The position numbers and the translations under genes were made by a program. Under the pieces are notes generated by a model. That model did no database searches, was not told the DNA's origin, and was given only the letters and a program-made list of their open reading frames with translations. Below are positions 1 through 53,037 of a stretch of 53,037 nucleotides of DNA, one piece after another. Position 1 is the stretch's first letter. Every line of letters starts with the position of its first letter. The DNA lies in UHGV virus genome UHGV-0150124; one strand, 5' to 3'. The DNA comes from a virus.

Positions 1-196
1 GAATTATCTGATCATATGACGTGGCTTTTTTGCGATCGGATAGCAACAAAAATTGATAAAAATAACGGGATCTCAATGATTACGCACAACTTCAATACCC
101 TGGACTTACTCACCAGTCCTGTCTGGAATGATTAGCGCAACGAATAATCATTTATGAAACAGAATGTTATGTTGTTTTTGATTTTGGTTTTTGATA

Positions 197-218
197 TTTG
201 GTCACTATTTGGTACACA
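197..218. repeat. Candidate attL core: TTTGGTCACTATTTGGTACACA, 20/22 identical to 52499..52520
   Basis: Direct repeat found by eye at both ends of the phage gene block; right copy lies 15 bp outside the integrase start codon. Confidence 0.45.
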
Positions 219-245
219 AAAAGAAACGAGGCGTTAGCCTCGTTT
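216..245 (-). terminator. Rho-independent terminator closing the minus-strand tail operon
   Basis: GC-rich hairpin AAACGAGGC-GTTA-GCCTCGTTT followed on the minus strand by CTTTTTGTG. Confidence 0.55.
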
Positions 246-289
246 CGCGGCGATGTCTTTAACATCACCATGCTGTTACTATTGCACCA

Positions 290-574
290 TCAAGCCCACG
301 CGCGGACGCCGGGATCTGGAATGATGATTTTTTCCAGCGGCGACAAATCAACATCGTCACCAGTAATGCGCATGTTGACGTAATAGCCTTTTTTCTCAAT
401 CAGTACAGGCGTGTCGCTTTCTGGATCATCGAATACAAGAACAAAACCAATGTCATTAATAAACACGGTTTGCTGATTGGTGTCCAGCCAGCCGCTGTTA
501 ATCACGATGTCGTTGTATTGCTGTTTATCAGTAAATTGCAAGCTAACGTCTTTCATGTTAACCACCTTAAACAA
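290..574 (-). CDS. Hypothetical protein downstream of the tail fibre gene (possible fibre assembly factor)
   Basis: 94-aa ORF whose start overlaps the tail fibre stop; no recognisable motif. Confidence 0.35.
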   Translation of the reverse strand: MFKVVNMKDVSLQFTDKQQYNDIVINSGWLDTNQQTVFINDIGFVLVFDDPESDTPVLIEKKGYYVNMRITGDDVDLSPLEKIIIPDPGVRAWA

Positions 575-2354
575 TTTCGCTTAATTGAGAATCAGTTAAT
601 GCTTTGTGCCAAATACGAAAATTTCTGATATGTCCGAACAAGTGGCGCGTTCCATCGGATGTCTGACCACCAAAGCGGATGTTTTTGTCCTGTGTCACAC
701 CACCGTAGATACAAGTCGCATCACTAGCAGGTGCACCGTTCATGATCACATGGAATGTTCCATCGCCTTTAACCACCGCGCCAATAGTGGCGTTATCAGT
801 TAACTTAACACCAGCGGCAGAATTGATGTAAGCACCGTCGCTTTTGGATAGAGACATGTAATACTGATTGCTACCACGGTTAACCGCAGCGATAACTGAC
901 TGCCCATTCTTAGCGTTGGCAATATCCCAAACACGCGGCGCGGAGTTAGGCGCTCTGAACCAGTCCTTGTGAAGTTCGAGCAGGAAACTGAACGGAGGAC
1001 GCGCAAGGTTGTTTTTAGTCGTAATACTTACCAGATCGCTCGCACGGGTAGAAGGAGTTGAACCTGAGCTAATATACGATGATGCATTCGTACCAAGTTC
1101 GACTTGAGGAGTTGCCAGTTCCATGTAGTCGCCGGACACGAACGCGCTAACCGGAGCAAACTGAATTTGCGCGGTAACCAGCGTTACGGTTGATTTATAC
1201 GTCACCACTGCGCGATTCCATCCGGTGATGCTGTCCGTTGTTACGCTAACAGTGAGTTTGTCTGCATCGCCGCCTGTCTTCGTTACAGACATGTCGCTTA
1301 GTTTGATATACGCATCACACAGGAATGCCAGACTGGAAGTGTCTTCACCACCAGCAAAACGGATACGCAACCGGACGTCGTTTGACGAACGAAAACGACA
1401 AGAAGCGGTGACGTACTGTTCATCGTGCTGAGTAGTGTCGATAACGTTAGCAGTGATCACTGACGCCATGTTGCAACCACCAGTGCCGCCAACTGCACTG
1501 TCGTCGATCACGAATTTTCCGTACAGGAAACCGTAGCTGTCAGTTTCTGCTGTAGCGGTGACATTAGTTGATCGGCCCCAATTTGCAGGGACGCTACCGT
1601 TGATAAGGAAGTTTGTGCGAGCACCTTCGATTAATAATCCTTCGCGTTCGAAACGTGGCTCGTTAATATCAGCTACGGTTAAAACTCCTGATTTGTTAAT
1701 GTAAGTAGCTGTACTTGCGCGGGAGAAAGAAACAACCTTATCTGATGATATTGTTTTTTCTTCACCATCAATGGTTACTTTTTTCGTGCCTGGGCCGTAG
1801 CCAGTGATTATATCCAGAGAATCGTTAAACGGTATCCATACGTCCGGCAGCGGCTGCAAAACATACGCGTAAGGCTGTGCCGTCTGATTGGCGTATTCGT
1901 GGGCCTCGTCTCTGTATGTCTTAGCTGAATCGGCGGCGGTTGTCGCTGTTGTTGCCGCGTTGGTTGCAGTGGTAGCTGATTCTGATGCTAATTTCGAGGC
2001 TGAAATAACATCTTTGTTGTCGCTAAAAAATTCAACGGCGTCAGCTATTTCTGATTCTTTGCCCTGATAGTAACGCAGTGTTTCGGCAACATCCTGAGCA
2101 AGGCCATCCACAGAGATCGAATCTGAAAGCAGGATGCTATATTTAGTTCCAGCCGGAATTGCCGGGCTTGCCGCCGGAGTTACTGACAAACTTGTCGCGC
2201 TTTTTACCTCTGTGATTGAGAAAATCTGCACCGGATTGCTAATGGCAATAAGGGTGCAACCCACTCTAATCATAGATAATGCGGCATTGAATTCAGTGCC
2301 AGCTCCAGTAACTGTTTTTCCGCTAACGGCTATCGTGCCTGTTGTGTAAATCAT
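567..2354 (-). CDS. Tail fibre protein
   Basis: 595-aa ORF directly downstream of the J-like gene; Ser/Thr/Ala-rich shaft-like region; C-terminal region reminiscent of a lectin-like jelly-roll (by eye). Confidence 0.6.
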   Translation of the reverse strand: MIYTTGTIAVSGKTVTGAGTEFNAALSMIRVGCTLIAISNPVQIFSITEVKSATSLSVTPAASPAIPAGTKYSILLSDSISVDGLAQDVAETLRYYQGKESEIADAVEFFSDNKDVISASKLASESATTATNAATTATTAADSAKTYRDEAHEYANQTAQPYAYVLQPLPDVWIPFNDSLDIITGYGPGTKKVTIDGEEKTISSDKVVSFSRASTATYINKSGVLTVADINEPRFEREGLLIEGARTNFLINGSVPANWGRSTNVTATAETDSYGFLYGKFVIDDSAVGGTGGCNMASVITANVIDTTQHDEQYVTASCRFRSSNDVRLRIRFAGGEDTSSLAFLCDAYIKLSDMSVTKTGGDADKLTVSVTTDSITGWNRAVVTYKSTVTLVTAQIQFAPVSAFVSGDYMELATPQVELGTNASSYISSGSTPSTRASDLVSITTKNNLARPPFSFLLELHKDWFRAPNSAPRVWDIANAKNGQSVIAAVNRGSNQYYMSLSKSDGAYINSAAGVKLTDNATIGAVVKGDGTFHVIMNGAPASDATCIYGGVTQDKNIRFGGQTSDGTRHLFGHIRNFRIWHKALTDSQLSEIV

Positions 2355-2551
2355 TGCAATAACTCCATTATGTTAATTAACGGAATAATTCTACCATTTT
2401 GTAATCCGCGTTACACTTTGAGCTTATACATAATGTATTTTTTGATCTATGTCAACATACTAAATGATAGCTTCTGCGGTGATTTGCTCATCGGATGGGT
2501 GGATCATCACGAACAACAAATGACAGTAAAACAAACAGTAAGGTGAATACA

Positions 2552-2812
2552 ATGAAAAAACTAATTGTTGCTTGCATCTTATCGGCTCTGTCTTTTGGTG
2601 CTTTTGCTTCTGTAAATTCGACAGATAAGAGTGATGCTGGCACTGCTCAATATGGTGATACTAGCCTTGATAACCAACGTTCGAGTTATTTCAATACTGA
2701 CTCATGGAAAGAAAAACAACTACAAGGTAAAATTATTGACAGTGAATGTAATTTACCTATCCATTTTTCTGGTGTAAATGATGGGTGTGAAAAAAATAAA
2801 AACAATGCATAA
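2552..2812 (+). CDS. Small secreted protein, opposite-strand moron
   Basis: ATG at 2552 after AAGGTGA; N-terminal signal peptide MKKLIVACILSALSFGAFA; AT-rich; followed by terminator. Confidence 0.5.
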   Translation: MKKLIVACILSALSFGAFASVNSTDKSDAGTAQYGDTSLDNQRSSYFNTDSWKEKQLQGKIIDSECNLPIHFSGVNDGCEKNKNNA

Positions 2813-2840
2813 AAAAACGGGGCTTATGCCCCGTTTTTTA
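2811..2840. terminator. Bidirectional intrinsic terminator
   Basis: A-run, hairpin AACGGGGC-TTAT-GCCCCGTT, T-run; sits between convergent genes. Confidence 0.6.
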
Positions 2841-5800
2841 TGCTGTCGTTGATGTTATAAATGATCCGGTGCCTCTTGCTACTATCATTGTTGGAGAATA
2901 CAACGCGGTACAATATGCGTATCCTTCAGATGATGATGTTTGAGGACAATATATTTTCCCGATAATATCTGATGCTTTTAAACCAGAAAAAGCGCATTGC
3001 ACTGTTAATGTGCATCCACCATAAGGCACGTAATATGAAATTGTTTTGTTTTTATCTCCGCAACTAAACGTTACGTTATAAGTGGATCTATATTCACCAG
3101 ACATTAATGAAATAGTCGCCATAAGCATAACTGATTTCGTCAATGCATTATCCGTGCTGTCTTTATATGTGATGGTTGCGCTATAACTTCCGTTATGCCC
3201 AAGTACTCGATCTGGACCAACCCCCATGTTAGCAACGTCACCGATAAATGACTTTGCCTCTACTGTACCTTTAAACTTCCCGCTTGTGGCCTGAATCTCA
3301 CCAGTGAATTTACCAGATGTTGCGTACACCGTACCGCGTACAGTGACGTTGTTGAACTCCGCATTGCCGTTTTTATTTAGCATCCAGCCAGCCGAACCAG
3401 CTTTATAGTTGGTTGACTGAATTTGCTGCGCAATCTTCGCGGTAGTGATTGATGCGTCTCTGATCCACGCATCACGGATGTAGCAAGCACCGTTAGTAAC
3501 ATAGAACGGGGTCTGATAGGAGCCACCTGCCGCAGTCATAAGCACGAAACGGTCAACGAGGAAAATACACTGCGATTGAACGTTAGTCCCGCTACCAGTA
3601 AGGCCGAGCGACATTCCTGTAGCGTATTTCATACCGTTTTTATCAGTGGCAATCTTAATTGAATATGACGCATCAACGTTACCTTTGAAGTCAGTCAGTG
3701 CTTTTGATGTCGTTTCTATCGCCGTTGTGTTTCCGTTAATAGTTACTTTCAACTGGTCGATTCTGGTTGACAATGCCTCGTCTGCCGTTGCCATAGCCTG
3801 TGACCATTCCGTGATGCTTGAGTTTACATCGTCGAAAGATGCCGAGATCTGGCCAAATTTTTCCGCGCTTGATGTTTCATGCGTAGAAAGTGCAGTTGAC
3901 ACTTCGGATACTTTCGAATTAATCGTACTGGTAAGCGATGAGTTAAGGCTGCTGATTGCGTCAGTGCGTGCATTCTTCTCATCTGCGATCGCTTTATCCA
4001 TCCTGGTTACGTTGCTTGTCACCTTGCTATCGAGCGTGGAAATTGACGCATTAACCCCGCTAATAGCTTCTGCGCGTGCGCTTGATTCATCGGCGATAGC
4101 CTGATCCAGGCGCTTAACACTGGCGTCAGTTTTGCTTTCAAGGGTACTGATATTGGCGTTAACGTTGCTAATGGCTTCAGCGCGTGCGCTTGATTCATCG
4201 GCTATCGCTGTATCTACCCTTGCTATTTCCGCTTTTGTTTTTGTTTGCCCTTTCCTGTATTTCGCCTCAATAATAGTGCTCATCTTGCTTTGTGCCATTG
4301 AGTTATTAATAAGAGCAAGTGAGGCGTTTTGCAGACTTGCTTTCGCCTGATCTATCTCGTCGCTGTTTTTATCAACCTCACTTTTAACGCCGTCAAGCGA
4401 CGCGCTGATACCTGATATCGCCTGAGCACGTGCGCTTGATTCATCGGCGATAGCCTGATCCAGGCGCTTAACACTGGCATTTGTGTTATTTTCAAGCGTT
4501 GTTAAATCAGCTTTAACCACTGTTATTGCGTCGCTTCTTGCCTGCGTTTCATCTGATATTGCTTTATCAAGGCGGGAAACGCTGGCGTCAGTTTTCTTGT
4601 CAAGCGTTGAGATACTTGCGTTCACGTCGCTGATAGCCTGAGTACGCGCACTTGTTTCGTCTGCAATTGCCCGGTCAAGACGGTTTACGCTGGCGTCAGT
4701 TTTCTTGTCAAGATTGCTTATTGAAGCGTTCACGCCGTTAATGGCTTCAGCGCGTGCGCTGGCCTCGTCAGCCACTGCGCGTTCCACACTGGAGATCTGA
4801 CCTTTAAGGTTAGAATCCATCGTGTTCATTTCTGCCGTGATGGTTTCCAGTGATTCCGCTGTCGCTTTTTTCTCTTCAGCGATAACGTTGTCAATACGGT
4901 CAATTTCAGCCTTCGTCTCTGTCCTACCTTTCTTGTACTGAGCGGTAAGAGTTACGCGAGTGTTAGTCTGTGCAAGCGAGTTATTGATAAGCGCCAATGA
5001 CGCGTTTTGCAGGCTTGCTTTTGCTTGCGCCAGTTCGCTGCCAACTTTTTCGCTGGATACTTCAAGGGAGTCTATTCTTGACTCATGCTGCCCAATATCA
5101 TCGGCGTTTTCCTTAACTTTTTTATAAAGATCTTCCGTTTCTTTTTTAAGTGTATCCGTGTCAGCTTTTATCGATCCTGTTTCTGTGATTAGGTTGTCAG
5201 TTTCAGTCCTTAAATCGTCAGTTATTTCGGTCAGATTGTCAGTTGCAGTTTTAAGGTCATTCGTAGCGCTTTCGATAAGATCAGTGCGGTCGCCTAGATC
5301 TTTAATGTCATCAACCATTTCTTTAAACTGTTTTGAATTCATCACGTCTTTGGTGACGTAATCGGTGATTTCATCAAAGTTTTCTGTTGGCTTACCTGAT
5401 GCTTCAACGAAATCTGACACGCCGAAAGCGTTACGTGTGCGCACATAAACGTAATATGTGTGACCTGTATTCATGCCGCCAAACGTCCACTGATGACCAC
5501 GACCTGTATATTGTGCTTTAGTGGTTACTGATGCCGGGTCGGTGATCTGTGTTTCACCTGAGTAATAAAACTCATAACTGGTATCAGTGGTGAGCGTTGT
5601 TCTGCTGATCGGGTAAACGGTAGCCTGGAATACACCAGGAACCCAATTAACGCCGACGGGGGCCGCTGGTGCACCAATAACCAGATCCACAATACTTTCC
5701 GCGCCCTTCATGCCAGTATCATTACGCCCGCGAATACCTAATGAATAGATTCCTGAGTCAATGCCATAAAAATCATAACTGTAATTCGTAGTTTCGTAGC

Positions 5801-7787
5801 TTTTGACTACAGCGCCAGTGGTGTTATATACGCGGATTTCAAAGGTCAGGCGACGGGTTGTCGTCTGTGTTTCCCACGTTGCGCGACACTGGACCGTTTC
5901 GGATCCAATGTTTATCACCTTCAGATTTTCAATGTTCGGCACGCGGAAGTGATTAAGCGTGTCGTTATTGATCTCGAAGATTGCACCATTATCAACTACA
6001 GCCTGTTTGTGTGGGTCGTGCTGTGCTGCCTCGATGGTGTATACGCTGTTATTTTCTGTTTCTGCTACGCTGGTGATTCGACATAAAACGGGTTTTGCTG
6101 CGTTGGTTGATACAGCAAAAACAGTGCCGTTACGAATCCATGCCGGGGCGTGTGCAAGGGTGATATTGTTCCCGTTAACTCCGGTGATCTGGTGTTTTTT
6201 AAATTTACCATCGCTATCGAGTAAGCTGATGGTGTCACCAGGGGCGATGTATTCAGAATCAACCTTATCGACAGTTATTACTCTTCCATTGTTGGCCACG
6301 ATACGACCGCCTAAACGAGCGCCTGCGCGGTTATTGTCGAGTATCTCGATAATATCACCTGGCGTAAAGTGAATCGCGTCACGGGCCATTTTAAACGTGA
6401 ATTTTGATGGTTCGCGTTTTGCTGTTTCTATCAGCCATTTTCCAGCGCGGTGCGCTTGCCCGCGTGAAGTGCAACCGAACGCCTCCAACGTGGTTTCGTT
6501 ATAACCATCACGGGCGATTAGTTTATCATCTGCGACATATTCTTTTGATTGCTCCCAGCCGTTTTCAGGGTCAGTCCAGGATACGATCACGGCGTTGTAG
6601 CATTCTGCGCGTGCGATACTTGAACGAGTAAATGCGCCATCAACGACGTTTGCATTTGTGATGGTGGCGATTGGATCTTGTGGCGCATCAATCATCACGG
6701 TAAGGCGTTGTCCATCCCATAACGCGATACCACGGAACATACCTGCGATGTTATCCAGTAGGTCGCGGGCGCTCATTTGCTCCGTAATGTAAGCGTTAAG
6801 CGTCATGCGAGGCTCAAGGCCACCATAGCCATCATCAACCAACTGATCGCAGTATTGAGAAAGCACGTACAAAGCGCCATCATCAACATCAATGTAACCA
6901 GCATGTCGAGCAAGCCCAAAGCGCTCGTTTTTAACCAGATACCGGAAAAGCCATGCAGGGTTATTGGTATACGCCTTTTTAAATCCACCAAGCCATAAAC
7001 CTGAATATGTGCGCGTTTCAGGATTGTAGTTGTCAGGCACATCAACAATCAGGCCACGAAGGTGATAGGTGCGGGTAGGCGTATCAGTATATTGATCGTG
7101 GTCAATTACTGCGCCAGCTACAGCGGTATGAGGATAAGACAGGTTATCGTCGATTATCTCGCTGTAACTGCTCCACCGCGTATCGTTCCGCAATAGATCG
7201 CTGTTGCTGTCTGCTGTCACGCGACGAACGCGAATATCAAACGGTTTTTCATCCGGTGCTTTAATGATGTGGGCTTCCAGATACTCACCGCTTTGTTTGC
7301 CGGGGCCAATTTGTATATCCTTAATCAGCGACCACGTAGAAGATGATGACGGTTTAACATCAACCATCAACATGACGGATGTATTATATTGATTGCCCTT
7401 TTCATCTGACTGAACGAGAGCATCAACGCCAAGATTCAACCTGACGCGGGTAACGTTTGGATCTGAAACAGTCCTGATTATTGGTGTGTCGTGAGTTACC
7501 TTTGCGTTGACAATAACGGTTGACTCAATGGCGTTAAAACCATTAATCGGCGATTGGTCAGTCGTGCCGTTGCGCCAGGCTATACTAATCCCCGGAATTG
7601 ATGTATTCCCGTTTGCGTCAGTAACAGGAGTGTCATTAAGCATCACGTCATTCAATGGCGCTTTCTGGTTTGCCGGACCGTATATCGGCCCTTCGCTGAG
7701 AATATCTAAAACACGATAAAACTGTTTGTGATACAGGTTATCGTTCAATAATGTTGGTGTTTTGGCTTTGCCGCCGCCGCTACTCAT
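2838..7787 (-). CDS. J: Host specificity / central tail fibre protein (lambda J-like) with a long repetitive coiled-coil insertion
   Basis: 1649 aa; N-terminal ~700 aa align by eye with lambda gpJ (e.g. WSSYSEIID...RTYHLRGLIVDVPDNYNPETRTYSGLW vs WSSYTEIID...RNYHLRGRILQVPSNYNPQTRQYSGIW); central ~36-aa repeats. Confidence 0.85.
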   Translation of the reverse strand: MSSGGGKAKTPTLLNDNLYHKQFYRVLDILSEGPIYGPANQKAPLNDVMLNDTPVTDANGNTSIPGISIAWRNGTTDQSPINGFNAIESTVIVNAKVTHDTPIIRTVSDPNVTRVRLNLGVDALVQSDEKGNQYNTSVMLMVDVKPSSSSTWSLIKDIQIGPGKQSGEYLEAHIIKAPDEKPFDIRVRRVTADSNSDLLRNDTRWSSYSEIIDDNLSYPHTAVAGAVIDHDQYTDTPTRTYHLRGLIVDVPDNYNPETRTYSGLWLGGFKKAYTNNPAWLFRYLVKNERFGLARHAGYIDVDDGALYVLSQYCDQLVDDGYGGLEPRMTLNAYITEQMSARDLLDNIAGMFRGIALWDGQRLTVMIDAPQDPIATITNANVVDGAFTRSSIARAECYNAVIVSWTDPENGWEQSKEYVADDKLIARDGYNETTLEAFGCTSRGQAHRAGKWLIETAKREPSKFTFKMARDAIHFTPGDIIEILDNNRAGARLGGRIVANNGRVITVDKVDSEYIAPGDTISLLDSDGKFKKHQITGVNGNNITLAHAPAWIRNGTVFAVSTNAAKPVLCRITSVAETENNSVYTIEAAQHDPHKQAVVDNGAIFEINNDTLNHFRVPNIENLKVINIGSETVQCRATWETQTTTRRLTFEIRVYNTTGAVVKSYETTNYSYDFYGIDSGIYSLGIRGRNDTGMKGAESIVDLVIGAPAAPVGVNWVPGVFQATVYPISRTTLTTDTSYEFYYSGETQITDPASVTTKAQYTGRGHQWTFGGMNTGHTYYVYVRTRNAFGVSDFVEASGKPTENFDEITDYVTKDVMNSKQFKEMVDDIKDLGDRTDLIESATNDLKTATDNLTEITDDLRTETDNLITETGSIKADTDTLKKETEDLYKKVKENADDIGQHESRIDSLEVSSEKVGSELAQAKASLQNASLALINNSLAQTNTRVTLTAQYKKGRTETKAEIDRIDNVIAEEKKATAESLETITAEMNTMDSNLKGQISSVERAVADEASARAEAINGVNASISNLDKKTDASVNRLDRAIADETSARTQAISDVNASISTLDKKTDASVSRLDKAISDETQARSDAITVVKADLTTLENNTNASVKRLDQAIADESSARAQAISGISASLDGVKSEVDKNSDEIDQAKASLQNASLALINNSMAQSKMSTIIEAKYRKGQTKTKAEIARVDTAIADESSARAEAISNVNANISTLESKTDASVKRLDQAIADESSARAEAISGVNASISTLDSKVTSNVTRMDKAIADEKNARTDAISSLNSSLTSTINSKVSEVSTALSTHETSSAEKFGQISASFDDVNSSITEWSQAMATADEALSTRIDQLKVTINGNTTAIETTSKALTDFKGNVDASYSIKIATDKNGMKYATGMSLGLTGSGTNVQSQCIFLVDRFVLMTAAGGSYQTPFYVTNGACYIRDAWIRDASITTAKIAQQIQSTNYKAGSAGWMLNKNGNAEFNNVTVRGTVYATSGKFTGEIQATSGKFKGTVEAKSFIGDVANMGVGPDRVLGHNGSYSATITYKDSTDNALTKSVMLMATISLMSGEYRSTYNVTFSCGDKNKTISYYVPYGGCTLTVQCAFSGLKASDIIGKIYCPQTSSSEGYAYCTALYSPTMIVARGTGSFITSTTA
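3900..5100 (-). repeat. Intragenic near-tandem ~108-bp repeats inside the J-like gene
   Basis: Near-identical DNA blocks, e.g. GCGCGTGCGCTTGATTCATCGGCGATAGCCTGATCCAGGCGCTTAACACTGGC at ~4071 and ~4435; encode repeated RLDxAIADE(S/T)SARAxAIS units. Confidence 0.6.
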
Positions 7788-7801
7788 GGCTTTTTCTCCT
7801 G

Positions 7802-8332
7802 TTAACTTACAACGTCTAAGGCGTCTCTATTGTTGCTTGTGTCTATGCCTAACGATCCGACGTTTGAACCTATTTTCATTTCACCTAATAGTATTGGCAC
7901 TGGTCTACCCTGGCCCACCTTGTTTTCAATGCTGGTGTAGGTGTTGTTCGTTATGGTGTTATCTTGTGCGCTTTCTGCCGATGTTTTTATCTTCATGTTG
8001 CGGGACATAAAGATTGAGAACGCAACGCTAACCACCGAAACACCAATCAGGATCCAGCCTACAACACCAATCCCAGCAATACCGCCTTCAACTACTGGCG
8101 CAATAATGACGGTAGTTCCGTCAGGGTATTTACTATTAACCGCTGCCGGGGCCGTCTTTTCGTTATAATCTTTCCCGGCAATCCGTAACCGCAAAGGTGT
8201 ATTTAAAAAAGCCTTCTTGAATTCCTGATTCTGCGCGGTCAATAAGCGAAGCCCTTGCGCTGGCGTTTCAACGTTTAAACACACTTTGCTGTAATATCTT
8301 CGAAGATTGCCCGTAAATCTAAATTTGAGCAT
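7802..8332 (-). CDS. Tail assembly protein (lambda I-like)
   Basis: 176-aa ORF between K-like and J-like genes; hydrophobic central segment; assignment by position. Confidence 0.5.
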   Translation of the reverse strand: MLKFRFTGNLRRYYSKVCLNVETPAQGLRLLTAQNQEFKKAFLNTPLRLRIAGKDYNEKTAPAAVNSKYPDGTTVIIAPVVEGGIAGIGVVGWILIGVSVVSVAFSIFMSRNMKIKTSAESAQDNTITNNTYTSIENKVGQGRPVPILLGEMKIGSNVGSLGIDTSNNRDALDVVS

Positions 8333-9006
8333 TTATCAGATCTCCATATTGAATGCGTTTGTCGAACATAAGCAGGCCGCATTTGCTCGCGGCGGCTTAA
8401 TAATCCGGCATGGTCATGATGCAAAACCGTGTTATCACCCAGGTAAATCATTGCGTGACACGGGTCAGCGCCTTTGAATGGCTGGCGAATGATCACATCA
8501 CCAGGCTGTATGCTTTGCGCATCAACCTGATAAAACCCGTTCAATGGCAGGTTTTTTAAATACAGGTTTTCACCGCGAAGCCACCAGCCATCAAGGCGCT
8601 CGAAGTCAGGCAGATCTACACCGCAAAGGTGATATGCGTCGCGGAAAAGCGCGTAACAGTCTGTCGTTCCGTGTACGAATTTACGGCCTAGCAGGTGCGC
8701 AACCGGACGGAATTTCCTGATCTTGCCGCCGGAATATAAAAACCAGGGTAGCCCGGAAATAACCTGTTGCTGTCGATCCCGCGCTGACAATACAGGAATA
8801 TCACCAACGTGGGAGTGGAAAACGGCGGTTATAACGCCCAATTCGTCCGCTTTGATGTAATCGTCCGGCGAAATCTTGAAGCTGTTGTAAGGTGTTTCAG
8901 ACACGTTAGCGCACGGGTAAAAATACTCGTTATCTATTACAAGTCCGCAAACTTCCTCAAACGGATGCGCGGCGGCATAACGCGACATTTTGTCTTCCAT
9001 CCCCAT
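8275..9006 (-). CDS. Tail tip assembly protein K-like
   Basis: JAB/MPN-like AVFHSHVGD motif and Cys-containing peptidase-like region; position between L and I; track ORF extends to 9081, internal start at 9006 preferred. Confidence 0.65.
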   Translation of the reverse strand: MGMEDKMSRYAAAHPFEEVCGLVIDNEYFYPCANVSETPYNSFKISPDDYIKADELGVITAVFHSHVGDIPVLSARDRQQQVISGLPWFLYSGGKIRKFRPVAHLLGRKFVHGTTDCYALFRDAYHLCGVDLPDFERLDGWWLRGENLYLKNLPLNGFYQVDAQSIQPGDVIIRQPFKGADPCHAMIYLGDNTVLHHDHAGLLSRREQMRPAYVRQTHSIWRSDKCSNLDLRAIFEDITAKCV

Positions 9007-9008
9007 GA

Positions 9009-9713
9009 TTAACCTACCTTGCTGGAACCAGGAAAACAGGAGATCGGCAGTGCTGCCGGACGCGGAAAACGCAAACGGCAACCGCTAAGGCGGTGGCTGC
9101 ATTTGTCTAACGTTGGGTCACTTGTTGGTGTATCTTTATCAGTTGCGACCGGGCCGCCAGAATACATGCACCCGTCGCCTCTGTATTGCCACTGACAAAC
9201 GTCAGCAAGGATGGTGCGCCCTGGGATAACGGCTTTATCTGCATCAATTGGCGTTGACAATTCATATTGCACCTGATCCGCTGTTTCTTCGCTCATTGCT
9301 TCAACGACGTAAAAAGATACAGCCTCAATAGATGGATCTGCGTCTGGATTGCCGTTAGGGAAGTTAACGGCGTCCAGGTATTTAACCTCCACCTGGCGGC
9401 GCGTAACCTTCATTCCTCGCAGGTCGTTGAAATCGTTATTCATCCCTGTGATTAGCCCGCCGATATTGGCTACAACCATTTGAGGCCGCGAATAAACGCC
9501 CTCGTTTTTCATTTCGAAGCCCGTCGTCTCGATCGGGTAGCTGTTGTAAGCTACTCCCTTCCAGATAACCTGGCCGTAATAGCCGTTCGCGCCGGAATGG
9601 AAGCGGATAACCTCGCCTCCCAGGGGAGTAAGGTCCAGTTCAAATAAGTCAATGACCGCGCCAACTCCGGCATCGACGGAATCAATAATCATCTCTCTCG
9701 GAATATTGCGCAT
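9009..9713 (-). CDS. Minor tail protein L-like
   Basis: 234 aa; alignment by eye with lambda gpL (LDAVNF...GN..ADP, C-terminal Cys cluster). Confidence 0.8.
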   Translation of the reverse strand: MRNIPREMIIDSVDAGVGAVIDLFELDLTPLGGEVIRFHSGANGYYGQVIWKGVAYNSYPIETTGFEMKNEGVYSRPQMVVANIGGLITGMNNDFNDLRGMKVTRRQVEVKYLDAVNFPNGNPDADPSIEAVSFYVVEAMSEETADQVQYELSTPIDADKAVIPGRTILADVCQWQYRGDGCMYSGGPVATDKDTPTSDPTLDKCSHRLSGCRLRFPRPAALPISCFPGSSKVG

Positions 9714-9731
9714 TTTCTCACCTTGTCATTT

Positions 9732-9747
9732 TGTGATATGCGTCACA
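9732..9747. promoter_or_regulatory. CRP-consensus palindrome TGTGATATGCGTCACA
   Basis: Perfect TGTGA-N6-TCACA half-sites, ~62 bp upstream of a candidate promoter start. Confidence 0.4.
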
Positions 9748-9767
9748 CTAAATCACACCAAAATGGA

Positions 9768-9796
9768 TTGATCATGGTTTTTACAATATGTATATT
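9768..9796 (+). promoter_or_regulatory. Candidate sigma70 promoter for the plus-strand moron cassette
   Basis: -35 TTGATC (9768..9773), 17-bp spacer, -10 TATATT (9791..9796). Confidence 0.35.
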
Positions 9797-9824
9797 TTAC
9801 TCAAACGAAGGGGAAGTTAACAAA

Positions 9825-10031
9825 ATGGCGCGGAGGTGCGTTATGACTGAAAAGCCATGGAAGTTGACGGTATTCATGACAGACGGTAGGGAAAAGGTTA
9901 TCGCCCTGTATGACGACGAGGGGGAAGCATTGGTTGACGCGCTTTTACTTGCTGAGGATGACCGCCTTTTGGGATACCAGATCGAACCTGTCAAATATGA
10001 GGCTAACAAAAATGAAAAAATACAGTCTTGA
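9825..10031 (+). CDS. Hypothetical protein, moron cassette gene 1
   Basis: ATG at 9825 after GAAGGGGAAG; opposite strand to surrounding tail genes. Confidence 0.4.
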   Translation: MARRCVMTEKPWKLTVFMTDGREKVIALYDDEGEALVDALLLAEDDRLLGYQIEPVKYEANKNEKIQS

Positions 10032-10362
10032 TGTGTGGTTAAGTGGTAGCAAGGAGTGTTTCGGATTATTTGATAGCGAAGAAGTAGCCCTGGAAGAAGG
10101 CAGGATTCTTGAATGTAGTTTAGGCCATCCAGTGAAATATGCTGCTAATCCGGTACAGATAGTTGATGAGGTGGAAGATATGAACCCGAAAGATATTAAT
10201 GTTAACTTCAATGTTAATTTTGCAGACTCTATGGATCAGTCTTGCCCTGGTGAAATACACGCAAAAGGTTTCCCGGCTGACGATCCAGAAGCAAAACGCG
10301 AATACGAAAAAGCTGCGAAAGACTTCTGCATCGATAACCTAAGCTGTTTTAATGGCAAATAA
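10012..10362 (+). CDS. Hypothetical acidic protein, moron cassette gene 2
   Basis: 116-aa ORF, ATG at 10012. Confidence 0.4.
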   Translation: MKKYSLDVWLSGSKECFGLFDSEEVALEEGRILECSLGHPVKYAANPVQIVDEVEDMNPKDINVNFNVNFADSMDQSCPGEIHAKGFPADDPEAKREYEKAAKDFCIDNLSCFNGK

Positions 10363-10377
10363 AGAGTGAGCCAATAT

Positions 10378-10611
10378 ATGAAGATGATAGGTATTATCAA
10401 ACTCGTTGTTACATCTAACAAAAAGAAGGATTTTAATATAAAAGATAAATACCCATTATTCAAAACATCTTCTGGTACTTATTTCACTGTTGGCAACTGT
10501 TTAAACTTTGTTCCGCTGACAGTGCTTGATGTTTCTGGAGGCATGGTGAAATGGTATGGAACTGTTTACGGCGATGATTTTATGCCTGATATGCTATTTT
10601 TTGATGCGTAG
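10378..10611 (+). CDS. Hypothetical protein, moron cassette gene 3
   Basis: ATG at 10378 after AAAGAGTGAG. Confidence 0.4.
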   Translation: MKMIGIIKLVVTSNKKKDFNIKDKYPLFKTSSGTYFTVGNCLNFVPLTVLDVSGGMVKWYGTVYGDDFMPDMLFFDA

Positions 10612-10621
10612 GAGTAAAATC

Positions 10622-10870
10622 ATGGGGCGGCGCAATCACGGTGATTATGTGTACACGTTGAAACAGGCCGCCCGCCTCGTCGGTTATCATGAGCACGAAT
10701 TTATTGATTTGCTGATTGAGCGCGGGATTCTGTACCAGGTATGTTTAACGCTGTACCCGAAAGCGAAATACCTACAGGAAAAGTTATTTATCATCATGAC
10801 GGATGAAAACCAGGTAAATCATTCATTCGTCACCGATAAGGGATTGACATATTTGAAGGGAGTGTTATGA
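10622..10870 (+). CDS. Putative HTH DNA-binding protein, moron cassette gene 4
   Basis: ATG at 10622 after AGGAG; segment YTLKQAARLVGYHEHEFIDLLIERGIL looks like an excisionase/MerR-type HTH. Confidence 0.4.
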   Translation: MGRRNHGDYVYTLKQAARLVGYHEHEFIDLLIERGILYQVCLTLYPKAKYLQEKLFIIMTDENQVNHSFVTDKGLTYLKGVL

Positions 10871-10947
10871 GGTGTGTGAACATTACATTCTCGAAGTGAT
10901 TATTATTGCGGTAGCTGTAATGCTGGTATTATCACCAATATTATAAA

Positions 10948-10972
10948 CCCCGCTCCGGCGGGGTGTTTTTTT
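10948..10972 (+). terminator. Intrinsic terminator ending the plus-strand cassette
   Basis: Hairpin CCCCGC-TCCG-GCGGGG followed by TGTTTTTTTT. Confidence 0.6.
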
Positions 10973-11184
10973 TAATCGTAGGATAGAAATGCCACCTCTT
11001 TGCCATCATATGTCGTACAGCCGACATACCCATCACCCATATCATGAAGATACCAGGTCTCACCGTCATCAGCCTTTACAGTGAGATCATTAATTTCATA
11101 ATCGGCAAATAATGTAAAAGCTCCAGTGCGCTCCACTACACAAAAATAAGGCATATAACCACCTCTAATTAATAACTTGCTCAA
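10972..11184 (-). CDS. Hypothetical small protein
   Basis: 70-aa ORF between the M-like gene and the moron cassette. Confidence 0.3.
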   Translation of the reverse strand: MSKLLIRGGYMPYFCVVERTGAFTLFADYEINDLTVKADDGETWYLHDMGDGYVGCTTYDGKEVAFLSYD

Positions 11185-11518
11185 ACGTTGCGTTTAGCGT
11201 GTACAAAGGCCCGTCTTTAGTCATGCTCCATTGCCGACAGACAAAAAGCCTTTGCACGTTATCCATTGACGGCGACCAGTAAAAAGCCTCGACCGCGCCG
11301 CGCGCCCTCAAGAATGCTTCCGCCTGGATTGCTACGTTTCCACCATCACCACATCCGGCGCTACTGCCTTTAAACACCAGGGTGTAGCTATCAAGCAATG
11401 GATTGATACCTTTTACCTGTCTTTGCTCATAACCATCGCCCAACTTAACAACAGATACGTCTGGCTTCCTGGTCACGCTGTAGCTTCTTTGCGGCGTCCA
11501 TCTGAACACTTCCGGCAT
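11165..11518 (-). CDS. Minor tail protein M-like
   Basis: 117 aa; matches lambda gpM by eye (FRW...GDGY.QR...FEQV.N). Confidence 0.8.
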   Translation of the reverse strand: MPEVFRWTPQRSYSVTRKPDVSVVKLGDGYEQRQVKGINPLLDSYTLVFKGSSAGCGDGGNVAIQAEAFLRARGAVEAFYWSPSMDNVQRLFVCRQWSMTKDGPLYTLNATFEQVIN

Positions 11519-11685
11519 AAAACCCCCACAAGTTACATTTTGTATATATCTTTACGCGCTTCTACGCGAAAAATAAGATCATTGTCACAATGATTATAGC
11601 TAGTTTACAAAATGGCTTCACATAGCACGCAACAAGATGTATATAGAAAGCAAGAAGAAAGTAGTACCAACGAAGGAGGCCCAAA

Positions 11686-11841
11686 ATGAAACGCTATGTA
11701 GTAGTAATGCTAAATAACGCATTCGAACAAGTGGAAATAGCAATCGTTAAGGGTTTCGACGACGCATTCAAATACGGTCAATTCATGATGAATGCGAAAG
11801 AAGATGAATACCGGGACTTCTTCCTGAAGGCACTTAACTAA
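11686..11841 (+). CDS. Small ORF (51 aa), first gene of opposite-strand mini-cassette A
   Basis: ATG at 11686 after AAGGAGG; preceded by motif GTTTACAAAATGGCTTCA. Confidence 0.3.
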   Translation: MKRYVVVMLNNAFEQVEIAIVKGFDDAFKYGQFMMNAKEDEYRDFFLKALN

Positions 11842-11858
11842 GGATGATGGGGTGAGTT

Positions 11859-12113
11859 ATGAAACTGGTAGCGATTGACAGAAATCTGAAAGCACAGAAA
11901 AACGCACAGGACCGGATCATCAAGAAAGGTAAGGAATTACTTAAAGCCTTTCTGAGAAAAGAAGTTTACCCCAAAAAGTTACGCGACGGTTACGGATACA
12001 AAATGGATATCAATCTTGATTGGAGGCTGTTTAGCGAAGATTTGAAGGTTTGGTTAATTGTTGAGCACCATGCCTATAACAAGTTATGTGGCGTGAAAGG
12101 CACTCATAAGTGA
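11859..12113 (+). CDS. Hypothetical basic protein (84 aa), mini-cassette A
   Basis: ATG at 11859 after GGGGTGAG; followed by terminator. Confidence 0.4.
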   Translation: MKLVAIDRNLKAQKNAQDRIIKKGKELLKAFLRKEVYPKKLRDGYGYKMDINLDWRLFSEDLKVWLIVEHHAYNKLCGVKGTHK

Positions 12114-12174
12114 GTCGAGATATTCGAAAGGGGATATATCGCGCGGAATGGTCGTTTATAAATACGAAAAATAA

Positions 12175-12205
12175 CCCCGGCATTGCACCGGGGTTTAGTT
12201 TATTT
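12175..12205 (+). terminator. Intrinsic terminator after mini-cassette A
   Basis: Hairpin CCCCGG-CATTGCA-CCGGGG followed by TTTAGTTTATTT. Confidence 0.5.
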
Positions 12206-14545
12206 GCGGCGAGGTTGCAACATTCCGCCTGGTCTTTGAGATTCCCTTGTTATCATTTTCATGGCTACACGTTCCATTGTTAATTCAAGTCTGCGGCTGT
12301 CTTCGTCGCTGAATCCGTTCGTGGTCTGAATGCTGATACTGACAGGCATACTAATACCGCCACCGCCGCCAATATCACGGCCCGGAATAACTCTGCCGTT
12401 CTCGCCAGGGATCATATATTGATTGCCGTTAGATGTCTGGAATAGCTCCGGCCTGTTGTGTTCCCCTACGCGGTACATATTACCACCAATGACGCTACCA
12501 CCATTAAAGCGACCGCCGCCGAAAATTGACGTAGCCAGCGACATGATCGCAGTGAGCGCCGCCGAACCAGCCGCCGCCCAGCTACCGCCAGTTGACGCCG
12601 CAGTTGCCGCCGCTGCTGGGGCCGCCGCCGCAGCAATGCTTCCCTGAGCTGCTACCGCGCTTGCTGTTGTACTTGTTTGCGTGGCCTTGCTTTGTGTCTC
12701 CATCATGATCTGATCTGCTATCCAGTTTGCAGCTATGTCTGAGAGTCTGTTACCGATATTGCCGAGTATATTGCTTCCTAAGTTAGCAAAAACATCACTC
12801 AATGATTGAGTGCCGTTTAACAGGCCAACAAGCGCATTACTCATTCCGCCTTTAAGGCCATTAACACAATCACCGATAAGGCCGTTTGTGTCGCTTTGCG
12901 CCTGCCATTGTTCCCATTTCAGATCGCGGATCTGTTGCTCATAGGCTAACAATTCCTGTTTCTGTTGCGCTTCAGTAGCGCCCAGGTCTATAAGCATTTG
13001 CTTACGGATGGCCCATTCATTTTGCGCCTGCTGGATGGGGTCAACTTCGCCTTTTAGCTGATCCATCGGGCTTACTATTTGTGACCATTTATCACGCAAT
13101 TCATCTACCGGAATTTGTGCTAATTCTTCTTTCAGTTCCTTACCGATCCCTTTTTGCGCGGCGCGGTACTCAAGGAGTGTGATTTTACCCTGGGCGAATG
13201 CAGCATCAATGGCCTTTCCGTTCTCTAATGCTTTGCGCATAGCTGCGGCGTCTTTATTGTACTGGTCAGAAACGCTTATGCCCTTGTCACCAAGCGTATC
13301 CTCTTTGCTTTTCTTGCTGCCAGTTTTCTTACCCTTTTTAGGTTTATCAACTGGTTTATCGAATCCGGTAATGGCTCCGTCTTTTGGTGCTGTTAACGCC
13401 TCTTTCGCTTCTTCGCCTTTTTTCCTGACCGCATCAAGATCACTCTTAAGCGTCATAACCTGGCCTACGACCGGGCCGAACATTTTTGTCGGATTGCTGT
13501 TTAGTTCTTCCTTGCGCTCGTCTACAATTTCCTTCATCCACTTATATGCATCCATCAGCGCCTTGATTGGCGTCACCATTGCAATGATCTTCTCTGCTAC
13601 CTCGCCAGCCTTCACAGCCACATCATCAAACATGTCGATGAATTCGCCACCAGCCGTTTTGAGTGTATCGAAGCAGGTTTTAGCGAATTTAGCGCCCTCG
13701 CCAAGCCCTTTAACGCCCTTCGTGATTAAGTCGATAGCTGAAACAACGCCATCTGATACGCCGAAAAGATCATCAAGCTGCTCAACAAGGCCCATGATTT
13801 CGACTTTAAGCTCATTCAGGGCCGTGCCGGATGTGCGCGGCAACTGCGCAAACTTCTCGTTTGTTTCCTGCGTAGCCGCCTGGATTGCGTTAACCATCCT
13901 TTCTGCCGTGATCTTACCGTCCAGCATTTCGGCGCGGAACTGGCCCATTGATAATCCCATATGGCGGGCCATTGTTTGTACGATGGTCGGGGTGTTTTCA
14001 AGTAGGCTGTTAAATTCTTCAGCACGCAGCACGCCGCCGTCTATAGACTGGCGGAACTGGCGCATAGAGTTTGACATTTGCTCTGCTGACGCACCGCCTA
14101 ACGCCCCCATTTTCTGAATAGTGCCGACAAGGTTAAGTAATTGACCTTCGGTAGCTGACGTGTTCTTCAGTGAGATAGCCAGGCCTTGCCATAGTTCGCC
14201 AGTATCCTTCAGGCTCTGACCCGTCTCCCTGGATATTGCTTTCAGGCCGTCAAAAACCCGTCCGGCGGACTCTGCATCGCCCGTAAGCATTTTGATTTTT
14301 ACGCGAAGCATTTTTGCTTGCTCCGCCATATCCATAAATTGGCGCACAGCCTCGGCAGCAATTAGCAAATGGATAACCCTGGTCAGTGCCTTGATGGATG
14401 TTTTCAGGGTGTTTACCTGGCGGTCAGCCTGTTTTGCGCCGCGCTCTATACGATCAAAGGCCTGGTCTGCCTGTCGTTGTGCAACGAGAAGTTGACCAGT
14501 TTTCGCATCAACTTCGTAATAAATTGTACCTACACTGGTAGCCAT
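12200..14545 (-). CDS. Tail tape measure protein
   Basis: 781 aa, long helical/coiled-coil body, Gly/Ala-rich C-terminal region; sits between tail chaperone and tail tip genes. Confidence 0.85.
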   Translation of the reverse strand: MATSVGTIYYEVDAKTGQLLVAQRQADQAFDRIERGAKQADRQVNTLKTSIKALTRVIHLLIAAEAVRQFMDMAEQAKMLRVKIKMLTGDAESAGRVFDGLKAISRETGQSLKDTGELWQGLAISLKNTSATEGQLLNLVGTIQKMGALGGASAEQMSNSMRQFRQSIDGGVLRAEEFNSLLENTPTIVQTMARHMGLSMGQFRAEMLDGKITAERMVNAIQAATQETNEKFAQLPRTSGTALNELKVEIMGLVEQLDDLFGVSDGVVSAIDLITKGVKGLGEGAKFAKTCFDTLKTAGGEFIDMFDDVAVKAGEVAEKIIAMVTPIKALMDAYKWMKEIVDERKEELNSNPTKMFGPVVGQVMTLKSDLDAVRKKGEEAKEALTAPKDGAITGFDKPVDKPKKGKKTGSKKSKEDTLGDKGISVSDQYNKDAAAMRKALENGKAIDAAFAQGKITLLEYRAAQKGIGKELKEELAQIPVDELRDKWSQIVSPMDQLKGEVDPIQQAQNEWAIRKQMLIDLGATEAQQKQELLAYEQQIRDLKWEQWQAQSDTNGLIGDCVNGLKGGMSNALVGLLNGTQSLSDVFANLGSNILGNIGNRLSDIAANWIADQIMMETQSKATQTSTTASAVAAQGSIAAAAAPAAAATAASTGGSWAAAGSAALTAIMSLATSIFGGGRFNGGSVIGGNMYRVGEHNRPELFQTSNGNQYMIPGENGRVIPGRDIGGGGGISMPVSISIQTTNGFSDEDSRRLELTMERVAMKMITRESQRPGGMLQPRRK

Positions 14546-14702
14546 GATTTAACCTCATGCAGAATGTGATGTATGTCTCTATTTTATACAAAATGGCTTC
14601 ATTTCAACGAATACATTTTGTATAAAGAAGCTAAAGGGAAGGGATAGAGCAAATGGATTTAAAAGGCCGGATTAACCGGAGGAAGCAAAAGGGGACAAGA
14701 AA

Positions 14703-14786
14703 ATGAAAAACGCAAACTACCGCCCCAACGAACATGAACGCTATGCGGATTTCATCGAAGAAATGTTAAAAGCACTTAAAAAATAA
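14703..14786 (+). CDS. Small ORF (27 aa), first gene of opposite-strand mini-cassette C
   Basis: ATG at 14703 after GGGGACAAG; preceded by motif TATACAAAATGGCTTCA shared with cassette A. Confidence 0.25.
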   Translation: MKNANYRPNEHERYADFIEEMLKALKK

Positions 14787-14854
14787 ACAATATGCGTGTA
14801 TAAATAAGTTAAAGGAAGAATTTAGCAAATCATAATAAGCGGTAGGAGTTGATT

Positions 14855-15268
14855 ATGAAACGGTTAGCAAAAATGGCACTTACTGTGATTGCCGCACTCG
14901 CATTTAACGCGAACGCTAACGAGGCCATAAGCATTAACTGTGAAGAAGTGGCAAACCATGTAGCAGCATATCACGACATGATCAAAAAAGAACCAGCCGC
15001 GCCAGCAATTCTTTTTAAGGCAATTGATAAAAAATTTGAAGGTAAACCAGTTTATGCTCGCTGGTTTAATTATGGCCTTGTAAACGAGGCTGCTGTAGGC
15101 GTAGTCTTTGAAAATAATAGCGAAATAAAAAACAGGATAGCAAACGAGTGCAAGGCAAATAAAGTTGCTTTCGCGGAAAGAATTTTTAATGAAGGCGGCG
15201 CGGGCGCAAAAAATTACGCAATTGTAGATTTGGGTAACGGGTTTATTGATATTATTAGAATCAAATAA
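14855..15268 (+). CDS. Secreted protein with signal peptide (moron)
   Basis: ATG at 14855 after GGTAGGAG; signal peptide MKRLAKMALTVIAALAFNANA; followed by terminator. Confidence 0.5.
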   Translation: MKRLAKMALTVIAALAFNANANEAISINCEEVANHVAAYHDMIKKEPAAPAILFKAIDKKFEGKPVYARWFNYGLVNEAAVGVVFENNSEIKNRIANECKANKVAFAERIFNEGGAGAKNYAIVDLGNGFIDIIRIK

Positions 15269-15275
15269 GATGAAC

Positions 15276-15300
15276 GCCCGGATCTACCGGGCTTTTTCTT
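15276..15300 (+). terminator. Intrinsic terminator after mini-cassette C
   Basis: Hairpin GCCCGG-ATCTA-CCGGGC followed by TTTTTCTT. Confidence 0.55.
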
Positions 15301-15970
15301 GCTTGCTATTTTTCATTCTTTCCAGTGCCTTTTTAGCGGCCTCCATTTGCTCGTCATAAGCACGTTTATTTATGTGAATGTTTGGCTTGCTTCTCTCGTT
15401 TCTTTCGTCTGGCGGCGTTTTAGCGCGTACAACGGCCCTATATCCGGTCATTGTCATATTCCATGCTTCTGATTCTGATAACCCCAGGTGAGCTACGGCA
15501 GAATAAACGAATTCCAGCACGTTAAAAGTCGGCTTATATTCCCCTTCCCGGCTCTCTCCGGCGTCTTCTTCTGGCCCGTCACCGATTAAACCGTGGTACA
15601 TGCAATGTTGTGCCAGCGTGATAACGTCACTGGTCGGCATCAGTCCGGGTTTTAGTCGTAACTTGCCGGAAGAAGTTAACCTACATTCACCCAATAACGG
15701 GGCTATTTCGTCGTCTGAGCAACATTTCAGGATGCGCATTGACGTTTGTACTATCTCACCATAACACCGCGCCATAATGCGATTGCGGAGGTCTGGATCT
15801 GTAGGCAATCGTGATGGGTATTTGCTGCCGTGGATAAGTGCGAAATATTCGACAAGCTCACTATCGTTGCCGATTTTAGCCATCGCAGCAAAGCAAGGAT
15901 TAAACTCATAGCGCTTACCGTTCACCACAGCAGCAAATTGTCCTGTACGAACATGGATCATAGTATTCAC
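15284..15970 (-). CDS. Putative tail assembly chaperone
   Basis: 228-aa ORF immediately upstream (in operon order) of the tape measure gene; assignment by position only. Confidence 0.35.
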   Translation of the reverse strand: MNTMIHVRTGQFAAVVNGKRYEFNPCFAAMAKIGNDSELVEYFALIHGSKYPSRLPTDPDLRNRIMARCYGEIVQTSMRILKCCSDDEIAPLLGECRLTSSGKLRLKPGLMPTSDVITLAQHCMYHGLIGDGPEEDAGESREGEYKPTFNVLEFVYSAVAHLGLSESEAWNMTMTGYRAVVRAKTPPDERNERSKPNIHINKRAYDEQMEAAKKALERMKNSKQEKAR

Positions 15971-16016
15971 CTTAAAAGAAAAGGGGCCAAATGGCCCCGA
16001 TTGTTAATATTGGCTG

Positions 16017-16493
16017 TTATGCTGGCGGAACGTCGCCTACCGTTACCTTGCCAGCGCTTTCGCACTCAATAGACCAGGTGGAAACATCATCATGCGGATC
16101 TTCTTCTTTAAAGGAAGTGCAAAGGAATGGGCCTTCAGTTACGTCTACAGGAGAAACGATCTTCAGCCATACATAAGGTTGTGATCCGGTGGTTTCACCT
16201 GGCGTAATTACGTGGCGTTTCAGCGCTTTCTGATTATGGATTTCTTCAGTGCGGGACACACCGTCGCCGGAGAAAGAAACGGATTTGTAAGTAACCATTG
16301 ATTCTTTCGTGTAATCGGCTGATTTATCGGCGGTGGCGTCAGCGGTTTCCCATTCAACGGAAAGTGTTTTACCACGCATCATGCCTAACGCTTTGTACGC
16401 TCCAGCTTCCGGCTTCGCATTTGGACAAGCGATAGCGAAGAATACAGCAACGTCACGGCCTGTAAACGTGCCTTTTTCGCAAGTCTGAGACAT
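16017..16493 (-). CDS. Putative major tail protein
   Basis: 158-aa ORF upstream of the chaperone/tape-measure pair; position and size. Confidence 0.4.
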   Translation of the reverse strand: MSQTCEKGTFTGRDVAVFFAIACPNAKPEAGAYKALGMMRGKTLSVEWETADATADKSADYTKESMVTYKSVSFSGDGVSRTEEIHNQKALKRHVITPGETTGSQPYVWLKIVSPVDVTEGPFLCTSFKEEDPHDDVSTWSIECESAGKVTVGDVPPA

Positions 16494-16506
16494 GTTAATT
16501 TACCTC

Positions 16507-16893
16507 TTATCTTGATATGATGGTTTGAAAGGCTACGGTAAAAATAAAGCGCCCTTCTCTTGTCTGTATTGCAGGAATAGCGCCAACTGGCTTCATGTGT
16601 GTAATTTTATCAGTTTTATATTCTGTTAACATACTTTGACGGATGGCATCGGCAAGGTCTTCCACCTCACTGATATTTGCATCATTACGCGCTGAAATAA
16701 CCAGGATGCGGAAATAATCACGGGTTATTGCTTCCTCACCAGCCGCGCCGCCGTTTTGCTGGATCACGATGTATCTGTCATTATTCGAATTACTTCGCTC
16801 ATTCCAGAAACGGGCCTGCAAAATATAGCCTTCATCGTATCCGTGGGATTGAATCCAATCCCTTATTTCGTCGTAAACTTCGCTGCGTTTCAT
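16507..16893 (-). CDS. Putative tail completion / head-tail joining protein
   Basis: ORF in structural operon between capsid and tail tube genes. Confidence 0.35.
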   Translation of the reverse strand: MKRSEVYDEIRDWIQSHGYDEGYILQARFWNERSNSNNDRYIVIQQNGGAAGEEAITRDYFRILVISARNDANISEVEDLADAIRQSMLTEYKTDKITHMKPVGAIPAIQTREGRFIFTVAFQTIISR

Positions 16894-17354
16894 ACTTTGT
16901 AACCTTCTACAATTTCTTTATAAATATCATCGGCGTGGTTAGGATCTTCGAATGCCTTACGCAAGAATCCAGGCTCCGCATTTGGATCCCAATAATTACC
17001 CTTTCCAGTACCACCACCAAAACTAATTACCTGTTTCGGTCCGAAATCTGAAAGGTTATTCGTTTTGCCGAAATCTTCGCGCGGCTGGCCTTTTAATGTA
17101 CCCGGCATATTGTGCACCCATTCAGCGTAGCGGGCCGTATATCCCAGGCGTAATTGCATACCGTCCGCCGTGTTCCCTATGTACTGGAACTGACTGTTAA
17201 TTAAGAAGCCCGTATCGACTGGCGTCATATTAGCCGCGAAGCCACCAGCCAGCATACCGACGCGCCATAAAACTTCGTGCGTCTTTTTATCGGTGATTTC
17301 CTTTAGTTCCTGCTTTAATCTCTCACGGACGCGTTTAACCCCCTTGATAGGCAT
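16890..17354 (-). CDS. Putative head-tail joining protein
   Basis: ORF in structural operon; overlapping stop-start with neighbours. Confidence 0.35.
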   Translation of the reverse strand: MPIKGVKRVRERLKQELKEITDKKTHEVLWRVGMLAGGFAANMTPVDTGFLINSQFQYIGNTADGMQLRLGYTARYAEWVHNMPGTLKGQPREDFGKTNNLSDFGPKQVISFGGGTGKGNYWDPNAEPGFLRKAFEDPNHADDIYKEIVEGYKV

Positions 17355-17356
17355 GA

Positions 17357-17725
17357 TTAACCCCCTGTCACGATCTTATAATCCGGCGTGTCGTTAAACA
17401 TGCTCATATCCCATTCAACGATCCCGGTAATAACGTTGGCCCCAGCCACCAGCGGGTCGGAAATATTAGTGGTGTCGCCAGTGGCAATCATCCAGCCGTT
17501 TTTCGGGCGCTGCACTGGCTGCATATTATGAAGCAGTTCGGTAAATACGGTTATTGTATTGCTAACCTCATTACCGTTTGTGTCTGTTGCAGTGCCGTCG
17601 GTGCGCTCCCATGCGCAGTTAATCAGGTATGGTGCGCCGTATACGTCGGCGTTTGTCCAGTCGTCATGCGTTACGGGGTAGATGGTGGCTAATGCCTTGT
17701 AACTGAATCGCGCAATCTTACTCAT
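17357..17725 (-). CDS. Putative head-tail adaptor
   Basis: ORF in structural operon. Confidence 0.35.
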   Translation of the reverse strand: MSKIARFSYKALATIYPVTHDDWTNADVYGAPYLINCAWERTDGTATDTNGNEVSNTITVFTELLHNMQPVQRPKNGWMIATGDTTNISDPLVAGANVITGIVEWDMSMFNDTPDYKIVTGG

Positions 17726-17903
17726 AGCCGTAACTCCAGCTAATGACCTTTGGATGAGTTTTCGCCACGCGCGGGCAAAGAATTACCCATAAGCCAGCAT
17801 CATTGAGGTAGGCCGCCACCTGGTGTCCGCTATCCGTTTTAACCCACACGCGGGTAAATGGTTTCGGCAATACTGGATCCGGTAATGTCAGGTCGTTCCA
17901 CAT
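17718..17903 (-). CDS. Hypothetical small structural-module protein
   Basis: 61-aa ORF, overlapping neighbours. Confidence 0.3.
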   Translation of the reverse strand: MWNDLTLPDPVLPKPFTRVWVKTDSGHQVAAYLNDAGLWVILCPRVAKTHPKVISWSYGYE

Positions 17904-17905
17904 TG

Positions 17906-18307
17906 TTACATCCTCCCACTTTTACCTATCCAAAGCCCTGCGCGCGCGGTGTTTTCTGGATCTGGTGGAATCAGTTCGGCTGTACAGTGATGTTTATCAA
18001 GGGAGTAAAGCAACGAGTAGGCTGCCTTCCATTTTTTATTGAAATCGACATAGCGGTATGACTGGCTTGCACCGTTCGTACCAGTATGCGAGGAAACGTA
18101 TTTGTTAGCCTGGGTGAGTCCTAACAGGCCAATCAGGTAAAGTTGAATCAATGTTGCAGTGGAGGCCGGATAGTTGGCATCAAGGCATTCGTTAACGCTG
18201 TTTGCCTGCTCCACCAGCAAAGATAAGATAACGTCTGGCAGGTCAATACCCTGGCTTTCAAGATATTCCCGCGCCTGTTCTGTAGTGACCATTTGTTTGC
18301 TCCACAT
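17906..18307 (-). CDS. Putative head-tail connector / head completion protein
   Basis: 133-aa ORF immediately downstream of the capsid gene. Confidence 0.35.
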   Translation of the reverse strand: MWSKQMVTTEQAREYLESQGIDLPDVILSLLVEQANSVNECLDANYPASTATLIQLYLIGLLGLTQANKYVSSHTGTNGASQSYRYVDFNKKWKAAYSLLYSLDKHHCTAELIPPDPENTARAGLWIGKSGRM

Positions 18308-18357
18308 ACAAAAAAAATCCCCGGCATCGCGCCGGGGAGTTACAGAGAAGATGCTAA

Positions 18358-19419
18358 TTACTCACCGCTACCAAAGACAACACCTGAACGACCAGCCATG
18401 TCAGCAGTGATCTGTAGACCCTCGGCAGACATGATGCGGAAGTTGTAGTTATCAGTCGGCATCTGGCGCGGCAGCGGAACAACACCAGTGGTCATACCGA
18501 TCAGCGGGCTAATTACTGATTTCTGGCGCTGGTAGGCAATAAATTCGTTACCTGTCAGCGCGAAGGTCTGGCGAACTTCACCAACCGGGAGGTATGGCTT
18601 GATAACATCCAGAACACGACCAACAACAGCGCCATTAACGATGTGAGGCGCAGCCAGGTTAGCCATGATTTCAGGGGATACCCACATGACATCGTACTTA
18701 GCTACGAAGTTAGCGCGGGCCAGAGCACCGAAAGCACCAGTAGTGAAGAATTTAATCAGCACGTCAAAGGTGGCGGTAGTCAGGTCGATTTTCGCGGTTT
18801 TCAGGCTCAATTTCTGTGTATTCTTGTGGGTTTTCAGGCCCATCGCCTTATGACCATCAACGACCATCGCGTCATTCCCTTCAAGGTAGAATTTAACGCG
18901 GCGTTTGTTGAACTGGCGCAATTTAAGGCGCTGGCTATCCAGGGCGAGGTCAATACCAACGGTATTTAACCCAGCAGCGTGACGCCAGTTAACACCGTAA
19001 CCTGCGGTGAACATTGGAATCGGGTCGCCATCGCTACCGTATTCGGTGTGATCAAAGCCGTGTGGCGCTTGACCATCCATAGACATAACGACTTCATCGT
19101 TGATATCGCCTGCTACGCTGTACATTTTCAGCGTTTTACCGATAGGCAGTACGGTTTGCACAGCCATCAGGTCGTTGACGATCTCAATACCGATTTCTTC
19201 CTGGCTCAGTTCGATAATCTGATTATCGATTTCTTTCCAGAATTCTTTTTCGAAGCCGCCAACAGCGTTACAGGCCAGCATTTCAGCGGTCATATTCGCG
19301 CGGTTAGCTGCAATCATCGCGTTATGCTGCGCATTAAAGATATTGCGCTGCGCCCACAGTTCGCTCCAGTGCGCTTGCATACGGGCGTTTGTGGCTAAAT
19401 TTTCTCTAGTAAAATACAT
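18358..19419 (-). CDS. Major capsid protein
   Basis: 353-aa ORF with strong RBS, downstream of scaffold-like gene; assigned by position and size (not lambda gpE-like). Confidence 0.55.
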   Translation of the reverse strand: MYFTRENLATNARMQAHWSELWAQRNIFNAQHNAMIAANRANMTAEMLACNAVGGFEKEFWKEIDNQIIELSQEEIGIEIVNDLMAVQTVLPIGKTLKMYSVAGDINDEVVMSMDGQAPHGFDHTEYGSDGDPIPMFTAGYGVNWRHAAGLNTVGIDLALDSQRLKLRQFNKRRVKFYLEGNDAMVVDGHKAMGLKTHKNTQKLSLKTAKIDLTTATFDVLIKFFTTGAFGALARANFVAKYDVMWVSPEIMANLAAPHIVNGAVVGRVLDVIKPYLPVGEVRQTFALTGNEFIAYQRQKSVISPLIGMTTGVVPLPRQMPTDNYNFRIMSAEGLQITADMAGRSGVVFGSGE

Positions 19420-19434
19420 TATGTATACCTCTTT

Positions 19435-19848
19435 TTATGCGACGCGAACACGGACGAAATCAACCGCTTCCAGGGTTACGTCTTCCTGGCAATAAGCGAC
19501 AGTGACCTCACCAAGTTTAATGGCCTGGTCTTTTTTATATGCACCAGTATTAAGGCGCATGGCGAACTCTCGGCCCTGCTCTACATAATCTGCAACTACT
19601 GTGTTACCTACTGCGATGGCATCACCAATACCTTTACCTTCATGATAAGCAGGATTAACGATATACAAGCGAGCACCAGCGGTATAATCACTGGCAGCAG
19701 TGGCACTCTCGCCAGCCTCACCATCGACAGCGTTCACAAACTTACCGTCTTTCAACACCACCAGCGTCCCCGGTTTTAATTCAGCACCTGCTGCGCGTGT
19801 TTCGGTAATGGATTTACCATCAATATTTACACGACGAAAACGAAACAT
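19435..19848 (-). CDS. Putative head decoration or accessory head protein
   Basis: 137-aa ORF between scaffold-like and capsid genes. Confidence 0.3.
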   Translation of the reverse strand: MFRFRRVNIDGKSITETRAAGAELKPGTLVVLKDGKFVNAVDGEAGESATAASDYTAGARLYIVNPAYHEGKGIGDAIAVGNTVVADYVEQGREFAMRLNTGAYKKDQAIKLGEVTVAYCQEDVTLEAVDFVRVRVA

Positions 19849-19864
19849 TGTGATCCCCTTTTAA

Positions 19865-21148
19865 TTAGAAATAAGTGTTAAAGTCTGGTACTTCGCCTTT
19901 TTTACCTTCGCTTGCTGCGTTGGTTGCCATCGGCGTTGCGTTGCCCAGGGATTTAAACATTGCTTCTAACGCTTCCCCATTTAATGCGTTAGCAACAATT
20001 TCGCCGTGCACTTTTGCTACTGCGGCGCGTTTTTCTGCTACTTCTTTATTTGCGTTTGCTGCGATCTCTTCTTTAATCGCTTTCTGGTTGATCTGTAATT
20101 CTTCAACGCTTGCCTGTACTGGTTTAAGTGCTTCAGCGATTGCATTAGCCATATTTGCAGTGATGCTTTCGTTAATTTCTTTTACCAGTTCGGCGCGTTC
20201 TTCTTTGGTCAAAGGCATGGGATCGTCCTCCGATTTATTGGCCTTAATTTTTTCATTCAGGGAGAAAAGATTAGACAGGTGTTCAGCGAACTGAGCGAAC
20301 CATGATTTACTTTCCTCATTGGTTGCAAGTTCGCCATTATTGAGAATAATTTTATCAGCCTGTTTTTCATATGCGCAAACTTGAGCACTTTCGGTATTAG
20401 TGGCAATCGTCACTTCTTTATCAGTGAAGTCCACAACATACACGTAATCGGCATCAGGAAATAATTCACGCGCCGCGTCGGTTAATTGTTTCTCAAGCGT
20501 ACGGTAACTGTTTTCTTTCATTGCCACCGCCATTAACGGTTTCGCCTGGTCAGTATTAACCATCAACCCTACACCCTGTTCAGGTGATGCGGCTGGCGGC
20601 TCATGCAGCAAAATAGCGTCATGGTCGATCGACATAATTTTTACTACATGGTCAGCGCCCTGGGCTTTCATCTCTTCAGTAGCTGGCATACGCTGACGAT
20701 ATACAGCGACGGACGACCAGATAGGATCTTTGCTTTCTCCTTTCTCCAGTGCTTCCAGTCGGGTTAATAATTCGCGCCCCTGTTCTGAATGGCTGGCTGT
20801 TTCAATATCCACCCATTTTTCCACATAAACACGATTGCCGCGTAATTCAACGTTTCTGTTCCACGCTCCACAAAACCCGGTGTTCAATCCTTCCGGGCTA
20901 AATGCGGAAACAAATTTACCGTCAACGGTAGGATGGCCTAACGGTGCAAGCGTCCCCTCCAGTGACTGGTAATTAGCGATAATTTCAGCTTCTGGGTAAT
21001 ACTCACGATTCATAACGATATTGAATGGCAGCGTATATGATGGCACAACAATGTGCTCGCGTCCGTTATAAGTTTCCCGGCGTATGGTATTAGCGGTTAA
21101 TTTGGTATTAACCTGAATTAATTCTTTACTCACGGTTTTTACTCCCAA
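19865..21148 (-). CDS. Putative scaffolding / prohead maturation protein
   Basis: 427 aa; C-terminal half Ala/Glu/Lys-rich and coiled-coil-like; position upstream of capsid. Confidence 0.4.
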   Translation of the reverse strand: MGVKTVSKELIQVNTKLTANTIRRETYNGREHIVVPSYTLPFNIVMNREYYPEAEIIANYQSLEGTLAPLGHPTVDGKFVSAFSPEGLNTGFCGAWNRNVELRGNRVYVEKWVDIETASHSEQGRELLTRLEALEKGESKDPIWSSVAVYRQRMPATEEMKAQGADHVVKIMSIDHDAILLHEPPAASPEQGVGLMVNTDQAKPLMAVAMKENSYRTLEKQLTDAARELFPDADYVYVVDFTDKEVTIATNTESAQVCAYEKQADKIILNNGELATNEESKSWFAQFAEHLSNLFSLNEKIKANKSEDDPMPLTKEERAELVKEINESITANMANAIAEALKPVQASVEELQINQKAIKEEIAANANKEVAEKRAAVAKVHGEIVANALNGEALEAMFKSLGNATPMATNAASEGKKGEVPDFNTYF

Positions 21149-22089
21149 TCTTCGCCATATTTAGCGTGCGCAACTTTATAGTTTTCTTGCGCCCGATCTA
21201 ATATTCTTTCGTTTAATATGTTACCGTCTTCGTCAACTAATACGGTAATCGTGCTACATTTGCAGTTAATTGAATTAGGGGATCTACTCCACCATTCGCG
21301 CTGCTCATCTATGGTGTATGTTTTCCCGTGCCGCTGCGCGTGCGATAGCCTGGTAGTCGGTGACAATGCCGAAATGTGCATTTGCATAGTGCGCAGATTA
21401 AATTCTTCTGTCGCCGCTTCTGCCTCATCCATACGCGCTGTGCGTAACGCTGTGCATATTTCAGTTCGAGCAATACGTTTGCATCTGTATAGCGGTAATT
21501 GCGTCTCCTGATTCAATGTGCGCGCTATTTCCAGTGGGTTTAAACCACGGGCCATGCCTTCAGTTAGTCGGCGGGCCATATCCTTTTTGATCTGTGCTGT
21601 CAGCCCGCGCATTTCCTCAAATACACGGGTACGGACCAGGGCAAGGCGCGTGCGGTAGGTTGTGCTTGATAGTACGGCAGATACATCGGGATAAACGCTT
21701 GAGTACGTGACAGACTGGTTAGCAAGGTTGGCGTATTCCTGTGCCGTGCCTCGCTGATACGCGACCTTCACGTATTCCTGCCAGAACCAAAAACTTTCCG
21801 GGTCGGTTAGCTCGAATATCTCATCAATCATGTCGCTGGCGTCCTCCAGCATGTCATGTAATTCATCCATGTAAATCTGGAAGGTGTATTTCTTATTAAC
21901 AGCCAGGCTATATTGGATTCTGTCCAGTATGGCGATATATGGATCGGCTACTTTTTTCAGGCAGGATTTGAAACGCTTAACAGCACCAGAACGTAACTTC
22001 CCTGTCATGGTCGGATCTTCGGTGTTAGATGGCATTATCGCGGCTGGAGGTATTCGCCTGATTATTTTCTTCACCTTCATCATCGTCAT
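21139..22089 (-). CDS. Head morphogenesis protein (Mu F / SPP1 gp7-like minor head protein)
   Basis: 316-aa ORF directly downstream of portal; conserved IARTE...HG segment typical of this family (by eye). Confidence 0.55.
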   Translation of the reverse strand: MTMMKVKKIIRRIPPAAIMPSNTEDPTMTGKLRSGAVKRFKSCLKKVADPYIAILDRIQYSLAVNKKYTFQIYMDELHDMLEDASDMIDEIFELTDPESFWFWQEYVKVAYQRGTAQEYANLANQSVTYSSVYPDVSAVLSSTTYRTRLALVRTRVFEEMRGLTAQIKKDMARRLTEGMARGLNPLEIARTLNQETQLPLYRCKRIARTEICTALRTARMDEAEAATEEFNLRTMQMHISALSPTTRLSHAQRHGKTYTIDEQREWWSRSPNSINCKCSTITVLVDEDGNILNERILDRAQENYKVAHAKYGEDWE

Positions 22090-23395
22090 CCTCTTCCGTT
22101 TCTACTTCACTGGCTGGGCCATCGTATCCGGCAGCCTCGCGGATCTCATCGCCGCTAAATATTTCTTCACCAGTAGCCAAACAAGCCTGATTGATTTGCG
22201 CCATCTTGTCTGCGGCTTCCAGTAGCTCTGCTTTGGTCATGGCGTTAAGGTCGTCCCATAGCACTGATACATCTACTGGCATACTGATAAGGCGTAGATC
22301 TGCCATCTTGCGGAACAGATCTTCAATCTCGCCACCGATTTCCTCCCTGCGGGTCATGCAGCGGCTGTTGAAGTAACGCAGGTCTTCGGTTGATGCGCGT
22401 TCTCCCTGCTGGTTCCCAACCAGGATGCGGGTTGGAATATCAACACCAGCGGCGGCGGTTTGCAGGTTTACGTCATAGGTTGATGACGGGTCGGATACGG
22501 CAGTAACCAGCGGGCTTACTGTTGCACCCTGTAACGCCATCATTACGTCATTACCCTTATTCATTTCAGCAGTAGCCTCATTGAATCTTTCGCGTAACTC
22601 TGTAACGTCGCAATCGTATGTTGCAGCCAGGGAACGGAAGTCAATATCTTTATCGAACGAAATGGCAAGCTGACGCGCTGCGTTTTTCAGGAATGATTCA
22701 CCACTACCGCCTTCCACTTTTTCCAGTGATACGAATGCGTTGTAGGAAGGTTCAAGGAAAGCGATGACATCATCAGAATAGTCGCCAAAGATGAATATGC
22801 GGTCAGGGTGGATCTTTCTAGCAATGGTCTTACTGTTAATGCGTTCTTTGTATTCCCACCACGTTGGCAGGCCATAGTTTTCATTATCCGGGTTTTCTTC
22901 GAAGTCCTTCGGTGTAAGAGCGCCAGCCCACACAGGGGTAAATTTTGCAATGCCTACGCCTTTTGTCACTGGCTGATCCCACGGCTTGTTATCTCTGATA
23001 TGAATTAACAGACCAGAGTAACGACCAATGAGGCGGCGGCGATCACATTCAGCAACAGTGCGCCAAAATCTGTTGTTAAATTTCTTCTTGATTTCTCTCT
23101 CCCACGGTGTTTCCTTTTTCGCTTTCTCGTCTTCAGTTCCTTCAATCATCTTTGGCTTGGTGCGCCAGCAAGTAGTAACAATCTTTTCTACAGCACCGTG
23201 AGCGATGCCGCCGCGTCTGTACAGTTTGTATAGATCGTGATACGTGATCTCTTCTTTAAATCCGTATTCACTCCACGCAGCATCACGTTTGGCATCTATC
23301 CCCATAGTGAACGGATGTGCCGCTGCATAGCGGGCAAAGGCCGCCTGGCGTTGAGACAAGGCAGCATTAACCGCCAATTCTAAATTGGATGGCAT
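22025..23395 (-). CDS. Portal protein
   Basis: ~456 aa, immediately downstream of large terminase; acidic C-terminal tail; ATG at 23395 preceded by AGGAG (track ORF starts at 23416). Confidence 0.7.
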   Translation of the reverse strand: MPSNLELAVNAALSQRQAAFARYAAAHPFTMGIDAKRDAAWSEYGFKEEITYHDLYKLYRRGGIAHGAVEKIVTTCWRTKPKMIEGTEDEKAKKETPWEREIKKKFNNRFWRTVAECDRRRLIGRYSGLLIHIRDNKPWDQPVTKGVGIAKFTPVWAGALTPKDFEENPDNENYGLPTWWEYKERINSKTIARKIHPDRIFIFGDYSDDVIAFLEPSYNAFVSLEKVEGGSGESFLKNAARQLAISFDKDIDFRSLAATYDCDVTELRERFNEATAEMNKGNDVMMALQGATVSPLVTAVSDPSSTYDVNLQTAAAGVDIPTRILVGNQQGERASTEDLRYFNSRCMTRREEIGGEIEDLFRKMADLRLISMPVDVSVLWDDLNAMTKAELLEAADKMAQINQACLATGEEIFSGDEIREAAGYDGPASEVETEEDDDDEGEENNQANTSSRDNAI

Positions 23396-23491
23396 AATGT
23401 TTACTCCTGAATACATGTTTACGCGTTGCTACGCGAAAAATAGAAAAATTCGTGAGGGATTGTGAGGCAGATTTTGTGTAGCTAATTGAGA

Positions 23492-23538
23492 ATTATTATT
23501 GTTCATCTTCGAAAATTTTTCGAAGTTGATAATAATCA
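23492..23538. other. Long imperfect hairpin in the terL-portal intergenic gap
   Basis: Core palindrome CTTCGAAAATTTTTCGAAG (23507..23525) flanked by ATTATTATTG / TGATAATAAT arms. Confidence 0.4.
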
Positions 23539-23543
23539 ATAAC

Positions 23544-25028
23544 TTAAAACCCTCGCAGGCGCTTAGGTAACATGAGGCCCATCGCCTGTGGCTGGCTTAG
23601 TTCAGTGATACCCCATACCATAGCATCCATACGGTCAGGGGATTTTTTAGCGGTGGCTGGCACGTATTCCATCATTTGATTTTCCAGCGTGTACAGCTCA
23701 CCAGTGTGTGCCACCCTTCCTTGTGCATACAGTGCCGATATTGGCTCGGCGCGGGCGAACTTACCTTTACTTGCATGCACCTTAACAATACGGCCTTTGA
23801 ATCCGGCATTACGCAACGTGGCCTCTGCCATTTCGCCGCCCTGGTTAGTTTCGATAACCATCGCGTCAGCTTCATGGATGTTGTAGGCGTTCATTGATGC
23901 CTGCGCCCAGTCGTTAGGAGACATGCGGCCTGAGTAGTCGCCATCAACAGAATACTGAGCATTCTTACCGCCACCATAGGCGGAACATGCCACGATCCCT
24001 GTTTCGTCAGACTCATCAGATGATGTTGTCGCCGGGTCAATAGCTATTACAGTGCGTATTTTCTCCTGCGTTATCTGCATCCGGTGCGCTGCGGTTATCA
24101 TTGCTTCAGTCCACAATGCACCCTCTTCGTCGAATTTACGCGGGCGCTGCATGTACTGGGCCTCAAATGACCGTCTGTGTGCCTTCAGTCCTGCTTCATG
24201 GCTGTCATTGTGCTTTTTAGGCCATAGCCAGCCATCTGGCAGATTGTGAGGAATGGGGATAGCGAACTCGTTTTCAGGGTACAAATCCCGATAGTCAACG
24301 CTATTGTCGATCTTCACTGGCAGGTTCAGGTGATGCCATTTCTCCCCGCTCCCACCGCGTAGCAGGTAGCCTGACAAATCATCGTAGTGGATGCGTTGCA
24401 TGATGACGATAACAGGCGTTGTTTGCACTGCCAGACGTGAAGCAAGCGTGTCGTTATAGTTAGTGTTAACCTGCTTTCTCACCACGTCAGAGTAAGCGTC
24501 AGCGGGTTTTAATGGGTCATCGATGATTAACGCGCCGTTAAATCCCGGTTCCATATACCCTGCACGGAACCCAGTAACCTGACCAAGCGATGACGTTGCA
24601 TACACGCCGCCGCCGTATTCAGTCCACCACATCGATTTACTGTTGGCATCGTTGCGGATCTTCATGGTCCACATTGCCTGATATTCAGGCGTACAGATCA
24701 TGTTTCTTACTGTCGAGGAATTGAGTAGCGCCAGGTTGTTGGAATAGGAAACGTGAAGGAAGCGTGTGCGGGGATTTATTGCGAGGGACCGCGCCATCAT
24801 ATTGATAGTGGCGATCATGGTTTTGCCGTACCCTGGGGGAATATTGATGATGAGTCGGGTTATCTCACCATTGATAACGCGTTGCAGTGCATCACGGATG
24901 GCTAAATGATGGCCTGAGATTAACATCTTCGTTCCGTTTGCTTGCTTATAGAAGTAGCGATTGAAAAACAGGCCATCGTTTTCACATTTTGACTGAATAA
25001 CCCTTTCTTTGATGGACAACATAATCAC
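23544..25028 (-). CDS. terL: Terminase large subunit
   Basis: 494 aa, Walker-A-like PPGYGKT, acidic nuclease-type C-terminal half; follows terS with overlapping stop-start. Confidence 0.85.
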   Translation of the reverse strand: MIMLSIKERVIQSKCENDGLFFNRYFYKQANGTKMLISGHHLAIRDALQRVINGEITRLIINIPPGYGKTMIATINMMARSLAINPRTRFLHVSYSNNLALLNSSTVRNMICTPEYQAMWTMKIRNDANSKSMWWTEYGGGVYATSSLGQVTGFRAGYMEPGFNGALIIDDPLKPADAYSDVVRKQVNTNYNDTLASRLAVQTTPVIVIMQRIHYDDLSGYLLRGGSGEKWHHLNLPVKIDNSVDYRDLYPENEFAIPIPHNLPDGWLWPKKHNDSHEAGLKAHRRSFEAQYMQRPRKFDEEGALWTEAMITAAHRMQITQEKIRTVIAIDPATTSSDESDETGIVACSAYGGGKNAQYSVDGDYSGRMSPNDWAQASMNAYNIHEADAMVIETNQGGEMAEATLRNAGFKGRIVKVHASKGKFARAEPISALYAQGRVAHTGELYTLENQMMEYVPATAKKSPDRMDAMVWGITELSQPQAMGLMLPKRLRGF

Positions 25029-25510
25029 ACCTCGTCTTCTACTTCCTGGACGATGCTGGCGATCTCTTCTTTCGTGACTTCAACCTGGACGGGCGCTTCT
25101 TCCTTATTGCCAACAATCTCCTGTGTGACACGTTCGCCGTATTTACGCGGTTGCAGTTTTGCCAATAGCCATTTACGCGTTTCAATCATTAATTGGTGGC
25201 GGCGTAGTTGGTCTTTATCAACGTTCTTAGCATCATCAGCTATATCGAGGATCTCATCAGCTAATACCTCGAAGCCGATTTCCTTCGCGCGCATGTACAT
25301 GTCCGAGAATTCCGGCACGTCTCTAAACCATTTCAGGATTGTTGAACGGGTAGGCATACCAGGCATCTTCGAAATTTTGTTAACGCTCTGACCGTCCGCC
25401 ACCAGTTCACAGATTTCTAACGCCTTTTCTTCTGTATAACCATGCGGACGACCCACCCTTTTTGCGGCTGGCTTTTTATCGTCAGCATTTGCCTTTTTAG
25501 TGCGGGCCAT
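25025..25510 (-). CDS. terS: Terminase small subunit
   Basis: 161 aa, N-terminal HTH-like segment, acidic C-terminus, overlaps terL start. Confidence 0.7.
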   Translation of the reverse strand: MARTKKANADDKKPAAKRVGRPHGYTEEKALEICELVADGQSVNKISKMPGMPTRSTILKWFRDVPEFSDMYMRAKEIGFEVLADEILDIADDAKNVDKDQLRRHQLMIETRKWLLAKLQPRKYGERVTQEIVGNKEEAPVQVEVTKEEIASIVQEVEDEV

Positions 25511-25520
25511 AATTCACCTC

Positions 25521-25604
25521 TCAATATTTATTGATGATATATACGCAAGCTACAAAACTTGCGCAGTATGTTAAAACTTCCAACCAGTCGAACAGCTCTT
25601 TCAT
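25521..25604 (-). CDS. Tiny ORF 27 aa (MKELFDWLEVLTYCASFVACVYIINKY)
   Basis: Hand-translated; stop overlaps the terS ribosome-binding site. Confidence 0.25.
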   Translation of the reverse strand: MKELFDWLEVLTYCASFVACVYIINKY

Positions 25605-25674
25605 TGTTTACATTTATGCGAAGAAAACGATAACGACTAACAACGTGCATATAGCCATAATTAAGAAGTCACTG

Positions 25675-25749
25675 TCAGACGTTGATAATCACCCCAATAA
25701 TAATTAACGCAACGGTACACACGATCAACATAATATCAATAGCATTCAT
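25675..25749 (-). CDS. Tiny hydrophobic peptide 24 aa (MNAIDIMLIVCTVALIIIGVIINV)
   Basis: Hand-translated; AGGTGA 4 nt upstream of ATG; single predicted TM helix. Confidence 0.3.
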   Translation of the reverse strand: MNAIDIMLIVCTVALIIIGVIINV

Positions 25750-25757
25750 GCGTTCAC

Positions 25758-25826
25758 CTATTGAGTTAACGCGATCATGGTAAAAACAATCGCAACGATC
25801 AGGAAAAAGAAATCAAGCCATTTCAT
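25758..25826 (-). CDS. Tiny hydrophobic peptide 22 aa (MKWLDFFFLIVAIVFTMIALTQ)
   Basis: Hand-translated; GGGAG upstream. Confidence 0.3.
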   Translation of the reverse strand: MKWLDFFFLIVAIVFTMIALTQ

Positions 25827-25889
25827 TTTTTCATCTCCCGGTATACGTCCACAGCAATAACCACAACTACAGCCACCAGCAATAGCATC

Positions 25890-25997
25890 TCATATGCGTT
25901 CATTGACACTACCTATAACCAGACCAATGATGATAATTACGGCTACTACGCAAAACATCATCCCGCACATAATCGCCAGTAATTCGAATATATCCAT
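25890..25997 (-). CDS. Tiny hydrophobic peptide 35 aa (MDIFELLAIMCGMMFCVVAVIIIIGLVIGSVNERI)
   Basis: Hand-translated; AGGTGA upstream; C-terminal part of a track ORF. Confidence 0.3.
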   Translation of the reverse strand: MDIFELLAIMCGMMFCVVAVIIIIGLVIGSVNERI

Positions 25998-26005
25998 GCC
26001 GTCAC

Positions 26006-26080
26006 CTATACAACATTCTTCCACCAGAAACAGATAATGACGGCGACCAACGACCACCAGATGAGATCGTAAATATTCAT
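26006..26080 (-). CDS. Tiny hydrophobic peptide 24 aa (MNIYDLIWWSLVAVIICFWWKNVV)
   Basis: Hand-translated; GAAGG upstream. Confidence 0.3.
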   Translation of the reverse strand: MNIYDLIWWSLVAVIICFWWKNVV

Positions 26081-26091
26081 GGTGAATACCT

Positions 26092-26166
26092 TCAGCTTTC
26101 AATGAGTATCATGATCGCCAGCCATACAGCGACGCAGACAGAAAGGATAATTAGCGGGTCAATCAT
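26092..26166 (-). CDS. Tiny hydrophobic peptide 24 aa (MIDPLIILSVCVAVWLAIMILIES)
   Basis: Hand-translated; GGGGTG upstream. Confidence 0.3.
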   Translation of the reverse strand: MIDPLIILSVCVAVWLAIMILIES

Positions 26167-26171
26167 ATTTT

Positions 26172-26276
26172 TCACCCCACCAAATACTTGATATATACGT
26201 TTATCAGCGCAACTATAATAGAACCCACAAGAAACACAGAAACGCCGATTAATCCGGCGATGATGTAAGCATCCAT
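26172..26276 (-). CDS. Tiny hydrophobic peptide 34 aa (MDAYIIAGLIGVSVFLVGSIIVALINVYIKYLVG)
   Basis: Hand-translated; weak RBS. Confidence 0.3.
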   Translation of the reverse strand: MDAYIIAGLIGVSVFLVGSIIVALINVYIKYLVG

Positions 26277-26282
26277 AATATC

Positions 26283-26349
26283 AATGTCCGTATATCAAGA
26301 TCACAGCGGCAGCTATGCCAACAAATACGCCTAACAGAAAAGTAAACAT
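26283..26349 (-). CDS. Tiny hydrophobic peptide 22 aa (MFTFLLGVFVGIAAAVILIYGH)
   Basis: Hand-translated; GAGGG 6 nt upstream, 2 nt after stop of preceding gene. Confidence 0.3.
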
Positions 26350-26351
26350 AA

Positions 26352-26924
26352 TTACCCTCTCTTAAAGCTCATAACGCGCGGTACAAGCGCCTCTTTTGCT
26401 TTCGGCTTACGTTTGCCTTTCTTAGCTGGTTTTTTCTCTTCTTTCGGCTCCTCTGCCTGTTCTGCTGCATCAGTCGCCTGCTCTGCCTTTTCTAACGCCT
26501 GCTCAACGACTTCAGCCGCCTGCATCGCTGTGATCTGTGCTTCGTTTGATTCTGCTAGGATAGGGAAAAACGCATCGAAGATACGGCCTACCATGTAAGC
26601 GTAAGTCTCATTCGCCGGATGGGTAGGATCCGTGGTAGCCACGACGCCTACATCACTTAAAACGTGGAATGTAGTGTGGGCGCATTCATGGACCAGCGTT
26701 CCCAACTCATTGTTGAATACTGCGATCACGTAGAAGTTACCACCATTCTCGCCAGTGCAAGTAAGCGTTAATCCTCCAGCCAACTCGAAATCAGGTTCAA
26801 TCGGAATTCCTGCCTTTTCGCAAAATTCATAGAACATCTCGCGGGTCGGGCAAAAGAAAACGGTTGTATGCTCAAAGAGTGGGATCTTAAATTGAGGCAA
26901 TTTAATGCCTTTAGCCTTAGCCAT
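26352..26924 (-). CDS. Hypothetical protein with HExxH motif and Lys-rich acidic/basic tail
   Basis: 190 aa; LVHECAHTTFH contains HExxH; C-terminal AEQAEEPKEEKKPAKKGKRKPKAKE tail. Confidence 0.4.
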   Translation of the reverse strand: MAKAKGIKLPQFKIPLFEHTTVFFCPTREMFYEFCEKAGIPIEPDFELAGGLTLTCTGENGGNFYVIAVFNNELGTLVHECAHTTFHVLSDVGVVATTDPTHPANETYAYMVGRIFDAFFPILAESNEAQITAMQAAEVVEQALEKAEQATDAAEQAEEPKEEKKPAKKGKRKPKAKEALVPRVMSFKRG

Positions 26925-27203
26925 CAGAATAATCTCCTATTCTGAAAAATATAACCCCCGCAAAACTCGACACCGCAGGGAGTGAAAACAGTTATAAAAC
27001 ACTGAAAACGGCGCTTCATCAGTACCGTTTCCAGAATTTTATAAAATTGGTGAATGGCGCTTTCTTCTACCCAGGTAGCGCCTGACCTGTTAATGGGACT
27101 GTTGATCCGGTATTACGTGTTTTTGACTATTCCGCCGTCGCTCGCGGGAAGGATTGGCCCGGTTATGGCTGGCTGACAGAAACGGCGACACGTCAACGCG
27201 CTG

Positions 27204-27692
27204 CTATTCTTTGCGTAAACACTGAGTTTTGATGTAGTCCTGTAGGCCAGTGATCTGTGCGTCTTTCTCTTTTAGTTGTTCTCTGAGGGATAGATAAGAT
27301 TGTCTAGCAGTGGCATCAAGCTCGCAGGTGGCTCCATCAATGCGGCTGGCGGTCGCGGCGGGGTCGGACACTCGCACGGGTATTGCGTTGACGCGCAACC
27401 GGATAGTACCGTTATCAATGCCAGTGCGCAGATCGGCAATGTCAGATCTGATAGCTTTAATCTCATCGTGATACCTCTTATCAAGTTTTGACAGTTCGGC
27501 GTTTCGCTCCTTCATCTGCTGAATAGTGTTACTTGCCGTTTTCAGTGCGCCTTTCGTTACCGTGACTTCTTCCTGTAACCTTGCCGCCTCACCCTGGTAA
27601 TAACATGTTACGGCGGTCAGTCCGGCAATAATGCAAACAACAGCGGCGATAATTAACGCCTTCACCTTGTCCACGTTTCCCCCCATTCGCAA
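27204..27692 (-). CDS. Rz: Rz-like i-spanin
   Basis: N-terminal TM helix, coiled-coil body, C-terminus resembles lambda Rz ([22 protein letters not shown]...CL). Confidence 0.8.
27272..27466 (-). CDS. Rz1: Rz1-like o-spanin embedded in Rz in another frame
   Basis: Lipobox LSGC after a signal sequence, then Pro-rich [14 protein letters not shown]; fully nested within Rz. Confidence 0.75.
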   Translation of the reverse strand: MRLKLSDLTLPICALALITVLSGCASTQYPCECPTPPRPPAALMEPPASLMPLLDNLIYPSENN

Positions 27693-28153
27693 ACGGCATA
27701 TTCAACCTCGCGGCGGTTTACCAGGCCTTGCCACTTCTTACCGCCAGCGTATACCCAGCGTTTAAGCTGTGCGCACGCTTCTGATTTCTTGCCGTCATTG
27801 AGTAGTTTTAGTAAGGTTGATGTTTTGAAGTTGGTAGCGCCTACGTTATAGGCGAATGAATAAAGTGCTGCGCGGGTAAAATCTGATATTTCGACTTTGA
27901 TATATGGGTCAATCGCTTTTGCGGTCTTGTGTAGATCTTTATTTAACAAAGCATCGCATTCTGATTGCGTGTAAGTCTTACCAAGCATGATGTCTTTTCC
28001 GACGTGTCCATAACATATCGTGTAAACACCGATGACATCTCTGTATGGCTTATACTCAACGCCTTCAAGATCTTTTATCATCACCGCCGCAATAGCGATC
28101 GCCCCACCAGCCGCCGCCGCAACAATCTTGTTTTTCAGCGATTGGCTAATCAT
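27662..28153 (-). CDS. SAR endolysin (T4-lysozyme-type muramidase)
   Basis: Start at MISQSLKNK; Gly/Ala-rich N-terminal signal-anchor [17 protein letters not shown]; catalytic E-x8-D-x5-T spacing in [17 protein letters not shown]. Confidence 0.85.
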
Positions 28154-28154
28154 G

Positions 28155-28355
28155 TTACTTATTCCCCATTCGCGCGTCGTGTTCCTCTTGCGCTCGCTTG
28201 TTCTCCTGTGATTTGAAGTAATAGTTAACGGCAAATGTGCCTATGGTTGATAAGATACCCACAAAGACAGCAATATCATTAATGGTTATCGCGCCGAAAA
28301 AAGCAGTTACGGCCCCGGTCACATACGCGCACGCCTCCCGTATTCTGTCGAACAT
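28155..28355 (-). CDS. Holin (class II / pinholin-like)
   Basis: 66 aa, two hydrophobic segments, charged C-terminus [19 protein letters not shown]; stop overlaps SAR endolysin start. Confidence 0.65.
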
Positions 28356-28370
28356 AGATTTTCCTCCAAC

Positions 28371-28397
28371 AAAGCAAAAACCCGGCTCGTGGCCGGG
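28371..28397 (-). terminator. tR'-like intrinsic terminator just upstream of the holin RBS
   Basis: On minus strand: hairpin CCCGGC-CACGA-GCCGGG followed by TTTTTGCTTTG, then GGAGGA and the holin ATG. Confidence 0.55.
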
Positions 28398-28460
28398 TAA
28401 TTACAATTTCGCATTGTTAGGAAATATTTTAATCTATTTGTTTTTTATGCGCGATTATGG

Positions 28461-28643
28461 CTACAAATCACTAACTTTCACCAAATCGCCATTATCAAGC
28501 CAGATTTTAATTGTTTCTCGCGTCGTCTTGATGATTGGCGCTACCCACTCACCATCGCTAACGCAAACGCGAATATCACCACCCTCTACGCGATAAAACA
28601 TCTTGTCGATTAGTGTTACGGCGTATATACCATCTTCAATCAT
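28461..28643 (-). CDS. Hypothetical small protein
   Basis: 60-aa ORF with AGGAG RBS. Confidence 0.4.
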   Translation of the reverse strand: MIEDGIYAVTLIDKMFYRVEGGDIRVCVSDGEWVAPIIKTTRETIKIWLDNGDLVKVSDL

Positions 28644-28646
28644 TTC

Positions 28647-28823
28647 TTGCGCTCCTTAATAACCCTTTTGATCTGCGCGCGCGGCATCTACGAGAGCAAT
28701 AAACACCGCTACAGGCCAGAAAGGAATCTCAAGACCACCACGATCGAGATCATTAGATTTGATAAAACAAGACATCAGGATAGCGCCAGCAATATAAAGG
28801 AGAAACACAGCAATGATAAGACA
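28647..28823 (-). CDS. Small membrane protein (~58 aa)
   Basis: Hand-translated MIECLIIAVFLLYIAGAILMSCFIK...; below the track length cut-off. Confidence 0.3.
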
Positions 28824-28956
28824 TTCAATCATCCTCTTTCTCCCCGCCTAAATATTGATATATTTCTTCAGCATTTTCCCCGCGCTCAAAACAATAATGT
28901 TCAAACATGCGCCAATTTTCACTAAGAAACATAACAATAAAATTGTTAACGTATTC
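28816..28956 (-). CDS. Small ORF (~46 aa)
   Basis: Hand-translated MDDEYVNNFIVMFLSENWRMFEHY...; start follows stop of upstream gene. Confidence 0.25.
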
Positions 28957-28967
28957 GTCATCCATAG

Positions 28968-29219
28968 TTAATCATCCTCTTCATCATCTTCTTGTTCAGC
29001 CAGGAAATCATCTACGGCACGGTAAGTAACTGGAGGGATATATTCGAAGTCATCCGTATCAAGATCGAGCGTCCTGCTGTCGCCGTCGTCGTCAATCGTA
29101 TTCATTCCCAACTCACCGAAAGGGCCGTACCCAATGTGGCCCAGGTATTCGCAACCAATCGTAAACCCAGGGTATTCGCCTTTACACCGGATTTTGTAAG
29201 GTTTATTTGATGCGCTCAA
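28968..29219 (-). CDS. Hypothetical protein with acidic C-terminus
   Basis: 83-aa ORF ending EQEDDEEDD. Confidence 0.4.
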   Translation of the reverse strand: MSASNKPYKIRCKGEYPGFTIGCEYLGHIGYGPFGELGMNTIDDDGDSRTLDLDTDDFEYIPPVTYRAVDDFLAEQEDDEEDD

Positions 29220-29320
29220 TTTTAGAATCTCCGTCTTTCAGTGGCTTATATATAACAAAACGGCACTGCCGGAACAATGCCATTTCGTAAACATTGTGAT
29301 AAAGATCACATTTTGTTCAT

Positions 29321-29605
29321 TTAACTTGCATTTTCATCTACCTTTAAATAATTTTTCGTGTCAATATCTGCCGGATACCTTGAAAATTGCGCTAACCATT
29401 GTCCGGTAATGTTTTTCACCAGTGCATAATCAAGATCGCCGCAGTAGAATACCTGGTACATCGCCCCTTCGTTATCACTCATAACGAACACCATTGGATC
29501 AGTAGTCGCATTGCGCAGCCTGTGAATCGTGTAAGCATGGCCCGTAGTGAATTTGTACTCGTTACACGTTGTGCGGCAAAACATCCGGTCAAAATAGCTT
29601 TCCAT
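29321..29605 (-). CDS. Hypothetical protein
   Basis: 94-aa ORF, same strand as neighbours. Confidence 0.4.
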   Translation of the reverse strand: MESYFDRMFCRTTCNEYKFTTGHAYTIHRLRNATTDPMVFVMSDNEGAMYQVFYCGDLDYALVKNITGQWLAQFSRYPADIDTKNYLKVDENAS

Positions 29606-29856
29606 CAGAAAACCCCTTTATAATCGACCGTGTATTTTGCTACTAATTTCCATTCACAATAGTTTTCCATGTCGCGAGGTTGCCAGCCTTTCATGCCTAC
29701 AGCACCCCGCACACCGTGACGCCGATAATCATCGTTATAGTCAGCTATGCACCACGGCTGAAGTACAAACATATAATTGGCCTCGTTAACCAGGATCGCC
29801 ATCTGCTTTCCTGTTGCCTTATCTTTCGCCCGGAAATAACTTACCCTGATTTTCAT
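29605..29856 (-). CDS. Hypothetical protein
   Basis: 83-aa ORF, stop-start overlap with downstream ORF. Confidence 0.4.
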   Translation of the reverse strand: MKIRVSYFRAKDKATGKQMAILVNEANYMFVLQPWCIADYNDDYRRHGVRGAVGMKGWQPRDMENYCEWKLVAKYTVDYKGVF

Positions 29857-30067
29857 TTTGAATTACCTCAATCAACATTTCTTCTTCCAGGTTAGCCGGA
29901 CGCCTACGAAATATTCCGGCAAAAACCAAATCGTCGAGTAGGTCTTTACGCTTAAATAACCACTCCTTCATTATTACCCCGTCGTCGCTGCGATATACGA
30001 CGCCGTTTTTCAGAAAATAAAAAGTGTGGGTATTTGTCTGAAGGTATAGATCTTCGTAAACATCCAT
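29819..30067 (-). CDS. Hypothetical protein
   Basis: 82-aa ORF. Confidence 0.35.
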   Translation of the reverse strand: MDVYEDLYLQTNTHTFYFLKNGVVYRSDDGVIMKEWLFKRKDLLDDLVFAGIFRRRPANLEEEMLIEVIQNENQGKLFPGER

Positions 30068-30071
30068 GATG

Positions 30072-30299
30072 TTAACCCTCGACTACTTCCAGCCCGCGCC
30101 CCTTGTCGCCAACGAAGTCGCCCAAGCTGAACGTATACGACCATGCCGGATTTATGTAATGATCATCAGCGCCAGCGGCAATTAGGTCAGCACCGTTAAT
30201 CATGCAAGTGACACCATCGCTATGAACGACATTAACAACCTTACCAACAACCTGTTTCAGTGACGGATAACCGTGATCGTGCAAGAATTTAACTTTCAT
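30072..30299 (-). CDS. Hypothetical protein
   Basis: 75-aa ORF. Confidence 0.4.
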   Translation of the reverse strand: MKVKFLHDHGYPSLKQVVGKVVNVVHSDGVTCMINGADLIAAGADDHYINPAWSYTFSLGDFVGDKGRGLEVVEG

Positions 30300-30529
30300 T
30301 CCTCTGTCTCCCAGCGGTCTATGCTGATTAAAAAGTCCCGGATAGCGTGTCGCTCGTCGCGCGTTGGCTTGCGCTTCCGGTAAATCTTAAAGTCAAACCA
30401 TTCTTTTTCTTGTTCGAAATCCATGTCGTAAGCAAGCGCCTCAATATATCCGCAGTCGTGATACTGGTACGCCAGGCCAGCACGAACAAAAAAGCGGGTT
30501 TTATCCCGCTTGTGTTCATAGATACGCAT
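30296..30529 (-). CDS. Hypothetical protein
   Basis: 77-aa ORF, overlapping stop-start. Confidence 0.4.
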   Translation of the reverse strand: MRIYEHKRDKTRFFVRAGLAYQYHDCGYIEALAYDMDFEQEKEWFDFKIYRKRKPTRDERHAIRDFLISIDRWETEE

Positions 30530-30539
30530 ATTTACCCCG

Positions 30540-30770
30540 CTATGCAGTTGTGTAGCTGTCTACCAGCTTTTCATCCTTCATTCTGGCAAGCTGTGCGATG
30601 TTCATCGTGTAGCCGCCATCAGAGAAAAACCACTCCGCAGCCTTGCGACGAAAAACAATATCATCATGGTTGTGCGTCCATGTAGCGATAACCACTCGCT
30701 TTCCGTCAGTGGCAAACATTGTTAATTCATTATCAACTACGTCGATAGCCTGCCAGATTTTTATCTCCAT
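30540..30770 (-). CDS. Hypothetical protein
   Basis: 76-aa ORF. Confidence 0.4.
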   Translation of the reverse strand: MEIKIWQAIDVVDNELTMFATDGKRVVIATWTHNHDDIVFRRKAAEWFFSDGGYTMNIAQLARMKDEKLVDSYTTA

Positions 30771-31126
30771 GATTTACCCCCGTAAATTTTGAATAATTCA
30801 CGTGCTTCCTTGTCTTCAAAGAGATTCATATGCAGGTTATGCAGACGGCGCATTGTGCGGAAACGCGGTCGGAATTCCTGGCTGTTTTTAATAAACTTAC
30901 CGCCAATTGAATAAATATGACCGTATGAATACCATCTATTACCCACCCAAATTAGATATTCTTCACCCTCATAATTAAATCTTATTGTAAGCCCGTCAAC
31001 CTCCATTATTAATCCTTTATCGAGGATGTCGTTTAACATCGAATCCCATTCTTTGAGGAATGGTTGTTGATAAAAACCAAAAAGCGTATTTGCAGCATGG
31101 CAAAGATAATCAATTATTATTTGCAT
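30761..31126 (-). CDS. Hypothetical protein
   Basis: 121-aa ORF. Confidence 0.4.
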   Translation of the reverse strand: MQIIIDYLCHAANTLFGFYQQPFLKEWDSMLNDILDKGLIMEVDGLTIRFNYEGEEYLIWVGNRWYSYGHIYSIGGKFIKNSQEFRPRFRTMRRLHNLHMNLFEDKEARELFKIYGGKSWR

Positions 31127-31130
31127 ATTA

Positions 31131-31337
31131 TCACCACATCATATAGTAAACGTTATCATTGGCTATCTCGTCAGCCTCATCCTGGCAATCGAAAGGCACC
31201 AATTTATCTGGATCGTGAAAGTCAAAAGCGAGAAACCTTGCTATCCTACGCCTCATTCTTTTGTTGTGCTCAAGATCATCAAAAGCCTTTAATGCTTTGT
31301 CGTATGCCCTTACAAGGCGCTTACGGTTACTTTTCAT
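31131..31337 (-). CDS. Hypothetical small basic protein, tandem paralog 1
   Basis: 68 aa MKSNRKRLVRAYDKAL...DNVYYMMW; paralog of the adjacent gene. Confidence 0.45.
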   Translation of the reverse strand: MKSNRKRLVRAYDKALKAFDDLEHNKRMRRRIARFLAFDFHDPDKLVPFDCQDEADEIANDNVYYMMW

Positions 31338-31341
31338 ATTG

Positions 31342-31542
31342 TCACCACATCATATAGTAAACGTTATCATCTGCTAATTCGTCTGCGTCTCTTTGGCAGT
31401 CGATTGTCGCATCATCTTCGTGCCATTCTTTAGCAAATAAACGCGCCCATTTACGACGCTCACGTTTATTGTGCCGCAGGTCACTAAAAACCATTAAAGC
31501 CTTGTCGTAAGCTCTTACCAAGCGTTTCATTCTACTTTTCAT
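31342..31542 (-). CDS. Hypothetical small basic protein, tandem paralog 2
   Basis: 66 aa MKSRMKRLVRAYDKAL...DNVYYMMW; shares 5' DNA block with paralog 1. Confidence 0.45.
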   Translation of the reverse strand: MKSRMKRLVRAYDKALMVFSDLRHNKRERRKWARLFAKEWHEDDATIDCQRDADELADDNVYYMMW

Positions 31543-31748
31543 TTTTCACCATTCCTTAATTCCTTAATTTCAATATTGCGTAACCGGACGTCGCACGGCG
31601 TTTCAGATTTACCAGTAAGCGCCAGCGTCAGGTTTTCAGGTGTCGTGTAAAGAGTTATCTCTTTACCAGTGCTAAATTTAATTTCTATGCGGATCTCGTT
31701 TTCATCACCGCACAATACGCGGCTAATTGACAGGCCAGCTTTTTTCAT
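31539..31748 (-). CDS. Hypothetical protein
   Basis: 69-aa ORF. Confidence 0.4.
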   Translation of the reverse strand: MKKAGLSISRVLCGDENEIRIEIKFSTGKEITLYTTPENLTLALTGKSETPCDVRLRNIEIKELRNGEK

Positions 31749-31761
31749 TGCTCAACAAACC

Positions 31762-32061
31762 TTAAAATCTGTATTGCCAGTAAATATCACACTTTATTGC
31801 GAATACCTTCACCGGATCAGGGCCGAATAGTGGATGTTGAATCAACTTGATTTCGTACCCCATGTAAGGCAATACGATAATCCGGTCTTTCTCATCATCC
31901 GATGGATAACCCCATTTAATGATTAATCTTGTGTACTCCCGCCCCTCCAGGCGTTTACGCCAGTATTCATTGTAAAGCCGGTATTCTTCCACCTTCTTTC
32001 CCGCCCGGATGGCGTGGAAGTATTCACCTTTTAAATTCAAATGTAAGTGTTTATTTGCCAT
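31762..32061 (-). CDS. Putative ASCH/PUA-like domain protein
   Basis: 99 aa; N-terminus LHLNLKGEYFHAIRAGKKVEEYR resembles ASCH domain openings (by eye). Confidence 0.4.
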   Translation of the reverse strand: MANKHLHLNLKGEYFHAIRAGKKVEEYRLYNEYWRKRLEGREYTRLIIKWGYPSDDEKDRIIVLPYMGYEIKLIQHPLFGPDPVKVFAIKCDIYWQYRF

Positions 32062-32320
32062 CGCTATGATCCTGTAAACAGTCGTTATAGCCTTCGATGT
32101 ATCCGGTTAATCCTGTGTTACTTACTGACCAATCAGCCGAACGGCGCTTGATGGCCTTGTCCATAGTCATCTCGTCACCTGGCCCGCCTGGCTCGATGTA
32201 TTTTCTTAAATCCCTTGCTATCCACGTCCCTAATTGTTGCGTATCACTGCACACACGCGCCGTTAATGTCAGATTATTAACCAGCTTTGCGAATAGATGT
32301 TCTTTTAATTTAGGCTTCAT
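32051..32320 (-). CDS. Hypothetical protein
   Basis: 89-aa ORF. Confidence 0.4.
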   Translation of the reverse strand: MKPKLKEHLFAKLVNNLTLTARVCSDTQQLGTWIARDLRKYIEPGGPGDEMTMDKAIKRRSADWSVSNTGLTGYIEGYNDCLQDHSDGK

Positions 32321-32510
32321 CCTTCACCTCGCGACGATAGATTTCTACTGGCTTAACCGGAATAGCGTTAAAATCCCCTTCATCCAGTGCGGCAATAAAC
32401 GTTAGCGCCAACCGTGCTTCAACACCGCTTAAATACTTGCACCATGCCTCACCGTTATAATCTTCAAAAAGAATAACCGCTTTTTTCATGTTTATCTCTT
32501 GTTGTTTCAT
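32310..32510 (-). CDS. Hypothetical protein
   Basis: 66-aa ORF starting at the Q stop codon. Confidence 0.4.
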   Translation of the reverse strand: MKQQEINMKKAVILFEDYNGEAWCKYLSGVEARLALTFIAALDEGDFNAIPVKPVEIYRREVKDEA

Positions 32511-33232
32511 TATTCACCCCGTGTCACTCGTTTAATTTCGTTATCAGCCCGCGCCTCTTCTTTGAACAATTCAGTAATGGCGTCTTCATAGAAAGCACGG
32601 TATTTCTTCCACCACGTTGATCGGCTTACCGGAAATACAAGCTGATTAACCGCACGCCGGACAAGATCTACAGGGAAACGCGAGTACCCGCGCCCGCCGC
32701 AATGCTGGCACGTTTTGAACACTGGCATTTCCGCTGCTTCACTGGCTGCTTTATCCGGTATCTCGCCGCGCCCTTTGCATCGTTTACAATGATTACGAAC
32801 TTTTCCATGCCCCTTGCATTTTTTGCAAAGGTGTTTTTCTCCGTAGTCGTCAAACGTAAATTTATATCCGCCGCAATCCATACAAGTTTTTTCTGTCGCG
32901 GCACTCTGGCAGTAATCCCGAAACGCGAAAACGGCAACAAGAATAATAAGATCATTGCGTTTGTCCTCGTCCAGCTCTATGACGTATTCGTAATCTTTTG
33001 CCATAGCTCTTAAACGCTCTGTAAGCAAAACTACGGCCCTGTGTTTTTCGGCTTGCGATAGTTCCATCTTTCCCAAAAAAGCGCTATAGCCAAGCTCTAC
33101 GCGCGATTGCGCCATACCCGCAGCGGTTAGCGCATCCGTCGTATTAAGAGCGTCCGGGGACGTGCCCCGGCTTTCGTCAGATAATCGCGGTGATTTAGGA
33201 AAGTGGAATTTTAGAATGGATTCTAAATTCAT
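32510..33232 (-). CDS. Q: Late-gene antiterminator Q (lambda type)
   Basis: 240 aa; N-terminus MNLESILKFHFPKSP vs lambda Q MRLESVAKFHSPKSP; Cys-rich zinc-binding segment CMDCGG...CKRCKGRGE...CQHCGGRGYSRF. Confidence 0.85.
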   Translation of the reverse strand: MNLESILKFHFPKSPRLSDESRGTSPDALNTTDALTAAGMAQSRVELGYSAFLGKMELSQAEKHRAVVLLTERLRAMAKDYEYVIELDEDKRNDLIILVAVFAFRDYCQSAATEKTCMDCGGYKFTFDDYGEKHLCKKCKGHGKVRNHCKRCKGRGEIPDKAASEAAEMPVFKTCQHCGGRGYSRFPVDLVRRAVNQLVFPVSRSTWWKKYRAFYEDAITELFKEEARADNEIKRVTRGE

Positions 33233-33414
33233 TATTTGCCCTCATAACGTGCCGCCAGCCGTTTACGATCAGAAATGGATTGCACCAGCTTTCTTTCGAA
33301 CTCTTTCAGCGCAAGTAATTCGCGCATGTGGAAAGCCTGGATTTGTCGGACCGTCTCTAAATCACGCTCGTCGCGCTGAATATCTATTTGCAGATCTTTA
33401 ACTTCGTTTTTCAT
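33232..33414 (-). CDS. Hypothetical coiled-coil protein
   Basis: 60-aa ORF between RusA and Q. Confidence 0.35.
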   Translation of the reverse strand: MKNEVKDLQIDIQRDERDLETVRQIQAFHMRELLALKEFERKLVQSISDRKRLAARYEGK

Positions 33415-33818
33415 TGCTCACCCCACATATTAGTCGCGTATTCGTCAATATCCGGTAGTAGGTCGCCGCGTTCGCGGATCTTAATAAACAAGCGTCCGCC
33501 TTTTACCTTCCGGCAGCGAACAATTTTTATTGCGTCGATTTGTCCGTCATCCTTCCAGAACTCTGCATAAGTAAGACTATCAAAAAGGCATTTGGGGATA
33601 TTATCCAGATCTCTGATCCGGTTATCCGGCGGCGCGGCGTAAATGGCAATTGCCAGTCGGCAAGGTAGGTTAATATTTAAATTTAATAGCTCGATGATGT
33701 CTCTTACTTGTTCCCTGTATTCCTTCCCCACTTTGCTGATATAGTGAAAACCGCGCGAATGTCGGTAATAGCGATTATTCGATGGCGGGTAAGGCAGGCT
33801 AAAAGAATATTCATTCAT
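33411..33818 (-). CDS. rusA: Holliday junction resolvase RusA
   Basis: 135 aa; MNEYSFSLPYPPSNNRYYRH...RDLDN...GGRLFIKI matches RusA by eye. Confidence 0.85.
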   Translation of the reverse strand: MNEYSFSLPYPPSNNRYYRHSRGFHYISKVGKEYREQVRDIIELLNLNINLPCRLAIAIYAAPPDNRIRDLDNIPKCLFDSLTYAEFWKDDGQIDAIKIVRCRKVKGGRLFIKIRERGDLLPDIDEYATNMWGEQ

Positions 33819-34420
33819 GCTGCCTTTCTCCTTAAGGCGTCCAATTTAGCCTGATAGATGTTTATTAGCTCCTTACATTCTGCGATCGTCCATTTATGCG
33901 TATCATTGTTGTTTTCCAGCGCTACCACCCTGGCGAGGCCAATTTTTCGAATCAGTGCCGGGCGATACCCTCCTATGTTCCCGTCTAATGTCTGGTTGCA
34001 GTGCCTGCATTGTTTATGGCAATTATCTTCGTTAAAGCGAAGATGTCCGGCGGCGGCTACCGTCCTGTAATGACCTGCATCCCACCCGCATTGCTCACCG
34101 TAGTAAGTCCCGCAAGATATACACGGCAAGCGCGCGTCACGTTCGCGAATATAGGCGTTAAATACATTTTGAACTTGTTTGATCCAATAACTACGCGGAT
34201 TTAACTGTTTACGCTTCCGGTTGCGTTCTTCCCTCTGGCTATCACGGCGTTTCTTCCGCTCCATAGCCTTCATAGCCTTCTCACGGTCGCGGCATAACTG
34301 GTCAAACTTCAGTTCTTCCAGACATTCATCGCTGCACCACGTTTGATTATGATATTTAGGCTCAAAAAAAACGCCGCAGCACTTGCAACGGCGTCTTATG
34401 GGTTTTTTAGGGTTTTGCAT
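33815..34420 (-). CDS. ninG: NinG (Rap)-like recombination-associated protein
   Basis: Cys clusters and SYWIKQ...AYIRERDARLPCISCG...WDAGHYRTVAAA...HKWTIAECK align with lambda NinG; track ORF extends to 34510. Confidence 0.8.
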   Translation of the reverse strand: MQNPKKPIRRRCKCCGVFFEPKYHNQTWCSDECLEELKFDQLCRDREKAMKAMERKKRRDSQREERNRKRKQLNPRSYWIKQVQNVFNAYIRERDARLPCISCGTYYGEQCGWDAGHYRTVAAAGHLRFNEDNCHKQCRHCNQTLDGNIGGYRPALIRKIGLARVVALENNNDTHKWTIAECKELINIYQAKLDALRRKAA

Positions 34421-34732
34421 AAAAACCACCCCGATTATTTTTGATTCTCTGTTTCGTTCAGCCTTTCGGCGTGTCCGGCCCTTAGCCAATGTTCTAAGCA
34501 TTCGTTGCACTCGTTACAGCCTCCTTTCTTCGTGCTGCATACATTGCACATTGCACGCATAACGCTTTCTCGTTCATAGTCGTCATGCCATTGGTAATCA
34601 TCAAAAGACATAATGCTCTCTCCTTTTCAGGTGATTTCTACGCATTTCAGCGCTGCCGGATTTTTAAAGAGCATTTTGTTTGCTTGAAGTATACAAAATG
34701 GATATGCCATAACAAGGTGAAAAGCGCCATTA

Positions 34733-34748
34733 TGTGATACGTATCACA
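34733..34748. promoter_or_regulatory. CRP-consensus palindrome TGTGATACGTATCACA
   Basis: Perfect TGTGA-N6-TCACA within a fully symmetric 14-bp palindrome, in the gap between methylase and ninG. Confidence 0.4.
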
Positions 34749-34770
34749 CAGTGACGCCATTTTGTAAACT

Positions 34771-35535
34771 TCAGTCCGGCAAAACACGGTTAAGCGTAGT
34801 CCGCGTGATGGCCCTGTCGTTAGCCAGGAATACAGCTCGTGCGAAGCCGCGCGGCGTTAGTGAGCGGATCATCTTAGTGCGCTTCGACTTTCCGCCTAAC
34901 TTCGCGTGCTGCTTACTGTCTTCCCATTCATCCGGCATTGGTACAGGCCGGAATAGCGGCTGCTTAAATCCATTACCACACCAAATACATGTTTTCTTCG
35001 TGTAGGCATCGCGGTCGGCAATGTATTCCGGGAAAGCAGGATGTTTGTCATCTTCAGGCAGGTAGCCACCGTAAACGCAAGGATTGAAGATAAAATCCGG
35101 TTTACGCCATAACGTTGACAGTGCGCCAACTGGATTTTCCACCATCCACGGCACGTTATACATATTCGCCAGTTTTTCTACAATTTTTGCGTTATACGCC
35201 GCCTTTACCTGGAAGCTAGGATCTTTTTTCCGTTTATCAGCGAACCAACGAGCGCCTGATACGGCAAGATCATCACACGGAGGAAAGCCCAAGATAATGT
35301 CAGGCTCTGGATAAACAGACAATTCAGGGGAGAACATTACCAGGAAATGGCTGTCAATCCATACGTTAACATATTCAATATTTGGATGAATTATTTTTAC
35401 CCCGTCATAATCCCCGTGATTAGCGCCGTCATAGTTGAAGCAATAGCATTTATAACCAGCTTCCGCCCAATCTTTAACGGCGTACCCGCTTCCGTCGTAC
35501 AGCGACCAGATAACCCAATTTCTAAGCCCGCTCAT
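34771..35535 (-). CDS. Putative DNA cytosine methyltransferase-like protein
   Basis: 254 aa; GFPPC (Pro-Cys) and MVENPVG (ENV-like) motifs; unusually short for a C5-MTase. Confidence 0.45.
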   Translation of the reverse strand: MSGLRNWVIWSLYDGSGYAVKDWAEAGYKCYCFNYDGANHGDYDGVKIIHPNIEYVNVWIDSHFLVMFSPELSVYPEPDIILGFPPCDDLAVSGARWFADKRKKDPSFQVKAAYNAKIVEKLANMYNVPWMVENPVGALSTLWRKPDFIFNPCVYGGYLPEDDKHPAFPEYIADRDAYTKKTCIWCGNGFKQPLFRPVPMPDEWEDSKQHAKLGGKSKRTKMIRSLTPRGFARAVFLANDRAITRTTLNRVLPD

Positions 35536-36035
35536 TTTCTACCCTCAAACGTGAAATAGCGGCGCATGATGATAGTAATCACCGTTACAGCCGCCATTTT
35601 TGAGATGAATTGCATAGCTGATATTTCCGGCATGAATGCCATAAACGATAGCGTCGGAAAAATTAACGCATCACCAATGGCGGACGCTATATTTGCAGGC
35701 CATCGTTTAGAATCAAAGTCACCAGGTAAAACCCGGTAAACGCAGCCAGAAATAAGCGCACCGGAAACAACCGCAACGAATGACGCGATCGCCACCATTC
35801 CGGCGTCGTAATTTATCAGCACCGTGATTGCGCCAGCGGCGGCGCATGTTGTAGCCGACCATTTAAGGCCGCCGTCATATAACAGAAAATCACGAATCAT
35901 CATATTGACACACACGGCGGCTACCGTGGTGATCGGAATTACCCACGGGCCACAGTGGTTAACAATAAGATTGATGATCACGAAAACGGCGACATAAATG
36001 CAGGCTAATAACCTGTCAATTGCCACCCTCTTCAT
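35532..36035 (-). CDS. Integral membrane protein (several TM helices)
   Basis: 167 aa, hydrophobic throughout. Confidence 0.35.
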   Translation of the reverse strand: MKRVAIDRLLACIYVAVFVIINLIVNHCGPWVIPITTVAAVCVNMMIRDFLLYDGGLKWSATTCAAAGAITVLINYDAGMVAIASFVAVVSGALISGCVYRVLPGDFDSKRWPANIASAIGDALIFPTLSFMAFMPEISAMQFISKMAAVTVITIIMRRYFTFEGRK

Positions 36036-36354
36036 TTAGCTCTCCCTCCCGATCCGCTAATATCTGTTCGGCCTTAAGCGCGTTATAAGCAATAAGGTCT
36101 ATAAGAGTGTCGAGCGGATCAGTTCCATTAGCGAGAATAGCCCCTAAGCGCGCTTCCTTGAGGCAAATCATTAGATCCCATACATCAAGTGGGGTTAAAT
36201 TCGCATTCATCTTAGCGTTGAAAATAGCCGCTATTTTTGGCGCTGATTTTTCTTCTTTTCGATCGTATCCGTTTGTTTCCCCTCTCGCCTCAATAGTTTC
36301 AGCCGCAAGTCTTAGCAATTCAGCCGCTTTACTCATTTTCTGCACCTCTTGCAT
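36016..36354 (-). CDS. Hypothetical protein
   Basis: 112-aa ORF between the two methylase genes. Confidence 0.4.
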   Translation of the reverse strand: MQEVQKMSKAAELLRLAAETIEARGETNGYDRKEEKSAPKIAAIFNAKMNANLTPLDVWDLMICLKEARLGAILANGTDPLDTLIDLIAYNALKAEQILADREGELNEEGGN

Positions 36355-36868
36355 ATAGCTCTTTACGTGTTATCTGCGTGAAAATACATTCATGTCTGCA
36401 TCGTGGATGCCAGATCAAGAACAAGCTCCCCTTATTGTTCCCGCTTACTGGTTTCCCTGTTGCAGCATTGATAAACGCCAGCCGCCCGCCCGTGATTAAT
36501 CGGCATTCGTTTGCCGTCTCCACGCCGTTCATAAACCAGCTAACAGAAATGTCAGCGGGCAATAGCATTACACAGCCAATGTGATTTCGTTGATGTTCAA
36601 GCGCCGCCTTATCAACGAATGGCCCCGGATTAGAATATGGCGGATTCATCCAGACATACTCACCAGGCATCGCCACCGCACCCCACGGATAATGAAGCGT
36701 GTCCATTTCTTCGGTTATATATCGCGGGATTAATGCGTTTGCCTTGTTTGCCGCCACATCCGCGACGAATTCGAATTCCCGATCCATTCCTCTAAAAACT
36801 GGTTTTGGCGTTTGCCATAAGTCTTTTATTTCTTTCGGCGTATGGCTGCCGCCGTAATCATTTTTCAT
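36329..36868 (-). CDS. DNA N6-adenine methyltransferase (phage Dam-like)
   Basis: 179 aa; catalytic NPPY motif in VWMNPPYSNPGPF. Confidence 0.7.
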   Translation of the reverse strand: MKNDYGGSHTPKEIKDLWQTPKPVFRGMDREFEFVADVAANKANALIPRYITEEMDTLHYPWGAVAMPGEYVWMNPPYSNPGPFVDKAALEHQRNHIGCVMLLPADISVSWFMNGVETANECRLITGGRLAFINAATGKPVSGNNKGSLFLIWHPRCRHECIFTQITRKELYARGAENE

Positions 36869-36877
36869 TACGCCCCC

Positions 36878-37159
36878 TTAGAAATAATCCTGTTCCGTTC
36901 CCCAGCGGTTATTCAGATACCCCACCAACCACACAAAACGCTCAATACTGATTAGCGGGGCGACCTTGCGATAATGCTTATCTAATATCAGCCGCGTGGC
37001 TTTATCGCTGTATCCGTTCTTTTCTACCTCCGCCTTGCAGGCCGAAAGCGCGGCGCGGGCGGCAGTCTTTACGGCGTTAAATTGCGGCTCTGACAGGTTA
37101 AATAAAGCCATTTTATAAATCATCAGTAGAATCAGCGAAAAAGAACCCAACAAATACAC
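36878..37159 (-). CDS. Hypothetical protein
   Basis: 93-aa ORF. Confidence 0.35.
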   Translation of the reverse strand: MYLLGSFSLILLMIYKMALFNLSEPQFNAVKTAARAALSACKAEVEKNGYSDKATRLILDKHYRKVAPLISIERFVWLVGYLNNRWGTEQDYF

Positions 37160-37355
37160 TAACAGTAATAATAACCATTAATATATAAAGCGCATCATCA
37201 GGTGATGGAATTTCTGGTGGCTCCCATGTAACAAACGACACACCACATAAAATTCCAATAAAAACCGTAGCTATACATGAGAATACGAAAAAAGAACAAA
37301 ATAACCATCCAATAATGAAGTCAATAATTGCACGCATTATTTTAAACGTCCTCAA
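37113..37355 (-). CDS. Small membrane protein
   Basis: 80 aa, two hydrophobic segments. Confidence 0.35.
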   Translation of the reverse strand: MRTFKIMRAIIDFIIGWLFCSFFVFSCIATVFIGILCGVSFVTWEPPEIPSPDDALYILMVIITVSVFVGFFFADSTDDL

Positions 37356-37545
37356 TTACCCCGCCTTTCACGCGCTCTTTAATATCCCATACGTGAGGCT
37401 TGCATATTTCTTGATAGTAGTGATCCAGCCTGCTGCCGAAATACCATTTGCCATCCATATAAAAATAAACGCCAGAAAAATTTCCTGGCGCTGCCTTTGT
37501 TGCTGCTTCTGGAATTTTCCATTCCATGTAATGTTTAAATTTCAT
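37342..37545 (-). CDS. Hypothetical protein
   Basis: 67-aa ORF. Confidence 0.35.
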   Translation of the reverse strand: MKFKHYMEWKIPEAATKAAPGNFSGVYFYMDGKWYFGSRLDHYYQEICKPHVWDIKERVKGGVIEDV

Positions 37546-37729
37546 GAGTTTTTAAATAACCTCTTCTGAATGCTTTGATGTAAATTCCTAATCTCCTTAT
37601 ATGTTGAACGCCATCAATAAGACGTATTAAATAAATCGCTCCTTTTGCGTCAGATACAAATCTACACCCGAAACCAATGCCAACTAATTTTAGGCTATCA
37701 GGTATTCGATAATCAGTTTCTTGTTCCAT
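37535..37729 (-). CDS. Hypothetical protein
   Basis: 64-aa ORF. Confidence 0.35.
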   Translation of the reverse strand: MEQETDYRIPDSLKLVGIGFGCRFVSDAKGAIYLIRLIDGVQHIRRLGIYIKAFRRGYLKTHEI

Positions 37730-37827
37730 ACATTACCTCATATGGTATTCAATAAACCACCTGATAAACAGGCATAAGGCAATAAAACCCCAGAAACAGC
37801 ACATATAAAACAATGTATCGTCCATAA

Positions 37828-38103
37828 TTAAGCCTCAATAACACCGTAATCAAACGTGCCTAAATACCGTTCGATACTTACAACCTCAATACCATCAATA
37901 CACCGTTTCCACACAGACACCTGGCTTTCATTTTCTCTGAAGTGCATATTAGAAAGCACTTCATCGGCTGGATAGTCTTTCCCGGCGACGTAGGCATCGT
38001 GACCTACGCCACCTTCTACGCAATAAAGCATCAATTCGCGTTCCATTTTTGCTTCCTCCGCACCGTAAACCTTTTGATTTCGGCTTACAAAACGGATATG
38101 CAA
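37828..38103 (-). CDS. Hypothetical protein
   Basis: 91-aa ORF. Confidence 0.4.
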   Translation of the reverse strand: MHIRFVSRNQKVYGAEEAKMERELMLYCVEGGVGHDAYVAGKDYPADEVLSNMHFRENESQVSVWKRCIDGIEVVSIERYLGTFDYGVIEA

Positions 38104-38145
38104 TCACAATACAAAATGTATATTTATGTGATCGGAATTACTCTG

Positions 38146-38766
38146 TTAATGCAGTACACGTTTTCCCTGTTCAGGCGTCGGCTGTGCGTTTTTCCGTGCG
38201 TCATTAAGCACAGCGATAGCCGCCTGTACGCCGAAATCATTTGCACGCATATCATTGCCAACCATTTCACCGTAAAACAATGGCATGAGCGCTTTTACTT
38301 CTTCCTCTTTGTGGCCTTCCTCAATGCATTTCTGCAACATCTTAACCTCAAAGATATTTTTCATCAGGCCGCGCATAGAATGCAGTGAAACACTACCAAG
38401 CTGATCCTTGTTCAACGGGAAAATAACAGCACTTCCGAACGCGAGCGGATCAACCTCTTCCGGCACTGGTACGCGTCCGAATTCTTCCTCCATGCGCTTC
38501 ACAAAAGTAAGAGAGAATACATAACGCGCTACCGATGTTTTTTCTTCCATACTTAAAGACACGTAATCGCGGATTGACGCACCCATCACAATATCAACAA
38601 CCTGTAGCGCCAGATTCAAATCAGCGTCATACGCGCCAGCTTCCATATCTTTCAATACTTCGTGATAATCTTTAATTTCCACTTCGTGAAAGTTTGCATC
38701 ATCTGTATAGCGAGTGATCAACATACCTTCATTACCGAGAGAGTAAGCTGTTTTGATGTCGTTCAT
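38146..38766 (-). CDS. Hypothetical protein
   Basis: 206-aa ORF in the early-left block. Confidence 0.45.
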   Translation of the reverse strand: MNDIKTAYSLGNEGMLITRYTDDANFHEVEIKDYHEVLKDMEAGAYDADLNLALQVVDIVMGASIRDYVSLSMEEKTSVARYVFSLTFVKRMEEEFGRVPVPEEVDPLAFGSAVIFPLNKDQLGSVSLHSMRGLMKNIFEVKMLQKCIEEGHKEEEVKALMPLFYGEMVGNDMRANDFGVQAAIAVLNDARKNAQPTPEQGKRVLH

Positions 38767-38779
38767 GATATTTATCCTT

Positions 38780-39112
38780 TTATAGTGGGTGATGCCATTT
38801 CATTTCAGTTTCTGAATTAAACGGGTTTCCTTCGCTTGAAAGGAATAAATCACGCTCCCGTTTCAGTTCTTCCGGGCTTATTTCTATTTCATCAATCTGA
38901 CCGAACGATCCCGGCATCATTCGTTTTAAATCAGATAGCGGACGCATAAGGCCGCAGCCGCGTAACAGCATATCGACCGCGAATTGTCTACGTCCGCCAG
39001 CGTCATTGAAGCGCCGCGCCCAGGGCACAACCACGATCCGGCGTTCGAATTCGATAAATAGTGATAGCTTGTTTGTTTCGCTATCATATGCTTTATGGAA
39101 TTTAATTTTCAT
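38780..39112 (-). CDS. Hypothetical protein
   Basis: 110-aa ORF. Confidence 0.4.
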   Translation of the reverse strand: MKIKFHKAYDSETNKLSLFIEFERRIVVVPWARRFNDAGGRRQFAVDMLLRGCGLMRPLSDLKRMMPGSFGQIDEIEISPEELKRERDLFLSSEGNPFNSETEMKWHHPL

Positions 39113-39293
39113 TTAACACCTCAACATATTGTTCAAGATGCCATTGACCCACCTCATCATCTTCCTCGTCAAATAATGTTACCTGACCACCAGGCCCAAA
39201 AGAAAAGGCAGCTATGATAAATTTATACCCATACCACGTACGGATCTTTTCGCCGCCTTTTAAATCTTTAACTTTTACCAATTTTATAGCCAT
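39102..39293 (-). CDS. Hypothetical protein
   Basis: 63-aa ORF. Confidence 0.35.
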   Translation of the reverse strand: MAIKLVKVKDLKGGEKIRTWYGYKFIIAAFSFGPGGQVTLFDEEDDEVGQWHLEQYVEVLNEN

Positions 39294-39559
39294 ACGCCGA
39301 ACATCCCATTCAGTCCGGCGAACAATTTCCGCCAGTGGTCTTCAACATAAGCCCGGAACGGCTTAACGCGAACATTACGGGCCTTCAGTTCGATCTTGTC
39401 AAAGAAGCGCGGCTCTATAATTGTTCCGTCCAGATATTTAACCAGGATCGGACGCTCAAGATCGTTATATGTCTTATTCAGCACAACCAGACCAGGGTCT
39501 TTACGGTATTCCGGGAGCACGACCAGATCACCCGTTTTGATATTCATGAATGGCATCAC
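39284..39559 (-). CDS. Hypothetical protein
   Basis: 91-aa ORF. Confidence 0.4.
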   Translation of the reverse strand: MMPFMNIKTGDLVVLPEYRKDPGLVVLNKTYNDLERPILVKYLDGTIIEPRFFDKIELKARNVRVKPFRAYVEDHWRKLFAGLNGMFGVWL

Positions 39560-39672
39560 ATCACCCCGCCGATATAGCTAATAATTGCCGCAGTCGCGCC
39601 AGCTATTACCACCATGAAGACGAAAGCGACCACACAGAAAACAGCCTTGACAGTATTTTTGTCGACTCGCAT
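39556..39672 (-). CDS. Small hydrophobic peptide (~38 aa)
   Basis: Hand-translated MRVDKNTVKAVFCVVAFVFMVVIAGATAAIISYIGGVM. Confidence 0.3.
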   Translation of the reverse strand: MRVDKNTVKAVFCVVAFVFMVVIAGATAAIISYIGGVM

Positions 39673-39679
39673 ATAAACC

Positions 39680-39787
39680 TCACATGTCAGTAATCAGCTT
39701 AACAATCGCCACAGTGATATAGAGTGACGCACTAAGGTAAACAGCCGCCACAGCAACGGCGGCGGATAACATTGCAATCTTTTTCAT
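39680..39787 (-). CDS. Small hydrophobic peptide (~35 aa)
   Basis: Hand-translated MKKIAMLSAAVAVAAVYLSASLYITVAIVKLITDM; start overlaps stop of upstream gene. Confidence 0.3.
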   Translation of the reverse strand: MKKIAMLSAAVAVAAVYLSASLYITVAIVKLITDM

Positions 39788-40035
39788 TTGCCACCCTCCG
39801 CAATGAACTTATCAAGCCATTTGTTATTAGCCAGCCGTTCGGCATCTTCGCCAAATGATTTACGTTCGCTTAATTCCTTGCGCGTCGGGAAAGGCCATTT
39901 ATCGTGCCAGCCCGCCGACGTTTCGAATTCATAGTTACCGCCACCGAATTCGACAAATACATCACCATCGTCTGAGGTTTCCGCAGTCCCCTGAAAACCG
40001 CGCCCGTTATTTTCGCTTAATGTTGTAGCTGTCAT
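39784..40035 (-). CDS. Hypothetical protein
   Basis: 83-aa ORF. Confidence 0.4.
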   Translation of the reverse strand: MTATTLSENNGRGFQGTAETSDDGDVFVEFGGGNYEFETSAGWHDKWPFPTRKELSERKSFGEDAERLANNKWLDKFIAEGGK

Positions 40036-40047
40036 GGTAATACCTCA

Positions 40048-40326
40048 TTAATCGTTAATAACCTTGCCCATACGCCCGCGATATTTGCGCATTCGTGGAT
40101 CAACATATTCAGGCCACTGCATATCATCAGTTTTCTGTAGCGGGTAAGAACTCGCTCGCCAGTTGTCAAACCAGATTTGCTTCGCGTACAGGTCACTAAA
40201 TCTTTTCGCCATTCGATCCGCTGCCGTGCCGCATAAAAAAAGCCCGCGATCGATTTGATCGCGGGCTTCTTTTAATACTTGCTCTTTTGTTCGTGGTTGC
40301 GGTGGCGGTTTTAGATAATCACTCAT
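40048..40326 (-). CDS. Hypothetical protein
   Basis: Start taken at MSDYLK (track ORF extends into ssb). Confidence 0.4.
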   Translation of the reverse strand: MSDYLKPPPQPRTKEQVLKEARDQIDRGLFLCGTAADRMAKRFSDLYAKQIWFDNWRASSYPLQKTDDMQWPEYVDPRMRKYRGRMGKVIND

Positions 40327-40342
40327 CGCTAACACATTGATT

Positions 40343-40762
40343 CTAAAAAGGAATATCGTCGTCGAAGTCCATCGGAGGCGGATTATTCCCGTTATTATTC
40401 TGCTGCTGCGGCGGCGCTTTCTGCTGCTGTCCTTGCTGCTGGCCTTGTTGGTTAACATTCATGAATTCAAATTCATTAACCGCCACTTCTACCGCAGTCC
40501 CCTTCGTGCCGTCGTTCCGGTCATATTGCCGAACATCCAGGCGACCGCTTACCACTATTTTTCCACCCTTGCGGATATGTGGCGCTAATTTTTCCGCACG
40601 CTCACCAAATACCAGGCAAGTGATCCACATTGTCCGCTTGTTATCACCGTAGCCATTCGTTACAGCTAACGGAAAACTACCAATCGCTTTACCGTTTTGC
40701 GTGTAGCGAACTTCCATGTCGTTTCCGATATTCCCGCCCAGCGTAATTGAATTCAAACTCAT
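40343..40762 (-). CDS. ssb: Single-stranded DNA-binding protein
   Basis: 139 aa, OB-fold-like N-terminal region, Gln/Pro-rich linker, C-terminal acidic tip DFDDDIPF. Confidence 0.9.
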   Translation of the reverse strand: MSLNSITLGGNIGNDMEVRYTQNGKAIGSFPLAVTNGYGDNKRTMWITCLVFGERAEKLAPHIRKGGKIVVSGRLDVRQYDRNDGTKGTAVEVAVNEFEFMNVNQQGQQQGQQQKAPPQQQNNNGNNPPPMDFDDDIPF

Positions 40763-41406
40763 TAACCCATCTCCCCGTTAAGCTCTGCGACCCGGATGTC
40801 ATAAACATCTTTTGCCTTGATTCGATGTTCCGATCCTTCCGGTAGTAATTTCCAGCATTTGCCAAATATTTCACGCAGCTTGTTAGCGTCCTGCGCTTTC
40901 GCTGCTGCATCACAGAAACGTGCTAATACTTCATCAGGATTTGGCGGCGCTTTCTTCTGCTGCGGTTGTTGTTTTGGTGGGTTTTTCTGTTGTCGCGGCT
41001 GCTGGCCTGTCTGCTTCGCGTAAGCATCAGTATCAGGATCGCGAGCATCATCTATACAGAATAAACCGTTCAAAGCATATTTACGCGCGTAACTTGATGT
41101 TGCTCCTGTTAGCTGGCTGGCGTCCATACCCTTCTTGTTTTCTTCCTCCCTGGCATAAGCAGTTACCGCTATTACGTCTTCACCGTCGCTTAGCGTCGCC
41201 GTTGCTTTCACATAATAGCGATTGCCGATCAGGACAATTTCATCACTAACAGTCAGCGTGATATTTTGAAGCAGTGGTTTAACCGCCTCTAAAATATCCT
41301 CCGCCGACCTGTAATTATATCCACCAAAATTATTACGCTGATTTTTCGGCGCGTTCAGCGTTTGCTGAATCGTCCATAGCTTTTTATGTAACTCTGTTTT
41401 CACCAT
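40762..41406 (-). CDS. erf: Erf-family single-strand annealing protein
   Basis: LNAPKNQRNNFGGYNYRSAEDILEAVKPLL...DEIVLIGNRYYVKATATLSDGE...AREEENKKGMDASQLTGATSSYARKYALNGLF matches P22 Erf by eye. Confidence 0.85.
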   Translation of the reverse strand: MVKTELHKKLWTIQQTLNAPKNQRNNFGGYNYRSAEDILEAVKPLLQNITLTVSDEIVLIGNRYYVKATATLSDGEDVIAVTAYAREEENKKGMDASQLTGATSSYARKYALNGLFCIDDARDPDTDAYAKQTGQQPRQQKNPPKQQPQQKKAPPNPDEVLARFCDAAAKAQDANKLREIFGKCWKLLPEGSEHRIKAKDVYDIRVAELNGEMG

Positions 41407-41552
41407 TTAATCTCCCGTGCTGTTAACACTATGTATAAGGCTTTATTCGCGGCGCTCCACATTTCGGCATCGTGAAGCATTTCCGCTACTGCCAGTTTGA
41501 ATTGAAGCGCCTGAATAACCATAATGTCACCTCCGGATGTTTACATTTTGTA

Positions 41553-41843
41553 TTAATGGTAGCGGACTTTATCCAGGGGTTTTTCCCCTAAATGGCGTGG
41601 TTGCGTTGCGTGGTAGTAGCTGCCGCTTTCATTTTCCGTATACCATTTTACTGATCCTTTGCGACGTTCTTTAATGCTATTTGGTTTGCATCTTTCCTCG
41701 TTTGCAAATCGAATAGCTTTATCCACATTGTCTGTTTTATTGATTGCAGGTGATGATTTTCTTTCGTTTTCTCTTTTTATCCTTCTGCGTTCCCTGGCAT
41801 TCATTTTGCTATCACATTTACCATATATAATTGTAACGCTCAT
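41553..41843 (-). CDS. N-like transcription antiterminator
   Basis: N-terminus MSVTIIYGK...NARERRRIKRENER is an arginine-rich motif resembling P22 gp24 / lambda N; first gene leftward of the repressor. Confidence 0.65.
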   Translation of the reverse strand: MSVTIIYGKCDSKMNARERRRIKRENERKSSPAINKTDNVDKAIRFANEERCKPNSIKERRKGSVKWYTENESGSYYHATQPRHLGEKPLDKVRYH

Positions 41844-41898
41844 AATCTGATCTCCGTATATCCTTGATGATACTTAATAAAAAATCATCTTCGTTAAT

Positions 41899-41938
41899 TG
41901 CCGCACTTCCAGCGGCTGACCAGATTGTTAATGAGCGG
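41899..41938 (-). promoter_or_regulatory. Candidate nutL (boxA CGCTCATTA plus boxB hairpin GCCGC-UGGAAGU-GCGGC)
   Basis: Read on minus strand 56-95 nt upstream of the N-like start. Confidence 0.4.
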
Positions 41939-42310
41939 CTTAACATCTTTCAACTAATCCCGCAATCATCGCCGTTCCCGGCGTGACCTTGCTCACTCCA
42001 AGCAAGCTGACTCGTCGCCTTGCGTGCGGTTTCGTGGGGGATGTAACGCTTTAAACACCCCATGCGCCTTGTTATCAGTGCCGCTTTCGGTCCCCCATCG
42101 GGGAGTTACTCCACGGTTGACAAGGTGTTAAGCCTGATTTTTAAAGTGCCAGGAAGTTGCTTTTGTTACCTGCGCCCTTCCTTTGACTCGCAATATACGC
42201 CCCGTAAAACATCGAGTCAATCCATTTTGTATACTTTTTTAAAATATTTTATATGCCATTGATATTTAAATAATAAATAACGTTTTCTGTTTACGTTTTG
42301 GTGTTTTCCA

Positions 42311-42337
42311 GGCAAAGAAAAGCCGCCATTCGGCGGC
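42311..42337 (-). terminator. Intrinsic terminator downstream of the repressor gene
   Basis: On minus strand: hairpin GCCGCC-GAAT-GGCGGC followed by TTTTCTTTG. Confidence 0.55.
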
Positions 42338-42343
42338 TAATGT

Positions 42344-42991
42344 TTATGGCAGGTTTACGATCTTCGCATCAACCACCACGCCTATAATTTTTGATTCTGG
42401 ATTCATAGGGATTGGCGGATACAGCGGATTGAGCGAACGTAAAAGCCTTTGACCTCCATCAATAATCAACTGTTTAAACGTCGGTATCTGCCCTTCCTCA
42501 AGCTGGGCTATAACCAGTTTGCCGTCAATAGCTGGCGCGTGCGGGTCCACAAGTATCATCGTCCCCGCCGGGATGCTCAACCCCTGCGGCGCGTTCATTG
42601 ATTCACCTTTGGCAACCAGCCAGTAACTGTCATCTGAACAAATAACGCTAGTCGTAACGTGTCGTAATGCTGAACGCCTTGCGTCATCCATATTGTTTAC
42701 TGTGTCCTTCCAGTCAATAACCGGGTAACTACCTAAATCACGCGGCGGCACGGCCTGAAGTGTATTAGAAACAGAATCATCAATGACCATGCCATCATGT
42801 GTAACAGTAAACTGCCGACGACCAAGCTCGCGCATAATCCGCGCAATATCTTCAAGATTTGGCTCTCGGCGACCGTTCAGCCAGTGTGACAGGCCGCCTT
42901 TAGTTATCCCCATACGATCCGCGAGCGAATCCTGGCTCATGCCCTGCGCCCGCATGAGCTGCTTTGCTAAGTCATACCATTTTGTTTTCAT
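42344..42991 (-). CDS. cI: cI-type repressor (HTH plus LexA/S24 autopeptidase domain)
   Basis: 215 aa; N-terminal HTH (QDSLADRMGITKGGLSHWLNG); C-terminal S24-like domain with GESM serine and downstream Lys. Confidence 0.85.
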   Translation of the reverse strand: MKTKWYDLAKQLMRAQGMSQDSLADRMGITKGGLSHWLNGRREPNLEDIARIMRELGRRQFTVTHDGMVIDDSVSNTLQAVPPRDLGSYPVIDWKDTVNNMDDARRSALRHVTTSVICSDDSYWLVAKGESMNAPQGLSIPAGTMILVDPHAPAIDGKLVIAQLEEGQIPTFKQLIIDGGQRLLRSLNPLYPPIPMNPESKIIGVVVDAKIVNLP

Positions 42992-43296
42992 GTCGCTACC
43001 CTATAACCTCAAAAAGTTTGATGCAAGTCACAAAACGTGTATTTTAAGCCTTGATCTTAAAATTCCATTTTGTAAACTTGCAGACAAGGTAAGGCCATAC
43101 TTGCAAAGACGCAAGGAAAAAGATAACGGAAGGCACAAAAAGGCACTTACCTTATGCTCTTTAAAAATCCGGTGTCGCTGCGAAGCGAAAAACAAATATC
43201 ACGCAACGGCGGGATCTGTTGAGCGGTCAGTCACTGCTATCTAATGCTAATGGGATGCCCGCCCGCGCGTTCACTCTAACCATAGGAGAAAATGCG
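42992..43296. promoter_or_regulatory. Immunity-region intergenic control region (candidate operators and rightward promoter)
   Basis: 305-bp gap with repeated CTTGCA / TGCAAG half-sites and palindrome CTTGCAAAGACGCAAG; no Cro-like ORF found. Confidence 0.4.
43153..43190 (+). promoter_or_regulatory. Candidate nutR (boxA-like TGCTCTTTAA plus boxB-like CGCU-GCGA-AGCG)
   Basis: Resembles the nutL candidate (CGCUG.GAAG core). Confidence 0.35.
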
Positions 43297-43554
43297 ATGA
43301 GTATAAACATGATTAGTAAAGCATGGAACGTAAAACTTAATAGCCCGACTCAAAAACTTGTCTTAATGGCTCTGGCTGAAAAGGCAGATAACAAAGGACG
43401 GGTACATGATGCATCACGCAAAGAAGTAGCCGCAATGTGTGAACTTCCTGTTCATACGGTACATGATGCCTTCGCCGCGTTAATGGATAAAGGATTTGTT
43501 TGTCGTCTTGATGCATTCAGTGATGTCTATGTAGTGATGTTGCCGGAGGGATGA
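43297..43554 (+). CDS. Winged-helix DNA-binding protein, first gene of the rightward operon
   Basis: Start at MSINMISKAWN after AGGAG; KLVLMALAEKADNKGRV...EVAAMCELPVHTVHDAFAALMDKGFV. Confidence 0.45.
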   Translation: MSINMISKAWNVKLNSPTQKLVLMALAEKADNKGRVHDASRKEVAAMCELPVHTVHDAFAALMDKGFVCRLDAFSDVYVVMLPEG

Positions 43555-43557
43555 TCT

Positions 43558-44604
43558 ATGAAGTGGTTTAAGCATGACAGCGATGCGAACCGCGATGAAA
43601 AACTTCAAAACGTTTTGTTAGATTATGGCCTGGAAGGGTACGGGCTTTATTGGTATTGCCTCGAACTAATAACTTATGACGTAGATCAGCACAATCTGAC
43701 TTTTGACCTACGACATGACGCGAGAATCATTGCTCGAAACGTCGGATCTACTGAAAAACGTATAGAAGAAATGATGAAATACTTCATCGAAATTGGTTTG
43801 TTTGAATGTTCTCAAGGCCACATAACTTGTTTAAAGTTATTGAAAAGGCTGGACCAATCAATGACTTCTAAAAGCGCTTACAGGGCCGCCATAAACACAG
43901 CGAAGGAACAATTAAAATTAGAAAAGTTAATCAATCCAACACAAAAAGGTCATGATAGGGTCATGACCGGGTCAGGAAAGGGTCATGAATTAGAAGTAGA
44001 AAAAGAAAGAGAAAAAGATATATACACTTCGTGTATTGTCGAAAATGAACAAAAAATGGTCAATCAGGATGGCGTAAACGAAGCGGCATTGCGTTGCCTT
44101 GCCTTCTACAACGACAAGGCAGGATGCAAATGTCGTGATGCTAAGCCATTCGTAGAACTACTGACAGAAACAAAAACATGTAAAGCGTATACGGAGAATG
44201 AGATCACGTTAGTAATTGAGTGGGCTTTAACCCAATGGCGTAGCCGTGGTGGAGTACCTAAGCCTATCAACATTTGCCGGGTAACTAGGTTTGATGGGTA
44301 TTTGGCTGATGCTGAACAATGGCGCAAGCTATCAGCCACTGTAAACGCTGCCGACGTGGTGGAAGCATTTAACAGCACGTTTGACGGCCTGTTACCACCT
44401 GCCGAACTGGATCGGGATCTTGAACGCAAGATCTATGCGTTCACTGACTACCTGAAAGACAAAAGCATTAACGGCTTTGTCGCCTACTTCGAAAAGTTCA
44501 AAAACACGGCTTCAGATTTTTACTTTGGCAATGGCTTCACTGCGACACTTGATTTTCTGCTTAAACCAAAAACGCTACGTGATACGCGCGCTGGCGTTCT
44601 TTGA
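43558..44604 (+). CDS. Phage replication initiation / replisome organiser protein
   Basis: 348 aa; N-terminus MKWFKHDSDANRDEKLQNVLLDYGLEGYGLYWYCLELI resembles the Lin1244-type replisome organiser N-domain (by eye). Confidence 0.55.
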   Translation: MKWFKHDSDANRDEKLQNVLLDYGLEGYGLYWYCLELITYDVDQHNLTFDLRHDARIIARNVGSTEKRIEEMMKYFIEIGLFECSQGHITCLKLLKRLDQSMTSKSAYRAAINTAKEQLKLEKLINPTQKGHDRVMTGSGKGHELEVEKEREKDIYTSCIVENEQKMVNQDGVNEAALRCLAFYNDKAGCKCRDAKPFVELLTETKTCKAYTENEITLVIEWALTQWRSRGGVPKPINICRVTRFDGYLADAEQWRKLSATVNAADVVEAFNSTFDGLLPPAELDRDLERKIYAFTDYLKDKSINGFVAYFEKFKNTASDFYFGNGFTATLDFLLKPKTLRDTRAGVL

Positions 44605-44989
44605 CCAATCACGATCCGCAAAAATCCAAAATTACCCACAAAACAACCTCACCAGCGAGCTAAATAGCATGTGGTGCTAACTTGCTTGCCTTTTTGCGAT
44701 TAGCTCGTTAGAGAGCGTTACAGAGAGGATTTTAAAATGGACGGTAAACGCATGTTCGCCCTGGCTTTCGCGATCGCGATGGCTATCGCTGTTAACGTCG
44801 CCTTGTTCGGCGGTTTGTATCTGCTAGTTAATCCATAACCTACCTACCAGTCTGTAAATCGAAAATTAGCCACCTGATAGCGCCTCTAGCGCAATAAGAC
44901 ACTGCAACCTGTAAACGGGTTACGCGGTGGGATTTTTGCGTTGTAGCTCGTCTGAGGCGTTATATAGAAAATTAATAAAGGAGGTATAT

Positions 44990-46045
44990 ATGATTGCTAC
45001 TTATCATATGAAACTCAATTGTAAGGACACGCAATTACTGTCTGTTAATAATCTGGTTTCTGAACTTGAAATTGATAGACTTAAATCATTTGTTAAATAC
45101 TCTGATCTTTACGGATTTGAGGAATACAAGGATTTTATTGTTGATGGCGATGATGTGTATATCACACCCATAACGTTTATTAGATTCGTTACACCTGGTA
45201 AATATAGACATTATGAATATAATGAAAAATGGGTTAAGCCAGTTATTGAATCTTGTGGATTAGTTGACTTGCAAGATATCTTTAATAAATATTCAAATAA
45301 CACCAAAAAAGATAGTCCTTATGCTTATAATTATATTTTATGGTGTAATAATTATGTTGAAACGAGTGATACTCCTGGGCGATGTTCTGTGTATGTGTCA
45401 AAAGAAGATGCTGAAAAGTACAAAAAATGGTTGTTCGTCACTCGCGGAGTATCAATAGAAAAACTATGGGTAAGGTTGTTCCATTCAAGCGATATTGCAG
45501 ATCCAGATGCGTTTTTAACTGAACACCTCAATAATGATGAGTTTACCATTGATTTAAATATTGAATATTTTATAGTTAAAACAAATTATGGGTATGAAAG
45601 ATATATTAGCGATAAGATGGCAGAAAAGTATCATGCATGGGGTGAAAATAAAGGTCTTAATAATAATTTTGAATGCGGGAATTATAACGACATAGAAAAC
45701 TTTATTGAATTAAAAAGCGATAAAAATGTAATTGAAGAAATAAAAAAGGAGTGCGACTCGAAATTATCAGAAATGAGAGATAATTGTAAAAATATGATTA
45801 GGAAGCGTTATGAACATGCTGGCTTAACTATGTATGAAAAACTAAAAGGAGTTAAATTAATAAGGCAATATCCTGTTGATGTTGCTGGCAATAAGTATTT
45901 TATTGATGGCTACGATCCTGTGAATAACGTTGCTGTAGAAATTGATGAGTCACATCACAAACGGCAAGTAAAAAGCGATGCGATAAGACAAAAACGCATT
46001 GAAGATTATTTGGGGTGCAAGTTTTTCCGTTGTGCTATATCCTAA
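44990..46045 (+). CDS. AT-rich moron: protein with C-terminal DUF559 / Vsr-like PD-(D/E)xK nuclease-type domain
   Basis: ATG at 44990 after AAGGAGG; visibly AT-rich; C-terminus LIRQYPVDVAGNKYFIDGYDPVNNVAVEIDESHHKRQVKSDAIRQKRIEDYLGCKFFRC fits the DUF559 pattern. Confidence 0.5.
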   Translation: MIATYHMKLNCKDTQLLSVNNLVSELEIDRLKSFVKYSDLYGFEEYKDFIVDGDDVYITPITFIRFVTPGKYRHYEYNEKWVKPVIESCGLVDLQDIFNKYSNNTKKDSPYAYNYILWCNNYVETSDTPGRCSVYVSKEDAEKYKKWLFVTRGVSIEKLWVRLFHSSDIADPDAFLTEHLNNDEFTIDLNIEYFIVKTNYGYERYISDKMAEKYHAWGENKGLNNNFECGNYNDIENFIELKSDKNVIEEIKKECDSKLSEMRDNCKNMIRKRYEHAGLTMYEKLKGVKLIRQYPVDVAGNKYFIDGYDPVNNVAVEIDESHHKRQVKSDAIRQKRIEDYLGCKFFRCAIS

Positions 46046-46222
46046 TGTATACAAATTGTAAACCGTAATGTATACGATTAGTTATTCATTAAGTGGTTAT
46101 TTCAATTTGCATAAGTTGTTGATTAACCCTACTGGCATTTTTTGACACCGTGAAATCCATGTTAATAAAAATTAGTTATTTATGAATAAATACTCATTCC
46201 GCGAACCGGGGGTAATAACGTT

Positions 46223-47341
46223 ATGTCACAAAGAAAGATCAGCGATGAGGAACTGATCGCCGAGTACAACAAGGGGAAAACTTACAAGCAAATAGCAGAA
46301 GAATATGGAATGGCAAAACGCAACGTCGAACGCCTGGGCGCACGGTTGGCGAAACGCGGTTTAATATCCACGCGTCGCGCGCCGGGCTTTGGCGTCAATG
46401 GTGAGTCATTGCTCGTCGATAAGGATGGCAATGTGATTATGCGCTGGATTAAAACAGCCCGTGATCGCGATGAAATGGAAAGGCTAATGCAAGCGGCTTG
46501 CGATGCTTTCACGGAAGACATGCCACGCGCGGAGGCCGTGCCAGTGCCGGAAATTGATTTCCAAAAAAGCCTGGCCCTTTATCCGGTATTCGATCTGCAT
46601 ATCGGGGCGCTTGCTCATAAAGCTGAATGCGGTGAGAGCTACGACACCGGGATCGCTGAGCGCGTGCTAAATGATTTCTTTGACTACGCGGTAGGCGCAG
46701 CGCCGATGTCTGAAAAAGCTGTATTGCTTCTCGGTGGGGATGTTCTTCACACTGATGGGCTGTTGCCAGTGACGCCATCAAGCAATCACGTTCTTGATTG
46801 CGATTCACGCTACGCAAAACTTGTTTATGTGGCGATCCGGTCAGTCCGCCGTGCTGTAGGAAAGATGTTGTTAAACCACAAAGAAATCGAAATCCAGGTA
46901 TTATCAGGTAATCACGATCAGTCGGGGATGATTTGGCTACGTGCTGCGCTGGCGGCTTTTTACGAAGATGAACCGCGCGTAACGGTTGACGTGTCACCTG
47001 CTATCGTACACCACACACAGTACGGCAAAACATTCCTTGCTTACCACCACGGACACACCATCAAAAAACCAGAAAATTTGTTGTCTGCCTGCGTCTCTGA
47101 CTGGCGGGAAGATTTCGGTAAGTCTGCGGCGGTTTATGCTCATTGCGGGCACTGGCACCACCAACGGTTGATTGAATCATCGTTAGGCGTTGTTGAGTAT
47201 CACGGCACGTTAGCGGGCAAAGACGCTTATTCAACGAATGGCGGCTGGCGGTCGCGGCGTCTGGCGGCGGTAATAATTTACAGTCCTGATCACGGGGAAA
47301 TCGGGCGCTTTGTTTATTACCCTGAATATTCCATTTTGTAA
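46223..47341 (+). CDS. HTH domain fused to a calcineurin-like metallophosphoesterase
   Basis: Ordered MPE motifs DLH, GGDVLHTDG, GNHD, HHGH, GHWHH; N-terminal HTH-like YKQIAEEYGMAKRNVERL. Confidence 0.6.
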   Translation: MSQRKISDEELIAEYNKGKTYKQIAEEYGMAKRNVERLGARLAKRGLISTRRAPGFGVNGESLLVDKDGNVIMRWIKTARDRDEMERLMQAACDAFTEDMPRAEAVPVPEIDFQKSLALYPVFDLHIGALAHKAECGESYDTGIAERVLNDFFDYAVGAAPMSEKAVLLLGGDVLHTDGLLPVTPSSNHVLDCDSRYAKLVYVAIRSVRRAVGKMLLNHKEIEIQVLSGNHDQSGMIWLRAALAAFYEDEPRVTVDVSPAIVHHTQYGKTFLAYHHGHTIKKPENLLSACVSDWREDFGKSAAVYAHCGHWHHQRLIESSLGVVEYHGTLAGKDAYSTNGGWRSRRLAAVIIYSPDHGEIGRFVYYPEYSIL

Positions 47342-47359
47342 ACCGGAGGTAATGCCATA

Positions 47360-48775
47360 ATGGATTCTGTTAACTCACTGCGACAAGAACGAGAGTCTGC
47401 TGTGATAGGCGGACTCCTGTTAGGCGGGCTTACACCTAACGCGCAAGACGTTCTTGCTACGCTCGATCCTGAAGTGTTCACGATCCCGCTTTATAAACGT
47501 GCGTTTGAAGTTATCCGGGCGCAAGCCAGAAACAGAAATCTTATCGACGCGTTATTGGTTGGCGATGAGATTGGCAATGAAAACTTTGTACCGCTAATGC
47601 AAACGGCACGATCGTGCCCTTCTGCTGCCAACCTGAAAGGATATGCGCAACTACTACAGGAAGAACACCAGCGTCGGCAAATGCTGGAACTAATGGAAGA
47701 CATTCGCTACAAGCTGGAAACAGGGACGCTTGAAGTCGTCAGGGAGACGATGAAAGATTTTGATTCCCGGTATTCAAAATTAAAGGTAACAAAAGATCAA
47801 ATTATCCCGGTGCTGTTGCGCGATGCGGTCCAGGAATACACGGAAGTGTTAAGTAAACGCATGGAGTGTGGCGTGAACTCTGACAACATCAAAACAGGGA
47901 TTGACCCACTCGACGAAATGTTAGGCGGCATTAACGCTACTGATCTGGTGCTTATCGCCGGACGCCCAGGGTCTGGTAAATCGGCGTTGGCGTTGGCAAT
48001 TGCCCGCGCGGCGGCTGAACGCCCATACCCTGGAGGCGAAGGTCAGCGGGTCGGCGTTTTGCTGTTCACGCTTGAAATGTCGCTCGATCAGATGACTGAA
48101 CGTGCTATCGCTGGCGCTGGGAACTTATCAACGGATTGCCTGCGTAATCCGGTAAAACTGGATGACGAAGGTTGGGCGCACGTCACCCAGGGAATGAGTG
48201 CCCTTGCCGATCTCGATGTGTGGATTGTTGACACATCGCAGTTAACGGTCGAGGAAATACGCGCCACCGTCGAACGGATGAAACAGGACCATCCTAACCT
48301 GGGGATGGTAATGATTGACTACATCGGGTTAATGAAGCTGGCTAAGGCCGAACGTCATGATCTCGCCGTAGGGCAATTGTCGTGGTCATTGAAAATGATG
48401 GCGAAAGAGTTGCGCGTGCCAGTGGCGGCGCTGGCGCAATTATCCCGCCGCGTTGAGGAACGACCGAACAAGCGCCCGAACAATTCTGATCTGCGTGATT
48501 CCGGTAATCTTGAGCAGGACGCAGACCGGATCATCATGGTCTACCGCGACGGCTACTACAACGAACAATCGGTTGCCCGCGAATATATGGAGATCATCGT
48601 TTCAAAAAACCGTCACGGGAAAACGGGGACTGTTTACCAGCGGTTTGACGATAACGGCAACATCATCCCATGCGACCAGGCCCGCGCGGCGTCCGCTTGC
48701 ATTCAGTCAATGCAACAACGTCCGGCGGCAAGTCGATTCTCCCCACGAAACAGCCAGAACAACGCATCTTTTTAA
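47360..48775 (+). CDS. DnaB-family replicative DNA helicase
   Basis: 471 aa; Walker A GRPGSGKS; DnaB-like LAQLSRRVE...RDSGNLEQDADRIIMVYRD. Confidence 0.85.
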   Translation: MDSVNSLRQERESAVIGGLLLGGLTPNAQDVLATLDPEVFTIPLYKRAFEVIRAQARNRNLIDALLVGDEIGNENFVPLMQTARSCPSAANLKGYAQLLQEEHQRRQMLELMEDIRYKLETGTLEVVRETMKDFDSRYSKLKVTKDQIIPVLLRDAVQEYTEVLSKRMECGVNSDNIKTGIDPLDEMLGGINATDLVLIAGRPGSGKSALALAIARAAAERPYPGGEGQRVGVLLFTLEMSLDQMTERAIAGAGNLSTDCLRNPVKLDDEGWAHVTQGMSALADLDVWIVDTSQLTVEEIRATVERMKQDHPNLGMVMIDYIGLMKLAKAERHDLAVGQLSWSLKMMAKELRVPVAALAQLSRRVEERPNKRPNNSDLRDSGNLEQDADRIIMVYRDGYYNEQSVAREYMEIIVSKNRHGKTGTVYQRFDDNGNIIPCDQARAASACIQSMQQRPAASRFSPRNSQNNASF

Positions 48776-48854
48776 TTAACTTGAGCAAACGGCTTACCGG
48801 AAAGTTGACCGCTTTCTGGTGGCTGTTTTCGCGCTTAAAACGAGGCGAAAAACA

Positions 48855-49412
48855 ATGAGCATTGAACTTGAAGCAAAAATTATCAATATCCTTGAACTTG
48901 ATGGCATCGACACAATGCACCAGTTACGCCAGAAAACAGGATTATCAGCGGAATATGACGAAGCTGGATGTTTGCCTGAGACAATTAAACACTTAATCGA
49001 CACTGGCATTGTCGAGCGTGTATATACATATTTCGGACCTCGCCGCAGGTTGCTTGGCTATCGAATTAAATATTTGTATGCACAACGTCGCGATCGTGTG
49101 GCATCGTTATTTAGTGACTACAGCGTTAAAAAGCGTATGCGTGACATTAGCGCGGAAACTGGTATTCCGTGGAATTACCTGTCGCGCACGCTGCGTTTAA
49201 TGGTACTGGATGAAACGCTTTGCATAGACACCAATAAGCACGGCCTTAATTTTTACTCACTGTTTAAACCTGGGCGCTTCGGTCACGCTAATGATCTCGC
49301 GTTTGATTTTGACAGCCGCCTGAATGAATACCGGAAAAATAACGGCCTGCTGCCGGATAAACCAGTATTTGAGGTCGAAAAACTTAACGGTGAAACGGGG
49401 TTGGAATTATGA
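48855..49412 (+). CDS. Hypothetical protein
   Basis: Start at MSIELEAK (track ORF starts at 48819). Confidence 0.4.
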   Translation: MSIELEAKIINILELDGIDTMHQLRQKTGLSAEYDEAGCLPETIKHLIDTGIVERVYTYFGPRRRLLGYRIKYLYAQRRDRVASLFSDYSVKKRMRDISAETGIPWNYLSRTLRLMVLDETLCIDTNKHGLNFYSLFKPGRFGHANDLAFDFDSRLNEYRKNNGLLPDKPVFEVEKLNGETGLEL

Positions 49413-49615
49413 TACGGGTAATCTTTTATTCAGTTGAAACGTTTGTTGACGATACGCGCGATTATTATCCGTGGGAAGTATACGACGCAAAGGTGTATAC
49501 ACCGCCACTGATGCGGAAATATAAACACGTAAAATTTAACCGGGTTTTTGTACCAATGCGTGATGCACTGCGGGTGCTGCGCGGTGAATTACGAAACACA
49601 ATGCGTATTGTGTGA
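49409..49615 (+). CDS. Hypothetical protein
   Basis: 68-aa ORF, overlapping stop-start. Confidence 0.35.
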   Translation: MIRVIFYSVETFVDDTRDYYPWEVYDAKVYTPPLMRKYKHVKFNRVFVPMRDALRVLRGELRNTMRIV

Positions 49616-49624
49616 GGGGCGATC

Positions 49625-49822
49625 ATGAATAAGGAGTTAGATTTAACCATTGAAGACTTTAGCACTATTGCGGAATACATGCACGGTGACGATCCTGATA
49701 AACCTGTTGTGGTTGATATGAGATACTTAAAAAGCGCTTTCATGACAAGCTCACGTCTAATTTCTTTGCAGGCGATCATGTATGCGCGGGCGCAGTGGAA
49801 AAACAGTAACGGTGTATTATGA
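49625..49822 (+). CDS. Hypothetical protein
   Basis: 65-aa ORF. Confidence 0.35.
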   Translation: MNKELDLTIEDFSTIAEYMHGDDPDKPVVVDMRYLKSAFMTSSRLISLQAIMYARAQWKNSNGVL

Positions 49823-50250
49823 GGCAAATTAGATTTGAAATAGTAAACGACGCCGTAAAAGAAAACGCTATCAGGCAGATAAGAGAGATCCAGCCTGATA
49901 GCAAAAGCCCGCTGATAATTACCATCCAGGAGAAAACCCGCTCGCTAAGCCAAAATAGCCTTCTATGGGCGTTGCTAACCGACATTAGTGATCAGGTTAA
50001 TTGGTACGGTAAGAAGCTGTCGCCGGAAGACTGGAAAGCGGTATTCACCGCCGGGCTTAAAAAATATGGCGTCGTGCCTAATCTGGATAAATCCGGCTTC
50101 GTTGTATTGGGAACATCTACAAGTCGAATGAGTAAATCAGAATTCAGTGAACTAATCGAATTAATTTACTCGTTCGGTGCTGAACATGATGTTCAATGGT
50201 CGGGTGATACGAAATTAAACGAGGAATTCATAAAACGCTGGGGGCAATAA
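49819..50250 (+). CDS. ninB: NinB (Orf-family) recombination protein
   Basis: TIQEKTRSLSQNSLLWALLTDIS...GFVVLGTSTSRMSKSEFSELIELIYSFGAEH matches lambda NinB by eye. Confidence 0.8.
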   Translation: MRQIRFEIVNDAVKENAIRQIREIQPDSKSPLIITIQEKTRSLSQNSLLWALLTDISDQVNWYGKKLSPEDWKAVFTAGLKKYGVVPNLDKSGFVVLGTSTSRMSKSEFSELIELIYSFGAEHDVQWSGDTKLNEEFIKRWGQ

Positions 50251-50426
50251 TGGCTCGTTATTACATGGCTAAACCTACAGGCATTTTGTATAAGATTGAT
50301 GGCGAATACGTTTATTACTTTCACAACCAGGTGCGTGATTGGCGATTGTGTCACGCGCACTTTAAGCACGAAATAGAAAATCACCCTGAATATTTTATCA
50401 AAGTTGACAATGTAACTGTGGCGTAA
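50250..50426 (+). CDS. Small ORF (~58 aa)
   Basis: Hand-translated MARYYMAKPTGILYKIDGEYVYYFHNQ...; start overlaps ninB stop. Confidence 0.3.
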   Translation: MARYYMAKPTGILYKIDGEYVYYFHNQVRDWRLCHAHFKHEIENHPEYFIKVDNVTVA

Positions 50427-50440
50427 TTGAGGATAAGCAA

Positions 50441-51100
50441 ATGAATAAACTTAAAGCAATTGGCGTGATTAGCCATCGCACTAACCCTGAGTGTTACCCA
50501 TCGTTTGAGGTAACAACATGCCGCACAGAATATAATTTTGGATCATACTATTTATTGGGTGTTCGCGCGGATGGCGGCACTTATTCGGTTATGGCTGCAA
50601 GCTGGAAATTTGATAAATACGCTAATTTATCTAATAAGGATGATGACGGCATGAATAAAGAAAGTGAGATCATTGATGAATTAATCGAAGATGAGCGGCA
50701 TGATTGCGAAACGCAACCAGAAAAAACGGAATGGGCCGTAGGTGATAAACCTCCTGTTAATGTGTGGCTTGATTGTGTAGGTATGACCAGCGGAACGGTT
50801 CTTGATGTCGTCAAGTTTTTATATCTCGGTGATAATTGGGCTATCGCTCACAGTAAATTAATATCAGATGTGGAAACGGTAATTACATGGAAACAATACC
50901 CTTATCGCATTCACATTGACCAGAAAGAAAAGGCACTTGCTGAAATTGCTTTCGCACTGGCTACTAAGGTTATCGGTGAAGATGCGGCGAAAGAGATTAA
51001 CTTTAACCGCGACAACGAATTTTCGTGCGATTATCGCAACATGGCGCAAGCTATTATTGACGGATGTATCGGACACGTTGAATACACGGGGGATAAATAA
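50441..51100 (+). CDS. Hypothetical protein
   Basis: 219-aa ORF between ninB and the excisionase-like gene. Confidence 0.45.
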   Translation: MNKLKAIGVISHRTNPECYPSFEVTTCRTEYNFGSYYLLGVRADGGTYSVMAASWKFDKYANLSNKDDDGMNKESEIIDELIEDERHDCETQPEKTEWAVGDKPPVNVWLDCVGMTSGTVLDVVKFLYLGDNWAIAHSKLISDVETVITWKQYPYRIHIDQKEKALAEIAFALATKVIGEDAAKEINFNRDNEFSCDYRNMAQAIIDGCIGHVEYTGDK

Positions 51101-51330
51101 TGGATAAAACCGGGACAATCCTTCTTAGTCGCCCTGCCATCTGCCGGATGCTTGGGGGAATTAGCAGGGGAACGTTTTACTTATGGCGTAAAAAATGGGA
51201 ACGGAACGGAACTCCGTTCCCCGACCCGGTTGACGTACTTGGGACCGGGCGTGGCGTTATGTACCGCTATCAGGACGTAATGCAGTTCTTTGATCGGATT
51301 GGTTTAACGTCAGCCAAAGATAACACATAA
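51100..51330 (+). CDS. Excisionase / AlpA-like HTH regulator
   Basis: 76 aa; LSRPAICRMLGGISRGTFYLWRKK fits the AlpA/Xis HTH pattern; convergent with and overlapping the integrase 3' end. Confidence 0.6.
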   Translation: MDKTGTILLSRPAICRMLGGISRGTFYLWRKKWERNGTPFPDPVDVLGTGRGVMYRYQDVMQFFDRIGLTSAKDNT

Positions 51331-52484
51331 TCAGCAAACTTATTTAGTGCCTCCTTTTGTTCATCAAGATAATCATATTTGTCGTACACCGCCAGTATTC
51401 CCCTTAATGAATGGCCTAAGATCTTTTCTGCAATATGTACCGGAACACCTATAGCTGAAAGGTGTGTCCGGCACGTCCTGCGGAGGTCGTGACAGGACCA
51501 TGATTTACCGCCCATCCTTTTACGCACGAATATTGCAGCTACTTTTATCACTGATACGTTTACTGGCCTGTTGCCGCCGTTAATCACTGGCGGGAATACA
51601 TAATCATACTCATGGGAGGTTAAAACCTCCCTGAGCATTTTTATCGACAAGTCAGATAATCCCCGCCTGATTTCACTTCTTGTCTTCGCCACCGCCGCCG
51701 GAACGGTCCATACACCGTTGTCCAGATCTAGGTGTTCCCTTCTCATTTTCTGCAATTCACCAACCCTGCACCCGGTTAGCAATAATAGCTTTAAGGCTAT
51801 TTTGTTCTGCGGATAGATCTGCGAACTGTCTACCGTGCGCCAGAAGTGGCCTATCTCCTCACATGAAAGGTAACGCTCCCCCACCGCATAATGCTCGCCA
51901 ACGTCAGCTACACGGATATTGTTTATCGCCGTGTTAGTCATTAGCCCACGCCTGATTGCGCTGTTAACGATGATTTTCATTCGCTTCAATATCAAACCAG
52001 CCGTAACCGCGTGACCCGCCGCAGTGATCTCGCCAAATATATCCATCCACTGTTTTGTCGTTACGTCGTCAGCTATGTAGTCGCCGTACTTGTTGACAAC
52101 ATGGCGCATCAATGCGCTTTTGACTTCTTTATATGCCACCAGCTTAATGACGTTCGGCAGGGATAGATAGTCTTCCACTACGTCTGTTATCGATCTCTTG
52201 CTCTGCTCAAAGGCTACGGCCTGCTTTACGCACAGTGCCGGATTCTTCCCTTTCGCAAGCAACTCCCTGTATTCAGCCACCGCATAGCGTGCGTCTTTCA
52301 GGCTCATTTTCCCGTACTCGCCAACCTTCATTCGCACTGGTTTACCGTTGAATCTGTAACGGTACTGGAAAGTAATTTTCCCTTTTGGACTTATCCTGGC
52401 TGACAGGCCATCACGATCAGCTATCTCGCTTGGGCCGTCATATGGCTTGTTGGCAATAGTCCTTAACCTGGTATCCGTAAGCAT
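51270..52484 (-). CDS. int: Tyrosine integrase (P4-family)
   Basis: 404 aa; N-terminal arm-binding-type domain; catalytic residues in TGCRVGEL, HDLRRT, LGHS and terminal Tyr region. Confidence 0.9.
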   Translation of the reverse strand: MLTDTRLRTIANKPYDGPSEIADRDGLSARISPKGKITFQYRYRFNGKPVRMKVGEYGKMSLKDARYAVAEYRELLAKGKNPALCVKQAVAFEQSKRSITDVVEDYLSLPNVIKLVAYKEVKSALMRHVVNKYGDYIADDVTTKQWMDIFGEITAAGHAVTAGLILKRMKIIVNSAIRRGLMTNTAINNIRVADVGEHYAVGERYLSCEEIGHFWRTVDSSQIYPQNKIALKLLLLTGCRVGELQKMRREHLDLDNGVWTVPAAVAKTRSEIRRGLSDLSIKMLREVLTSHEYDYVFPPVINGGNRPVNVSVIKVAAIFVRKRMGGKSWSCHDLRRTCRTHLSAIGVPVHIAEKILGHSLRGILAVYDKYDYLDEQKEALNKFADYVLSLADVKPIRSKNCITS

Positions 52485-52498
52485 GTTGCCCCCCCCAT

Positions 52499-52520
52499 TT
52501 TGGTCACGTTTTGGTACACA
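52499..52520. repeat. Candidate attR core: TTTGGTCACGTTTTGGTACACA
   Basis: 20/22 identical to 197..218; 15 bp outside the integrase start. Confidence 0.45.
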
Positions 52521-52725
52521 GTTTTTGTTGTACGGATATTAACAGTATTGTACGGAATTAGAAACGTGATGCTTGGCTTTGGTTTCAACCGGATGATTTT
52601 TAAGTAATTTTAGTGTAGAGATTGAACAGAGTTAAACGCCTTTAAGCATAGTGCGCTGGTCCTGTCTGGATCGTTTCGCCCTTTGAGGAACAGTTAATTT
52701 ATGCCAACAGCGCGGCGCGACTGTT

Positions 52726-53037
52726 GATGCAAGACCTCACGTTTAGTCAGCTACGAACCGGTCCCTATTCCGTCTCCTCACAAAAAGAACTGCCGAAATA
52801 CCTCTCCGATCTGCAAAACCAACACGATATTATCGAAATCCTCACCGTTCAACGTAAAGAAGAGGAAACAGCATTAAGCTGTCGGCTTGTTTTGCGAGAG
52901 CTGACAGAAGCAGAACCGGTGATTATTTTCGAAGGTATCGAAGCGCCGGCAACGCTGGGTTTAAAAGCCAGTCGCTCGGCAAATTATCAGCGCAAAAAAC
53001 AAGGTTTTTATGCGAGCTTTTTTCTGACTAACTCTGC
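52726..53037 (+). CDS. Partial host-flank ORF of unknown identity (runs off the window)
   Basis: Open frame from ATG at 52726 to the window end (MQDLTFSQLRTGPYSVSSQKELPKYLSDLQ...); not recognised. Confidence 0.3.

What the first reader, a model, noticed from the sequence alone, without database searches (positions are those of the whole stretch)
2394..47352. Recurrent CCATTTTGTA(A/T)AC motif at operon boundaries across the prophage
By eye, the motif or its reverse complement occurs at least ten times, almost always in intergenic or leader regions: 2394, 11532, 11603, 14585, 14611, 34690, 34756, 41541, 42221, 43065, 47340, with a variant at 29280. This is far more than expected for a 13-mer in 52 kb and suggests a binding site for one phage or host regulator, or a conserved promoter element.
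Basis: seen in the sequence. Interest (0 to 1): 0.55.

Follow-up and report, generated by a model that had tools for sequence, protein, structure and literature searches.

The report
Dispersed operators of the prophage repressor
The repeated CCATTTTGTA(A/T)AC motif is real and is most likely the DNA site bound by this E. coli prophage's own lambda-CI-like repressor, but it is scattered over about 13 promoter regions across the whole genome instead of sitting only at the two classical operators.

Summary
There are 6 exact copies (0 expected), 11 copies with at most 1 mismatch and 23 with at most 2 (4.3 expected). All 13 strong copies lie outside annotated genes.

The window is a complete mEp021-like (mEpimmI) E. 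coli prophage inserted in dgcM. The motif is not a fixed promoter element. It is a pseudo-palindrome, T(C/A)CA-TTT-TGTA.

It matches the operator consensus ATAC(A/G)-N3-(T/C)GTAT found here upstream of 45 homologues of the prophage repressor Rep (HTH_3 + S24 peptidase, 42344-42991, minus strand). These homologues share its recognition helix (..HWLNGRREP). In phages ST64T/L and Midgardsormr38 such sites occur only at OL and OR.

In this prophage, about 22 sites at about 13 loci include both early promoters (pL/pRM and pR). Others sit at a promoter before nutR2, at the dnaB junction, and in four divergent promoter regions inside the tail-gene cluster. They usually overlap a predicted sigma-70 core promoter. 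Orthologous early-region sites are kept in all 44 related contigs examined, and late-region sites in mEp021 and MagusPhagus.

The most likely function is repressor-mediated silencing of many scattered promoters in the lysogen. Binding itself is untested. The published description of the group does not define Rep's operators. This is a new variant of a known kind, of moderate interest.

The parts
42344..42991 (-). rep: prophage repressor (215 aa), the proposed binder of the motif
   Evidence: Pfam HTH_3 (1.5e-12) + Peptidase_S24 (5.8e-19). Full-length match to lambda CI 3BDN, E 1.4e-20. 92-98% identical to Rep of the mEp phages, whose Rep021 confers immunity (PMC11893012).
43065..43077 (+). Operator O-L1 (CCATTTTGTAAAC), overlapping the -10 of predicted pL
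   Evidence: Exact match. Predicted pL is TTGATC(43051)-16-TAAACT(43073), upstream of nutL boxA at 43156. In relatives only the central base varies: CCATT[T/C/A]TGTAAAC.
43029..43039 (-). Operator O-L2 (CACGTTTTGTG), family-type core 34 bp from O-L1
   Evidence: Family PWM hit. Relatives vary only at the R position, AC(A/G)TTTTGTG. Its core ACGTTTTGTG is also the core of the middle OR site of L185, L186 and L188. It lies about -43 from a possible leaderless rep promoter, TTGCAT-17-TAGGGT.
42977..42989 (+). Weak site CCATTTTGTTTTC overlapping the rep start codon (possible third operator)
   Evidence: 2 mismatches; conserved in mEp021 and MagusPhagus. It overlaps coding sequence, so its status is uncertain.
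42222..42234 (+). Operator O-R distal (CCATTTTGTATAC), 1 bp upstream of the pR -35
   Evidence: Exact match. pR is TTGACT(42220)-17-TATATT(42197) on the minus strand, the best promoter score in the region. The site sits in an invariant 19-bp block across 44 loci; 5 loci read ACA instead of CCA.
42196..42206 (-). Operator O-R proximal (TACGGGGCGTA), overlapping the pR spacer and -10, 25 bp from the distal site
   Evidence: Fits TAC(A/G)-N3-(T/C)GTA. Variants in relatives (CACAGGGCGTA, TACGTGGCGTA) mostly keep the AC..GTA arms, with one exception (TACGGGGAGTA).
34689..34701 (-). Operator overlapping the -10 of a predicted promoter just upstream of nutR2
   Evidence: Exact match. Promoter TTGTTA(34715)-16-TATACT(34693). 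boxA GCTCTTTAAAAATCC at 34672-34658.
34757..34769 (+). Partner operator, 68 bp from the 34689 site, in inverted orientation
   Evidence: Exact match. The pair is kept in all relatives with 68-69 bp spacing.
47331..47343 (+). Operator at the junction before dnaB (its TAA is the stop codon of the upstream gene; 17 nt before the dnaB ATG)
   Evidence: Exact match. Orthologous site in mEp021 (6060) and MagusPhagus (3768), and the first minus-oriented site in nearly all rep-centred loci. No good promoter is predicted here.
38083..38120 (-). Operator pair CCGTTTTGTAAGC (38083-38095) + palindromic TACAAAATGTA (38110-38120), in an intergenic gap of the pR operon
   Evidence: family PWM score 19.8. The mEp021 counterparts at 16538/16565 lie between gp25 and gp26.
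41542..41552 (.). Palindromic operator TACATTTTGTA just downstream of the N-like gene (41553-41843)
   Evidence: score 16.5; mEp021 counterpart at 12606-12609.
29251..29292 (.). Operator pair CCGTTTTGTTATA (29251-29263, minus) + CCATTTCGTAAAC (29280-29292, plus), 30 bp apart, upstream of the lysis region
   Evidence: Counterpart in MagusPhagus (40266/40296, there CCATTTTGTATAC) but none found in mEp021.
14584..14625 (.). Operator pair upstream of the tape-measure gene: CCATTTTGTATAA (14584-14596, minus) + TACATTTTGTA (14612-14622), 30 bp apart
   Evidence: score 19.3. The CCA site overlaps the -10 of TTGAAA-15-TAAAAT, 38 nt before the ATG at 14545. Conserved in mEp021 and MagusPhagus.
11535..11615 (.). 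Operator pair between tail gene M and an opposite-strand cassette: ACATTTTGTATAT (11535-11547, plus) + CCATTTTGTAAAC (11603-11615, minus)
   Evidence: The CCA site lies in the spacer of GTGAAG-17-TATAAT (minus strand). The other site abuts the -35 of TTTACG-17-TAAGAT (plus strand). Conserved.
9782..9828 (.). Operator pair between tail gene L and an opposite-strand cassette: TACAATATGTA (9782-9792) + CCATTTTGTTAAC (9816-9828, minus)
   Evidence: Face-to-face promoters TTGATC-17-TATATT (plus, score 12.9) and TTGTTA-18-TAAAAT (minus, 10.8) are both overlapped by the sites. Conserved.
2364..2437 (.). Operator cluster between the tail-fibre gene and an opposite-strand cassette: weak TCCATTATGTTAATTA (2364), CCATTTTGTAATC (2394-2406, plus), TACATAATGTA (2427-2437)
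   Evidence: score 20.1. Spacing is 29-33 bp. The 2394 site lies in the spacer of GTGTAA-17-TAGAAT (minus). Conserved.
19415..19425 (.). Palindromic site TACATTATGTA at the RBS/start of the major capsid gene (status uncertain)
   Evidence: score 19.7. No matching hit in the mEp021 or MagusPhagus scans, so it may be chance or strain-specific.
46050..46060 (.). Palindromic site TACAAATTGTA in the gap after the DUF559-like gene (status uncertain)
   Evidence: score 16.0.

Best explanation
The motif is the operator of the prophage's own lambda-CI/P22-C2-type repressor, Rep (42344-42991, minus strand).

The site is a pseudo-palindrome, T(C/A)CA-TTT-TGTA(W)AC. A Rep dimer would place its two helix-turn-helix units on the two arms. 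Sites often occur in pairs 25-37 bp or 67-69 bp apart, which would allow cooperative binding through the CI-like C-terminal domain.

Unlike classical lambdoid phages, where such sites are confined to OL and OR, this phage family carries about 22 sites at about 13 loci. These are:
- pL/pRM;
- pR;
- a promoter in front of nutR2;
- the dnaB junction;
- gaps inside the pR operon;
- a region upstream of the lysis genes;
- four divergent promoter regions that interrupt the tail-gene cluster where opposite-strand cassettes are inserted.

At most loci a CCA-type site overlaps the -10, spacer or -35 of a predicted sigma-70 promoter. The most likely function is therefore that Rep directly shuts many independent promoters in the lysogen. 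When Rep is cleaved on induction, all of them would be released together.

What is shown: the sites exist, are enriched, are non-coding and are conserved; they match the operator consensus of the Rep family; and they sit on predicted early promoters. What is inferred: that Rep binds them, and that binding represses the late-region promoters rather than activating them or blocking elongation.
For: 1. Enrichment and placement.

2. The window is an mEpimmI prophage, and Rep021 alone confers immunity to the group (PMC11893012).

3. Rep homologues at 37-51% identity share the recognition helix (GITKGGLSHWLNGRREP against GKTQGAIGHWLNGRREP and similar). They sit in classical cro-rep regions that carry 2-3 matching sites. 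Examples are ST64T/L OL, TTAAGTACATTTTGTATTG twice, and KPP5665-2 OR, which contains CCATTTTGTAT.

4. In 45 further homologues from Citrobacter to Pseudomonas, the roughly 100 bp before rep nearly always holds three sites, ATAC(A/G)-N3-(T/C)GTAT, about 30 bp apart.

5. A PWM built only from those relatives recovers the window's sites at 2424, 9779, 11531, 14609, 38107, 41539 and 46047 (scores 16-20), and the CCA-type sites at 10-11.5. In ST64T its scores of 14 or more fall only at OL and OR; in Midgardsormr38 all but one do (5787).

6. Across 44 related contigs the early-region sites are kept. The substitutions fall mostly where the family consensus is free: the central triplet, the R/Y positions, and CC<->AC.

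7. pR carries a distal and a proximal site 25 bp apart, and the proximal one overlaps the -10. pL's -10 lies inside a site.

8. Six of six predicted promoters reading into lytic genes (pL, the promoter before nutR2, and those for the tape-measure, M, L and fibre genes) have a CCA-type site within the core promoter.
Against: - No binding data exist. The published description of the group states only that Rep021 may recognise different operators from lambda CI (PMC11893012).
- Most strong sites have CC where the family consensus has AC, and they have a conserved 3' flank (W-A-C) that the family lacks. They therefore score only 10-11.5 with the family PWM. This extra conservation is unexplained.
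- Promoters are consensus predictions only. Promoter-like hits in these regions are no more frequent than in shuffles.
- The intergenic regions are 85-90% conserved overall, so conservation of the late-region sites in three genomes is weak as a footprint.
- The strong pR-distal site is centred near -41, a position that in lambda pRM activates rather than represses.
- Sites at 47331, 38083 and 41542 have no convincing promoter. Sites at 19415 and 46050 may be chance.
- A Cro-like protein, if one exists, would be expected to use the same sites.
Confidence: 0.8

Rival explanations
1. The sites are bound mainly by another phage-encoded regulator rather than Rep. Candidates are an unrecognised Cro-like protein or the MarR/Lrp-like winged-helix protein of the pL operon (48819-49412). 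It would act during lytic growth, for example to shut off opposite-strand cassettes or early promoters.
For: No cro gene lies next to rep; the first pL gene is the N-terminal domain of the replication initiator. The 48819-49412 product matches a PHROG 'MarR family transcription regulator' (7.5e-8). In lambdoid phages Cro shares CI's operators, so a second binder is plausible.
Against: The consensus follows the Rep family across 45 unrelated prophage backgrounds, where it sits exactly upstream of rep. Nothing links the motif to the MarR-like protein. Pfam gives that protein no domain.
Confidence: 0.1
2. The motif is a conserved part of a promoter (an UP element, an extended -10 or a -35) recognised by host RNA polymerase, not a repressor site.
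For: TAWACT can be read as a -10 at 43065 and 34689. TTGTTA within the 9816 site is a plausible -35. At pR the A-rich reverse complement lies where an UP element would be.
Against: The position relative to the best -35/-10 pair differs at every locus. Several copies lack the -7 T (TAAACC, TAAACA, TATAAA). Strict conservation of CC and G8 is not a promoter feature. The same consensus forms tripartite operators upstream of homologous repressors.
Confidence: 0.03
3. The motif is a site for a host DNA-binding protein. Superficial resemblances considered were the OmpR C1 box, the Tus Ter core GTTGTAAC, the TyrR half-site TGTAAA and a GntR-type TTGTATACAA.
For: There are short similarities recalled from memory, not tested against curated matrices. 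Host CRP-type palindromes do sit next to three of the loci.
Against: None of those consensus sequences is matched over its defining positions. In the viral contig collection, multiple copies per contig were seen only in contigs of about 54-55 kb, three of which are confirmed mEpimmI-like by their Rep gene. The family-level link to Rep is strong.
Confidence: 0.03
4. The copies are recombination or module-boundary sequences left at the junctions of inserted cassettes, with no regulatory role.
For: Four loci sit exactly where opposite-strand cassettes interrupt the tail genes.
Against: Only 13-17 bp are shared between the loci. Copies also lie at pL, pR and nutR2, where no cassette junction exists.
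Confidence: 0.03

Closest known systems
OL/OR operators of lambdoid CI/C2 repressors (lambda CI, P22 c2; closest here: the phage L/ST64T c2 repressor, 44% identical)
   Same: The repressor has the same architecture (HTH_3 + S24 self-cleaving domain) and a near-identical recognition helix. The operator core is the same, (T)AC(A)-N3-TGTA(T). Sites lie on both early promoters flanking the repressor gene, with paired sites 25-34 bp apart.
   Different: ST64T has such sites only at OL and OR, and Midgardsormr38 has one further high score (5787). Here there are about 10 additional loci, including inside the late structural region. Most strong sites have an asymmetric CC arm and a conserved WAC flank. 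No cro gene is adjacent to rep.
Bacteriophage P1 C1 repressor operators
   Same: One immunity repressor controls many operators dispersed over the genome: 22 sites with a 17-bp asymmetric consensus, ATTGCTCTAATAAATTT (PMC8546580). This gives distributed control of separate transcription units.
   Different: No relationship to P1 C1 was seen or tested here; Rep's own matches are lambda-CI-like. The P1 consensus is unrelated. From background knowledge, not tested here, P1 is a plasmid prophage without N/Q antitermination.
Stoperators of cluster A mycobacteriophages (L5 gp71 and relatives)
   Same: A 13-bp motif is present in more than 20 copies in short intergenic gaps across the genome, and it is bound by the immunity repressor (PMC9283540). 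Some copies here (47331, 38083, 41542) also lie inside operons without an obvious promoter.
   Different: The L5-type repressor is a monomer with two DNA-binding domains, and its sites are oriented with transcription (PMC9283540). Here the repressor is CI-like, the site is pseudo-palindromic, and orientation is mixed in both operons.

Membership tests
Operator of a CI/C2-type (HTH + S24) prophage repressor | A cognate repressor gene with an HTH DNA-binding domain and a LexA-like self-cleaving/dimerising domain is present in the same element | tested here: met
   42344-42991(-): HTH_3 1.5e-12, Peptidase_S24 5.8e-19. Lambda CI 3BDN, E 1.4e-20, over residues 15-208.
Operator of a CI/C2-type (HTH + S24) prophage repressor | Sites lie at the divergent early promoters flanking the repressor gene and overlap their core elements | tested here: met
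   The pL -10 lies inside the 43065 site. pR has a proximal site on its -10 (42196-42206) and a distal site abutting its -35. The promoters are predictions, not mapped starts.
Operator of a CI/C2-type (HTH + S24) prophage repressor | Dyad symmetry of the site | tested here: inconclusive
   Nine sites are perfect TACA-N3-TGTA palindromes against 0.8 expected. The 11 CCA-type sites are symmetric at 3 of 4 arm positions only and carry an asymmetric flank.
Operator of a CI/C2-type (HTH + S24) prophage repressor | Same consensus as the operators of homologous repressors that share the recognition helix | tested here: met
   Rep homologues carry mostly tripartite ATAC(A/G)-N3-(T/C)GTAT arrays upstream of rep (45 homologues). 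ST64T, KPP5665-2 and Midgardsormr38 carry such sites at OL/OR. A PWM built from the relatives recovers the window's sites.
Operator of a CI/C2-type (HTH + S24) prophage repressor | Direct, sequence-specific binding by the repressor, and loss of immunity when the sites are mutated | not testable with these tools
   No binding or genetic data were found: PMC11893012 leaves the operators undefined, and a search for the motif strings found nothing relevant.
Stoperators (L5-type) | Orientation of the asymmetric site correlates with the direction of transcription | tested here: not met
   In the minus-strand pR operon the sites are on both strands (34689-, 34757+, 38083-, 29280+). The late-region pairs are inverted.
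Stoperators (L5-type) | A monomeric repressor with an HTH plus a second 'stoperator' DNA-binding domain | tested here: not met
   Rep is CI-like with an S24 C-terminal domain.
P1 C1-type dispersed operators | A repressor homologous to P1 C1 and the consensus ATTGCTCTAATAAATTT | tested here: not met
   The consensus sequence is different. Rep's Pfam and PDB matches are all HTH_3/S24 and lambda CI, not P1 C1. Only the dispersed layout is shared.
Sigma-70 promoter element | A fixed distance and orientation relative to the -35/-10 hexamers and the transcription start | tested here: not met
   The motif overlaps the -10 (43065, 34689, 14584), the spacer (11603, 2394) or the -35 (9816), or lies upstream of the -35 (42222, 11535).

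The most novel reading that the evidence does not exclude
A lambda-CI-type, SOS-cleavable repressor acts as a genome-wide silencer in a common family of E. coli gut prophages. It sits on about a dozen separate promoter regions, including re-initiation promoters inside the 'late' tail operon and the promoters of opposite-strand cassettes. At promoter-less sites (47331, 38083, 41542) it acts as a roadblock.

The consistent pairing of an asymmetric CCA-type site with a symmetric TACA-type site would then encode different affinities or different outcomes. One possibility is repression of the lytic promoter together with lambda-pRM-like activation of the cassette promoter, where the site is centred near -43.

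Late-gene expression in this family would then depend on both loss of Rep and Q antitermination. This would be a hybrid of the lambda and P1 regulatory designs.
Probability: 0.3. Interest if true: 0.6.

Novelty: new variant of a known kind. Interest (0 to 1): 0.45.

Why it matters
mEpimmI phages are reported to be as common as lambdoid phages in human-gut E. coli (PMC11893012), yet their operator sites have not been defined. This analysis gives three things.

- A concrete, testable operator sequence for the immI repressor.
- A consensus, ATAC(A/G)-N3-(T/C)GTAT, for a wide family of CI-like repressors sharing the HWLNGRREP recognition helix, from Enterobacterales to Pseudomonas.
- Evidence that in one lineage these operators have spread from OL/OR to about 13 loci, including the tail-gene cluster.

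If Rep binds all of them, the textbook picture does not hold for this group. In that picture CI controls only two promoters and the late genes form one Q-dependent unit. Expression of the opposite-strand cassettes would also be wired directly to the lysis-lysogeny switch. These cassettes include the exclusion lipoproteins and antirepressor-like genes annotated in relatives.

The sites also offer ready-made, SOS-responsive promoter/operator parts.

Tried and rejected
1. Fixed promoter readings (motif as -10 TAWACT, as -35 TTGTAW, or as an UP element) were each checked at all sites and fit only a minority.

2. Rfam and tRNA scans of the window found nothing. An RNA-level element is also unlikely because orientation is mixed.

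3. Host-factor look-alikes (OmpR C1 box, Tus Ter core, TyrR, CpxR, LexA, IHF, a 434-like ACAA-N6-TTGT) were compared by eye from memory. None matches over its defining positions. These were not tested against curated matrices.

4. An exact-pattern scan of IMG/VR gave mostly single chance hits. Multiple hits occurred only in contigs of about 54-55 kb, three of which are confirmed mEpimmI-like by their Rep gene.

5. I looked for a heteroimmune relative as a natural experiment. All 44 close contigs and the E. coli prophage checked (NZ_CP019020) carry the same Rep at 90-100% identity, so this test could not be done.

6. The first scan of species-representative genomes with Rep alone found nothing. 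The alignment-based rescan succeeded.

7. The small winged-helix gene after nutL (43297-43554) was considered as a Cro. It was rejected because it is fused to the replication protein in NZ_CP019020.

8. Phylogenetic footprinting of the late-region loci is uninformative, because the whole intergenic regions are 85-90% conserved.

9. A relaxed core pattern ([AC]C[AG]WNW[TC]GTA) was too loose to discriminate.

10. Valencia-Toxqui et al. 2023 (PMID 36795170), which may map pL and pR, is not held in the library.

Full report
**1. The observation**

CCATTTTGTAWAC occurs 6 times exactly, against 0.00 expected in dinucleotide shuffles. With up to 2 mismatches it occurs 23 times, against 4.28 +/- 1.95 expected; 11 of these have at most 1 mismatch.

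Aligning 13 strong copies shows a sharply bounded 13-mer, with little information in the flanks.

'47340' is really 47331-47343, and 41541 is a 3-mismatch variant. Copies at 9816(-) and 38083(-) were missed.

All 13 strong copies lie between the genes annotated in close relatives, or on the last codons of a gene. Even a crude test against all six-frame ORFs gives P of about 1e-4 to 1e-5.

**2. What the window is**

The window is 84-96% identical to E. coli prophages inserted in dgcM (ydaM) and to phages mEp021, mEp010 and MagusPhagus. It is therefore a complete member of the mEpimmI group (PMC11893012).

The layout is as follows:
- Tail, head and terminase genes lie on the minus strand (567-25510). 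They are interrupted by small plus-strand cassettes at 2495, 9910-10870, 11859 and 14849.
- Lysis genes and a Q-like antiterminator (32510-33232) follow.
- The early 'rightward' operon is on the minus strand, with an N-like protein at 41553-41843.
- The repressor Rep is at 42344-42991 (minus strand).
- The replication operon is on the plus strand from about 43300.
- The integrase is at 51270-52484.

boxA/nut elements lie at 43156 (plus strand), at 42133-42149 (minus strand) and at 34672-34658 (minus strand).

**3. It is not a fixed promoter element**

I tried reading the motif as a -10 (TAWACT), as a -35 (TTGTAW) and as an UP element. Each reading fits only some copies. A PWM-based sigma-70 scan shows the motif in four different positions:
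- on the -10 (43065, 34689, 14584);
- in the spacer (11603, 2394);
- on the -35 (9816);
- just upstream of the -35 (42222, 11535).

That is the behaviour of a regulator's binding site.

**4. Which regulator**

Rep has an HTH_3 domain and a Peptidase_S24 domain and aligns over its full length with lambda CI. Expression of Rep021 alone confers immunity to all tested mEpimmI phages. Its operators are not defined in that paper (PMC11893012, sections 3.3 and 4).

Rep homologues at 37-51% identity have nearly the same recognition helix. Rep reads GITKGGLSHWLNGRREP, the ST64T/L c2 repressor GKTQGAIGHWLNGRREP, and KPP5665-2 GITQGGLGHWLNARREP. These homologues sit in classical cro-rep arrangements, and the intergenic regions there carry repeats of the same kind of site. 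ST64T OL has TTAAGTACATTTTGTATTG twice. KPP5665-2 OR has TAATACATAACGTACTA, a site containing CCATTTTGTAT, and ATACGGAATGTAATA. Midgardsormr38 and the IMG/VR contigs L170-L172 are similar.

An alignment-based scan of species-representative genomes then gave 45 full-length homologues, from Citrobacter, Enterobacter, Erwinia, Serratia, Proteus, Providencia, Edwardsiella and many Pseudomonas. In nearly all of them the roughly 100 bp before rep holds three sites, ATAC(A/G)-N3-(T/C)GTAT, about 30 bp apart.

The window's motif, written T-CCA-TTT-TGTA-WAC, is this operator with C instead of A in one arm.

A PWM built only from the relatives' sites (73 unique 17-mers) finds the window's sites at 2424, 9779, 11531, 14609, 19412, 38107, 41539 and 46047, with scores of 16-20. 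It scores the CCA-type sites at 10-11.5.

**5. Constraint pattern within the group**

In 44 IMG/VR contigs with Rep 90-100% identical, the sites are kept at orthologous positions. The substitutions that do occur fall mostly where the family consensus is free:
- the central triplet: CCATT[T/C/A]TGTAAAC at pL;
- the R position: AC(A/G)TTTTGTG at the second pL-region site;
- CC<->AC at the pR-distal site.

The same comparison revealed a second, proximal pR operator, TAC(G/A)(G/T)GG(C/A)GTA at 42196-42206. It overlaps the -10 of TTGACT-17-TATATT and lies 25 bp from the distal site. Its arms are mostly kept while its centre varies.

So both early promoters carry operators in repressing positions. 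The second pL-region site is about -43 from a possible leaderless rep promoter (TTGCAT-17-TAGGGT), a lambda-pRM-like geometry. That last point is inference.

**6. The unusual part: dispersal**

In ST64T the tight pattern ([AC]CA-WWW-YGTA) and the high family-PWM scores fall at OL and OR only. In Midgardsormr38 there is one extra high score. KPP5665-2 has at most one extra site.

In this window the tight pattern gives 28 hits, against 5.2 expected. Perfect TACA-N3-TGTA palindromes number 9, against 0.8 expected. This amounts to about 22 sites at about 13 loci.

Besides pL/pRM and pR, the loci are:
- a pair 68 bp apart flanking a promoter that reads straight into nutR2 (34689/34757);
- the dnaB junction (47331);
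- gaps in the pR operon (38083/38110 and 41542);
- a pair upstream of the lysis region (29251/29280);
- four divergent regions in the tail cluster (2364-2437, 9782-9828, 11535-11615 and 14584-14625).

The late-region loci recur in mEp021 and MagusPhagus. Each pairs one CCA-type site with one symmetric site, 30-68 bp apart.

In all six predicted promoters that read into lytic genes, the CCA-type site lies within the core promoter. These are pL, the promoter before nutR2, and those upstream of the tape-measure, M, L and fibre genes. The opposite-strand cassette promoters are overlapped or flanked by the partner site. An example is TTGATC-17-TATATT at 9768-9796. The cassettes end in bidirectional terminators, so they form separate transcription units that break up the late operon.

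**7. Mechanism proposed**

Rep dimers would occupy all these sites in the lysogen. Pairs would bind cooperatively through the CI-like C-terminal domain. Every independent promoter would be silenced: the two early promoters, the internal promoter before nutR2/Q, the promoters that restart tail-gene transcription after each cassette, and probably the cassette promoters too. RecA-stimulated self-cleavage of Rep would release them all together.

Which late-region promoters are repressed, which might be activated (sites centred near -43), and whether the promoter-less sites act as roadblocks cannot be decided from sequence.

**8. Comparison with known systems**

By family, these are operators of a lambda-CI/P22-C2-type repressor. 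The closest characterised relatives of the protein are the phage L/ST64T c2 repressors.

By layout, the system works like P1, where 22 asymmetric C1 operators are dispersed over the genome (PMC8546580). It superficially resembles the stoperators of cluster A mycobacteriophages (PMC9283540). It is not a member of either. No relationship to P1 C1 or to the L5-type repressor was found, the site is pseudo-palindromic, and site orientation does not follow transcription.

A full-text search for the motif strings found nothing relevant. The paper describing the group does not define the operators. One possibly relevant paper (PMID 36795170) could not be read.

**9. Caveats**

- There are no binding data.
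- The promoters are predictions, and promoter-like hits are no more frequent than in shuffles.
- The CC arm and the conserved WAC flank go beyond the family consensus and are unexplained.
- Conservation of the late-region sites is weak evidence, because the surrounding DNA is also conserved.
- The sites at 19415 and 46050 may be chance.
- A heteroimmune relative, which would give a decisive natural experiment, was not found.

**10. Verdict**

The best explanation is dispersed operators of the prophage repressor, with confidence of about 0.8 for the identity of the site and lower confidence for what each dispersed copy does. It is a new variant of a known kind, of moderate interest.

Noticed in passing
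9732-9747, 29295-29310, 34733-34748 (and 1-mismatch 43017-43032): Three perfect CRP-type palindromes, TGTGA-N6-TCACA, all lie in intergenic regions next to the repressor sites. By my own rough estimate, not a tool result, far fewer than one exact copy is expected in 53 kb. Two are centred about 60 bp upstream of predicted starts (9803 on the plus strand, 34681 on the minus strand), a class-I-like position. This suggests cAMP-CRP input to a cassette promoter and to the promoter before nutR2/Q. They are only partly conserved in mEp021 and MagusPhagus (TCACG).
   Followed up: partly
43156-43170 (+), 34672-34658 (-), 42133-42149 (-): There are three boxA-like elements: GCTCTTTAAAAATCC twice, and GCACTTTAAAAATCAGG once. 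Their positions fit the three nut sites (nutL, nutR2, nutR1) reported for mEp021. The nutR2 copy lies only about 10 nt downstream of a predicted, operator-covered promoter.
   Followed up: partly
42992-43554; L173 18747-19745: No cro-like gene lies next to rep. The first gene after nutL (43297-43554, a weak MarR_2-like winged helix) is fused to the Lin1244-type replication protein in E. coli NZ_CP019020. It therefore looks like a split replication initiator rather than a regulator.
   Followed up: partly
42991-43026 (-): TTGCAT-17-TAGGGT would place a transcription start on the A of the rep ATG. This would be a possible leaderless repressor mRNA, like lambda cI from pRM.
   Followed up: no
44000-46000: A low-GC island (0.38 against about 0.46) holds a 372-aa ORF (44927-46045) with weak DUF559/PvuRts1I-like endonuclease matches. 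It may be an acquired defence or accessory gene inside the replication operon.
   Followed up: no
12173-12195, 15276-15292, 15983-15998, 10947-10964: Strong terminator-like hairpins close the opposite-strand cassettes inside the tail-gene cluster; three of the four are bidirectional. Late transcripts must therefore read through them or restart after them.
   Followed up: partly
44020-44036: A 17-bp palindrome, ATATACACTTCGTGTAT, lies inside the replication gene. The same or a near-identical sequence is present in MagusPhagus (1681) and mEp021 (10170). It scores 14.3 with the repressor-family PWM and could be an extra operator or an origin element.
   Followed up: no
22025-23416 (-): The protein in the portal position is labelled 'anti-CBASS protein Acb1 family' by PGAP in related E. 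coli genomes, but 'portal protein' in mEp021 and MagusPhagus. This is probably an annotation conflict worth checking.
   Followed up: no
L177 (Midgardsormr38) 10786-10896: This distant relative shares capsid (59% identical) and repressor (45% identical) homologues with the window. It has an Arc/Mnt-antirepressor module inserted among its tail genes, at a place comparable to the opposite-strand cassettes here. Its intergenic region carries TACACAGTGTA-type palindromes.
   Followed up: no

Follow-up and report, generated by a model that had tools for sequence, protein, structure and literature searches.

Why is the J-type tail tip protein of this E. coli phage so much longer than its counterpart in phage lambda, and what does the repetitive stretch within it encode? 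The gene lies at 2838..7787 on the minus strand of the window, i.e. the complete 53,037-nt stretch of UHGV virus genome UHGV-0150124 analysed here. Its 1649-aa ORF has an intact frame and was assigned to the J-type tip attachment or central tail fibre genes by matches in Pfam, NCBIfam and PDB. ORFs and domains upstream of it follow the tail module order L - K - I - J, with a Phage_tail_L ORF at 9009-9713, a K-like ORF with NlpC/P60 domain at 8275-9081 and an I-like ORF equal in size to the I protein at 7802-8332. Orthologous loci are annotated as L, K/C40 peptidase, I and J.

The Pfam domains FNIII-A_GpJ, Phage-tail_3, Ig_J, Ig_J_second and Phage_Tail_Tip are found in the protein, whereby the N-terminal hub and FNIII/Ig part is represented by PF24801, PF13550, PF24421 and PF24489. 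The NCBIfam model lambda_TipJ matches with E 4e-219, its 730 bits not reaching the 'exception' cut-off, which is set very strictly at 1950. Lambda J from the PDB (8iyk_J, phmmer) aligns over aa 1-851 with E 4.5e-185. A second alignment of lambda J (1132 aa) covers aa 1351-1521, leaving about 500 extra residues between both matches. The initial annotation had called the product a J homologue of 1649 aa with about 500 additional residues, and on both points the three resources and the alignment gap agree with it.

The domain order can be read directly from these matches. Aa 1-811 make up a lambda-like hub and FNIII part, and aa ~1356-1649 a beta-prism and C-terminal domain that are likewise lambda-like. 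The stretch of ~570 residues separating both is predicted to be helical; its place in lambda is taken by an alpha-helical shaft of 53 aa. In lambda gpJ this alpha-helical shaft (AHS) comprises residues 809-861 and forms a three-helix bundle in the trimeric protein (8XCK/8XCJ; PMC11101478). Hence the extra region, for which the word "insertion" had been used, is not a foreign insertion: we rather see an expansion of the short shaft that lambda J already possesses in the corresponding position (PMC11101478).

Downstream of the helical region, the Phage_Tail_Tip domain (aa 1356-1493; 3309..3722, minus strand; PF09327, E 2.7e-39) is the counterpart of the lambda beta-prism 'central straight fibre' and aligns with lambda J 839-1000. 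When aa 1340-1649 were modelled, the resulting structure matched the central tail fibre of lambda (8xcj, E 4.7e-11; 8xck, E 3.6e-8). The protein ends in a predicted all-beta domain with high-confidence strands (aa 1521-1649; 2841..3227, minus strand), presumably the receptor-binding domain. A search with lambda J gave no sequence match of its receptor-binding domain to aa 1521-1649.

Repetition is evident at the protein level. Between aa 956 and 1289 the identity at lag 36 amounts to 41.6%, compared to 9.1 +/- 1.7% (maximum 15.8%) in 1000 shuffles, and the DNA of the repeat region shows 51.2% identity at lag 108 versus 29.1 +/- 1.6% in codon shuffles. The 36-aa units described earlier are thus real; there are eight of them, arranged in two arrays of 5 + 3. 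The larger duplicated block that had been suspected corresponds to aa 906-992 and aa 1132-1218 (49% identity, E 1e-27). The unit consensus is hydrophobic at positions 7, 10, 14, 25, 28, 32 and 35, with E17, A20 and A30 invariant and R21 present in 60 of 62 distinct units. The Pfam copy searched, which lacks PF28217, contained no family matching the repeat and returned only chance-level coiled-coil matches (SMC, SF-assemblin etc.). Some database fragments of the repeat region bear the precomputed accession PF28217. Among solved structures none was found to resemble the units in sequence.

At the DNA level the picture is less uniform. Near-identical blocks had been noted, and such a block does exist as one exact 50-nt pair at 4429..4478 and, 354 nt away, 4075..4124 (both minus strand), which is the longest exact repeat within the gene. 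A few exact matches of 20-26 nt accompany it, whereas unit pairs have diverged to 45-71% identity. Tandem Repeats Finder reported nothing in the region, the DNA of the copies having drifted too far apart, and we therefore worked with protein-level units and lag statistics. Chi sites were sought inside the gene as a local cause of recombination, and none was found. An ORF on the opposite strand (3646-4104, plus strand) runs antisense to J; its position and length are not kept among orthologues, and it looks like a by-product of the codon set of the repeat.

The full helical region extends from about 3666 to 5378 (aa 804-1374). It is wider than the interval 3900-5100 (aa 896-1296) originally delimited, which takes in all eight units. 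These account for 288 of the about 570 shaft residues; the claim that the extra region is built of 36-aa units holds for this portion, the rest being a heptad segment, two nodes and a degenerate tail. The heptad part (aa 815-920; 5028..5345, minus strand) consists of xDLxxxT-type heptads predicted as helix, and has a hydrophobic period of 3.52 in the Fourier analysis (power 101, shuffle maximum 85). It has a weak match in reovirus sigma-1, namely to its trimeric coiled-coil tail (6gao, E 0.003). Node A follows (aa 921-955; 4923..5027, minus strand; KASLQNASLALINNSLAQTNTRVTLTAQYKKG), in which Fourier analysis found no helical periodicity and at whose end AF2 predicts a helix break (aa 952-956, KKGRT). 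Array A comprises five 36-aa (108-nt) units at aa 956-1135 (4383..4922, minus strand), recognised by the unit HMM and modelled by AF2 as a continuous helix. Its hydrophobic period is 3.60 (power 157, shuffle maximum 73) with nothing at 3.50. Node B (aa 1136-1181; 4245..4382, minus strand) is a diverged second node copy ending in RKGQTK, with a predicted break at aa 1178-1183. Array B contributes three units (aa 1182-1289; 3921..4244, minus strand), identified by the unit HMM and again with a hydrophobic period of 3.60. The degenerate helical shaft end (aa 1290-1374; 3666..3920, minus strand) is predicted helical to aa ~1374, after which strands follow, and it is kept in all orthologues.

A repetitive gene in a viral genome may owe its repeats to faulty assembly. 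Database fragments annotated as partial start inside the array, so short-read assemblies do break there. In the present gene, however, the divergence between units and the single exact 50-nt pair make an assembly artefact unlikely; moreover the reading frame is intact, and the 5+3 layout recurs, at 91-95% identity, in independent E. coli chromosomes. We consider an artefact exceedingly improbable.

Comparison with relatives is informative about the origin of the extra length. Seven phage records match the J gene, with 84-90% identity at the DNA level. Six of the seven are the mEpimmI coliphages mEp021, mEp010, mEp013, mEp044, mEp515 and mEp554, which have the same J gene and the same genome type (PMC11893012). 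The nucleotide similarity that places the virus in this group was established over J and positions 33000-53037; the six mEp phages cover 72-87% of 33000-53037 at 86-88% identity. Units were counted in 21 orthologues from mEpimmI phages and E. coli prophages, taken from phage records and complete E. coli chromosomes. A word-indexed protein search with the repeat region gave 18 matches, mostly truncated fragments, which were not used for the counts.

The initial annotation had proposed to compare repeat number among relatives, and variation is indeed found. The 21 orthologues carry 2-15 units, with J lengths of 1350-1914 aa and shafts of 278-855 aa. Several of the compared genomes are short-read assemblies, and here as well as in the E. 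coli chromosomes the number of perfect tandem copies may in principle be wrong. Array layouts include 12+3, 9+3, 8+5, 5+5, 5+3, 3+1 and single arrays, A and B varying independently. The stretch FDEI..AKA (aa 804-924 here, including the heptad part) ranges from 93 to 156 aa, always in steps of 7 aa. The J gene of mEp515 equals that of mEp021 minus exactly 1002 nt, with both flanks 100% identical, and the crossover, between two 36-aa units that are identical in part, can be placed to within about 5 nt. MS 21-1, GN04592 and LP-26 have 99.9% identical J genes in which one unit of array B occurs once, twice and three times, respectively, in perfect copies. The J genes of MIN12 and 2-331 differ by 108 nt, and the J gene described here differs from that of MS 21-1 by one heptad. 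Length differences between near-identical genes hence amount to exactly 108, 216 or 1002 nt; the breakpoints fall inside units and the frame is kept, which supports in-register recombination. Unit-wise length polymorphism of this kind is a directly observed property, and J contains a recombination-prone coding tandem repeat whose copy number varies between near-identical alleles. The suspicion that the repeats are prone to recombination and vary the length of the shaft is borne out.

What do the repeats encode? Most probably they form a greatly lengthened alpha-helical shaft of a lambda-type tip protein whose length changes by recombination. AF2, run on the monomer without alignment and of moderate confidence (mean pLDDT 66), places helices at aa 819-951, 957-1177 and 1184-1374, separated by two short breaks. 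Together with the periods of 3.52 and 3.60 this prediction supports the coiled-coil character proposed at the outset. The protein would be a homotrimer in the virion, as three J chains per tail are present in the lambda and F-pyocin structures; the same structures and the sequence pattern argue for a trimeric, extended geometry. Three J chains would form the hub and close the tail in the lambda fashion, while the ~570 residues that follow most likely lie alongside one another in a three-stranded coiled coil, which would hold the beta-prism and the receptor-binding domain far ahead of the tail tip. Fully extended, this shaft would reach about 84 nm, roughly tenfold the approximately 8 nm of the 53-residue shaft of lambda, and the range of 278-855 aa among orthologues would correspond to about 41-127 nm.

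Two registers may be distinguished in such a shaft. The first would consist of ordinary heptads (period 3.5). In the second, the 36-residue units would space their hydrophobic positions 7+11+7+11, giving 10 helical turns per unit; the resulting period of 3.6 fits a bundle expected to be nearly untwisted. As the unit is a 108-nt and the heptad a 21-nt DNA repeat, homologous recombination or slippage between copies gains or loses whole units in frame. The shaft would thereby change in quanta of about 5.3 nm (unit) or 1.0 nm (heptad) with the hub and the receptor-binding end undisturbed.

The extended shaft faces difficulties. The tails of mEpimmI phages are reported to be about 130 nm long, with no mention of a long tip fibre (PMC11893012). 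The lambda shaft refolds and flips upon receptor binding (PMC11101478), and a lambda-like receptor signal would have to travel about 80 nm. Alternatively, the helical region might fold back at its breaks into a compact antiparallel bundle, such that extra units thicken or stiffen the tip. Two breaks are predicted, a fold-back of 180 degrees is possible for the lambda shaft in its open state (PMC11101478), and the published tail length is given with no long tip fibre mentioned. The predicted helical segments are of unequal length (133, 221 and 191 aa), however, and some orthologues have a single array with a single break. Independent variation of arrays A and B likewise argues against a bundle that needs matched arm lengths. 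Folding back therefore seems very unlikely to us.

One or two conserved Gly-containing nodes would interrupt the helix of the extended shaft and may serve as kinks or hinges. Node A is its best-conserved part, with a mean pairwise identity of 96% in the 21 orthologues as opposed to 86-91% in the flanking shaft and 93% in the hub. The nodes, perhaps also the units, could instead be docking sites for side fibres or accessory proteins, so that repeats set spacing or number rather than reach; the 595-aa fibre protein encoded at 567-2354 would be a candidate partner. A precedent exists in the F-pyocin, where the shaft kink at G955 is the attachment point of the side fibres (PMC13455828), and KKGRT (aa 952-956) and RKGQTK (aa 1178-1183) mark predicted helix breaks in J. 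The conservation of the node is unexceptional, though, as 24.5% of 32-aa hub windows are at least equally conserved, and the shafts of J and the pyocin lack sequence similarity. Furthermore, mEp021 with two nodes and mEp515 with one share the downstream fibre genes and the receptor; a node number that follows the side-fibre genes was rejected for this reason. We regard docking as quite improbable.

An influence of the repeats on host range had also been suggested. According to PMC11893012, LamB is needed by phages with 5, 10 and 13 units, and OmpA by phages with 13 and 5 units alike. As the published receptors do not follow unit number, a host-range effect is unsupported. The receptor tracks the C-terminal domain and not the repeat array. 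The type of this domain differs among orthologues; the stretch aa 1521-1649 is absent from the mEp021 DNA match, and its type is found in none of the six mEp phages, the closest being MagusPhagus and prophages of the MS 21-1 type. We know of no phenotype that depends on unit number.

The length itself might have an adaptive value, e.g. in reaching outer-membrane proteins through O-antigen or capsule. Taken further, the shaft might act as an evolvable ruler in which gain and loss of units tunes the reach (about 41-127 nm) and matches it to the depth of O-antigen or capsule across E. coli hosts, which we consider rather unlikely. A lambda-type trigger, i.e. refolding of the shaft beside the hub, cannot simply span such distances, and with a ruler of this kind the phages would need another way of bringing the tail tube to the membrane. 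The shaft might, for instance, collapse or bend where the conserved Gly nodes lie.

Length differences may, on the other hand, be selectively neutral: the repeats would make the gene unstable, any in-frame unit number would give a working fibre, and the variation would stem from mutation pressure instead of an adaptation of reach or host range. Near-identical prophages differ by unit number only, and phages with 5, 10 and 13 units have a receptor in common and form plaques on E. coli K-12 without exception (PMC11893012). As K-12 is devoid of O-antigen, these host tests cannot show an effect of reach. Shaft length and length of the neighbouring side-fibre gene are uncorrelated (Spearman rho 0.12, p 0.61; a small sample of related members), and a matching of the two was rejected. 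Yet most genomes keep units that have diverged in DNA (<= about 80% identity) with a strictly kept protein pattern, and the array is fully lost in none of the 21 orthologues, the minimum being 2 units. Neutrality appears somewhat unlikely to us.

If shaft length scales with unit number, the group would represent a natural, nearly isogenic series. The J proteins of mEp021 and mEp515 differ only by 334 shaft residues, and those of the three prophages by one and two units. Under the same premise, this series might reveal how siphophage adsorption through surface polysaccharide depends on the reach of the central fibre and how a receptor signal passes from a distant tip to the tail. For phage engineering the shaft offers a modular spacer, adjustable by 36 residues per unit (about 5.3 nm) or by 7 per heptad (about 1 nm), in which large length changes are tolerated. 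The current understanding of J proteins is unchanged: variable repeats of this phage group are already in print (2025), and a long J-type shaft is already solved for the F-type pyocin.

Trimeric autotransporter adhesins of the YadA, UspA and BadA type possess trimeric coiled-coil stalks with heptad and longer periodicities, and their repeat number, and with it the length of the stalk, is strain-dependent. They are bacterial surface proteins and not phage proteins, and to our knowledge they share no ancestry with J beyond the coiled-coil motif. Pfam revealed neither a YadA-type membrane anchor nor a secretion signal in J. A distant match, P0023, contains an 18-aa version of the RLDxAIxDE motif and appears adhesin-like by eye only. 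The likeness is hence confined to the coiled-coil repeat motif. Short conserved repeats also serve as recombination sites in phage fibre genes and permit their in-frame rearrangement, as in the collagen-like repeats of host-range genes of Streptococcus thermophilus phages and the His-boxes of T-even gp37/gp38. In J, by contrast, the events alter the length of the shaft, and changes of the C-terminal type lie downstream of the array, with no module swap within the repeats.

The closest known system is the mEpimmI group, whose J proteins have the same unit sequence, nodes and conserved post-repeat stretch. They differ in size, with 'repeats of different length' reported at positions 950-1475 (PMC11893012, 2025); a definition of the 36-aa unit and of its periodicity, the variation in heptad steps and the recombination junctions do not appear to be given there. 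The allele described here is new with respect to this group; its best E. coli match is 95% identical, and its layout is 5+3.

PyoF10, the J-like protein of an F-type pyocin, combines a lambda-type hub protein with a long shaft as J does here. Its three-stranded coiled coil is 'exceptionally long' and contains a Gly kink (PDB 25vf; PMC13455828), which docks side fibres (PMC13455828). Neither a 36-aa repeat array nor copy-number variation is reported for PyoF10 (PMC13455828), and we found no sequence similarity between both shafts. The AHS of lambda, finally, is situated at the same place as the shaft of J, between FNIII-2 and the beta-prism fibre, and has homologous flanks. With about 570 aa as opposed to 53 aa, the shaft of J differs from it in being repetitive, in its two registers (3.5 and 3.6) and in its conserved nodes.

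The tail-tip protein J (window 2838-7787, minus strand, 1649 aa) contains all of the repeats and lies downstream of L (Phage_tail_L), a K-like NlpC/P60 protein and an I-sized ORF. Pfam predicts FNIII-A_GpJ (aa 88-214), Phage-tail_3 (aa 335-492), Ig_J (aa 609-707), Ig_J_second (aa 709-811) and Phage_Tail_Tip (aa 1356-1493), with no domain at aa 812-1355. The J chain of the solved lambda tail matches aa 1-851 (E 4.5e-185) and, in a second alignment, its residues 839-1000 match aa 1351-1521. Therefore ~500 residues of the window J are without lambda counterpart, which confirms the surplus reported in the initial annotation. As a whole, the window falls among the mEpimmI temperate coliphages. Its J DNA is 84-90% identical to that of seven phage records; six of these phages also match the right-hand 20 kb of the window (33000-53037), at 86-88% identity over 72-87% of the length. 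A J-related gene was found in 35 of 5426 complete E. coli genomes; the closest J is 95% identical.

The 36-residue period is far above chance, with 41.6% identity at lag 36 across aa 956-1289 (9.1 +/- 1.7% when shuffled) and 51.2% DNA identity at lag 108 (29.1 +/- 1.6% in codon shuffles). A unit profile detects eight copies, five in a first array (aa 956-1135) and three in a second (aa 1182-1289). The larger duplicated block described previously is recovered as well (aa 906-992 vs. aa 1132-1218, 49% identity, E 1e-27). The repeats had also been described as mirrored by near-identical DNA blocks. A mirroring is indeed seen in the lag-108 signal and in a single exact 50-nt pair, the longest in J (window 4429-4478 and 4075-4124), but near-identity does not hold, as unit pairs share only 45-71% of their DNA. 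Tandem Repeats Finder reports no array in the region. Because the unit DNA is so diverged, an assembly artefact in the repeat region is very unlikely; moreover, the same 5+3 layout is present in independent E. coli chromosomes.

The region aa 801-1400 was modelled with AlphaFold2 from the single sequence. It is nearly all helix (aa 819-951, 957-1177 and 1184-1374), broken at KKGRT (952-956) and RKGQTK (1178-1183) and followed by strands where the tail-tip domain starts. Given a mean pLDDT of 66, the model was counted as secondary-structure evidence only. Fourier analysis of hydrophobicity was used to tell the registers of the shaft apart. Aa 815-920 have a period of 3.52 residues, i.e. ordinary heptads, seen as xDLxxxT repeats. 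The units have a period of 3.60 (power 157-180 vs. a shuffle maximum of ~74) and essentially nil at 3.50. Model and periods support the proposed coiled-coil character. In the consensus of 62 distinct units positions 7, 10, 14, 25, 28, 32 and 35 are hydrophobic, E17, A20 and A30 are invariant and R21 occurs in 60. This pattern suggests a spacing of 7+11+7+11 residues with ten turns per unit, as would be expected of a nearly untwisted bundle. Each array is preceded by a node (KASLQNASLALINNS...YKKG or YRKG) that ends at a Gly break and shows no helical periodicity in the Fourier analysis.

No curated family in the searched copies of Pfam, NCBIfam and PHROGs describes the repeat, coiled-coil matches being at chance level, and the units have no match among solved structures. 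For the heptad part there is a weak match (E 0.003), namely to the trimeric coiled-coil tail of reovirus sigma-1. The unit segment AISGVNASISxLDKKTDxxVNRLD (window 3921-4922) resembles the HR2 stalk of coronavirus spike S2 (PDB 1zva, 7y9n) at chance level (E 0.22), probably by convergence of trimeric coiled-coil patterns. The repeat region also contains an antisense ORF of 152 aa (window 3646-4104, plus strand). Stop-free antisense runs of the orthologues differ in position and length, and the ORF is most likely a by-product of the codon set of the repeat.

For length variation, the J proteins of seven phage records and of thirteen prophages of E. coli were compared, their units being counted with one unit profile. 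The number of units ranges from 2 to 15, and J is 1350-1914 aa long. Its helical part comprises 278-855 aa (window 568 aa), corresponding to an extended shaft of 41-127 nm (window ~84 nm) at 0.148 nm per residue. Heptad segments measure 93, 100, 107, 121, 128, 142 or 156 aa, the steps always being seven. Array layouts are 12+3, 9+3, 8+5, 8+3, 5+5, 5+4, 5+3, 4+1 and 3+1, besides single arrays of 5, 4 and 2. The two arrays thus vary independently of each other, which speaks against a shaft folded back into a bundle of matched arms.

Near-identical alleles differ by whole units, in line with the recombination-prone, length-varying repeats suggested initially. J of mEp515 equals that of mEp021 at 100% up to nt 3395 and, in shifted register, at 100% from nt 3391 to the end, the difference being exactly 1002 nt. 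The crossover is confined to ~5 nt between two units with a 35-nt identical run. In the prophages of MS 21-1, GN04592 and LP-26-E1-261 the J genes are 99.9% identical, and the unit DEASARAEAISNVNASVSSLESKTDASVSRLDKAIA is present in perfect copies once, twice and three times, respectively. At 98% identity, J of MIN12 is 108 nt different in length from that of 2-331, and a single heptad separates the window from MS 21-1. These alleles are evidence for recent in-register recombination, although perfect tandem copies may in principle have been miscounted in the E. coli chromosomes. The mEp genomes are SOLiD plus Sanger or Illumina assemblies, and the larger k-mers of SPAdes are assumed to exceed 35 nt for such reads. 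Since the 35-nt identity is shorter than these, a collapse artefact at the mEp515 junction seems unlikely. Three database entries for 'partial' tail tip fibres (P0004, P0005, P0010) begin within the array. Short-read assemblies evidently often break there, and draft-genome surveys of unit number would be biased by such breaks. Ten Chi sites (GCTGGTGG) are found in the window, all on the minus strand (1348, 8581, 13647, 17242, 17446, 18211, 19758, 25873, 28104, 52136), a strong co-oriented enrichment over the 0.9 +/- 1.0 expected from shuffles; none lies inside J.

A role of repeat number in host range, as considered initially, is not borne out by the published receptors. LamB is needed by mEp010, mEp013, mEp044 and mEp554, OmpA by mEp021 and mEp515 (PMC11893012). 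Unit counts (10, 5, 13 and 13 for the former, 13 and 5 for the latter) cut across these groups, and the receptor therefore follows the type of C-terminal domain. K-12 supports growth of all six phages. Most likely the shaft serves as a mechanical spacer that determines how far the receptor-binding end can reach. Its lengths may be under selection, e.g. by O-antigen or capsule depth, or may be the neutral outcome of an unstable array.

J of mEp021, mEp515, WCHEC025970 and M15 ends ~100-130 aa earlier, without the C-terminal Ig-like domain. The first three carry a 935-nt gene on the opposite strand after J, annotated as 'virion structural protein', 'hypothetical protein' and DUF6453, respectively. 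Another protein may supply the receptor-binding part in short-J phages. mEp021 and mEp515 also have a 567-nt ORF between I and J (1937-2503 of both loci, L001 and L002), annotated as putative HNH endonuclease and 'hypothetical protein', which neither the other relatives nor the window carry; in the window, J follows immediately on I (7802-8332).

On the other side of J, an ORF on the plus strand (window 2495-2812) weakly matches phrog_2243. Its likely start is M19, ahead of a signal peptide (MKKLIVACILSALSFGAFA|S). Its position is that of the 'lipoprotein' or superinfection-exclusion gene in mEp phages; other phages have cor there. Then follow, on the minus strand, a tail fibre gene (window 567-2354, 595 aa, phrog_1419) with a C-terminal concanavalin-A-like lectin domain and a 94-aa ORF (window 290-574, phrog_1361). 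Relatives have other fibres in this place, ~450 to ~1160 aa long, and S74 chaperone domains occur in some of them. Exchange of the side-fibre module is therefore independent of J. In 20 related genomes, shaft length and side-fibre gene size are uncorrelated (rho 0.12, p 0.61).

An exhaustive profile-free search found the motif AIxDExxAR in 105 protein clusters, several spacing it at 36 residues; carriers include J-like proteins as long as 2921 aa and fibres with an S74 chaperone domain. The unit is thus a widespread fibre-shaft module. Another hit of this search (P0023, 1834 aa) has many 18-residue repeats (QEVSRLDTAISDEKTKRE), which share RLDxAIxDE with the phage unit. Judged by eye, it resembles a trimeric autotransporter adhesin, and stalks of bacterial adhesins may use the half-unit motif too.

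Taken together, the initial observation was correct and its interpretation largely right. Our analysis adds the distinction of two registers with periods of 3.5 and 3.6, the length series by unit and by heptad over 21 orthologues, three sets of near-identical alleles documenting whole-unit gain or loss, and the assignment of the region to an expanded lambda-type shaft. Modelling of aa 1340-1649 with 17 database relatives gave a match to the central tail fibre of lambda in its open and closed states (8xcj, E 4.7e-11; 8xck, E 3.6e-8). In lambda J, it is precisely the stretch between FNIII-2 and the beta-prism fibre that forms a three-helix 'alpha-helical shaft' (residues 809-861, PMC11101478). 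Because of this shaft at the same place, the repeats are best described as a roughly ten-fold expansion of an existing part of J and not as an insertion of foreign origin. The window J is a new allele of a kind of feature already known and published. Node A (aa 921-955) is the best-conserved part of the shaft (96%), unexceptional beside the hub; node B (aa 1136-1181) is its diverged second copy. The number of nodes differs between mEp021 and mEp515, which have their fibre genes in common. In the structure of an F-type pyocin (2026), the J-like protein has a three-stranded shaft of exceptional length, kinked at G955 where the side fibres dock (PMC13455828), and the Gly breaks of the window shaft recall this kink.

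Follow-up and report, generated by a model that had tools for sequence, protein, structure and literature searches.

An opposite-strand unit in the tail gene cluster

The window, a 53,037-nucleotide stretch of viral DNA (UHGV-0150124), comes from a mEp021-like (mEpimmI) temperate coliphage. Within its tail gene cluster lies a short plus-strand unit, the equivalent of mEp021 gp74-gp71, which carries a CRP-type palindrome, a sigma70-type promoter, four small open reading frames (ORF1 to ORF4), and an intrinsic terminator. The gene for tail protein L (PF05100; 9009 to 9713, minus strand) flanks the unit on its 5' side and that for an M-like minor tail protein (PF05939; 11165 to 11518, minus strand) on its far side, with an extra minus-strand ORF of 70 amino acids (10972 to 11184) between the unit and the M-like gene. 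The initial annotation had described an opposite-strand unit between L-like and M-like tail genes, and every sequence feature of that description is in place. At the sequence level the unit also appears autonomous, having a promoter and a terminator of its own. The proposed four-gene operon is present here as four plus-strand ORFs, but only 6 of 46 family members carry all four, the core being ORF1-ORF2-ORF4.

The terminator (10947 to 10973, plus strand) consists of a stem at 10947 to 10964 with 7 pairs (6 GC) and a 4-nt loop, followed by T8 (U8 in the RNA). Its hairpin folds at -15.8 kcal/mol (z = -3.3), a stability equaled by 1 of 200 shuffles, in agreement with the strong intrinsic terminator first described. 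Read on the minus strand, the structure has a weaker hairpin and a poor U tract; the mEp021 annotation places a bidirectional terminator at the homologous site.

Over the unit, identity is 82% to mEp021 and 99.4% to the E. coli FAH prophage. All 44 IMG/VR relatives contain it, as do mEp021 and FAH, and no relatives outside E. coli were returned by a scan of species-representative genomes. In E. coli isolates from the human gut, mEpimmI phages are as frequent as lambdoid phages (PMC11893012). Despite this commonness, their promoters and operators are undescribed.

The unit has much in common with lambdoid morons of the Hendrix type, being an opposite-strand unit between M and L with its own promoter and terminator, a variable cassette slot, and a GC content of 0.36 to 0.44 versus ~0.50 in the flanks (0.49 to 0.53 in the L and K genes). 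Unlike such morons, it is found in every family member examined, and its KilAC-like gene was counted among the core genes in a manual analysis (PMC11893012). The proposed moron operon is therefore no recent insertion; in its distribution the unit behaves like a core module and not like a sporadic insert. Variation across the family is limited to the ORF3 slot and the part that follows ORF4.

A conserved palindrome and promoter

The palindrome TGTGATATGCGTCACA (9732 to 9747) is followed on the plus strand by an A-rich segment, CTAAATCACACCAAAATGGA (9748 to 9767; identity 0.90, with a 1-bp indel in 16 relatives), which may be an alpha-CTD/UP-like region. Next come a -35 hexamer, TTGATC (9768 to 9773; TTGATA in some relatives), and a -10 hexamer, TATATT (9791 to 9796), which has TG directly 5'. 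The spacer between them is 17 bp here and in 44 of 45 relatives, and the promoter is as first described. From the -10 hexamer we infer a transcription start at ~9803. A leader motif, GTTAACAAAATGG (9816 to 9828, plus strand; identity 0.98), is the reverse of a phage-wide 13-mer, CCATTTTGTAAAC.

The promoter matches consensus at 9 of 12 positions, and with so fairly good a core promoter the unit may be largely constitutive. A scan of 3.3 kb gave 11 promoter-like sites versus 6.4 +/- 2.5 expected, so that the match alone is not significant, a weakness offset by its conservation across relatives.

The half-sites had been called perfect CRP half-sites, and in the window all 10 positions of the TGTGA-N6-TCACA core are indeed matched. 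The perfection, however, is a single-base private variant of this genome: the right arm is TCACA in the window only, reading TCACG in 43 relatives, TCACT in one, and CCACG in FAH. The relatives' form is TGTGAT-N4-(G/A)TCACG, and 43 of 45 match the core at 9 of 10 positions. The palindrome is centered ~51 bp upstream of the -10. With the -10 hexamer set at -12 to -7, the center falls at -63.5 in this genome and 28 of its relatives, and at -62.5 in 17 relatives. The geometry is class-I-like as first proposed, the position then given being near -62.

Conservation is unevenly spread over these elements. Among 39 distinct relatives, identity is 1.00 in the -10, 0.97 in the -35, and 0.96 in the palindrome arms, versus 0.66 in the palindrome center, 0.72 in ORF1, and 0.67 in the N-domain of ORF2. 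Near-invariant arms, -35, and -10, with a center and genes that diverge across 45 relatives, point to a protein-binding footprint. An RNA element at the locus was considered and rejected, as Rfam gave nothing credible and the palindrome hairpin is weak.

Related palindromes at other promoters of the phage

Consensus matching and shuffles give seven or more CRP-type sites for the window, and three are perfect. Exact TGTGA-N6-TCACA occurs three times in 53 kb versus 0.04 expected, a count reached by 0 of 100 shuffles; the 8-bp core occurs five times (0.7 expected), and mEp021 has seven 1-mismatch sites (~2 expected). Across 46 family loci, homologous promoter-proximal clusters of such sites are found in 46, 42, 27, and 21 of the 46. 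As at the unit, the sibling palindromes keep their arms and have free centers.

Two of these sites precede other plus-strand units. Upstream of a ParE-like unit, the palindrome at 11574 to 11589 reads TAAGA-N6-TCACA (TGAGA-N6-TCACA in most relatives) and stands 27 nt from TTCACA-17-TATATA, with its center at ~-70.5; upstream of a gp63-like unit, TGTGATGTATGTCTCT (14565 to 14580) stands 17 nt from TTCATT-17-TATAAA, centered at ~-60.5. Three sites lie near minus-strand promoters, each at a distance of 17 nt. The perfect palindrome at 29295 to 29310 (P29.3k) faces TTGTTC-17-TATATA (center ~-60.5), and its promoter-proximal arm is decayed in about half of the family. A second perfect palindrome, at 34733 to 34748 (P34.7k), present in 46 of 46 relatives, faces TTGTTA-16-TATACT, which is followed by nutR2 (center ~-59.5). 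The third, at 38127 to 38142 (P38.1k), faces TTGTGA-16-TAAGCC (center ~-59.5) and has two mismatches here and none or one in 27 of 46 relatives. Lastly, in the immunity region, TTTGATGCAAGTCACA (43017 to 43032), one half of which is the FNR-like TTTGA, lies 18 nt from plus-strand TTGATC-16-TAAACT, followed by nutL (center ~-60.5). The strong P_R-like promoter is without a palindrome.

The distance from palindrome to promoter is constant within each group, at -59.5, -59.5, -60.5, -60.5, and -70.5, and at -63.5 or -62.5 for this unit. Such phage-wide sites at fixed distances suggest that the unit is probably coregulated with its sibling promoters by one dimeric activator. The palindrome had been read as the possible control of a lysogen-expressed accessory operon; since the set also serves early promoters, its control is not specific to an operon of that kind. 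A shared sequence, ACAAAATGG(C/A), abuts the -35 of the unit and also that of P_R, P29.3k, the ParE unit, and the gp63-like unit.

Candidate binding proteins

On balance we lean toward reading the unit as a conserved, autonomous opposite-strand transcription unit with a class-I-like promoter whose most likely activator is host cAMP-CRP. A dimeric activator at the palindrome would act on the sigma70-type promoter from a class-I-like position, -63.5 or -62.5. If the activator is cAMP-CRP, it would recruit RNA polymerase via the alpha-CTD, seated on the A-rich segment before the -35, and the transcript would cover ORF1, ORF2, an optional cassette slot occupied here by ORF3, and ORF4 before stopping at the intrinsic terminator.

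Class I activation by CRP is effective near -61.5, -71.5, -82.5, and -92.5, and a UP element or extended -10 relaxes these positions by about 2 bp (PMC4132738). The palindrome center overshoots the -61.5 optimum by 1 to 2 bp at the unit, within that relaxation, and at the siblings it falls short by 1 to 2 bp. These offsets count against CRP, as do the TCACG proximal arm of the relatives, the arm decay at P29.3k, the FNR-like half in the immunity region, and the fairly good core promoter. Class I promoters of the lac P1 type are matched in several respects: the TGTGA-N6-TCACA site with flanking T and A, the center ~50 bp upstream of the -10, the imperfect -35, the A-rich DNA before it as a possible alpha-CTD seat, and sibling sites at -60.5 and -70.5, separated by one helical turn (PMC4132738). 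The unit differs from them in that its predicted center is -63.5 or -62.5 and not -61.5, and in that its site is placed within a phage tail gene cluster and is one of a single phage's multipromoter set.

There is precedent for such a set in coliphage T1, in which several promoters, those of pir, dam, and recE, are under direct cAMP-CRP regulation with a link to carbon status (PMC6737242); host CRP acting at several promoters of one coliphage is the putative parallel here. In T1, a member of another phage family, CRP represses, whereas the geometry of the present sites predicts activation (PMC6737242). With the design repeated at six other promoters of the virus family, the virus may read the nutritional state of its host. 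The paper on mEpimmI phages makes no mention of CRP (PMC11893012).

A less probable reading, though one that merits attention, is that the palindromes are operators of a phage-encoded dimeric regulator and not of host CRP. On this view the P_R-like promoter, itself free of a palindrome, would give an early protein that turns on a delayed-early regulon comprising the nutL, nutR2, internal, and opposite-strand promoters, and lysogens would not express the unit. At least seven sites in a 53-kb genome do have the look of an element-specific regulon, and P_R-like, which transcribes the first early genes, is the sole strong consensus promoter without a palindrome. Moreover, members of the family consistently have CGTGA or TCACG as one arm, many early ORFs lack annotation, several helix-turn-helix (HTH) or zinc-ribbon proteins are present, and a dimer of CRP-like specificity would leave the same sequence patterns. 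Against this, the half-sites, the 6-bp spacing, the T/A core flanks (TGTGAT...ATCACA), and the class I positions fit host CRP (PMC4132738), and the outermost base is free at P34.7k and P38.1k, which agrees with a GTGA/TCAC core. The mEp021 annotation lists no CRP/FNR-type protein, and an abundant host factor that fits makes a new one needless.

Two other regulators were set aside. The phage repressor is not the binder, as the P_R-like promoter, which it must control, is without a palindrome, and its candidate operator, CTTGC-N6-GCAAG, is found only at 43100; no such Rep-operator-like sequence is present at the unit promoter. LexA control of the unit was rejected likewise, there being no LexA or SOS box near the unit and no enrichment of such boxes. 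With neither a Rep-operator-like nor a LexA site over the promoter, expression of the unit in a lysogen would be permitted.

Should the palindromes be CRP sites, they would offer a mutable DNA handle on the input of host nutrition to temperate-phage decisions, as well as a defined promoter design common to early and accessory units; should they belong to a phage factor, they would mark a new phage regulon. A wider scheme is conceivable, although we doubt that it holds as a whole. In it, the nutL, nutR2, internal, and three accessory-unit promoters of mEpimmI phages would all stand on CRP class I sites (the first early promoter excepted), so that the replication, Q-late, and accessory programs would read carbon status, and ORF4 would damp RecA/SOS induction in starvation.

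Products of the unit

The products of the unit are small nonstructural proteins. ORF1 (62 amino acids; 9843 to 10031, plus strand), preceded by the ribosome-binding site GGAGG (9832 to 9836), is a family-core gene of phrog_29559 (unknown function), with a dN/dS of 0.40. ORF2 (116 amino acids; 10012 to 10362, plus strand) is likewise family-core and has two parts. Its N-domain (residues 1 to 56) is hypervariable and has a beta-beta-alpha-beta, DUF7336-like fold, as found in a viral structure library; its C-module (residues 57 to 116) is near-invariant, with a dN/dS of 0.12. The dN/dS samples are small, 16 sequences for ORF1 and only 6 for ORF2, many homologs having been lost in automatic extraction. 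ORF1 is possibly a paralog of the ORF2 N-domain, as hinted by a weak hhalign match (P = 0.005). ORF3 (77 amino acids; 10378 to 10611, plus strand; local GC 0.36) is a variable cassette found in 6 of 46 family members, and its homologs form four clusters, from E. coli only and with no domain.

Homology searches of the four proteins, which the initial annotation had suggested, tied ORF4 to PF03374 and placed none of ORF1 to ORF3 in a Pfam family above threshold. ORF2 and ORF3 matched no Pfam family at all, ORF1 matched Big_3_4 below the threshold, PHROGs lists all three as of unknown function, and an exhaustive profile search with ORF2 reached 15 proteins in total. The seven ORFs scanned with PADLOC had no match, and an anti-phage defense system was dropped from consideration.

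Three apparent resemblances of ORF2 were also discarded. A PDB match suggesting RecA mimicry by the C-module (E of about 1e-6) is an artifact of six tandem RecA copies per chain, each repeat scoring ~4 bits (i-Evalue near 1e3). An OmpA-like peptidoglycan-binding motif in the same module is a motif-level match to the repeat proteins P0071 and P0074, and Pfam OmpA is not matched. For the N-domain, the similarity to a T7 Gp2-like RNA polymerase inhibitor fold has a Foldseek E of 1.2 and reflects instead the common DUF7336-like small fold.

ORF4 (82 amino acids; 10622 to 10870, plus strand) is more conserved than any other gene in the unit, at 90 to 100% among family members, and is under strong purifying selection (dN/dS 0.12, n = 46). 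It is a standalone KilA-C domain (ANT, PF03374; 27.8 bits versus a cutoff of 25.3, E = 3.4e-6), and all homologs found are standalone 82-amino-acid proteins with PF03374 only. The structure model is a MerR/Xis-like winged HTH, which bears out the earlier description of the last ORF as HTH-like. With low confidence, we suggest that the unit modulates lysis-lysogeny or SOS circuitry or interferes with other phages.

It is rather improbable that the unit is an antirepressor module, in the manner of P22 immI, Gifsy, or 186 Tum, with ORF4 inactivating prophage or coresident repressors and the palindrome gating induction. ORF4 exceeds the Pfam threshold for ANT/KilA-C, matches annotated Ant/Rha proteins over their C-terminal halves in tblastn at 30 to 41% identity, and is labeled an antirepressor in RefSeq and GenBank. 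P22 immI (ant, arc, and mnt) is embedded in the late operon, and the unit is comparable to it as a regulatory module with an Ant-family domain within the late region. Unlike immI, however, it lies in opposite orientation and lacks Arc/Mnt ribbon-helix-helix partners (ORF1 to ORF3 belong to no Pfam family), and ORF4 is the KilA-C part only, without the BRO, Rha, AntA, or KilA-N domain that known antirepressors have at their N terminus. Neither a LexA box nor a Rep operator is there for silencing in lysogens, and the phage, having a self-cleaving S24 repressor (PMC11893012), needs no antirepressor.

Moreover, in the one dissected case, AriS of Listeria phage phi10403S, the isolated KilA-C domain was enough to inhibit the SOS response, probably via RecA, and did not act on a repressor (PMC9043618). 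ORF4 is likened to AriS on the basis of its domain family (PF03374), and the repressor of the present phage is likewise RecA-dependent and of the S24 type. In contrast to AriS, ORF4 is a standalone protein of 82 amino acids from a Gram-negative phage and only marginally over the Pfam threshold. As a minimal KilA-C protein, it would be a convenient test case for this widespread "antirepressor" domain.

A last reading, in which the palindrome and nearby motifs serve the minus-strand late transcript as an L leader structure, translational element, or internal late promoter, with any plus-strand effect incidental, draws on a palindrome 19 to 34 nt upstream of the L start codon and adjoining its ribosome-binding site, a promoter-like minus-strand TTGTTA-18-TAAAAT overlapping the plus-strand -10, and a 13-mer motif ahead of several late genes, but we regard it as highly improbable, as the palindrome gives a weak hairpin in RNA (-3.8 kcal/mol, z = -0.47), kept arms and a free center with no compensatory pattern needed indicate a protein-DNA site, sibling palindromes stand at promoters with no late-gene leader nearby, and the conserved spacing is to the plus-strand -35 and -10.

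Another opposite-strand unit is found in the same late region, the Lpp superinfection-exclusion unit mEp021 gp80-gp81, the lipoprotein of which has been shown to cause phage exclusion (PMC11893012). It differs from the unit described here in its unrelated gene content and in having no clear promoter of the same design 5' of the Lpp-like ORF. A related palindrome, TGTAA-N6-TTACA, does occur 5' of the Lpp-like ORF in the window.

A conserved opposite-strand unit among the tail genes

The window is the genome of a temperate siphophage of the mEp021 type, within the mEpimmI group of Nus-dependent, non-lambdoid coliphages (PMC11893012). Between its genes for a PF05100 tail protein L and a PF05939 minor tail protein lies a plus-strand unit whose parts are all where the initial annotation had placed them: a palindrome with exact TGTGA-N6-TCACA arms (9732-9747), a promoter with −35 TTGATC (9768-9773), a 17-bp spacer and −10 TATATT (9791-9796), ORF1 (9843-10031), ORF2 (10012-10362), ORF3 (10378-10611), ORF4 (10622-10870), and an intrinsic terminator (stem 10947-10964, then T8) that is indeed strong (−15.8 kcal/mol, z = −3.3). 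A 70-aa minus-strand ORF separates the unit from the M-like gene. Facing the plus-strand promoter over its −10 is a minus-strand promoter-like element, TTGTTA-18-TAAAAT (9794-9823; TACAAT in mEp021-type relatives), which could restart L-K-I-J transcription or compete with the unit promoter.

Over 9650-11200 the identity is 82% to mEp021 and 99.4% to a prophage in E. coli FAH; among 5,426 complete genomes of E. coli, 35 have a match. In mEp021 the counterpart is gp74-gp71, gp71 being annotated as a "putative antirepressor." Our comparative set comprised 44 related loci from IMG/VR plus mEp021 and FAH. The unit had been described as a four-gene moron, and its own promoter and terminator and its drop in GC (0.36-0.44 versus ~0.50 in the flanks) fit that name; however, every relative collected carries it, and its KilAC-like gene is among the core genes in the manual analysis of the mEpimmI paper (PMC11893012). 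The unit combines moron-like anatomy with the behavior of a family-core module. It has four ORFs in this genome, but the conserved core is ORF1-ORF2-ORF4, with ORF3 in only 6 of the 46 members.

Downstream of ORF4, other members have different small, membrane-like ORFs (e.g., MKIEVLALIAMGLIVFGVHAV... in 25 loci), one of which RefSeq sometimes labels "transporter"; in the window, a 16-codon hydrophobic ORF (VIIIAVAVMLVLSPIL; 10896-10946, plus strand) immediately precedes the terminator. In the FAH prophage (L002, 3080-3200) the ORF1 start codon is ATA, the right palindrome arm is CCACG, and the RefSeq annotation has no ORF1, which together suggest local decay of the unit.

Conservation footprint of the control region

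By itself the unit promoter is not significant (score 9/12; 11 such sites in 3.3 kb versus 6.4 expected). The palindrome is, with 0.04 exact TGTGA-N6-TCACA sites expected per window. In an alignment of 39 distinct sequences, mean pairwise identity is 0.96 for the palindrome arms and 0.66 for the four central bases, 0.97 for the −35, 0.71 for the first five spacer bases and 0.96 for the remainder, 1.00 for the −10, and 0.98 for the leader motif GTTAACAAAATGG. ORF1 (0.72) and the ORF2 N-domain (0.67) are thus less conserved than the control region driving them. The arms, −35 and −10 are conserved while the center, ORF1 and the ORF2 N-domain diverge. This comparative pattern is the decisive evidence against chance, and it is the footprint expected where a palindrome is bound by protein and a promoter is functional.

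The perfect CRP half-sites reported initially are exact in the window but private to it, the promoter-proximal arm being TCACG in 43 relatives, TCACT in one, and CCACG in FAH. The proposed placement near −62 is class I-like in geometry; with the −10 hexamer set at −12 to −7, the estimated center falls at −63.5 in the window and 28 relatives and at −62.5 in 17 relatives, in which one base is missing between palindrome and −35 or in the spacer.

A recurrent palindrome-promoter design

The window has three exact sites (9732, 29295, and 34733), one with a single mismatch (43017), and weaker palindromes at 38127, 11574, and 14565. mEp021 has no exact site and seven single-mismatch sites (~2 expected), several at homologous places. 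A survey of 46 loci from the repressor gene through lysis (910 kb; sites with ≤1 mismatch) gave four homologous clusters, present in 46/46, 42/46, 27/46, and 21/46 loci. Arms of the form (C/T)GTGAT...ATCACA are conserved and the center is variable in each, except for the nearly invariant immunity-region site; at the promoter near 29.3 kb (P29.3k), the promoter-proximal arm has decayed in about half of the family.

The distance between each site and its sigma70-type promoter is fixed. Palindrome and −35 are 17 nt apart at P34.7k, before nutR2 (TTGTTA-16-TATACT), and P38.1k (TTGTGA-16-TAAGCC), with estimated centers at −59.5, and at P29.3k (TTGTTC-17-TATATA) and a gp63-like unit (TTCATT-17-TATAAA), centered at −60.5. 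P43.0k, before nutL, has 18 nt (TTGATC-16-TAAACT; −60.5), a ParE-like unit 27 nt (TTCACA-17-TATATA; −70.5), and the unit studied here 20 nt, or 19 in some relatives. The published nutL and nutR2 sites lie downstream of P43.0k and P34.7k, respectively. The mEpimmI paper contains no occurrence of "CRP", discusses neither the promoters upstream of nutL and nutR2 nor a link to CRP, and does not describe the recurrent design (PMC11893012). The features of the initial annotation are confirmed, and its interpretation is borne out in part. The unit itself would join two familiar elements, a promoter of the class I CRP type and moron-like anatomy; recurrence of the design across a common gut coliphage family is the larger point.

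cAMP-CRP as the probable activator

The sites fit host CRP in half-sites, 6-bp half-site spacing, the T and A flanking the cores, and estimated position at the promoter. Class I activation occurs near −61.5, −71.5, −82.5, and −92.5, and a UP element adjoining the CRP site or an extended −10 loosens this window by ~2 bp (PMC4132738). Estimated centers at the phage promoters are within ~2 bp of −61.5, except at one promoter, where the center is a helical turn further out; each of these promoters carries an A-rich ACAAAATGG-type segment or else a TG that abuts the −10. The binder would be a dimeric activator, on sequence grounds most likely cAMP-CRP. A phage-encoded dimer with CRP-like specificity would produce the same sites; we consider it less likely. 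The phage repressor is an unlikely binder, as the strong P_R-like promoter (TTGACT-17-TATATT, then nutR1) lacks the palindrome. As a precedent, several promoters of coliphage T1 are CRP controlled, there by repression (PMC6737242), whereas activation is proposed here.

At 43100 the start region of the nutL promoter is overlapped by another palindrome, CTTGC-N6-GCAAG, whose arms are conserved and whose center is free. An inverted repeat, TTGACTCG/CGAGTCAA, stands on either side of the P_R-like promoter (42184-42260, minus strand), which precedes nutR1 and an N-like gene; this repeat and CTTGC-N6-GCAAG (43078-43115, plus strand) are candidate repressor operators. A sequence scan found neither an overlapping operator of the CTTGC-N6-GCAAG type nor a LexA box at the unit promoter, which would leave no visible element to hold it off in a lysogen.

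In the mechanism we propose, cAMP-CRP on the palindrome would recruit RNA polymerase to TTGATC-17-TATATT through alpha-CTD seated on the intervening A-rich DNA. The transcript would carry ORF1 and ORF2, coupled in translation, then an optional cassette and ORF4, and stop at the terminator. In late infection the unit would probably be silenced by the Q-modified late transcription that runs head-on through it. With the same activator at the nutL and nutR2 promoters, the internal promoters, and those of the other opposite-strand units, unit expression would share its controlling signal with much of the early program.

Proteins of the unit

A homology search, suggested with the initial annotation, gave KilA-C for ORF4; ORF3 has no assignable family in domain, PHROG, and homolog searches, and no unit ORF matches a PADLOC defense model. 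ORF4 (82 aa; dN/dS 0.12 across 46 sequences) narrowly passes the Pfam KilA-C/ANT threshold (27.8 versus 25.3 bits). Its close homologs are all standalone 82-aa E. coli proteins, and more distantly it is related to the C-terminal halves of Ant/Rha proteins with two domains. The AlphaFold model (pLDDT 83.5) is nearest to MerR, RacA, and Xis-type winged HTH proteins, not significantly (E = 0.25, TM = 0.46). On this basis the original description of the last ORF as HTH-like is reasonable, and "antirepressor" is annotation only. An isolated KilA-C domain, in Listeria phage AriS, is enough to inhibit the SOS response, probably via RecA (PMC9043618). Because the repressor in the mEpimmI group is an S24 protein that cleaves itself, SOS inhibition is a plausible alternative activity of ORF4, by analogy.

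ORF2 (116 aa) has a hypervariable N-domain (dN/dS 0.36, dS 0.86) with a confident beta-beta-alpha-beta model, a fold matching many 50-60-aa phage proteins, some labeled DUF7336. Its C-module, elsewhere a standalone 56-aa protein, is near-invariant (dN/dS 0.12) and poorly modeled except for one helix. Residues 78-103 contain an invariant motif, CPGEIHAKGFPADDPEAKREYEKAA, resembling, at motif level only, the core of OmpA/MotB-like repeats (CEGHAKGQPADDNEAKRKLS..RAEA) in P0071 and P0074, long repeat proteins from a metagenome library. ORF1 may be paralogous to the N-domain of ORF2 (hhalign P = 0.005). Three things lead us to a doubtful guess, that the unit proteins modulate induction or SOS, or else co-resident phages: the activity of KilA-C in AriS, the ORF2 domain that evolves fast and looks suited to recognition, and the nature of the neighboring opposite-strand units, with a ParE-like toxin and an Lpp exclusion protein.

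Other opposite-strand units and a repeated 13-mer

A second such unit (11686-12113, plus strand) is flanked by the M-like and tape-measure genes. Its first ORF encodes 51 aa and the next an 84-aa protein with a ParE-like toxin domain (PF24732, E = 9e-12), the two probably forming a toxin-antitoxin pair, and the unit ends at a bidirectional terminator (12173-12195). The third (14565-15268, plus strand), at the position of mEp021 gp63, has a 139-aa ORF behind a palindrome-type promoter like that of the unit studied here. In the region 2365-2812 (plus strand), a 105-aa Lpp-like ORF occupies the position of gp81, the exclusion lipoprotein of mEp021; upstream of the ORF is TGTAATCCGCGTTACA, overlapping a 13-mer, and nearby is TGTTAATTAA, which may resemble an ArcA box.

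This 13-mer, CCATTTTGTAAAC, has 14 copies with ≤2 mismatches in the window versus 2.3 expected (2394, 9816, 11603, 11994, 14584, 29280, 34689, 34757, 37108, 38083, 42222, 43065, 47331, and 52092). In one orientation it forms the spacer end and −10 of early promoters (CATTTTG, then TAWACT); in the other (ACAAAATGGC) it lies directly against the −35 of a different set of promoters, and the copy in the unit lies within the transcribed leader. Candidate roles are a favored −10 context, a promoter that is divergent or antisense, and a site for a protein. Copies at 29280-29292, 34757-34769, and 42222-42234 (plus strand) are directed backward, into the genes upstream of them at their 3′ ends, the repressor gene among these, and would yield antisense transcripts if they act as −10 regions.

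Follow-up and report, generated by a model that had tools for sequence, protein, structure and literature searches.

Cassette A, a conserved plus-strand gene pair in the tail operon of an mEpimmI prophage: a candidate moron-type accessory operon with a ParE_like family protein

Phage morons were reportedly described by Juhala et al. in 2000. Their definition, together with the precedent of such a gene inside a tail operon (gp15 of HK97), is set out by Cumby, Davidson and Maxwell (2012; PMC3594210). Among prophage-borne toxin-antitoxin pairs, PaaA2-ParE2 from the cryptic prophage CP-933P of E. coli O157:H7 has an antitoxin that carries no DNA-binding domain (PMC8630535). The mEpimmI phages, i.e., the mEp021-like phages, are Nus-dependent, non-lambdoid temperate siphophages of E. 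coli and form a common group among the coliphages of the human gut (PMC11893012). The present work concerns a short plus-strand unit in the tail gene cluster of one of these phages, referred to as cassette A. No published description of its genes was found, and the paper on the mEpimmI group (PMC11893012) contains no mention of morons, of ParE or of the promoters discussed here; the sequences of its two ORFs are already deposited, and partly annotated, in databases. The reading that is favoured here, with middling confidence, treats cassette A as an accessory operon of the moron type that its terminator insulates and that is fixed in its lineage, with ORF2 as the effector and ORF1 as a dispensable partner that depends on ORF2.

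Anatomy and conservation of cassette A

The window, by which we mean the whole stretch of 53,037 nucleotides that was analysed (virus genome UHGV-0150124), is an E. coli prophage of the mEpimmI (mEp021-like) group; further along it carries a gene for a CI-like repressor with HTH_3 and Peptidase_S24 domains (42344..42991) and also an arginine-rich N-like gene. Cassette A occupies positions 11602-12205 of the plus strand and consists of a sigma-70-type promoter, a 51-aa ORF1, an 84-aa ORF2 and a bidirectional intrinsic terminator. It is flanked by two genes of the minus strand, the one for the tape measure protein (12200..14545; PF20155, 3e-50) on one side and the one for an M-like minor tail protein (11165..11518, with its start at 11518; PF05939, 1.4e-27) on the other. 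An earlier, sequence-only reading had described a plus-strand unit that interrupts the minus-strand tail operon and is made of a leader motif, a 51-aa ORF, a basic 84-aa ORF and an intrinsic terminator, and each of these components was found again at its place. Over 11450-12200 the GC content falls to 0.40 from the 0.46-0.60 of the tail genes on either side, and the strand skews are reversed across the unit; a similar GC dip is seen at two further cassettes, B and C. The DNA of cassette A is 100% identical to the chromosome of E. coli M1/5 and 81-94% identical to mEp021, mEp554, mEp010, mEp013, mEp044, mEp515 and MagusPhagus. An Rfam scan of positions 9000-16000 returned sub-threshold noise only.

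The promoter was examined by aligning 49 homologous leaders, 41 of which are distinct. The –35 hexamer is TTCACA (11617..11622, plus strand), whose first five bases are kept in 40 of the 41 distinct leaders, the exception being L021 with TTCATG; the –10 hexamer is TATATA (11640..11645, plus strand), directly preceded by TG, and the –10 region TGTATA does not vary in any of the 41. The sequence of the spacer is variable but its length is always 17 nt, and in L023 and L026 the spacer is wholly different, yet TTCAC is retained. Since invariant or nearly invariant hexamers at a constant distance around a variable spacer are the comparative signature of a sigma-70 promoter, cassette A would have a promoter of its own, TTCACA-17-TATATA, as had been supposed, and the predicted start of transcription lies near 11652. 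A consensus scan missed this promoter because its –10 hexamer ends in A, while the scan requires a final T. Further downstream, a Shine-Dalgarno sequence GGAGG (11675..11679, plus strand) stands 6 nt before the ATG of ORF1 at 11686. On the other side, the divergent intergenic region upstream of the minus-strand M gene contains a block, 11534..11568, that is kept in the 41 leaders; it includes an inverted copy of the leader motif, TACATTTTGTA (11534-11544), which is degenerate, as ACATATTGCATAC, in about half of them, and a direct repeat, TACGCG-N4-TACGCG (11553-11568).

ORF1 (11686..11841, plus strand; phrog_29810) encodes a mildly acidic protein of 51 aa with a pI of 5.14. It is separated by 17 nt from the co-directional ORF2 (11859..12113, plus strand; phrog_1525; WP_000779577.1), whose 84-aa product is basic, with a pI of 9.87, and the two share one promoter and one terminator. 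The latter (12173..12205) is common to cassette A on the plus strand and to the tape measure gene on the minus strand. Its hairpin (12173-12195), also seen in the predicted RNA fold, is AACCCCGG-CATTGCA-CCGGGGTT, followed by TAGTTTATTT up to 12205; the stem has 8-10 pairs, of which 6 are G-C, T-runs are present on both strands, and the element scores as a terminator in both directions, with hairpin and T-run five bases beyond the stop codon of the tape measure gene. The block 12167-12260 is kept at 87-94% in relatives, even in those that have extra cargo between ORF2 and the terminator.

Among 5426 complete E. coli genomes, the carriers of cassette A are the same 35 genomes that carry a homolog of M, and the unit is present in 7/7 related phage records. 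Between M and the tape measure gene, ORF1 and ORF2 come first and second in the slot, apart from the lineages without ORF1 described below, and up to four further genes follow ORF2 before the same terminator in relatives; in mEp021 this extra cargo includes zinc-ribbon/CapR-like and T5orf172 proteins. The variable part of slot A is, in other words, the cargo downstream of ORF2 only. Of the 49 loci, 46 have an intact ORF1 (mean pN/pS 0.11 at a pS of 0.49) and 47 an intact ORF2 (mean pN/pS 0.14 at a pS of 0.61). These low ratios and the presence in relatives indicate that both are real genes, and a lack of conservation in related prophages, which the sequence-only reading had named as the finding that would speak against it, was not encountered.

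ORF2, its family and its relation to ORF1

ORF2 belongs to the Pfam family PF24732, ParE_like (9e-12; 45.3 bits against a gathering threshold of 24.4), and its RefSeq entry is labelled 'ParE family toxin-like protein'. The residues that are invariant throughout the family are, in ORF2 numbering, L28, K40, W55, R56, S59, D61, W65, H70 and N74, and the polar core among them (W55 R56 S59 D61 W65 H70 N74) suggests an active or binding site. We take this core to resemble the Arg/His/Tyr sites of RelE and YoeB. The fold typical of the RelE/ParE superfamily has helices at the N-terminus and then an antiparallel sheet of 3-4 strands. The AlphaFold2 model of ORF2, built on a shallow alignment of 21 sequences that are at least 69% identical, has a helix (residues 2-36), three strands and a second helix (70-76) at a pLDDT of 57.8; a Foldseek search with this low-confidence model gave no match at E <= 0.001, only noise. 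In the PDB, neither ORF2 nor its alignments led to a relevant relative, by sequence or by profile; a scan of genome contigs with the ORF2 alignment gave no relative, and an hhalign comparison of the family alignment with E. coli RelE and RK2 ParE, which is a weak test, was negative. No literature citing the accession PF24732 was found, nor any member of the family for which toxicity had been tested.

For ORF1, no match was found in Pfam or NCBIfam, and no ribbon-helix-helix, Phd or HTH domain was recognised. An exhaustive HMMER search of 1.84 billion proteins with the ORF1 alignment yielded 5 representative clusters only, all of the same lineage, and ORF1 is by this measure a lineage-restricted orphan. 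Its AlphaFold2 model is a single helix (pLDDT 81).

Membership of ORF2 in ParE_like makes a toxin-antitoxin lead, as put forward from the sequence alone, a reasonable one. In its full form this is the reading that cassette A is a classical type II module for addiction or abortive infection, in which ORF2 is a ParE-type gyrase poison or an mRNA interferase and ORF1 a labile antitoxin of the PaaA2 kind, both expressed from the prophage in order to stabilise it or to abort superinfection. We consider it unlikely. What speaks for it, besides the Pfam score, is the order of the genes, a small acidic one 17 nt upstream of a small basic one behind a promoter of their own, and their co-occurrence: among 44 viral loci and all annotated relatives, ORF2 comes after ORF1 wherever the latter is present, and ORF1 is never found alone. 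It is also in line with the usual direction of decay that strain PAR has a frameshifted ORF2 next to an intact ORF1.

The converse association is, however, not obligatory. ORF2 occurs without ORF1 in the cultured ETEC strain UMNK88, identical here to the IMG/VR locus L026, and in the metagenomic phage L023; these two are 5% diverged and share the same deletion of ORF1, and the promoter is intact in both. Their ORF2 genes differ at 10 nucleotides but at only 2 amino acids, and purifying selection on ORF2 continues where ORF1 is absent. A second ORF1 was looked for in UMNK88 and not found, with one matching place per genome, and in MFDS1019527 a frameshifted ORF1 stands beside an intact ORF2. 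An addiction module would be expected to show the opposite of this asymmetry, in which ORF2 can do without ORF1 but ORF1 is not found without ORF2, even if weakly expressed orphan toxins can persist. Moreover, the alleles of the two genes recombine freely, a further point against this reading: alleles of ORF1 are combined with several alleles of ORF2, and identical ORF1 proteins are paired with ORF2 proteins that are only 60% identical to each other. Near the promoter there is a single palindrome (11578-11594), which the leaders of relatives do not retain; no conserved operator was found, and none of the families in the PADLOC-DB 2.0 defence-system models matched ORF1 or ORF2 at E <= 1.

Compared with what defines type II systems, cassette A has two adjacent, co-directional small genes and one product in a recognised toxin family (PF24732), but neither an indispensable antitoxin nor an antitoxin with a DNA-binding domain and an autoregulatory operator, the PaaA2 type being the known exception, and hence a precedent, in this last respect (PMC8630535). 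Of the toxin-antitoxin-like module suggested earlier, the ParE_like assignment and the two-gene layout stand, whereas ORF1 is not obligate and neither an operator nor a DNA-binding domain was found; ORF1 and ORF2 are probably not a classical toxin-antitoxin pair.

The wider family points in the same direction. Relatives of ORF2 in PF24732 are encoded by 73-aa genes of the virulent Sortsnevirus phages (Sortsne, IME279 and Kc237), in a block with helicase and lysis genes, and by 94-97-aa genes beside DUF2857 in ICE-like backbones of E. coli, Providencia and Morganella, where the order is DnaB, a 549-aa protein, DUF2857, ParE_like, AcaB and topoisomerase. No recognisable antitoxin partner lies beside the genes of either group, which is again at odds with the toxin-antitoxin reading.

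The promoter-upstream element and cassettes B and C

The leader motif of the sequence-only reading is the 18-mer GTTTACAAAATGGCTTCA at 11603-11620; when up to 3 mismatches are allowed it matches the window at 5 places, where shuffles lead one to expect 0.08. Its core is the A-rich element AGTTTACAAAATGGC (11602..11616, plus strand), which abuts the –35 box, at about –50 to –36 relative to the predicted start, and is largely conserved across the 41 distinct leaders, with a few point variants. No 9-mer of the window is more frequent or more over-represented than TACAAAATG: it occurs 14 times, where 0.88 copies are expected and no shuffle has more than 5, and all but one or two of its copies are intergenic. 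A fixed register, in which CAAAATGG is followed by one base, a –35 box, 17 nt and a –10 box, is found at cassette A (11617-11645, plus strand; TTCACA and TATATA) and at four other places: the promoters of cassette B (9768-9796, plus strand; TTGATC and TATATT) and cassette C (14598-14626, plus strand; TTCATT and TATAAA), a pR-like promoter upstream of the N-like gp17 gene (42192-42220, minus strand; TTGACT and TATATT), and a weaker site (34727-34755, minus strand; GTCACT and TAATGG) with its element at 34756-34770. Because the element also stands at cassette B and at the early pR-like promoter, the motif is the signature of a class of promoters and not the leader of one cassette.

Two other roles of the motif were considered. 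As a –10 element it was rejected, since it lacks a consistent –35 box and a TG at the right distance, and as a palindromic operator of the CI type it is unsupported, being asymmetric and devoid of dyad symmetry. An upstream ORF (MASHS...) that would begin at an ATG inside the motif was likewise discarded: relatives differ by indels of 0, 1 or 2 nt in the 5' UTR, which put it out of frame, and this ATG would precede the transcript if transcription starts near 11652. Databases list gene calls of 68 and 76 aa for relatives that derive from this ORF; they hinge on the same frame-shifting indels and are not conserved. In an informal comparison by eye, the motif did not convincingly resemble the consensus sites of IHF, Fis, OmpR, PhoP or TyrR. 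It is known that a proximal UP-element subsite makes promoters strong and constitutive, and the A-tract of the motif, at about –45 to –37, would fit such a subsite; the motif may also serve as the site of another regulator. Either way, the element offers a concrete handle on the control of accessory genes in mEpimmI phages.

The sequence-only reading had further regarded the leader and gene layout of cassette A as paralogous to those of cassette C. What the two have in common is an exact 15-mer, TACAAAATGGCTTCA, and the geometry of the promoter; DNA similarity is confined to this 15-mer (6 of 5000 shuffles score as well), and beyond that module no paralogy was detected. A shuffle test led us to reject the idea that ORF1 is homologous to cassette C's small ORF (27 aa; conserved at 27-29 aa): the resemblance, which concerns the C-terminus of ORF1, is not significant, with about 2000-5000 of 20000 shuffles as good (2229 in one test). 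The cassettes are alike in layout, each with a promoter, a small conserved ORF, a variable cargo and a terminator, and the cargo of slot C is swapped among relatives: M1/5 and STEC308 have a VasI/TagO-like lipoprotein where this prophage has a secreted protein of 137 aa.

The family data and the shared element can be combined into a bolder proposal, to which we lend only tentative credence: PF24732 would be a family of solitary effectors, free of antitoxins and near-core in mEpimmI phages, Sortsnevirus and ICE-like elements, and the tail cassettes A-C of mEpimmI phages would be wired into the early circuit through the 15-nt element, as co-regulated early genes and not as lysogenic-conversion morons. 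If ORF2 is an active effector of the RelE/ParE fold that a whole phage family keeps without need of an antitoxin, the automatic annotation "ParE family toxin-like" would be misleading for PF24732, which would point instead to a function common to phages and integrative elements.

A related reading, which we find quite doubtful, is that cassettes A-C are early lytic genes switched together with the pR-like promoter, for example by the prophage repressor or another factor acting at AAGTWTACAAAATGG, and that ORF1 and ORF2 act in host takeover or against host defences. The promoter layout with CAAAATGG that the pR-like promoter has in common with cassettes B, A and C agrees with this, as does the fact that the motif is the only 14-mer (with up to 2 mismatches) present in both the pR-side and the pL-side control regions. 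An exact copy of the 16-mer that joins the motif to the –35 box of pR is present in numerous viral contigs with the size of mEpimmI phages (about 50-57 kb), many of which also carry cassette A. In addition, the last gene of cassette B encodes an antirepressor KilAC domain, which would be awkward to express in a lysogen, and ORF2 has its relatives in the virulent Sortsnevirus phages. On the other hand, dimeric repressors of the CI type do not have asymmetric operators like the motif, and no palindrome common to the pR and pL control regions was found. The position of the A-tract would sooner suggest strong constitutive promoters, and genes that a repressed prophage expresses classically have just such an antisense layout, insulated by a terminator (PMC3594210).

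The view that cassette A is non-functional, its ORFs and consensus matches being accidents of an intergenic spacer, could draw on the failure of the consensus scan to report the promoter and on the lack of ORF1 relatives outside the lineage, but it is effectively refuted, and to our minds highly improbable, given pN/pS values near 0.1 for both ORFs at a pS of 0.5-0.6, the presence of the unit in 35/35 family members, promoter hexamers that hardly vary around a variable spacer, and the Pfam score of ORF2.

A possible mode of action and comparison with known systems

As a moron-type accessory operon, cassette A would work as follows. The promoter preceded by AGTTTACAAAATGGC would fire on the plus strand against the tail operon, from a start near 11652, and its transcript would carry ORF1 and ORF2, each with its own ribosome-binding site, and stop at the bidirectional terminator, which the tape measure gene shares. 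The cassette would thereby be insulated from the late operon, and late transcription would have to read through this terminator to reach gene M. ORF2 would be the effector, with a fold of the RelE/ParE superfamily, acting on nucleic acid or on a topoisomerase, and ORF1, helical and specific to the lineage, a partner that in all likelihood binds ORF2 or tunes it; since ORF1 is dispensable, the pair would be at most a loose toxin-antitoxin-like couple and not an addiction module. The benefit to the phage would presumably lie in prophage fitness or in conflict between elements. The timing of expression, including expression from the prophage, is something that we infer. Should the antitoxin-independent action of ORF2 proposed above not hold, cassette A would be one more ordinary accessory operon in a tail gene cluster.

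With parDE and relBE, cassette A shares a two-gene operon of small proteins in which the (putative) toxin comes second, and the order of helix, three strands and helix in the poor model of ORF2 (pLDDT 58) may be compatible with the RelE/ParE fold; it differs from them in that ORF1 has no ribbon-helix-helix, Phd or HTH domain, that a conserved operator is missing, and that the putative antitoxin is dispensable. The paaR2-paaA2-parE2 system of CP-933P is likewise borne by a prophage, and in it, too, a small basic ParE-family protein is encoded downstream of a small antitoxin-like one that lacks a DNA-binding domain. In contrast to that system, cassette A has no regulator gene and lies in the tail operon instead of the immunity region; no sequence similarity between the two was detected, ORF2 falls in PF24732, a model separate from that of classical ParE, and ORF2 persists without ORF1.

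The PF24732 genes of Sortsnevirus phages and ICE-like elements resemble ORF2 in the core WR(L/V)xSxD...W...H...N and in having a closely apposed upstream gene. Their upstream partners are, however, unrelated to ORF1, being either 115-125-aa proteins of no known function or a 196-aa DUF2857 protein; the genes lie inside longer operons and not in a cassette with its own promoter and terminator, and ORF2 has about 14 extra residues at its N-terminus.

The likeness to morons is the broadest. As in HK97 gene 15 and lambda bor and lom (PMC3594210), cassette A combines what appears to be its own promoter with its own terminator and a deviant GC content, and like HK97 gene 15 it is placed between tail genes, although its proteins are unrelated to gp15, Bor and Lom. 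It departs from the notion of extra DNA, however, in that the classical morons are sporadic, whereas cassette A is carried by all 35 of the 35 genomes with an M homolog, and is thus present in every member of the family that was examined.

Variation in cassette A and distant relatives of its ParE_like gene

The space separating the divergent M gene from the promoter of cassette A, the plus-strand unit lying between the tape measure and M-like tail genes, holds a direct repeat TACGCG-N4-TACGCG (11553-11568) with 10-bp phasing, which can be drawn as a small hairpin too and is kept in nearly all of the 41 distinct upstream regions aligned. Downstream of the promoter the gene content varies. In natural variants, the homologous loci L102 (E. 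coli UMNK88, NC_017641.1 1659386-1659640), L026 and L023, ORF1 is cleanly deleted and the ParE_like gene stands directly behind the cassette promoter; the deletion junction looks like the product of recombination between the two ribosome-binding-site regions. In the mEp021 cassette (L003) the ParE_like gene is followed by two additional genes, mEp021_66 and mEp021_65 (4794-6128); the product of one has a treble-clef zinc finger/CapR-like domain (PF14311, PF21817), that of the other a T5orf172 domain. Both kinds of domain are frequent in conflict systems.

Distant members of the PF24732 (ParE_like) family are found in other mobile elements. In Escherichia phage Sortsne, Klebsiella phage IME279 and Kosakonia phage Kc237 (L049-L051), which belong to Sortsnevirus, a group of virulent phages, an unannotated gene of 115-125 aa comes first, and its stop overlaps the start of a 73-aa PF24732 gene; the block that holds this pair has the helicase gene on one side and the lysis genes on the other. 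In chromosomes of E. coli, Providencia rettgeri and Morganella morganii (L052-L057), the PF24732 genes encode 94-97 aa and each overlaps a DUF2857 gene at the latter's end. The gene order around them is conserved (DnaB, a 549-aa protein, DUF2857, ParE_like, a 425-435-aa protein, AcaB and topoisomerase) and resembles an integrative conjugative element backbone.

Cassettes B and C

A third antisense unit, cassette B (9759-10965, plus strand), is flanked by the tail genes L and M; it has the promoter CAAAATGG-A-TTGATC-17-TATATT, four ORFs and a terminator at 10947-10964. The final ORF (10622..10870) encodes an antirepressor KilAC domain (PF03374, 3e-6). The gene content of cassette B differs from relative to relative.

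Cassette C (14581-15292), whose neighbours are the tape measure gene and the DUF6246 gene, contains a near-perfect 14-bp inverted repeat, TTTATACAAAATGG...(A/C)CATTTTGTATAAA, which is perfect in the related loci L001 and L002 and gives rise to two promoter-like sites placed face-to-face. A conserved small ORF of 27-29 aa (14703..14786) precedes a swappable cargo: the window has a 137-aa secreted protein at this place, E. coli M1/5 and STEC308 have a VasI/TagO-like lipoprotein (PF11319, 1.7e-16), and mEp554 has membrane proteins.

Repeated sequences and the probable nut regions

The top over-represented 9-mer in the window is TACAAAATG/CATTTTGTA, with 14 copies (starts at 2395, 11536, 11606, 11997, 14587, 14614, 34692, 34758, 38110, 41544, 42223, 43066, 47332 and 50282) vs 0.88 expected, present in both orientations and intergenic in almost all cases. 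One subclass, TACAAAATGG, directly adjoins –35 boxes, while another, TACAAAATGTA, is found a short way upstream of ribosome-binding sites, for example those of gene M and of the gene starting at 41406. Repetition of a different kind occurs in the 1649-aa central tail fibre (J-like) gene (2838..7787, minus strand), where several 12-mers are repeated, with copies at 4078, 4186 and 4432 (region 4075-4450; first spacing 108 bp), which suggests repeated units inside the gene.

In the region 34659-34770, two inverted copies of the A-rich promoter-upstream motif (34688-34702, plus strand; 34756-34770, minus strand) flank a perfect palindrome, TGTGATACGTATCACA (34733-34748), and are adjoined, together with it, by a boxA-like sequence, TGCTCTTTAAAAATCCGG, a second copy of which is found near the repressor gene (43155-43172, plus strand). 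These two boxA-bearing regions probably correspond to nutR2 and nutL, as known from mEp021.
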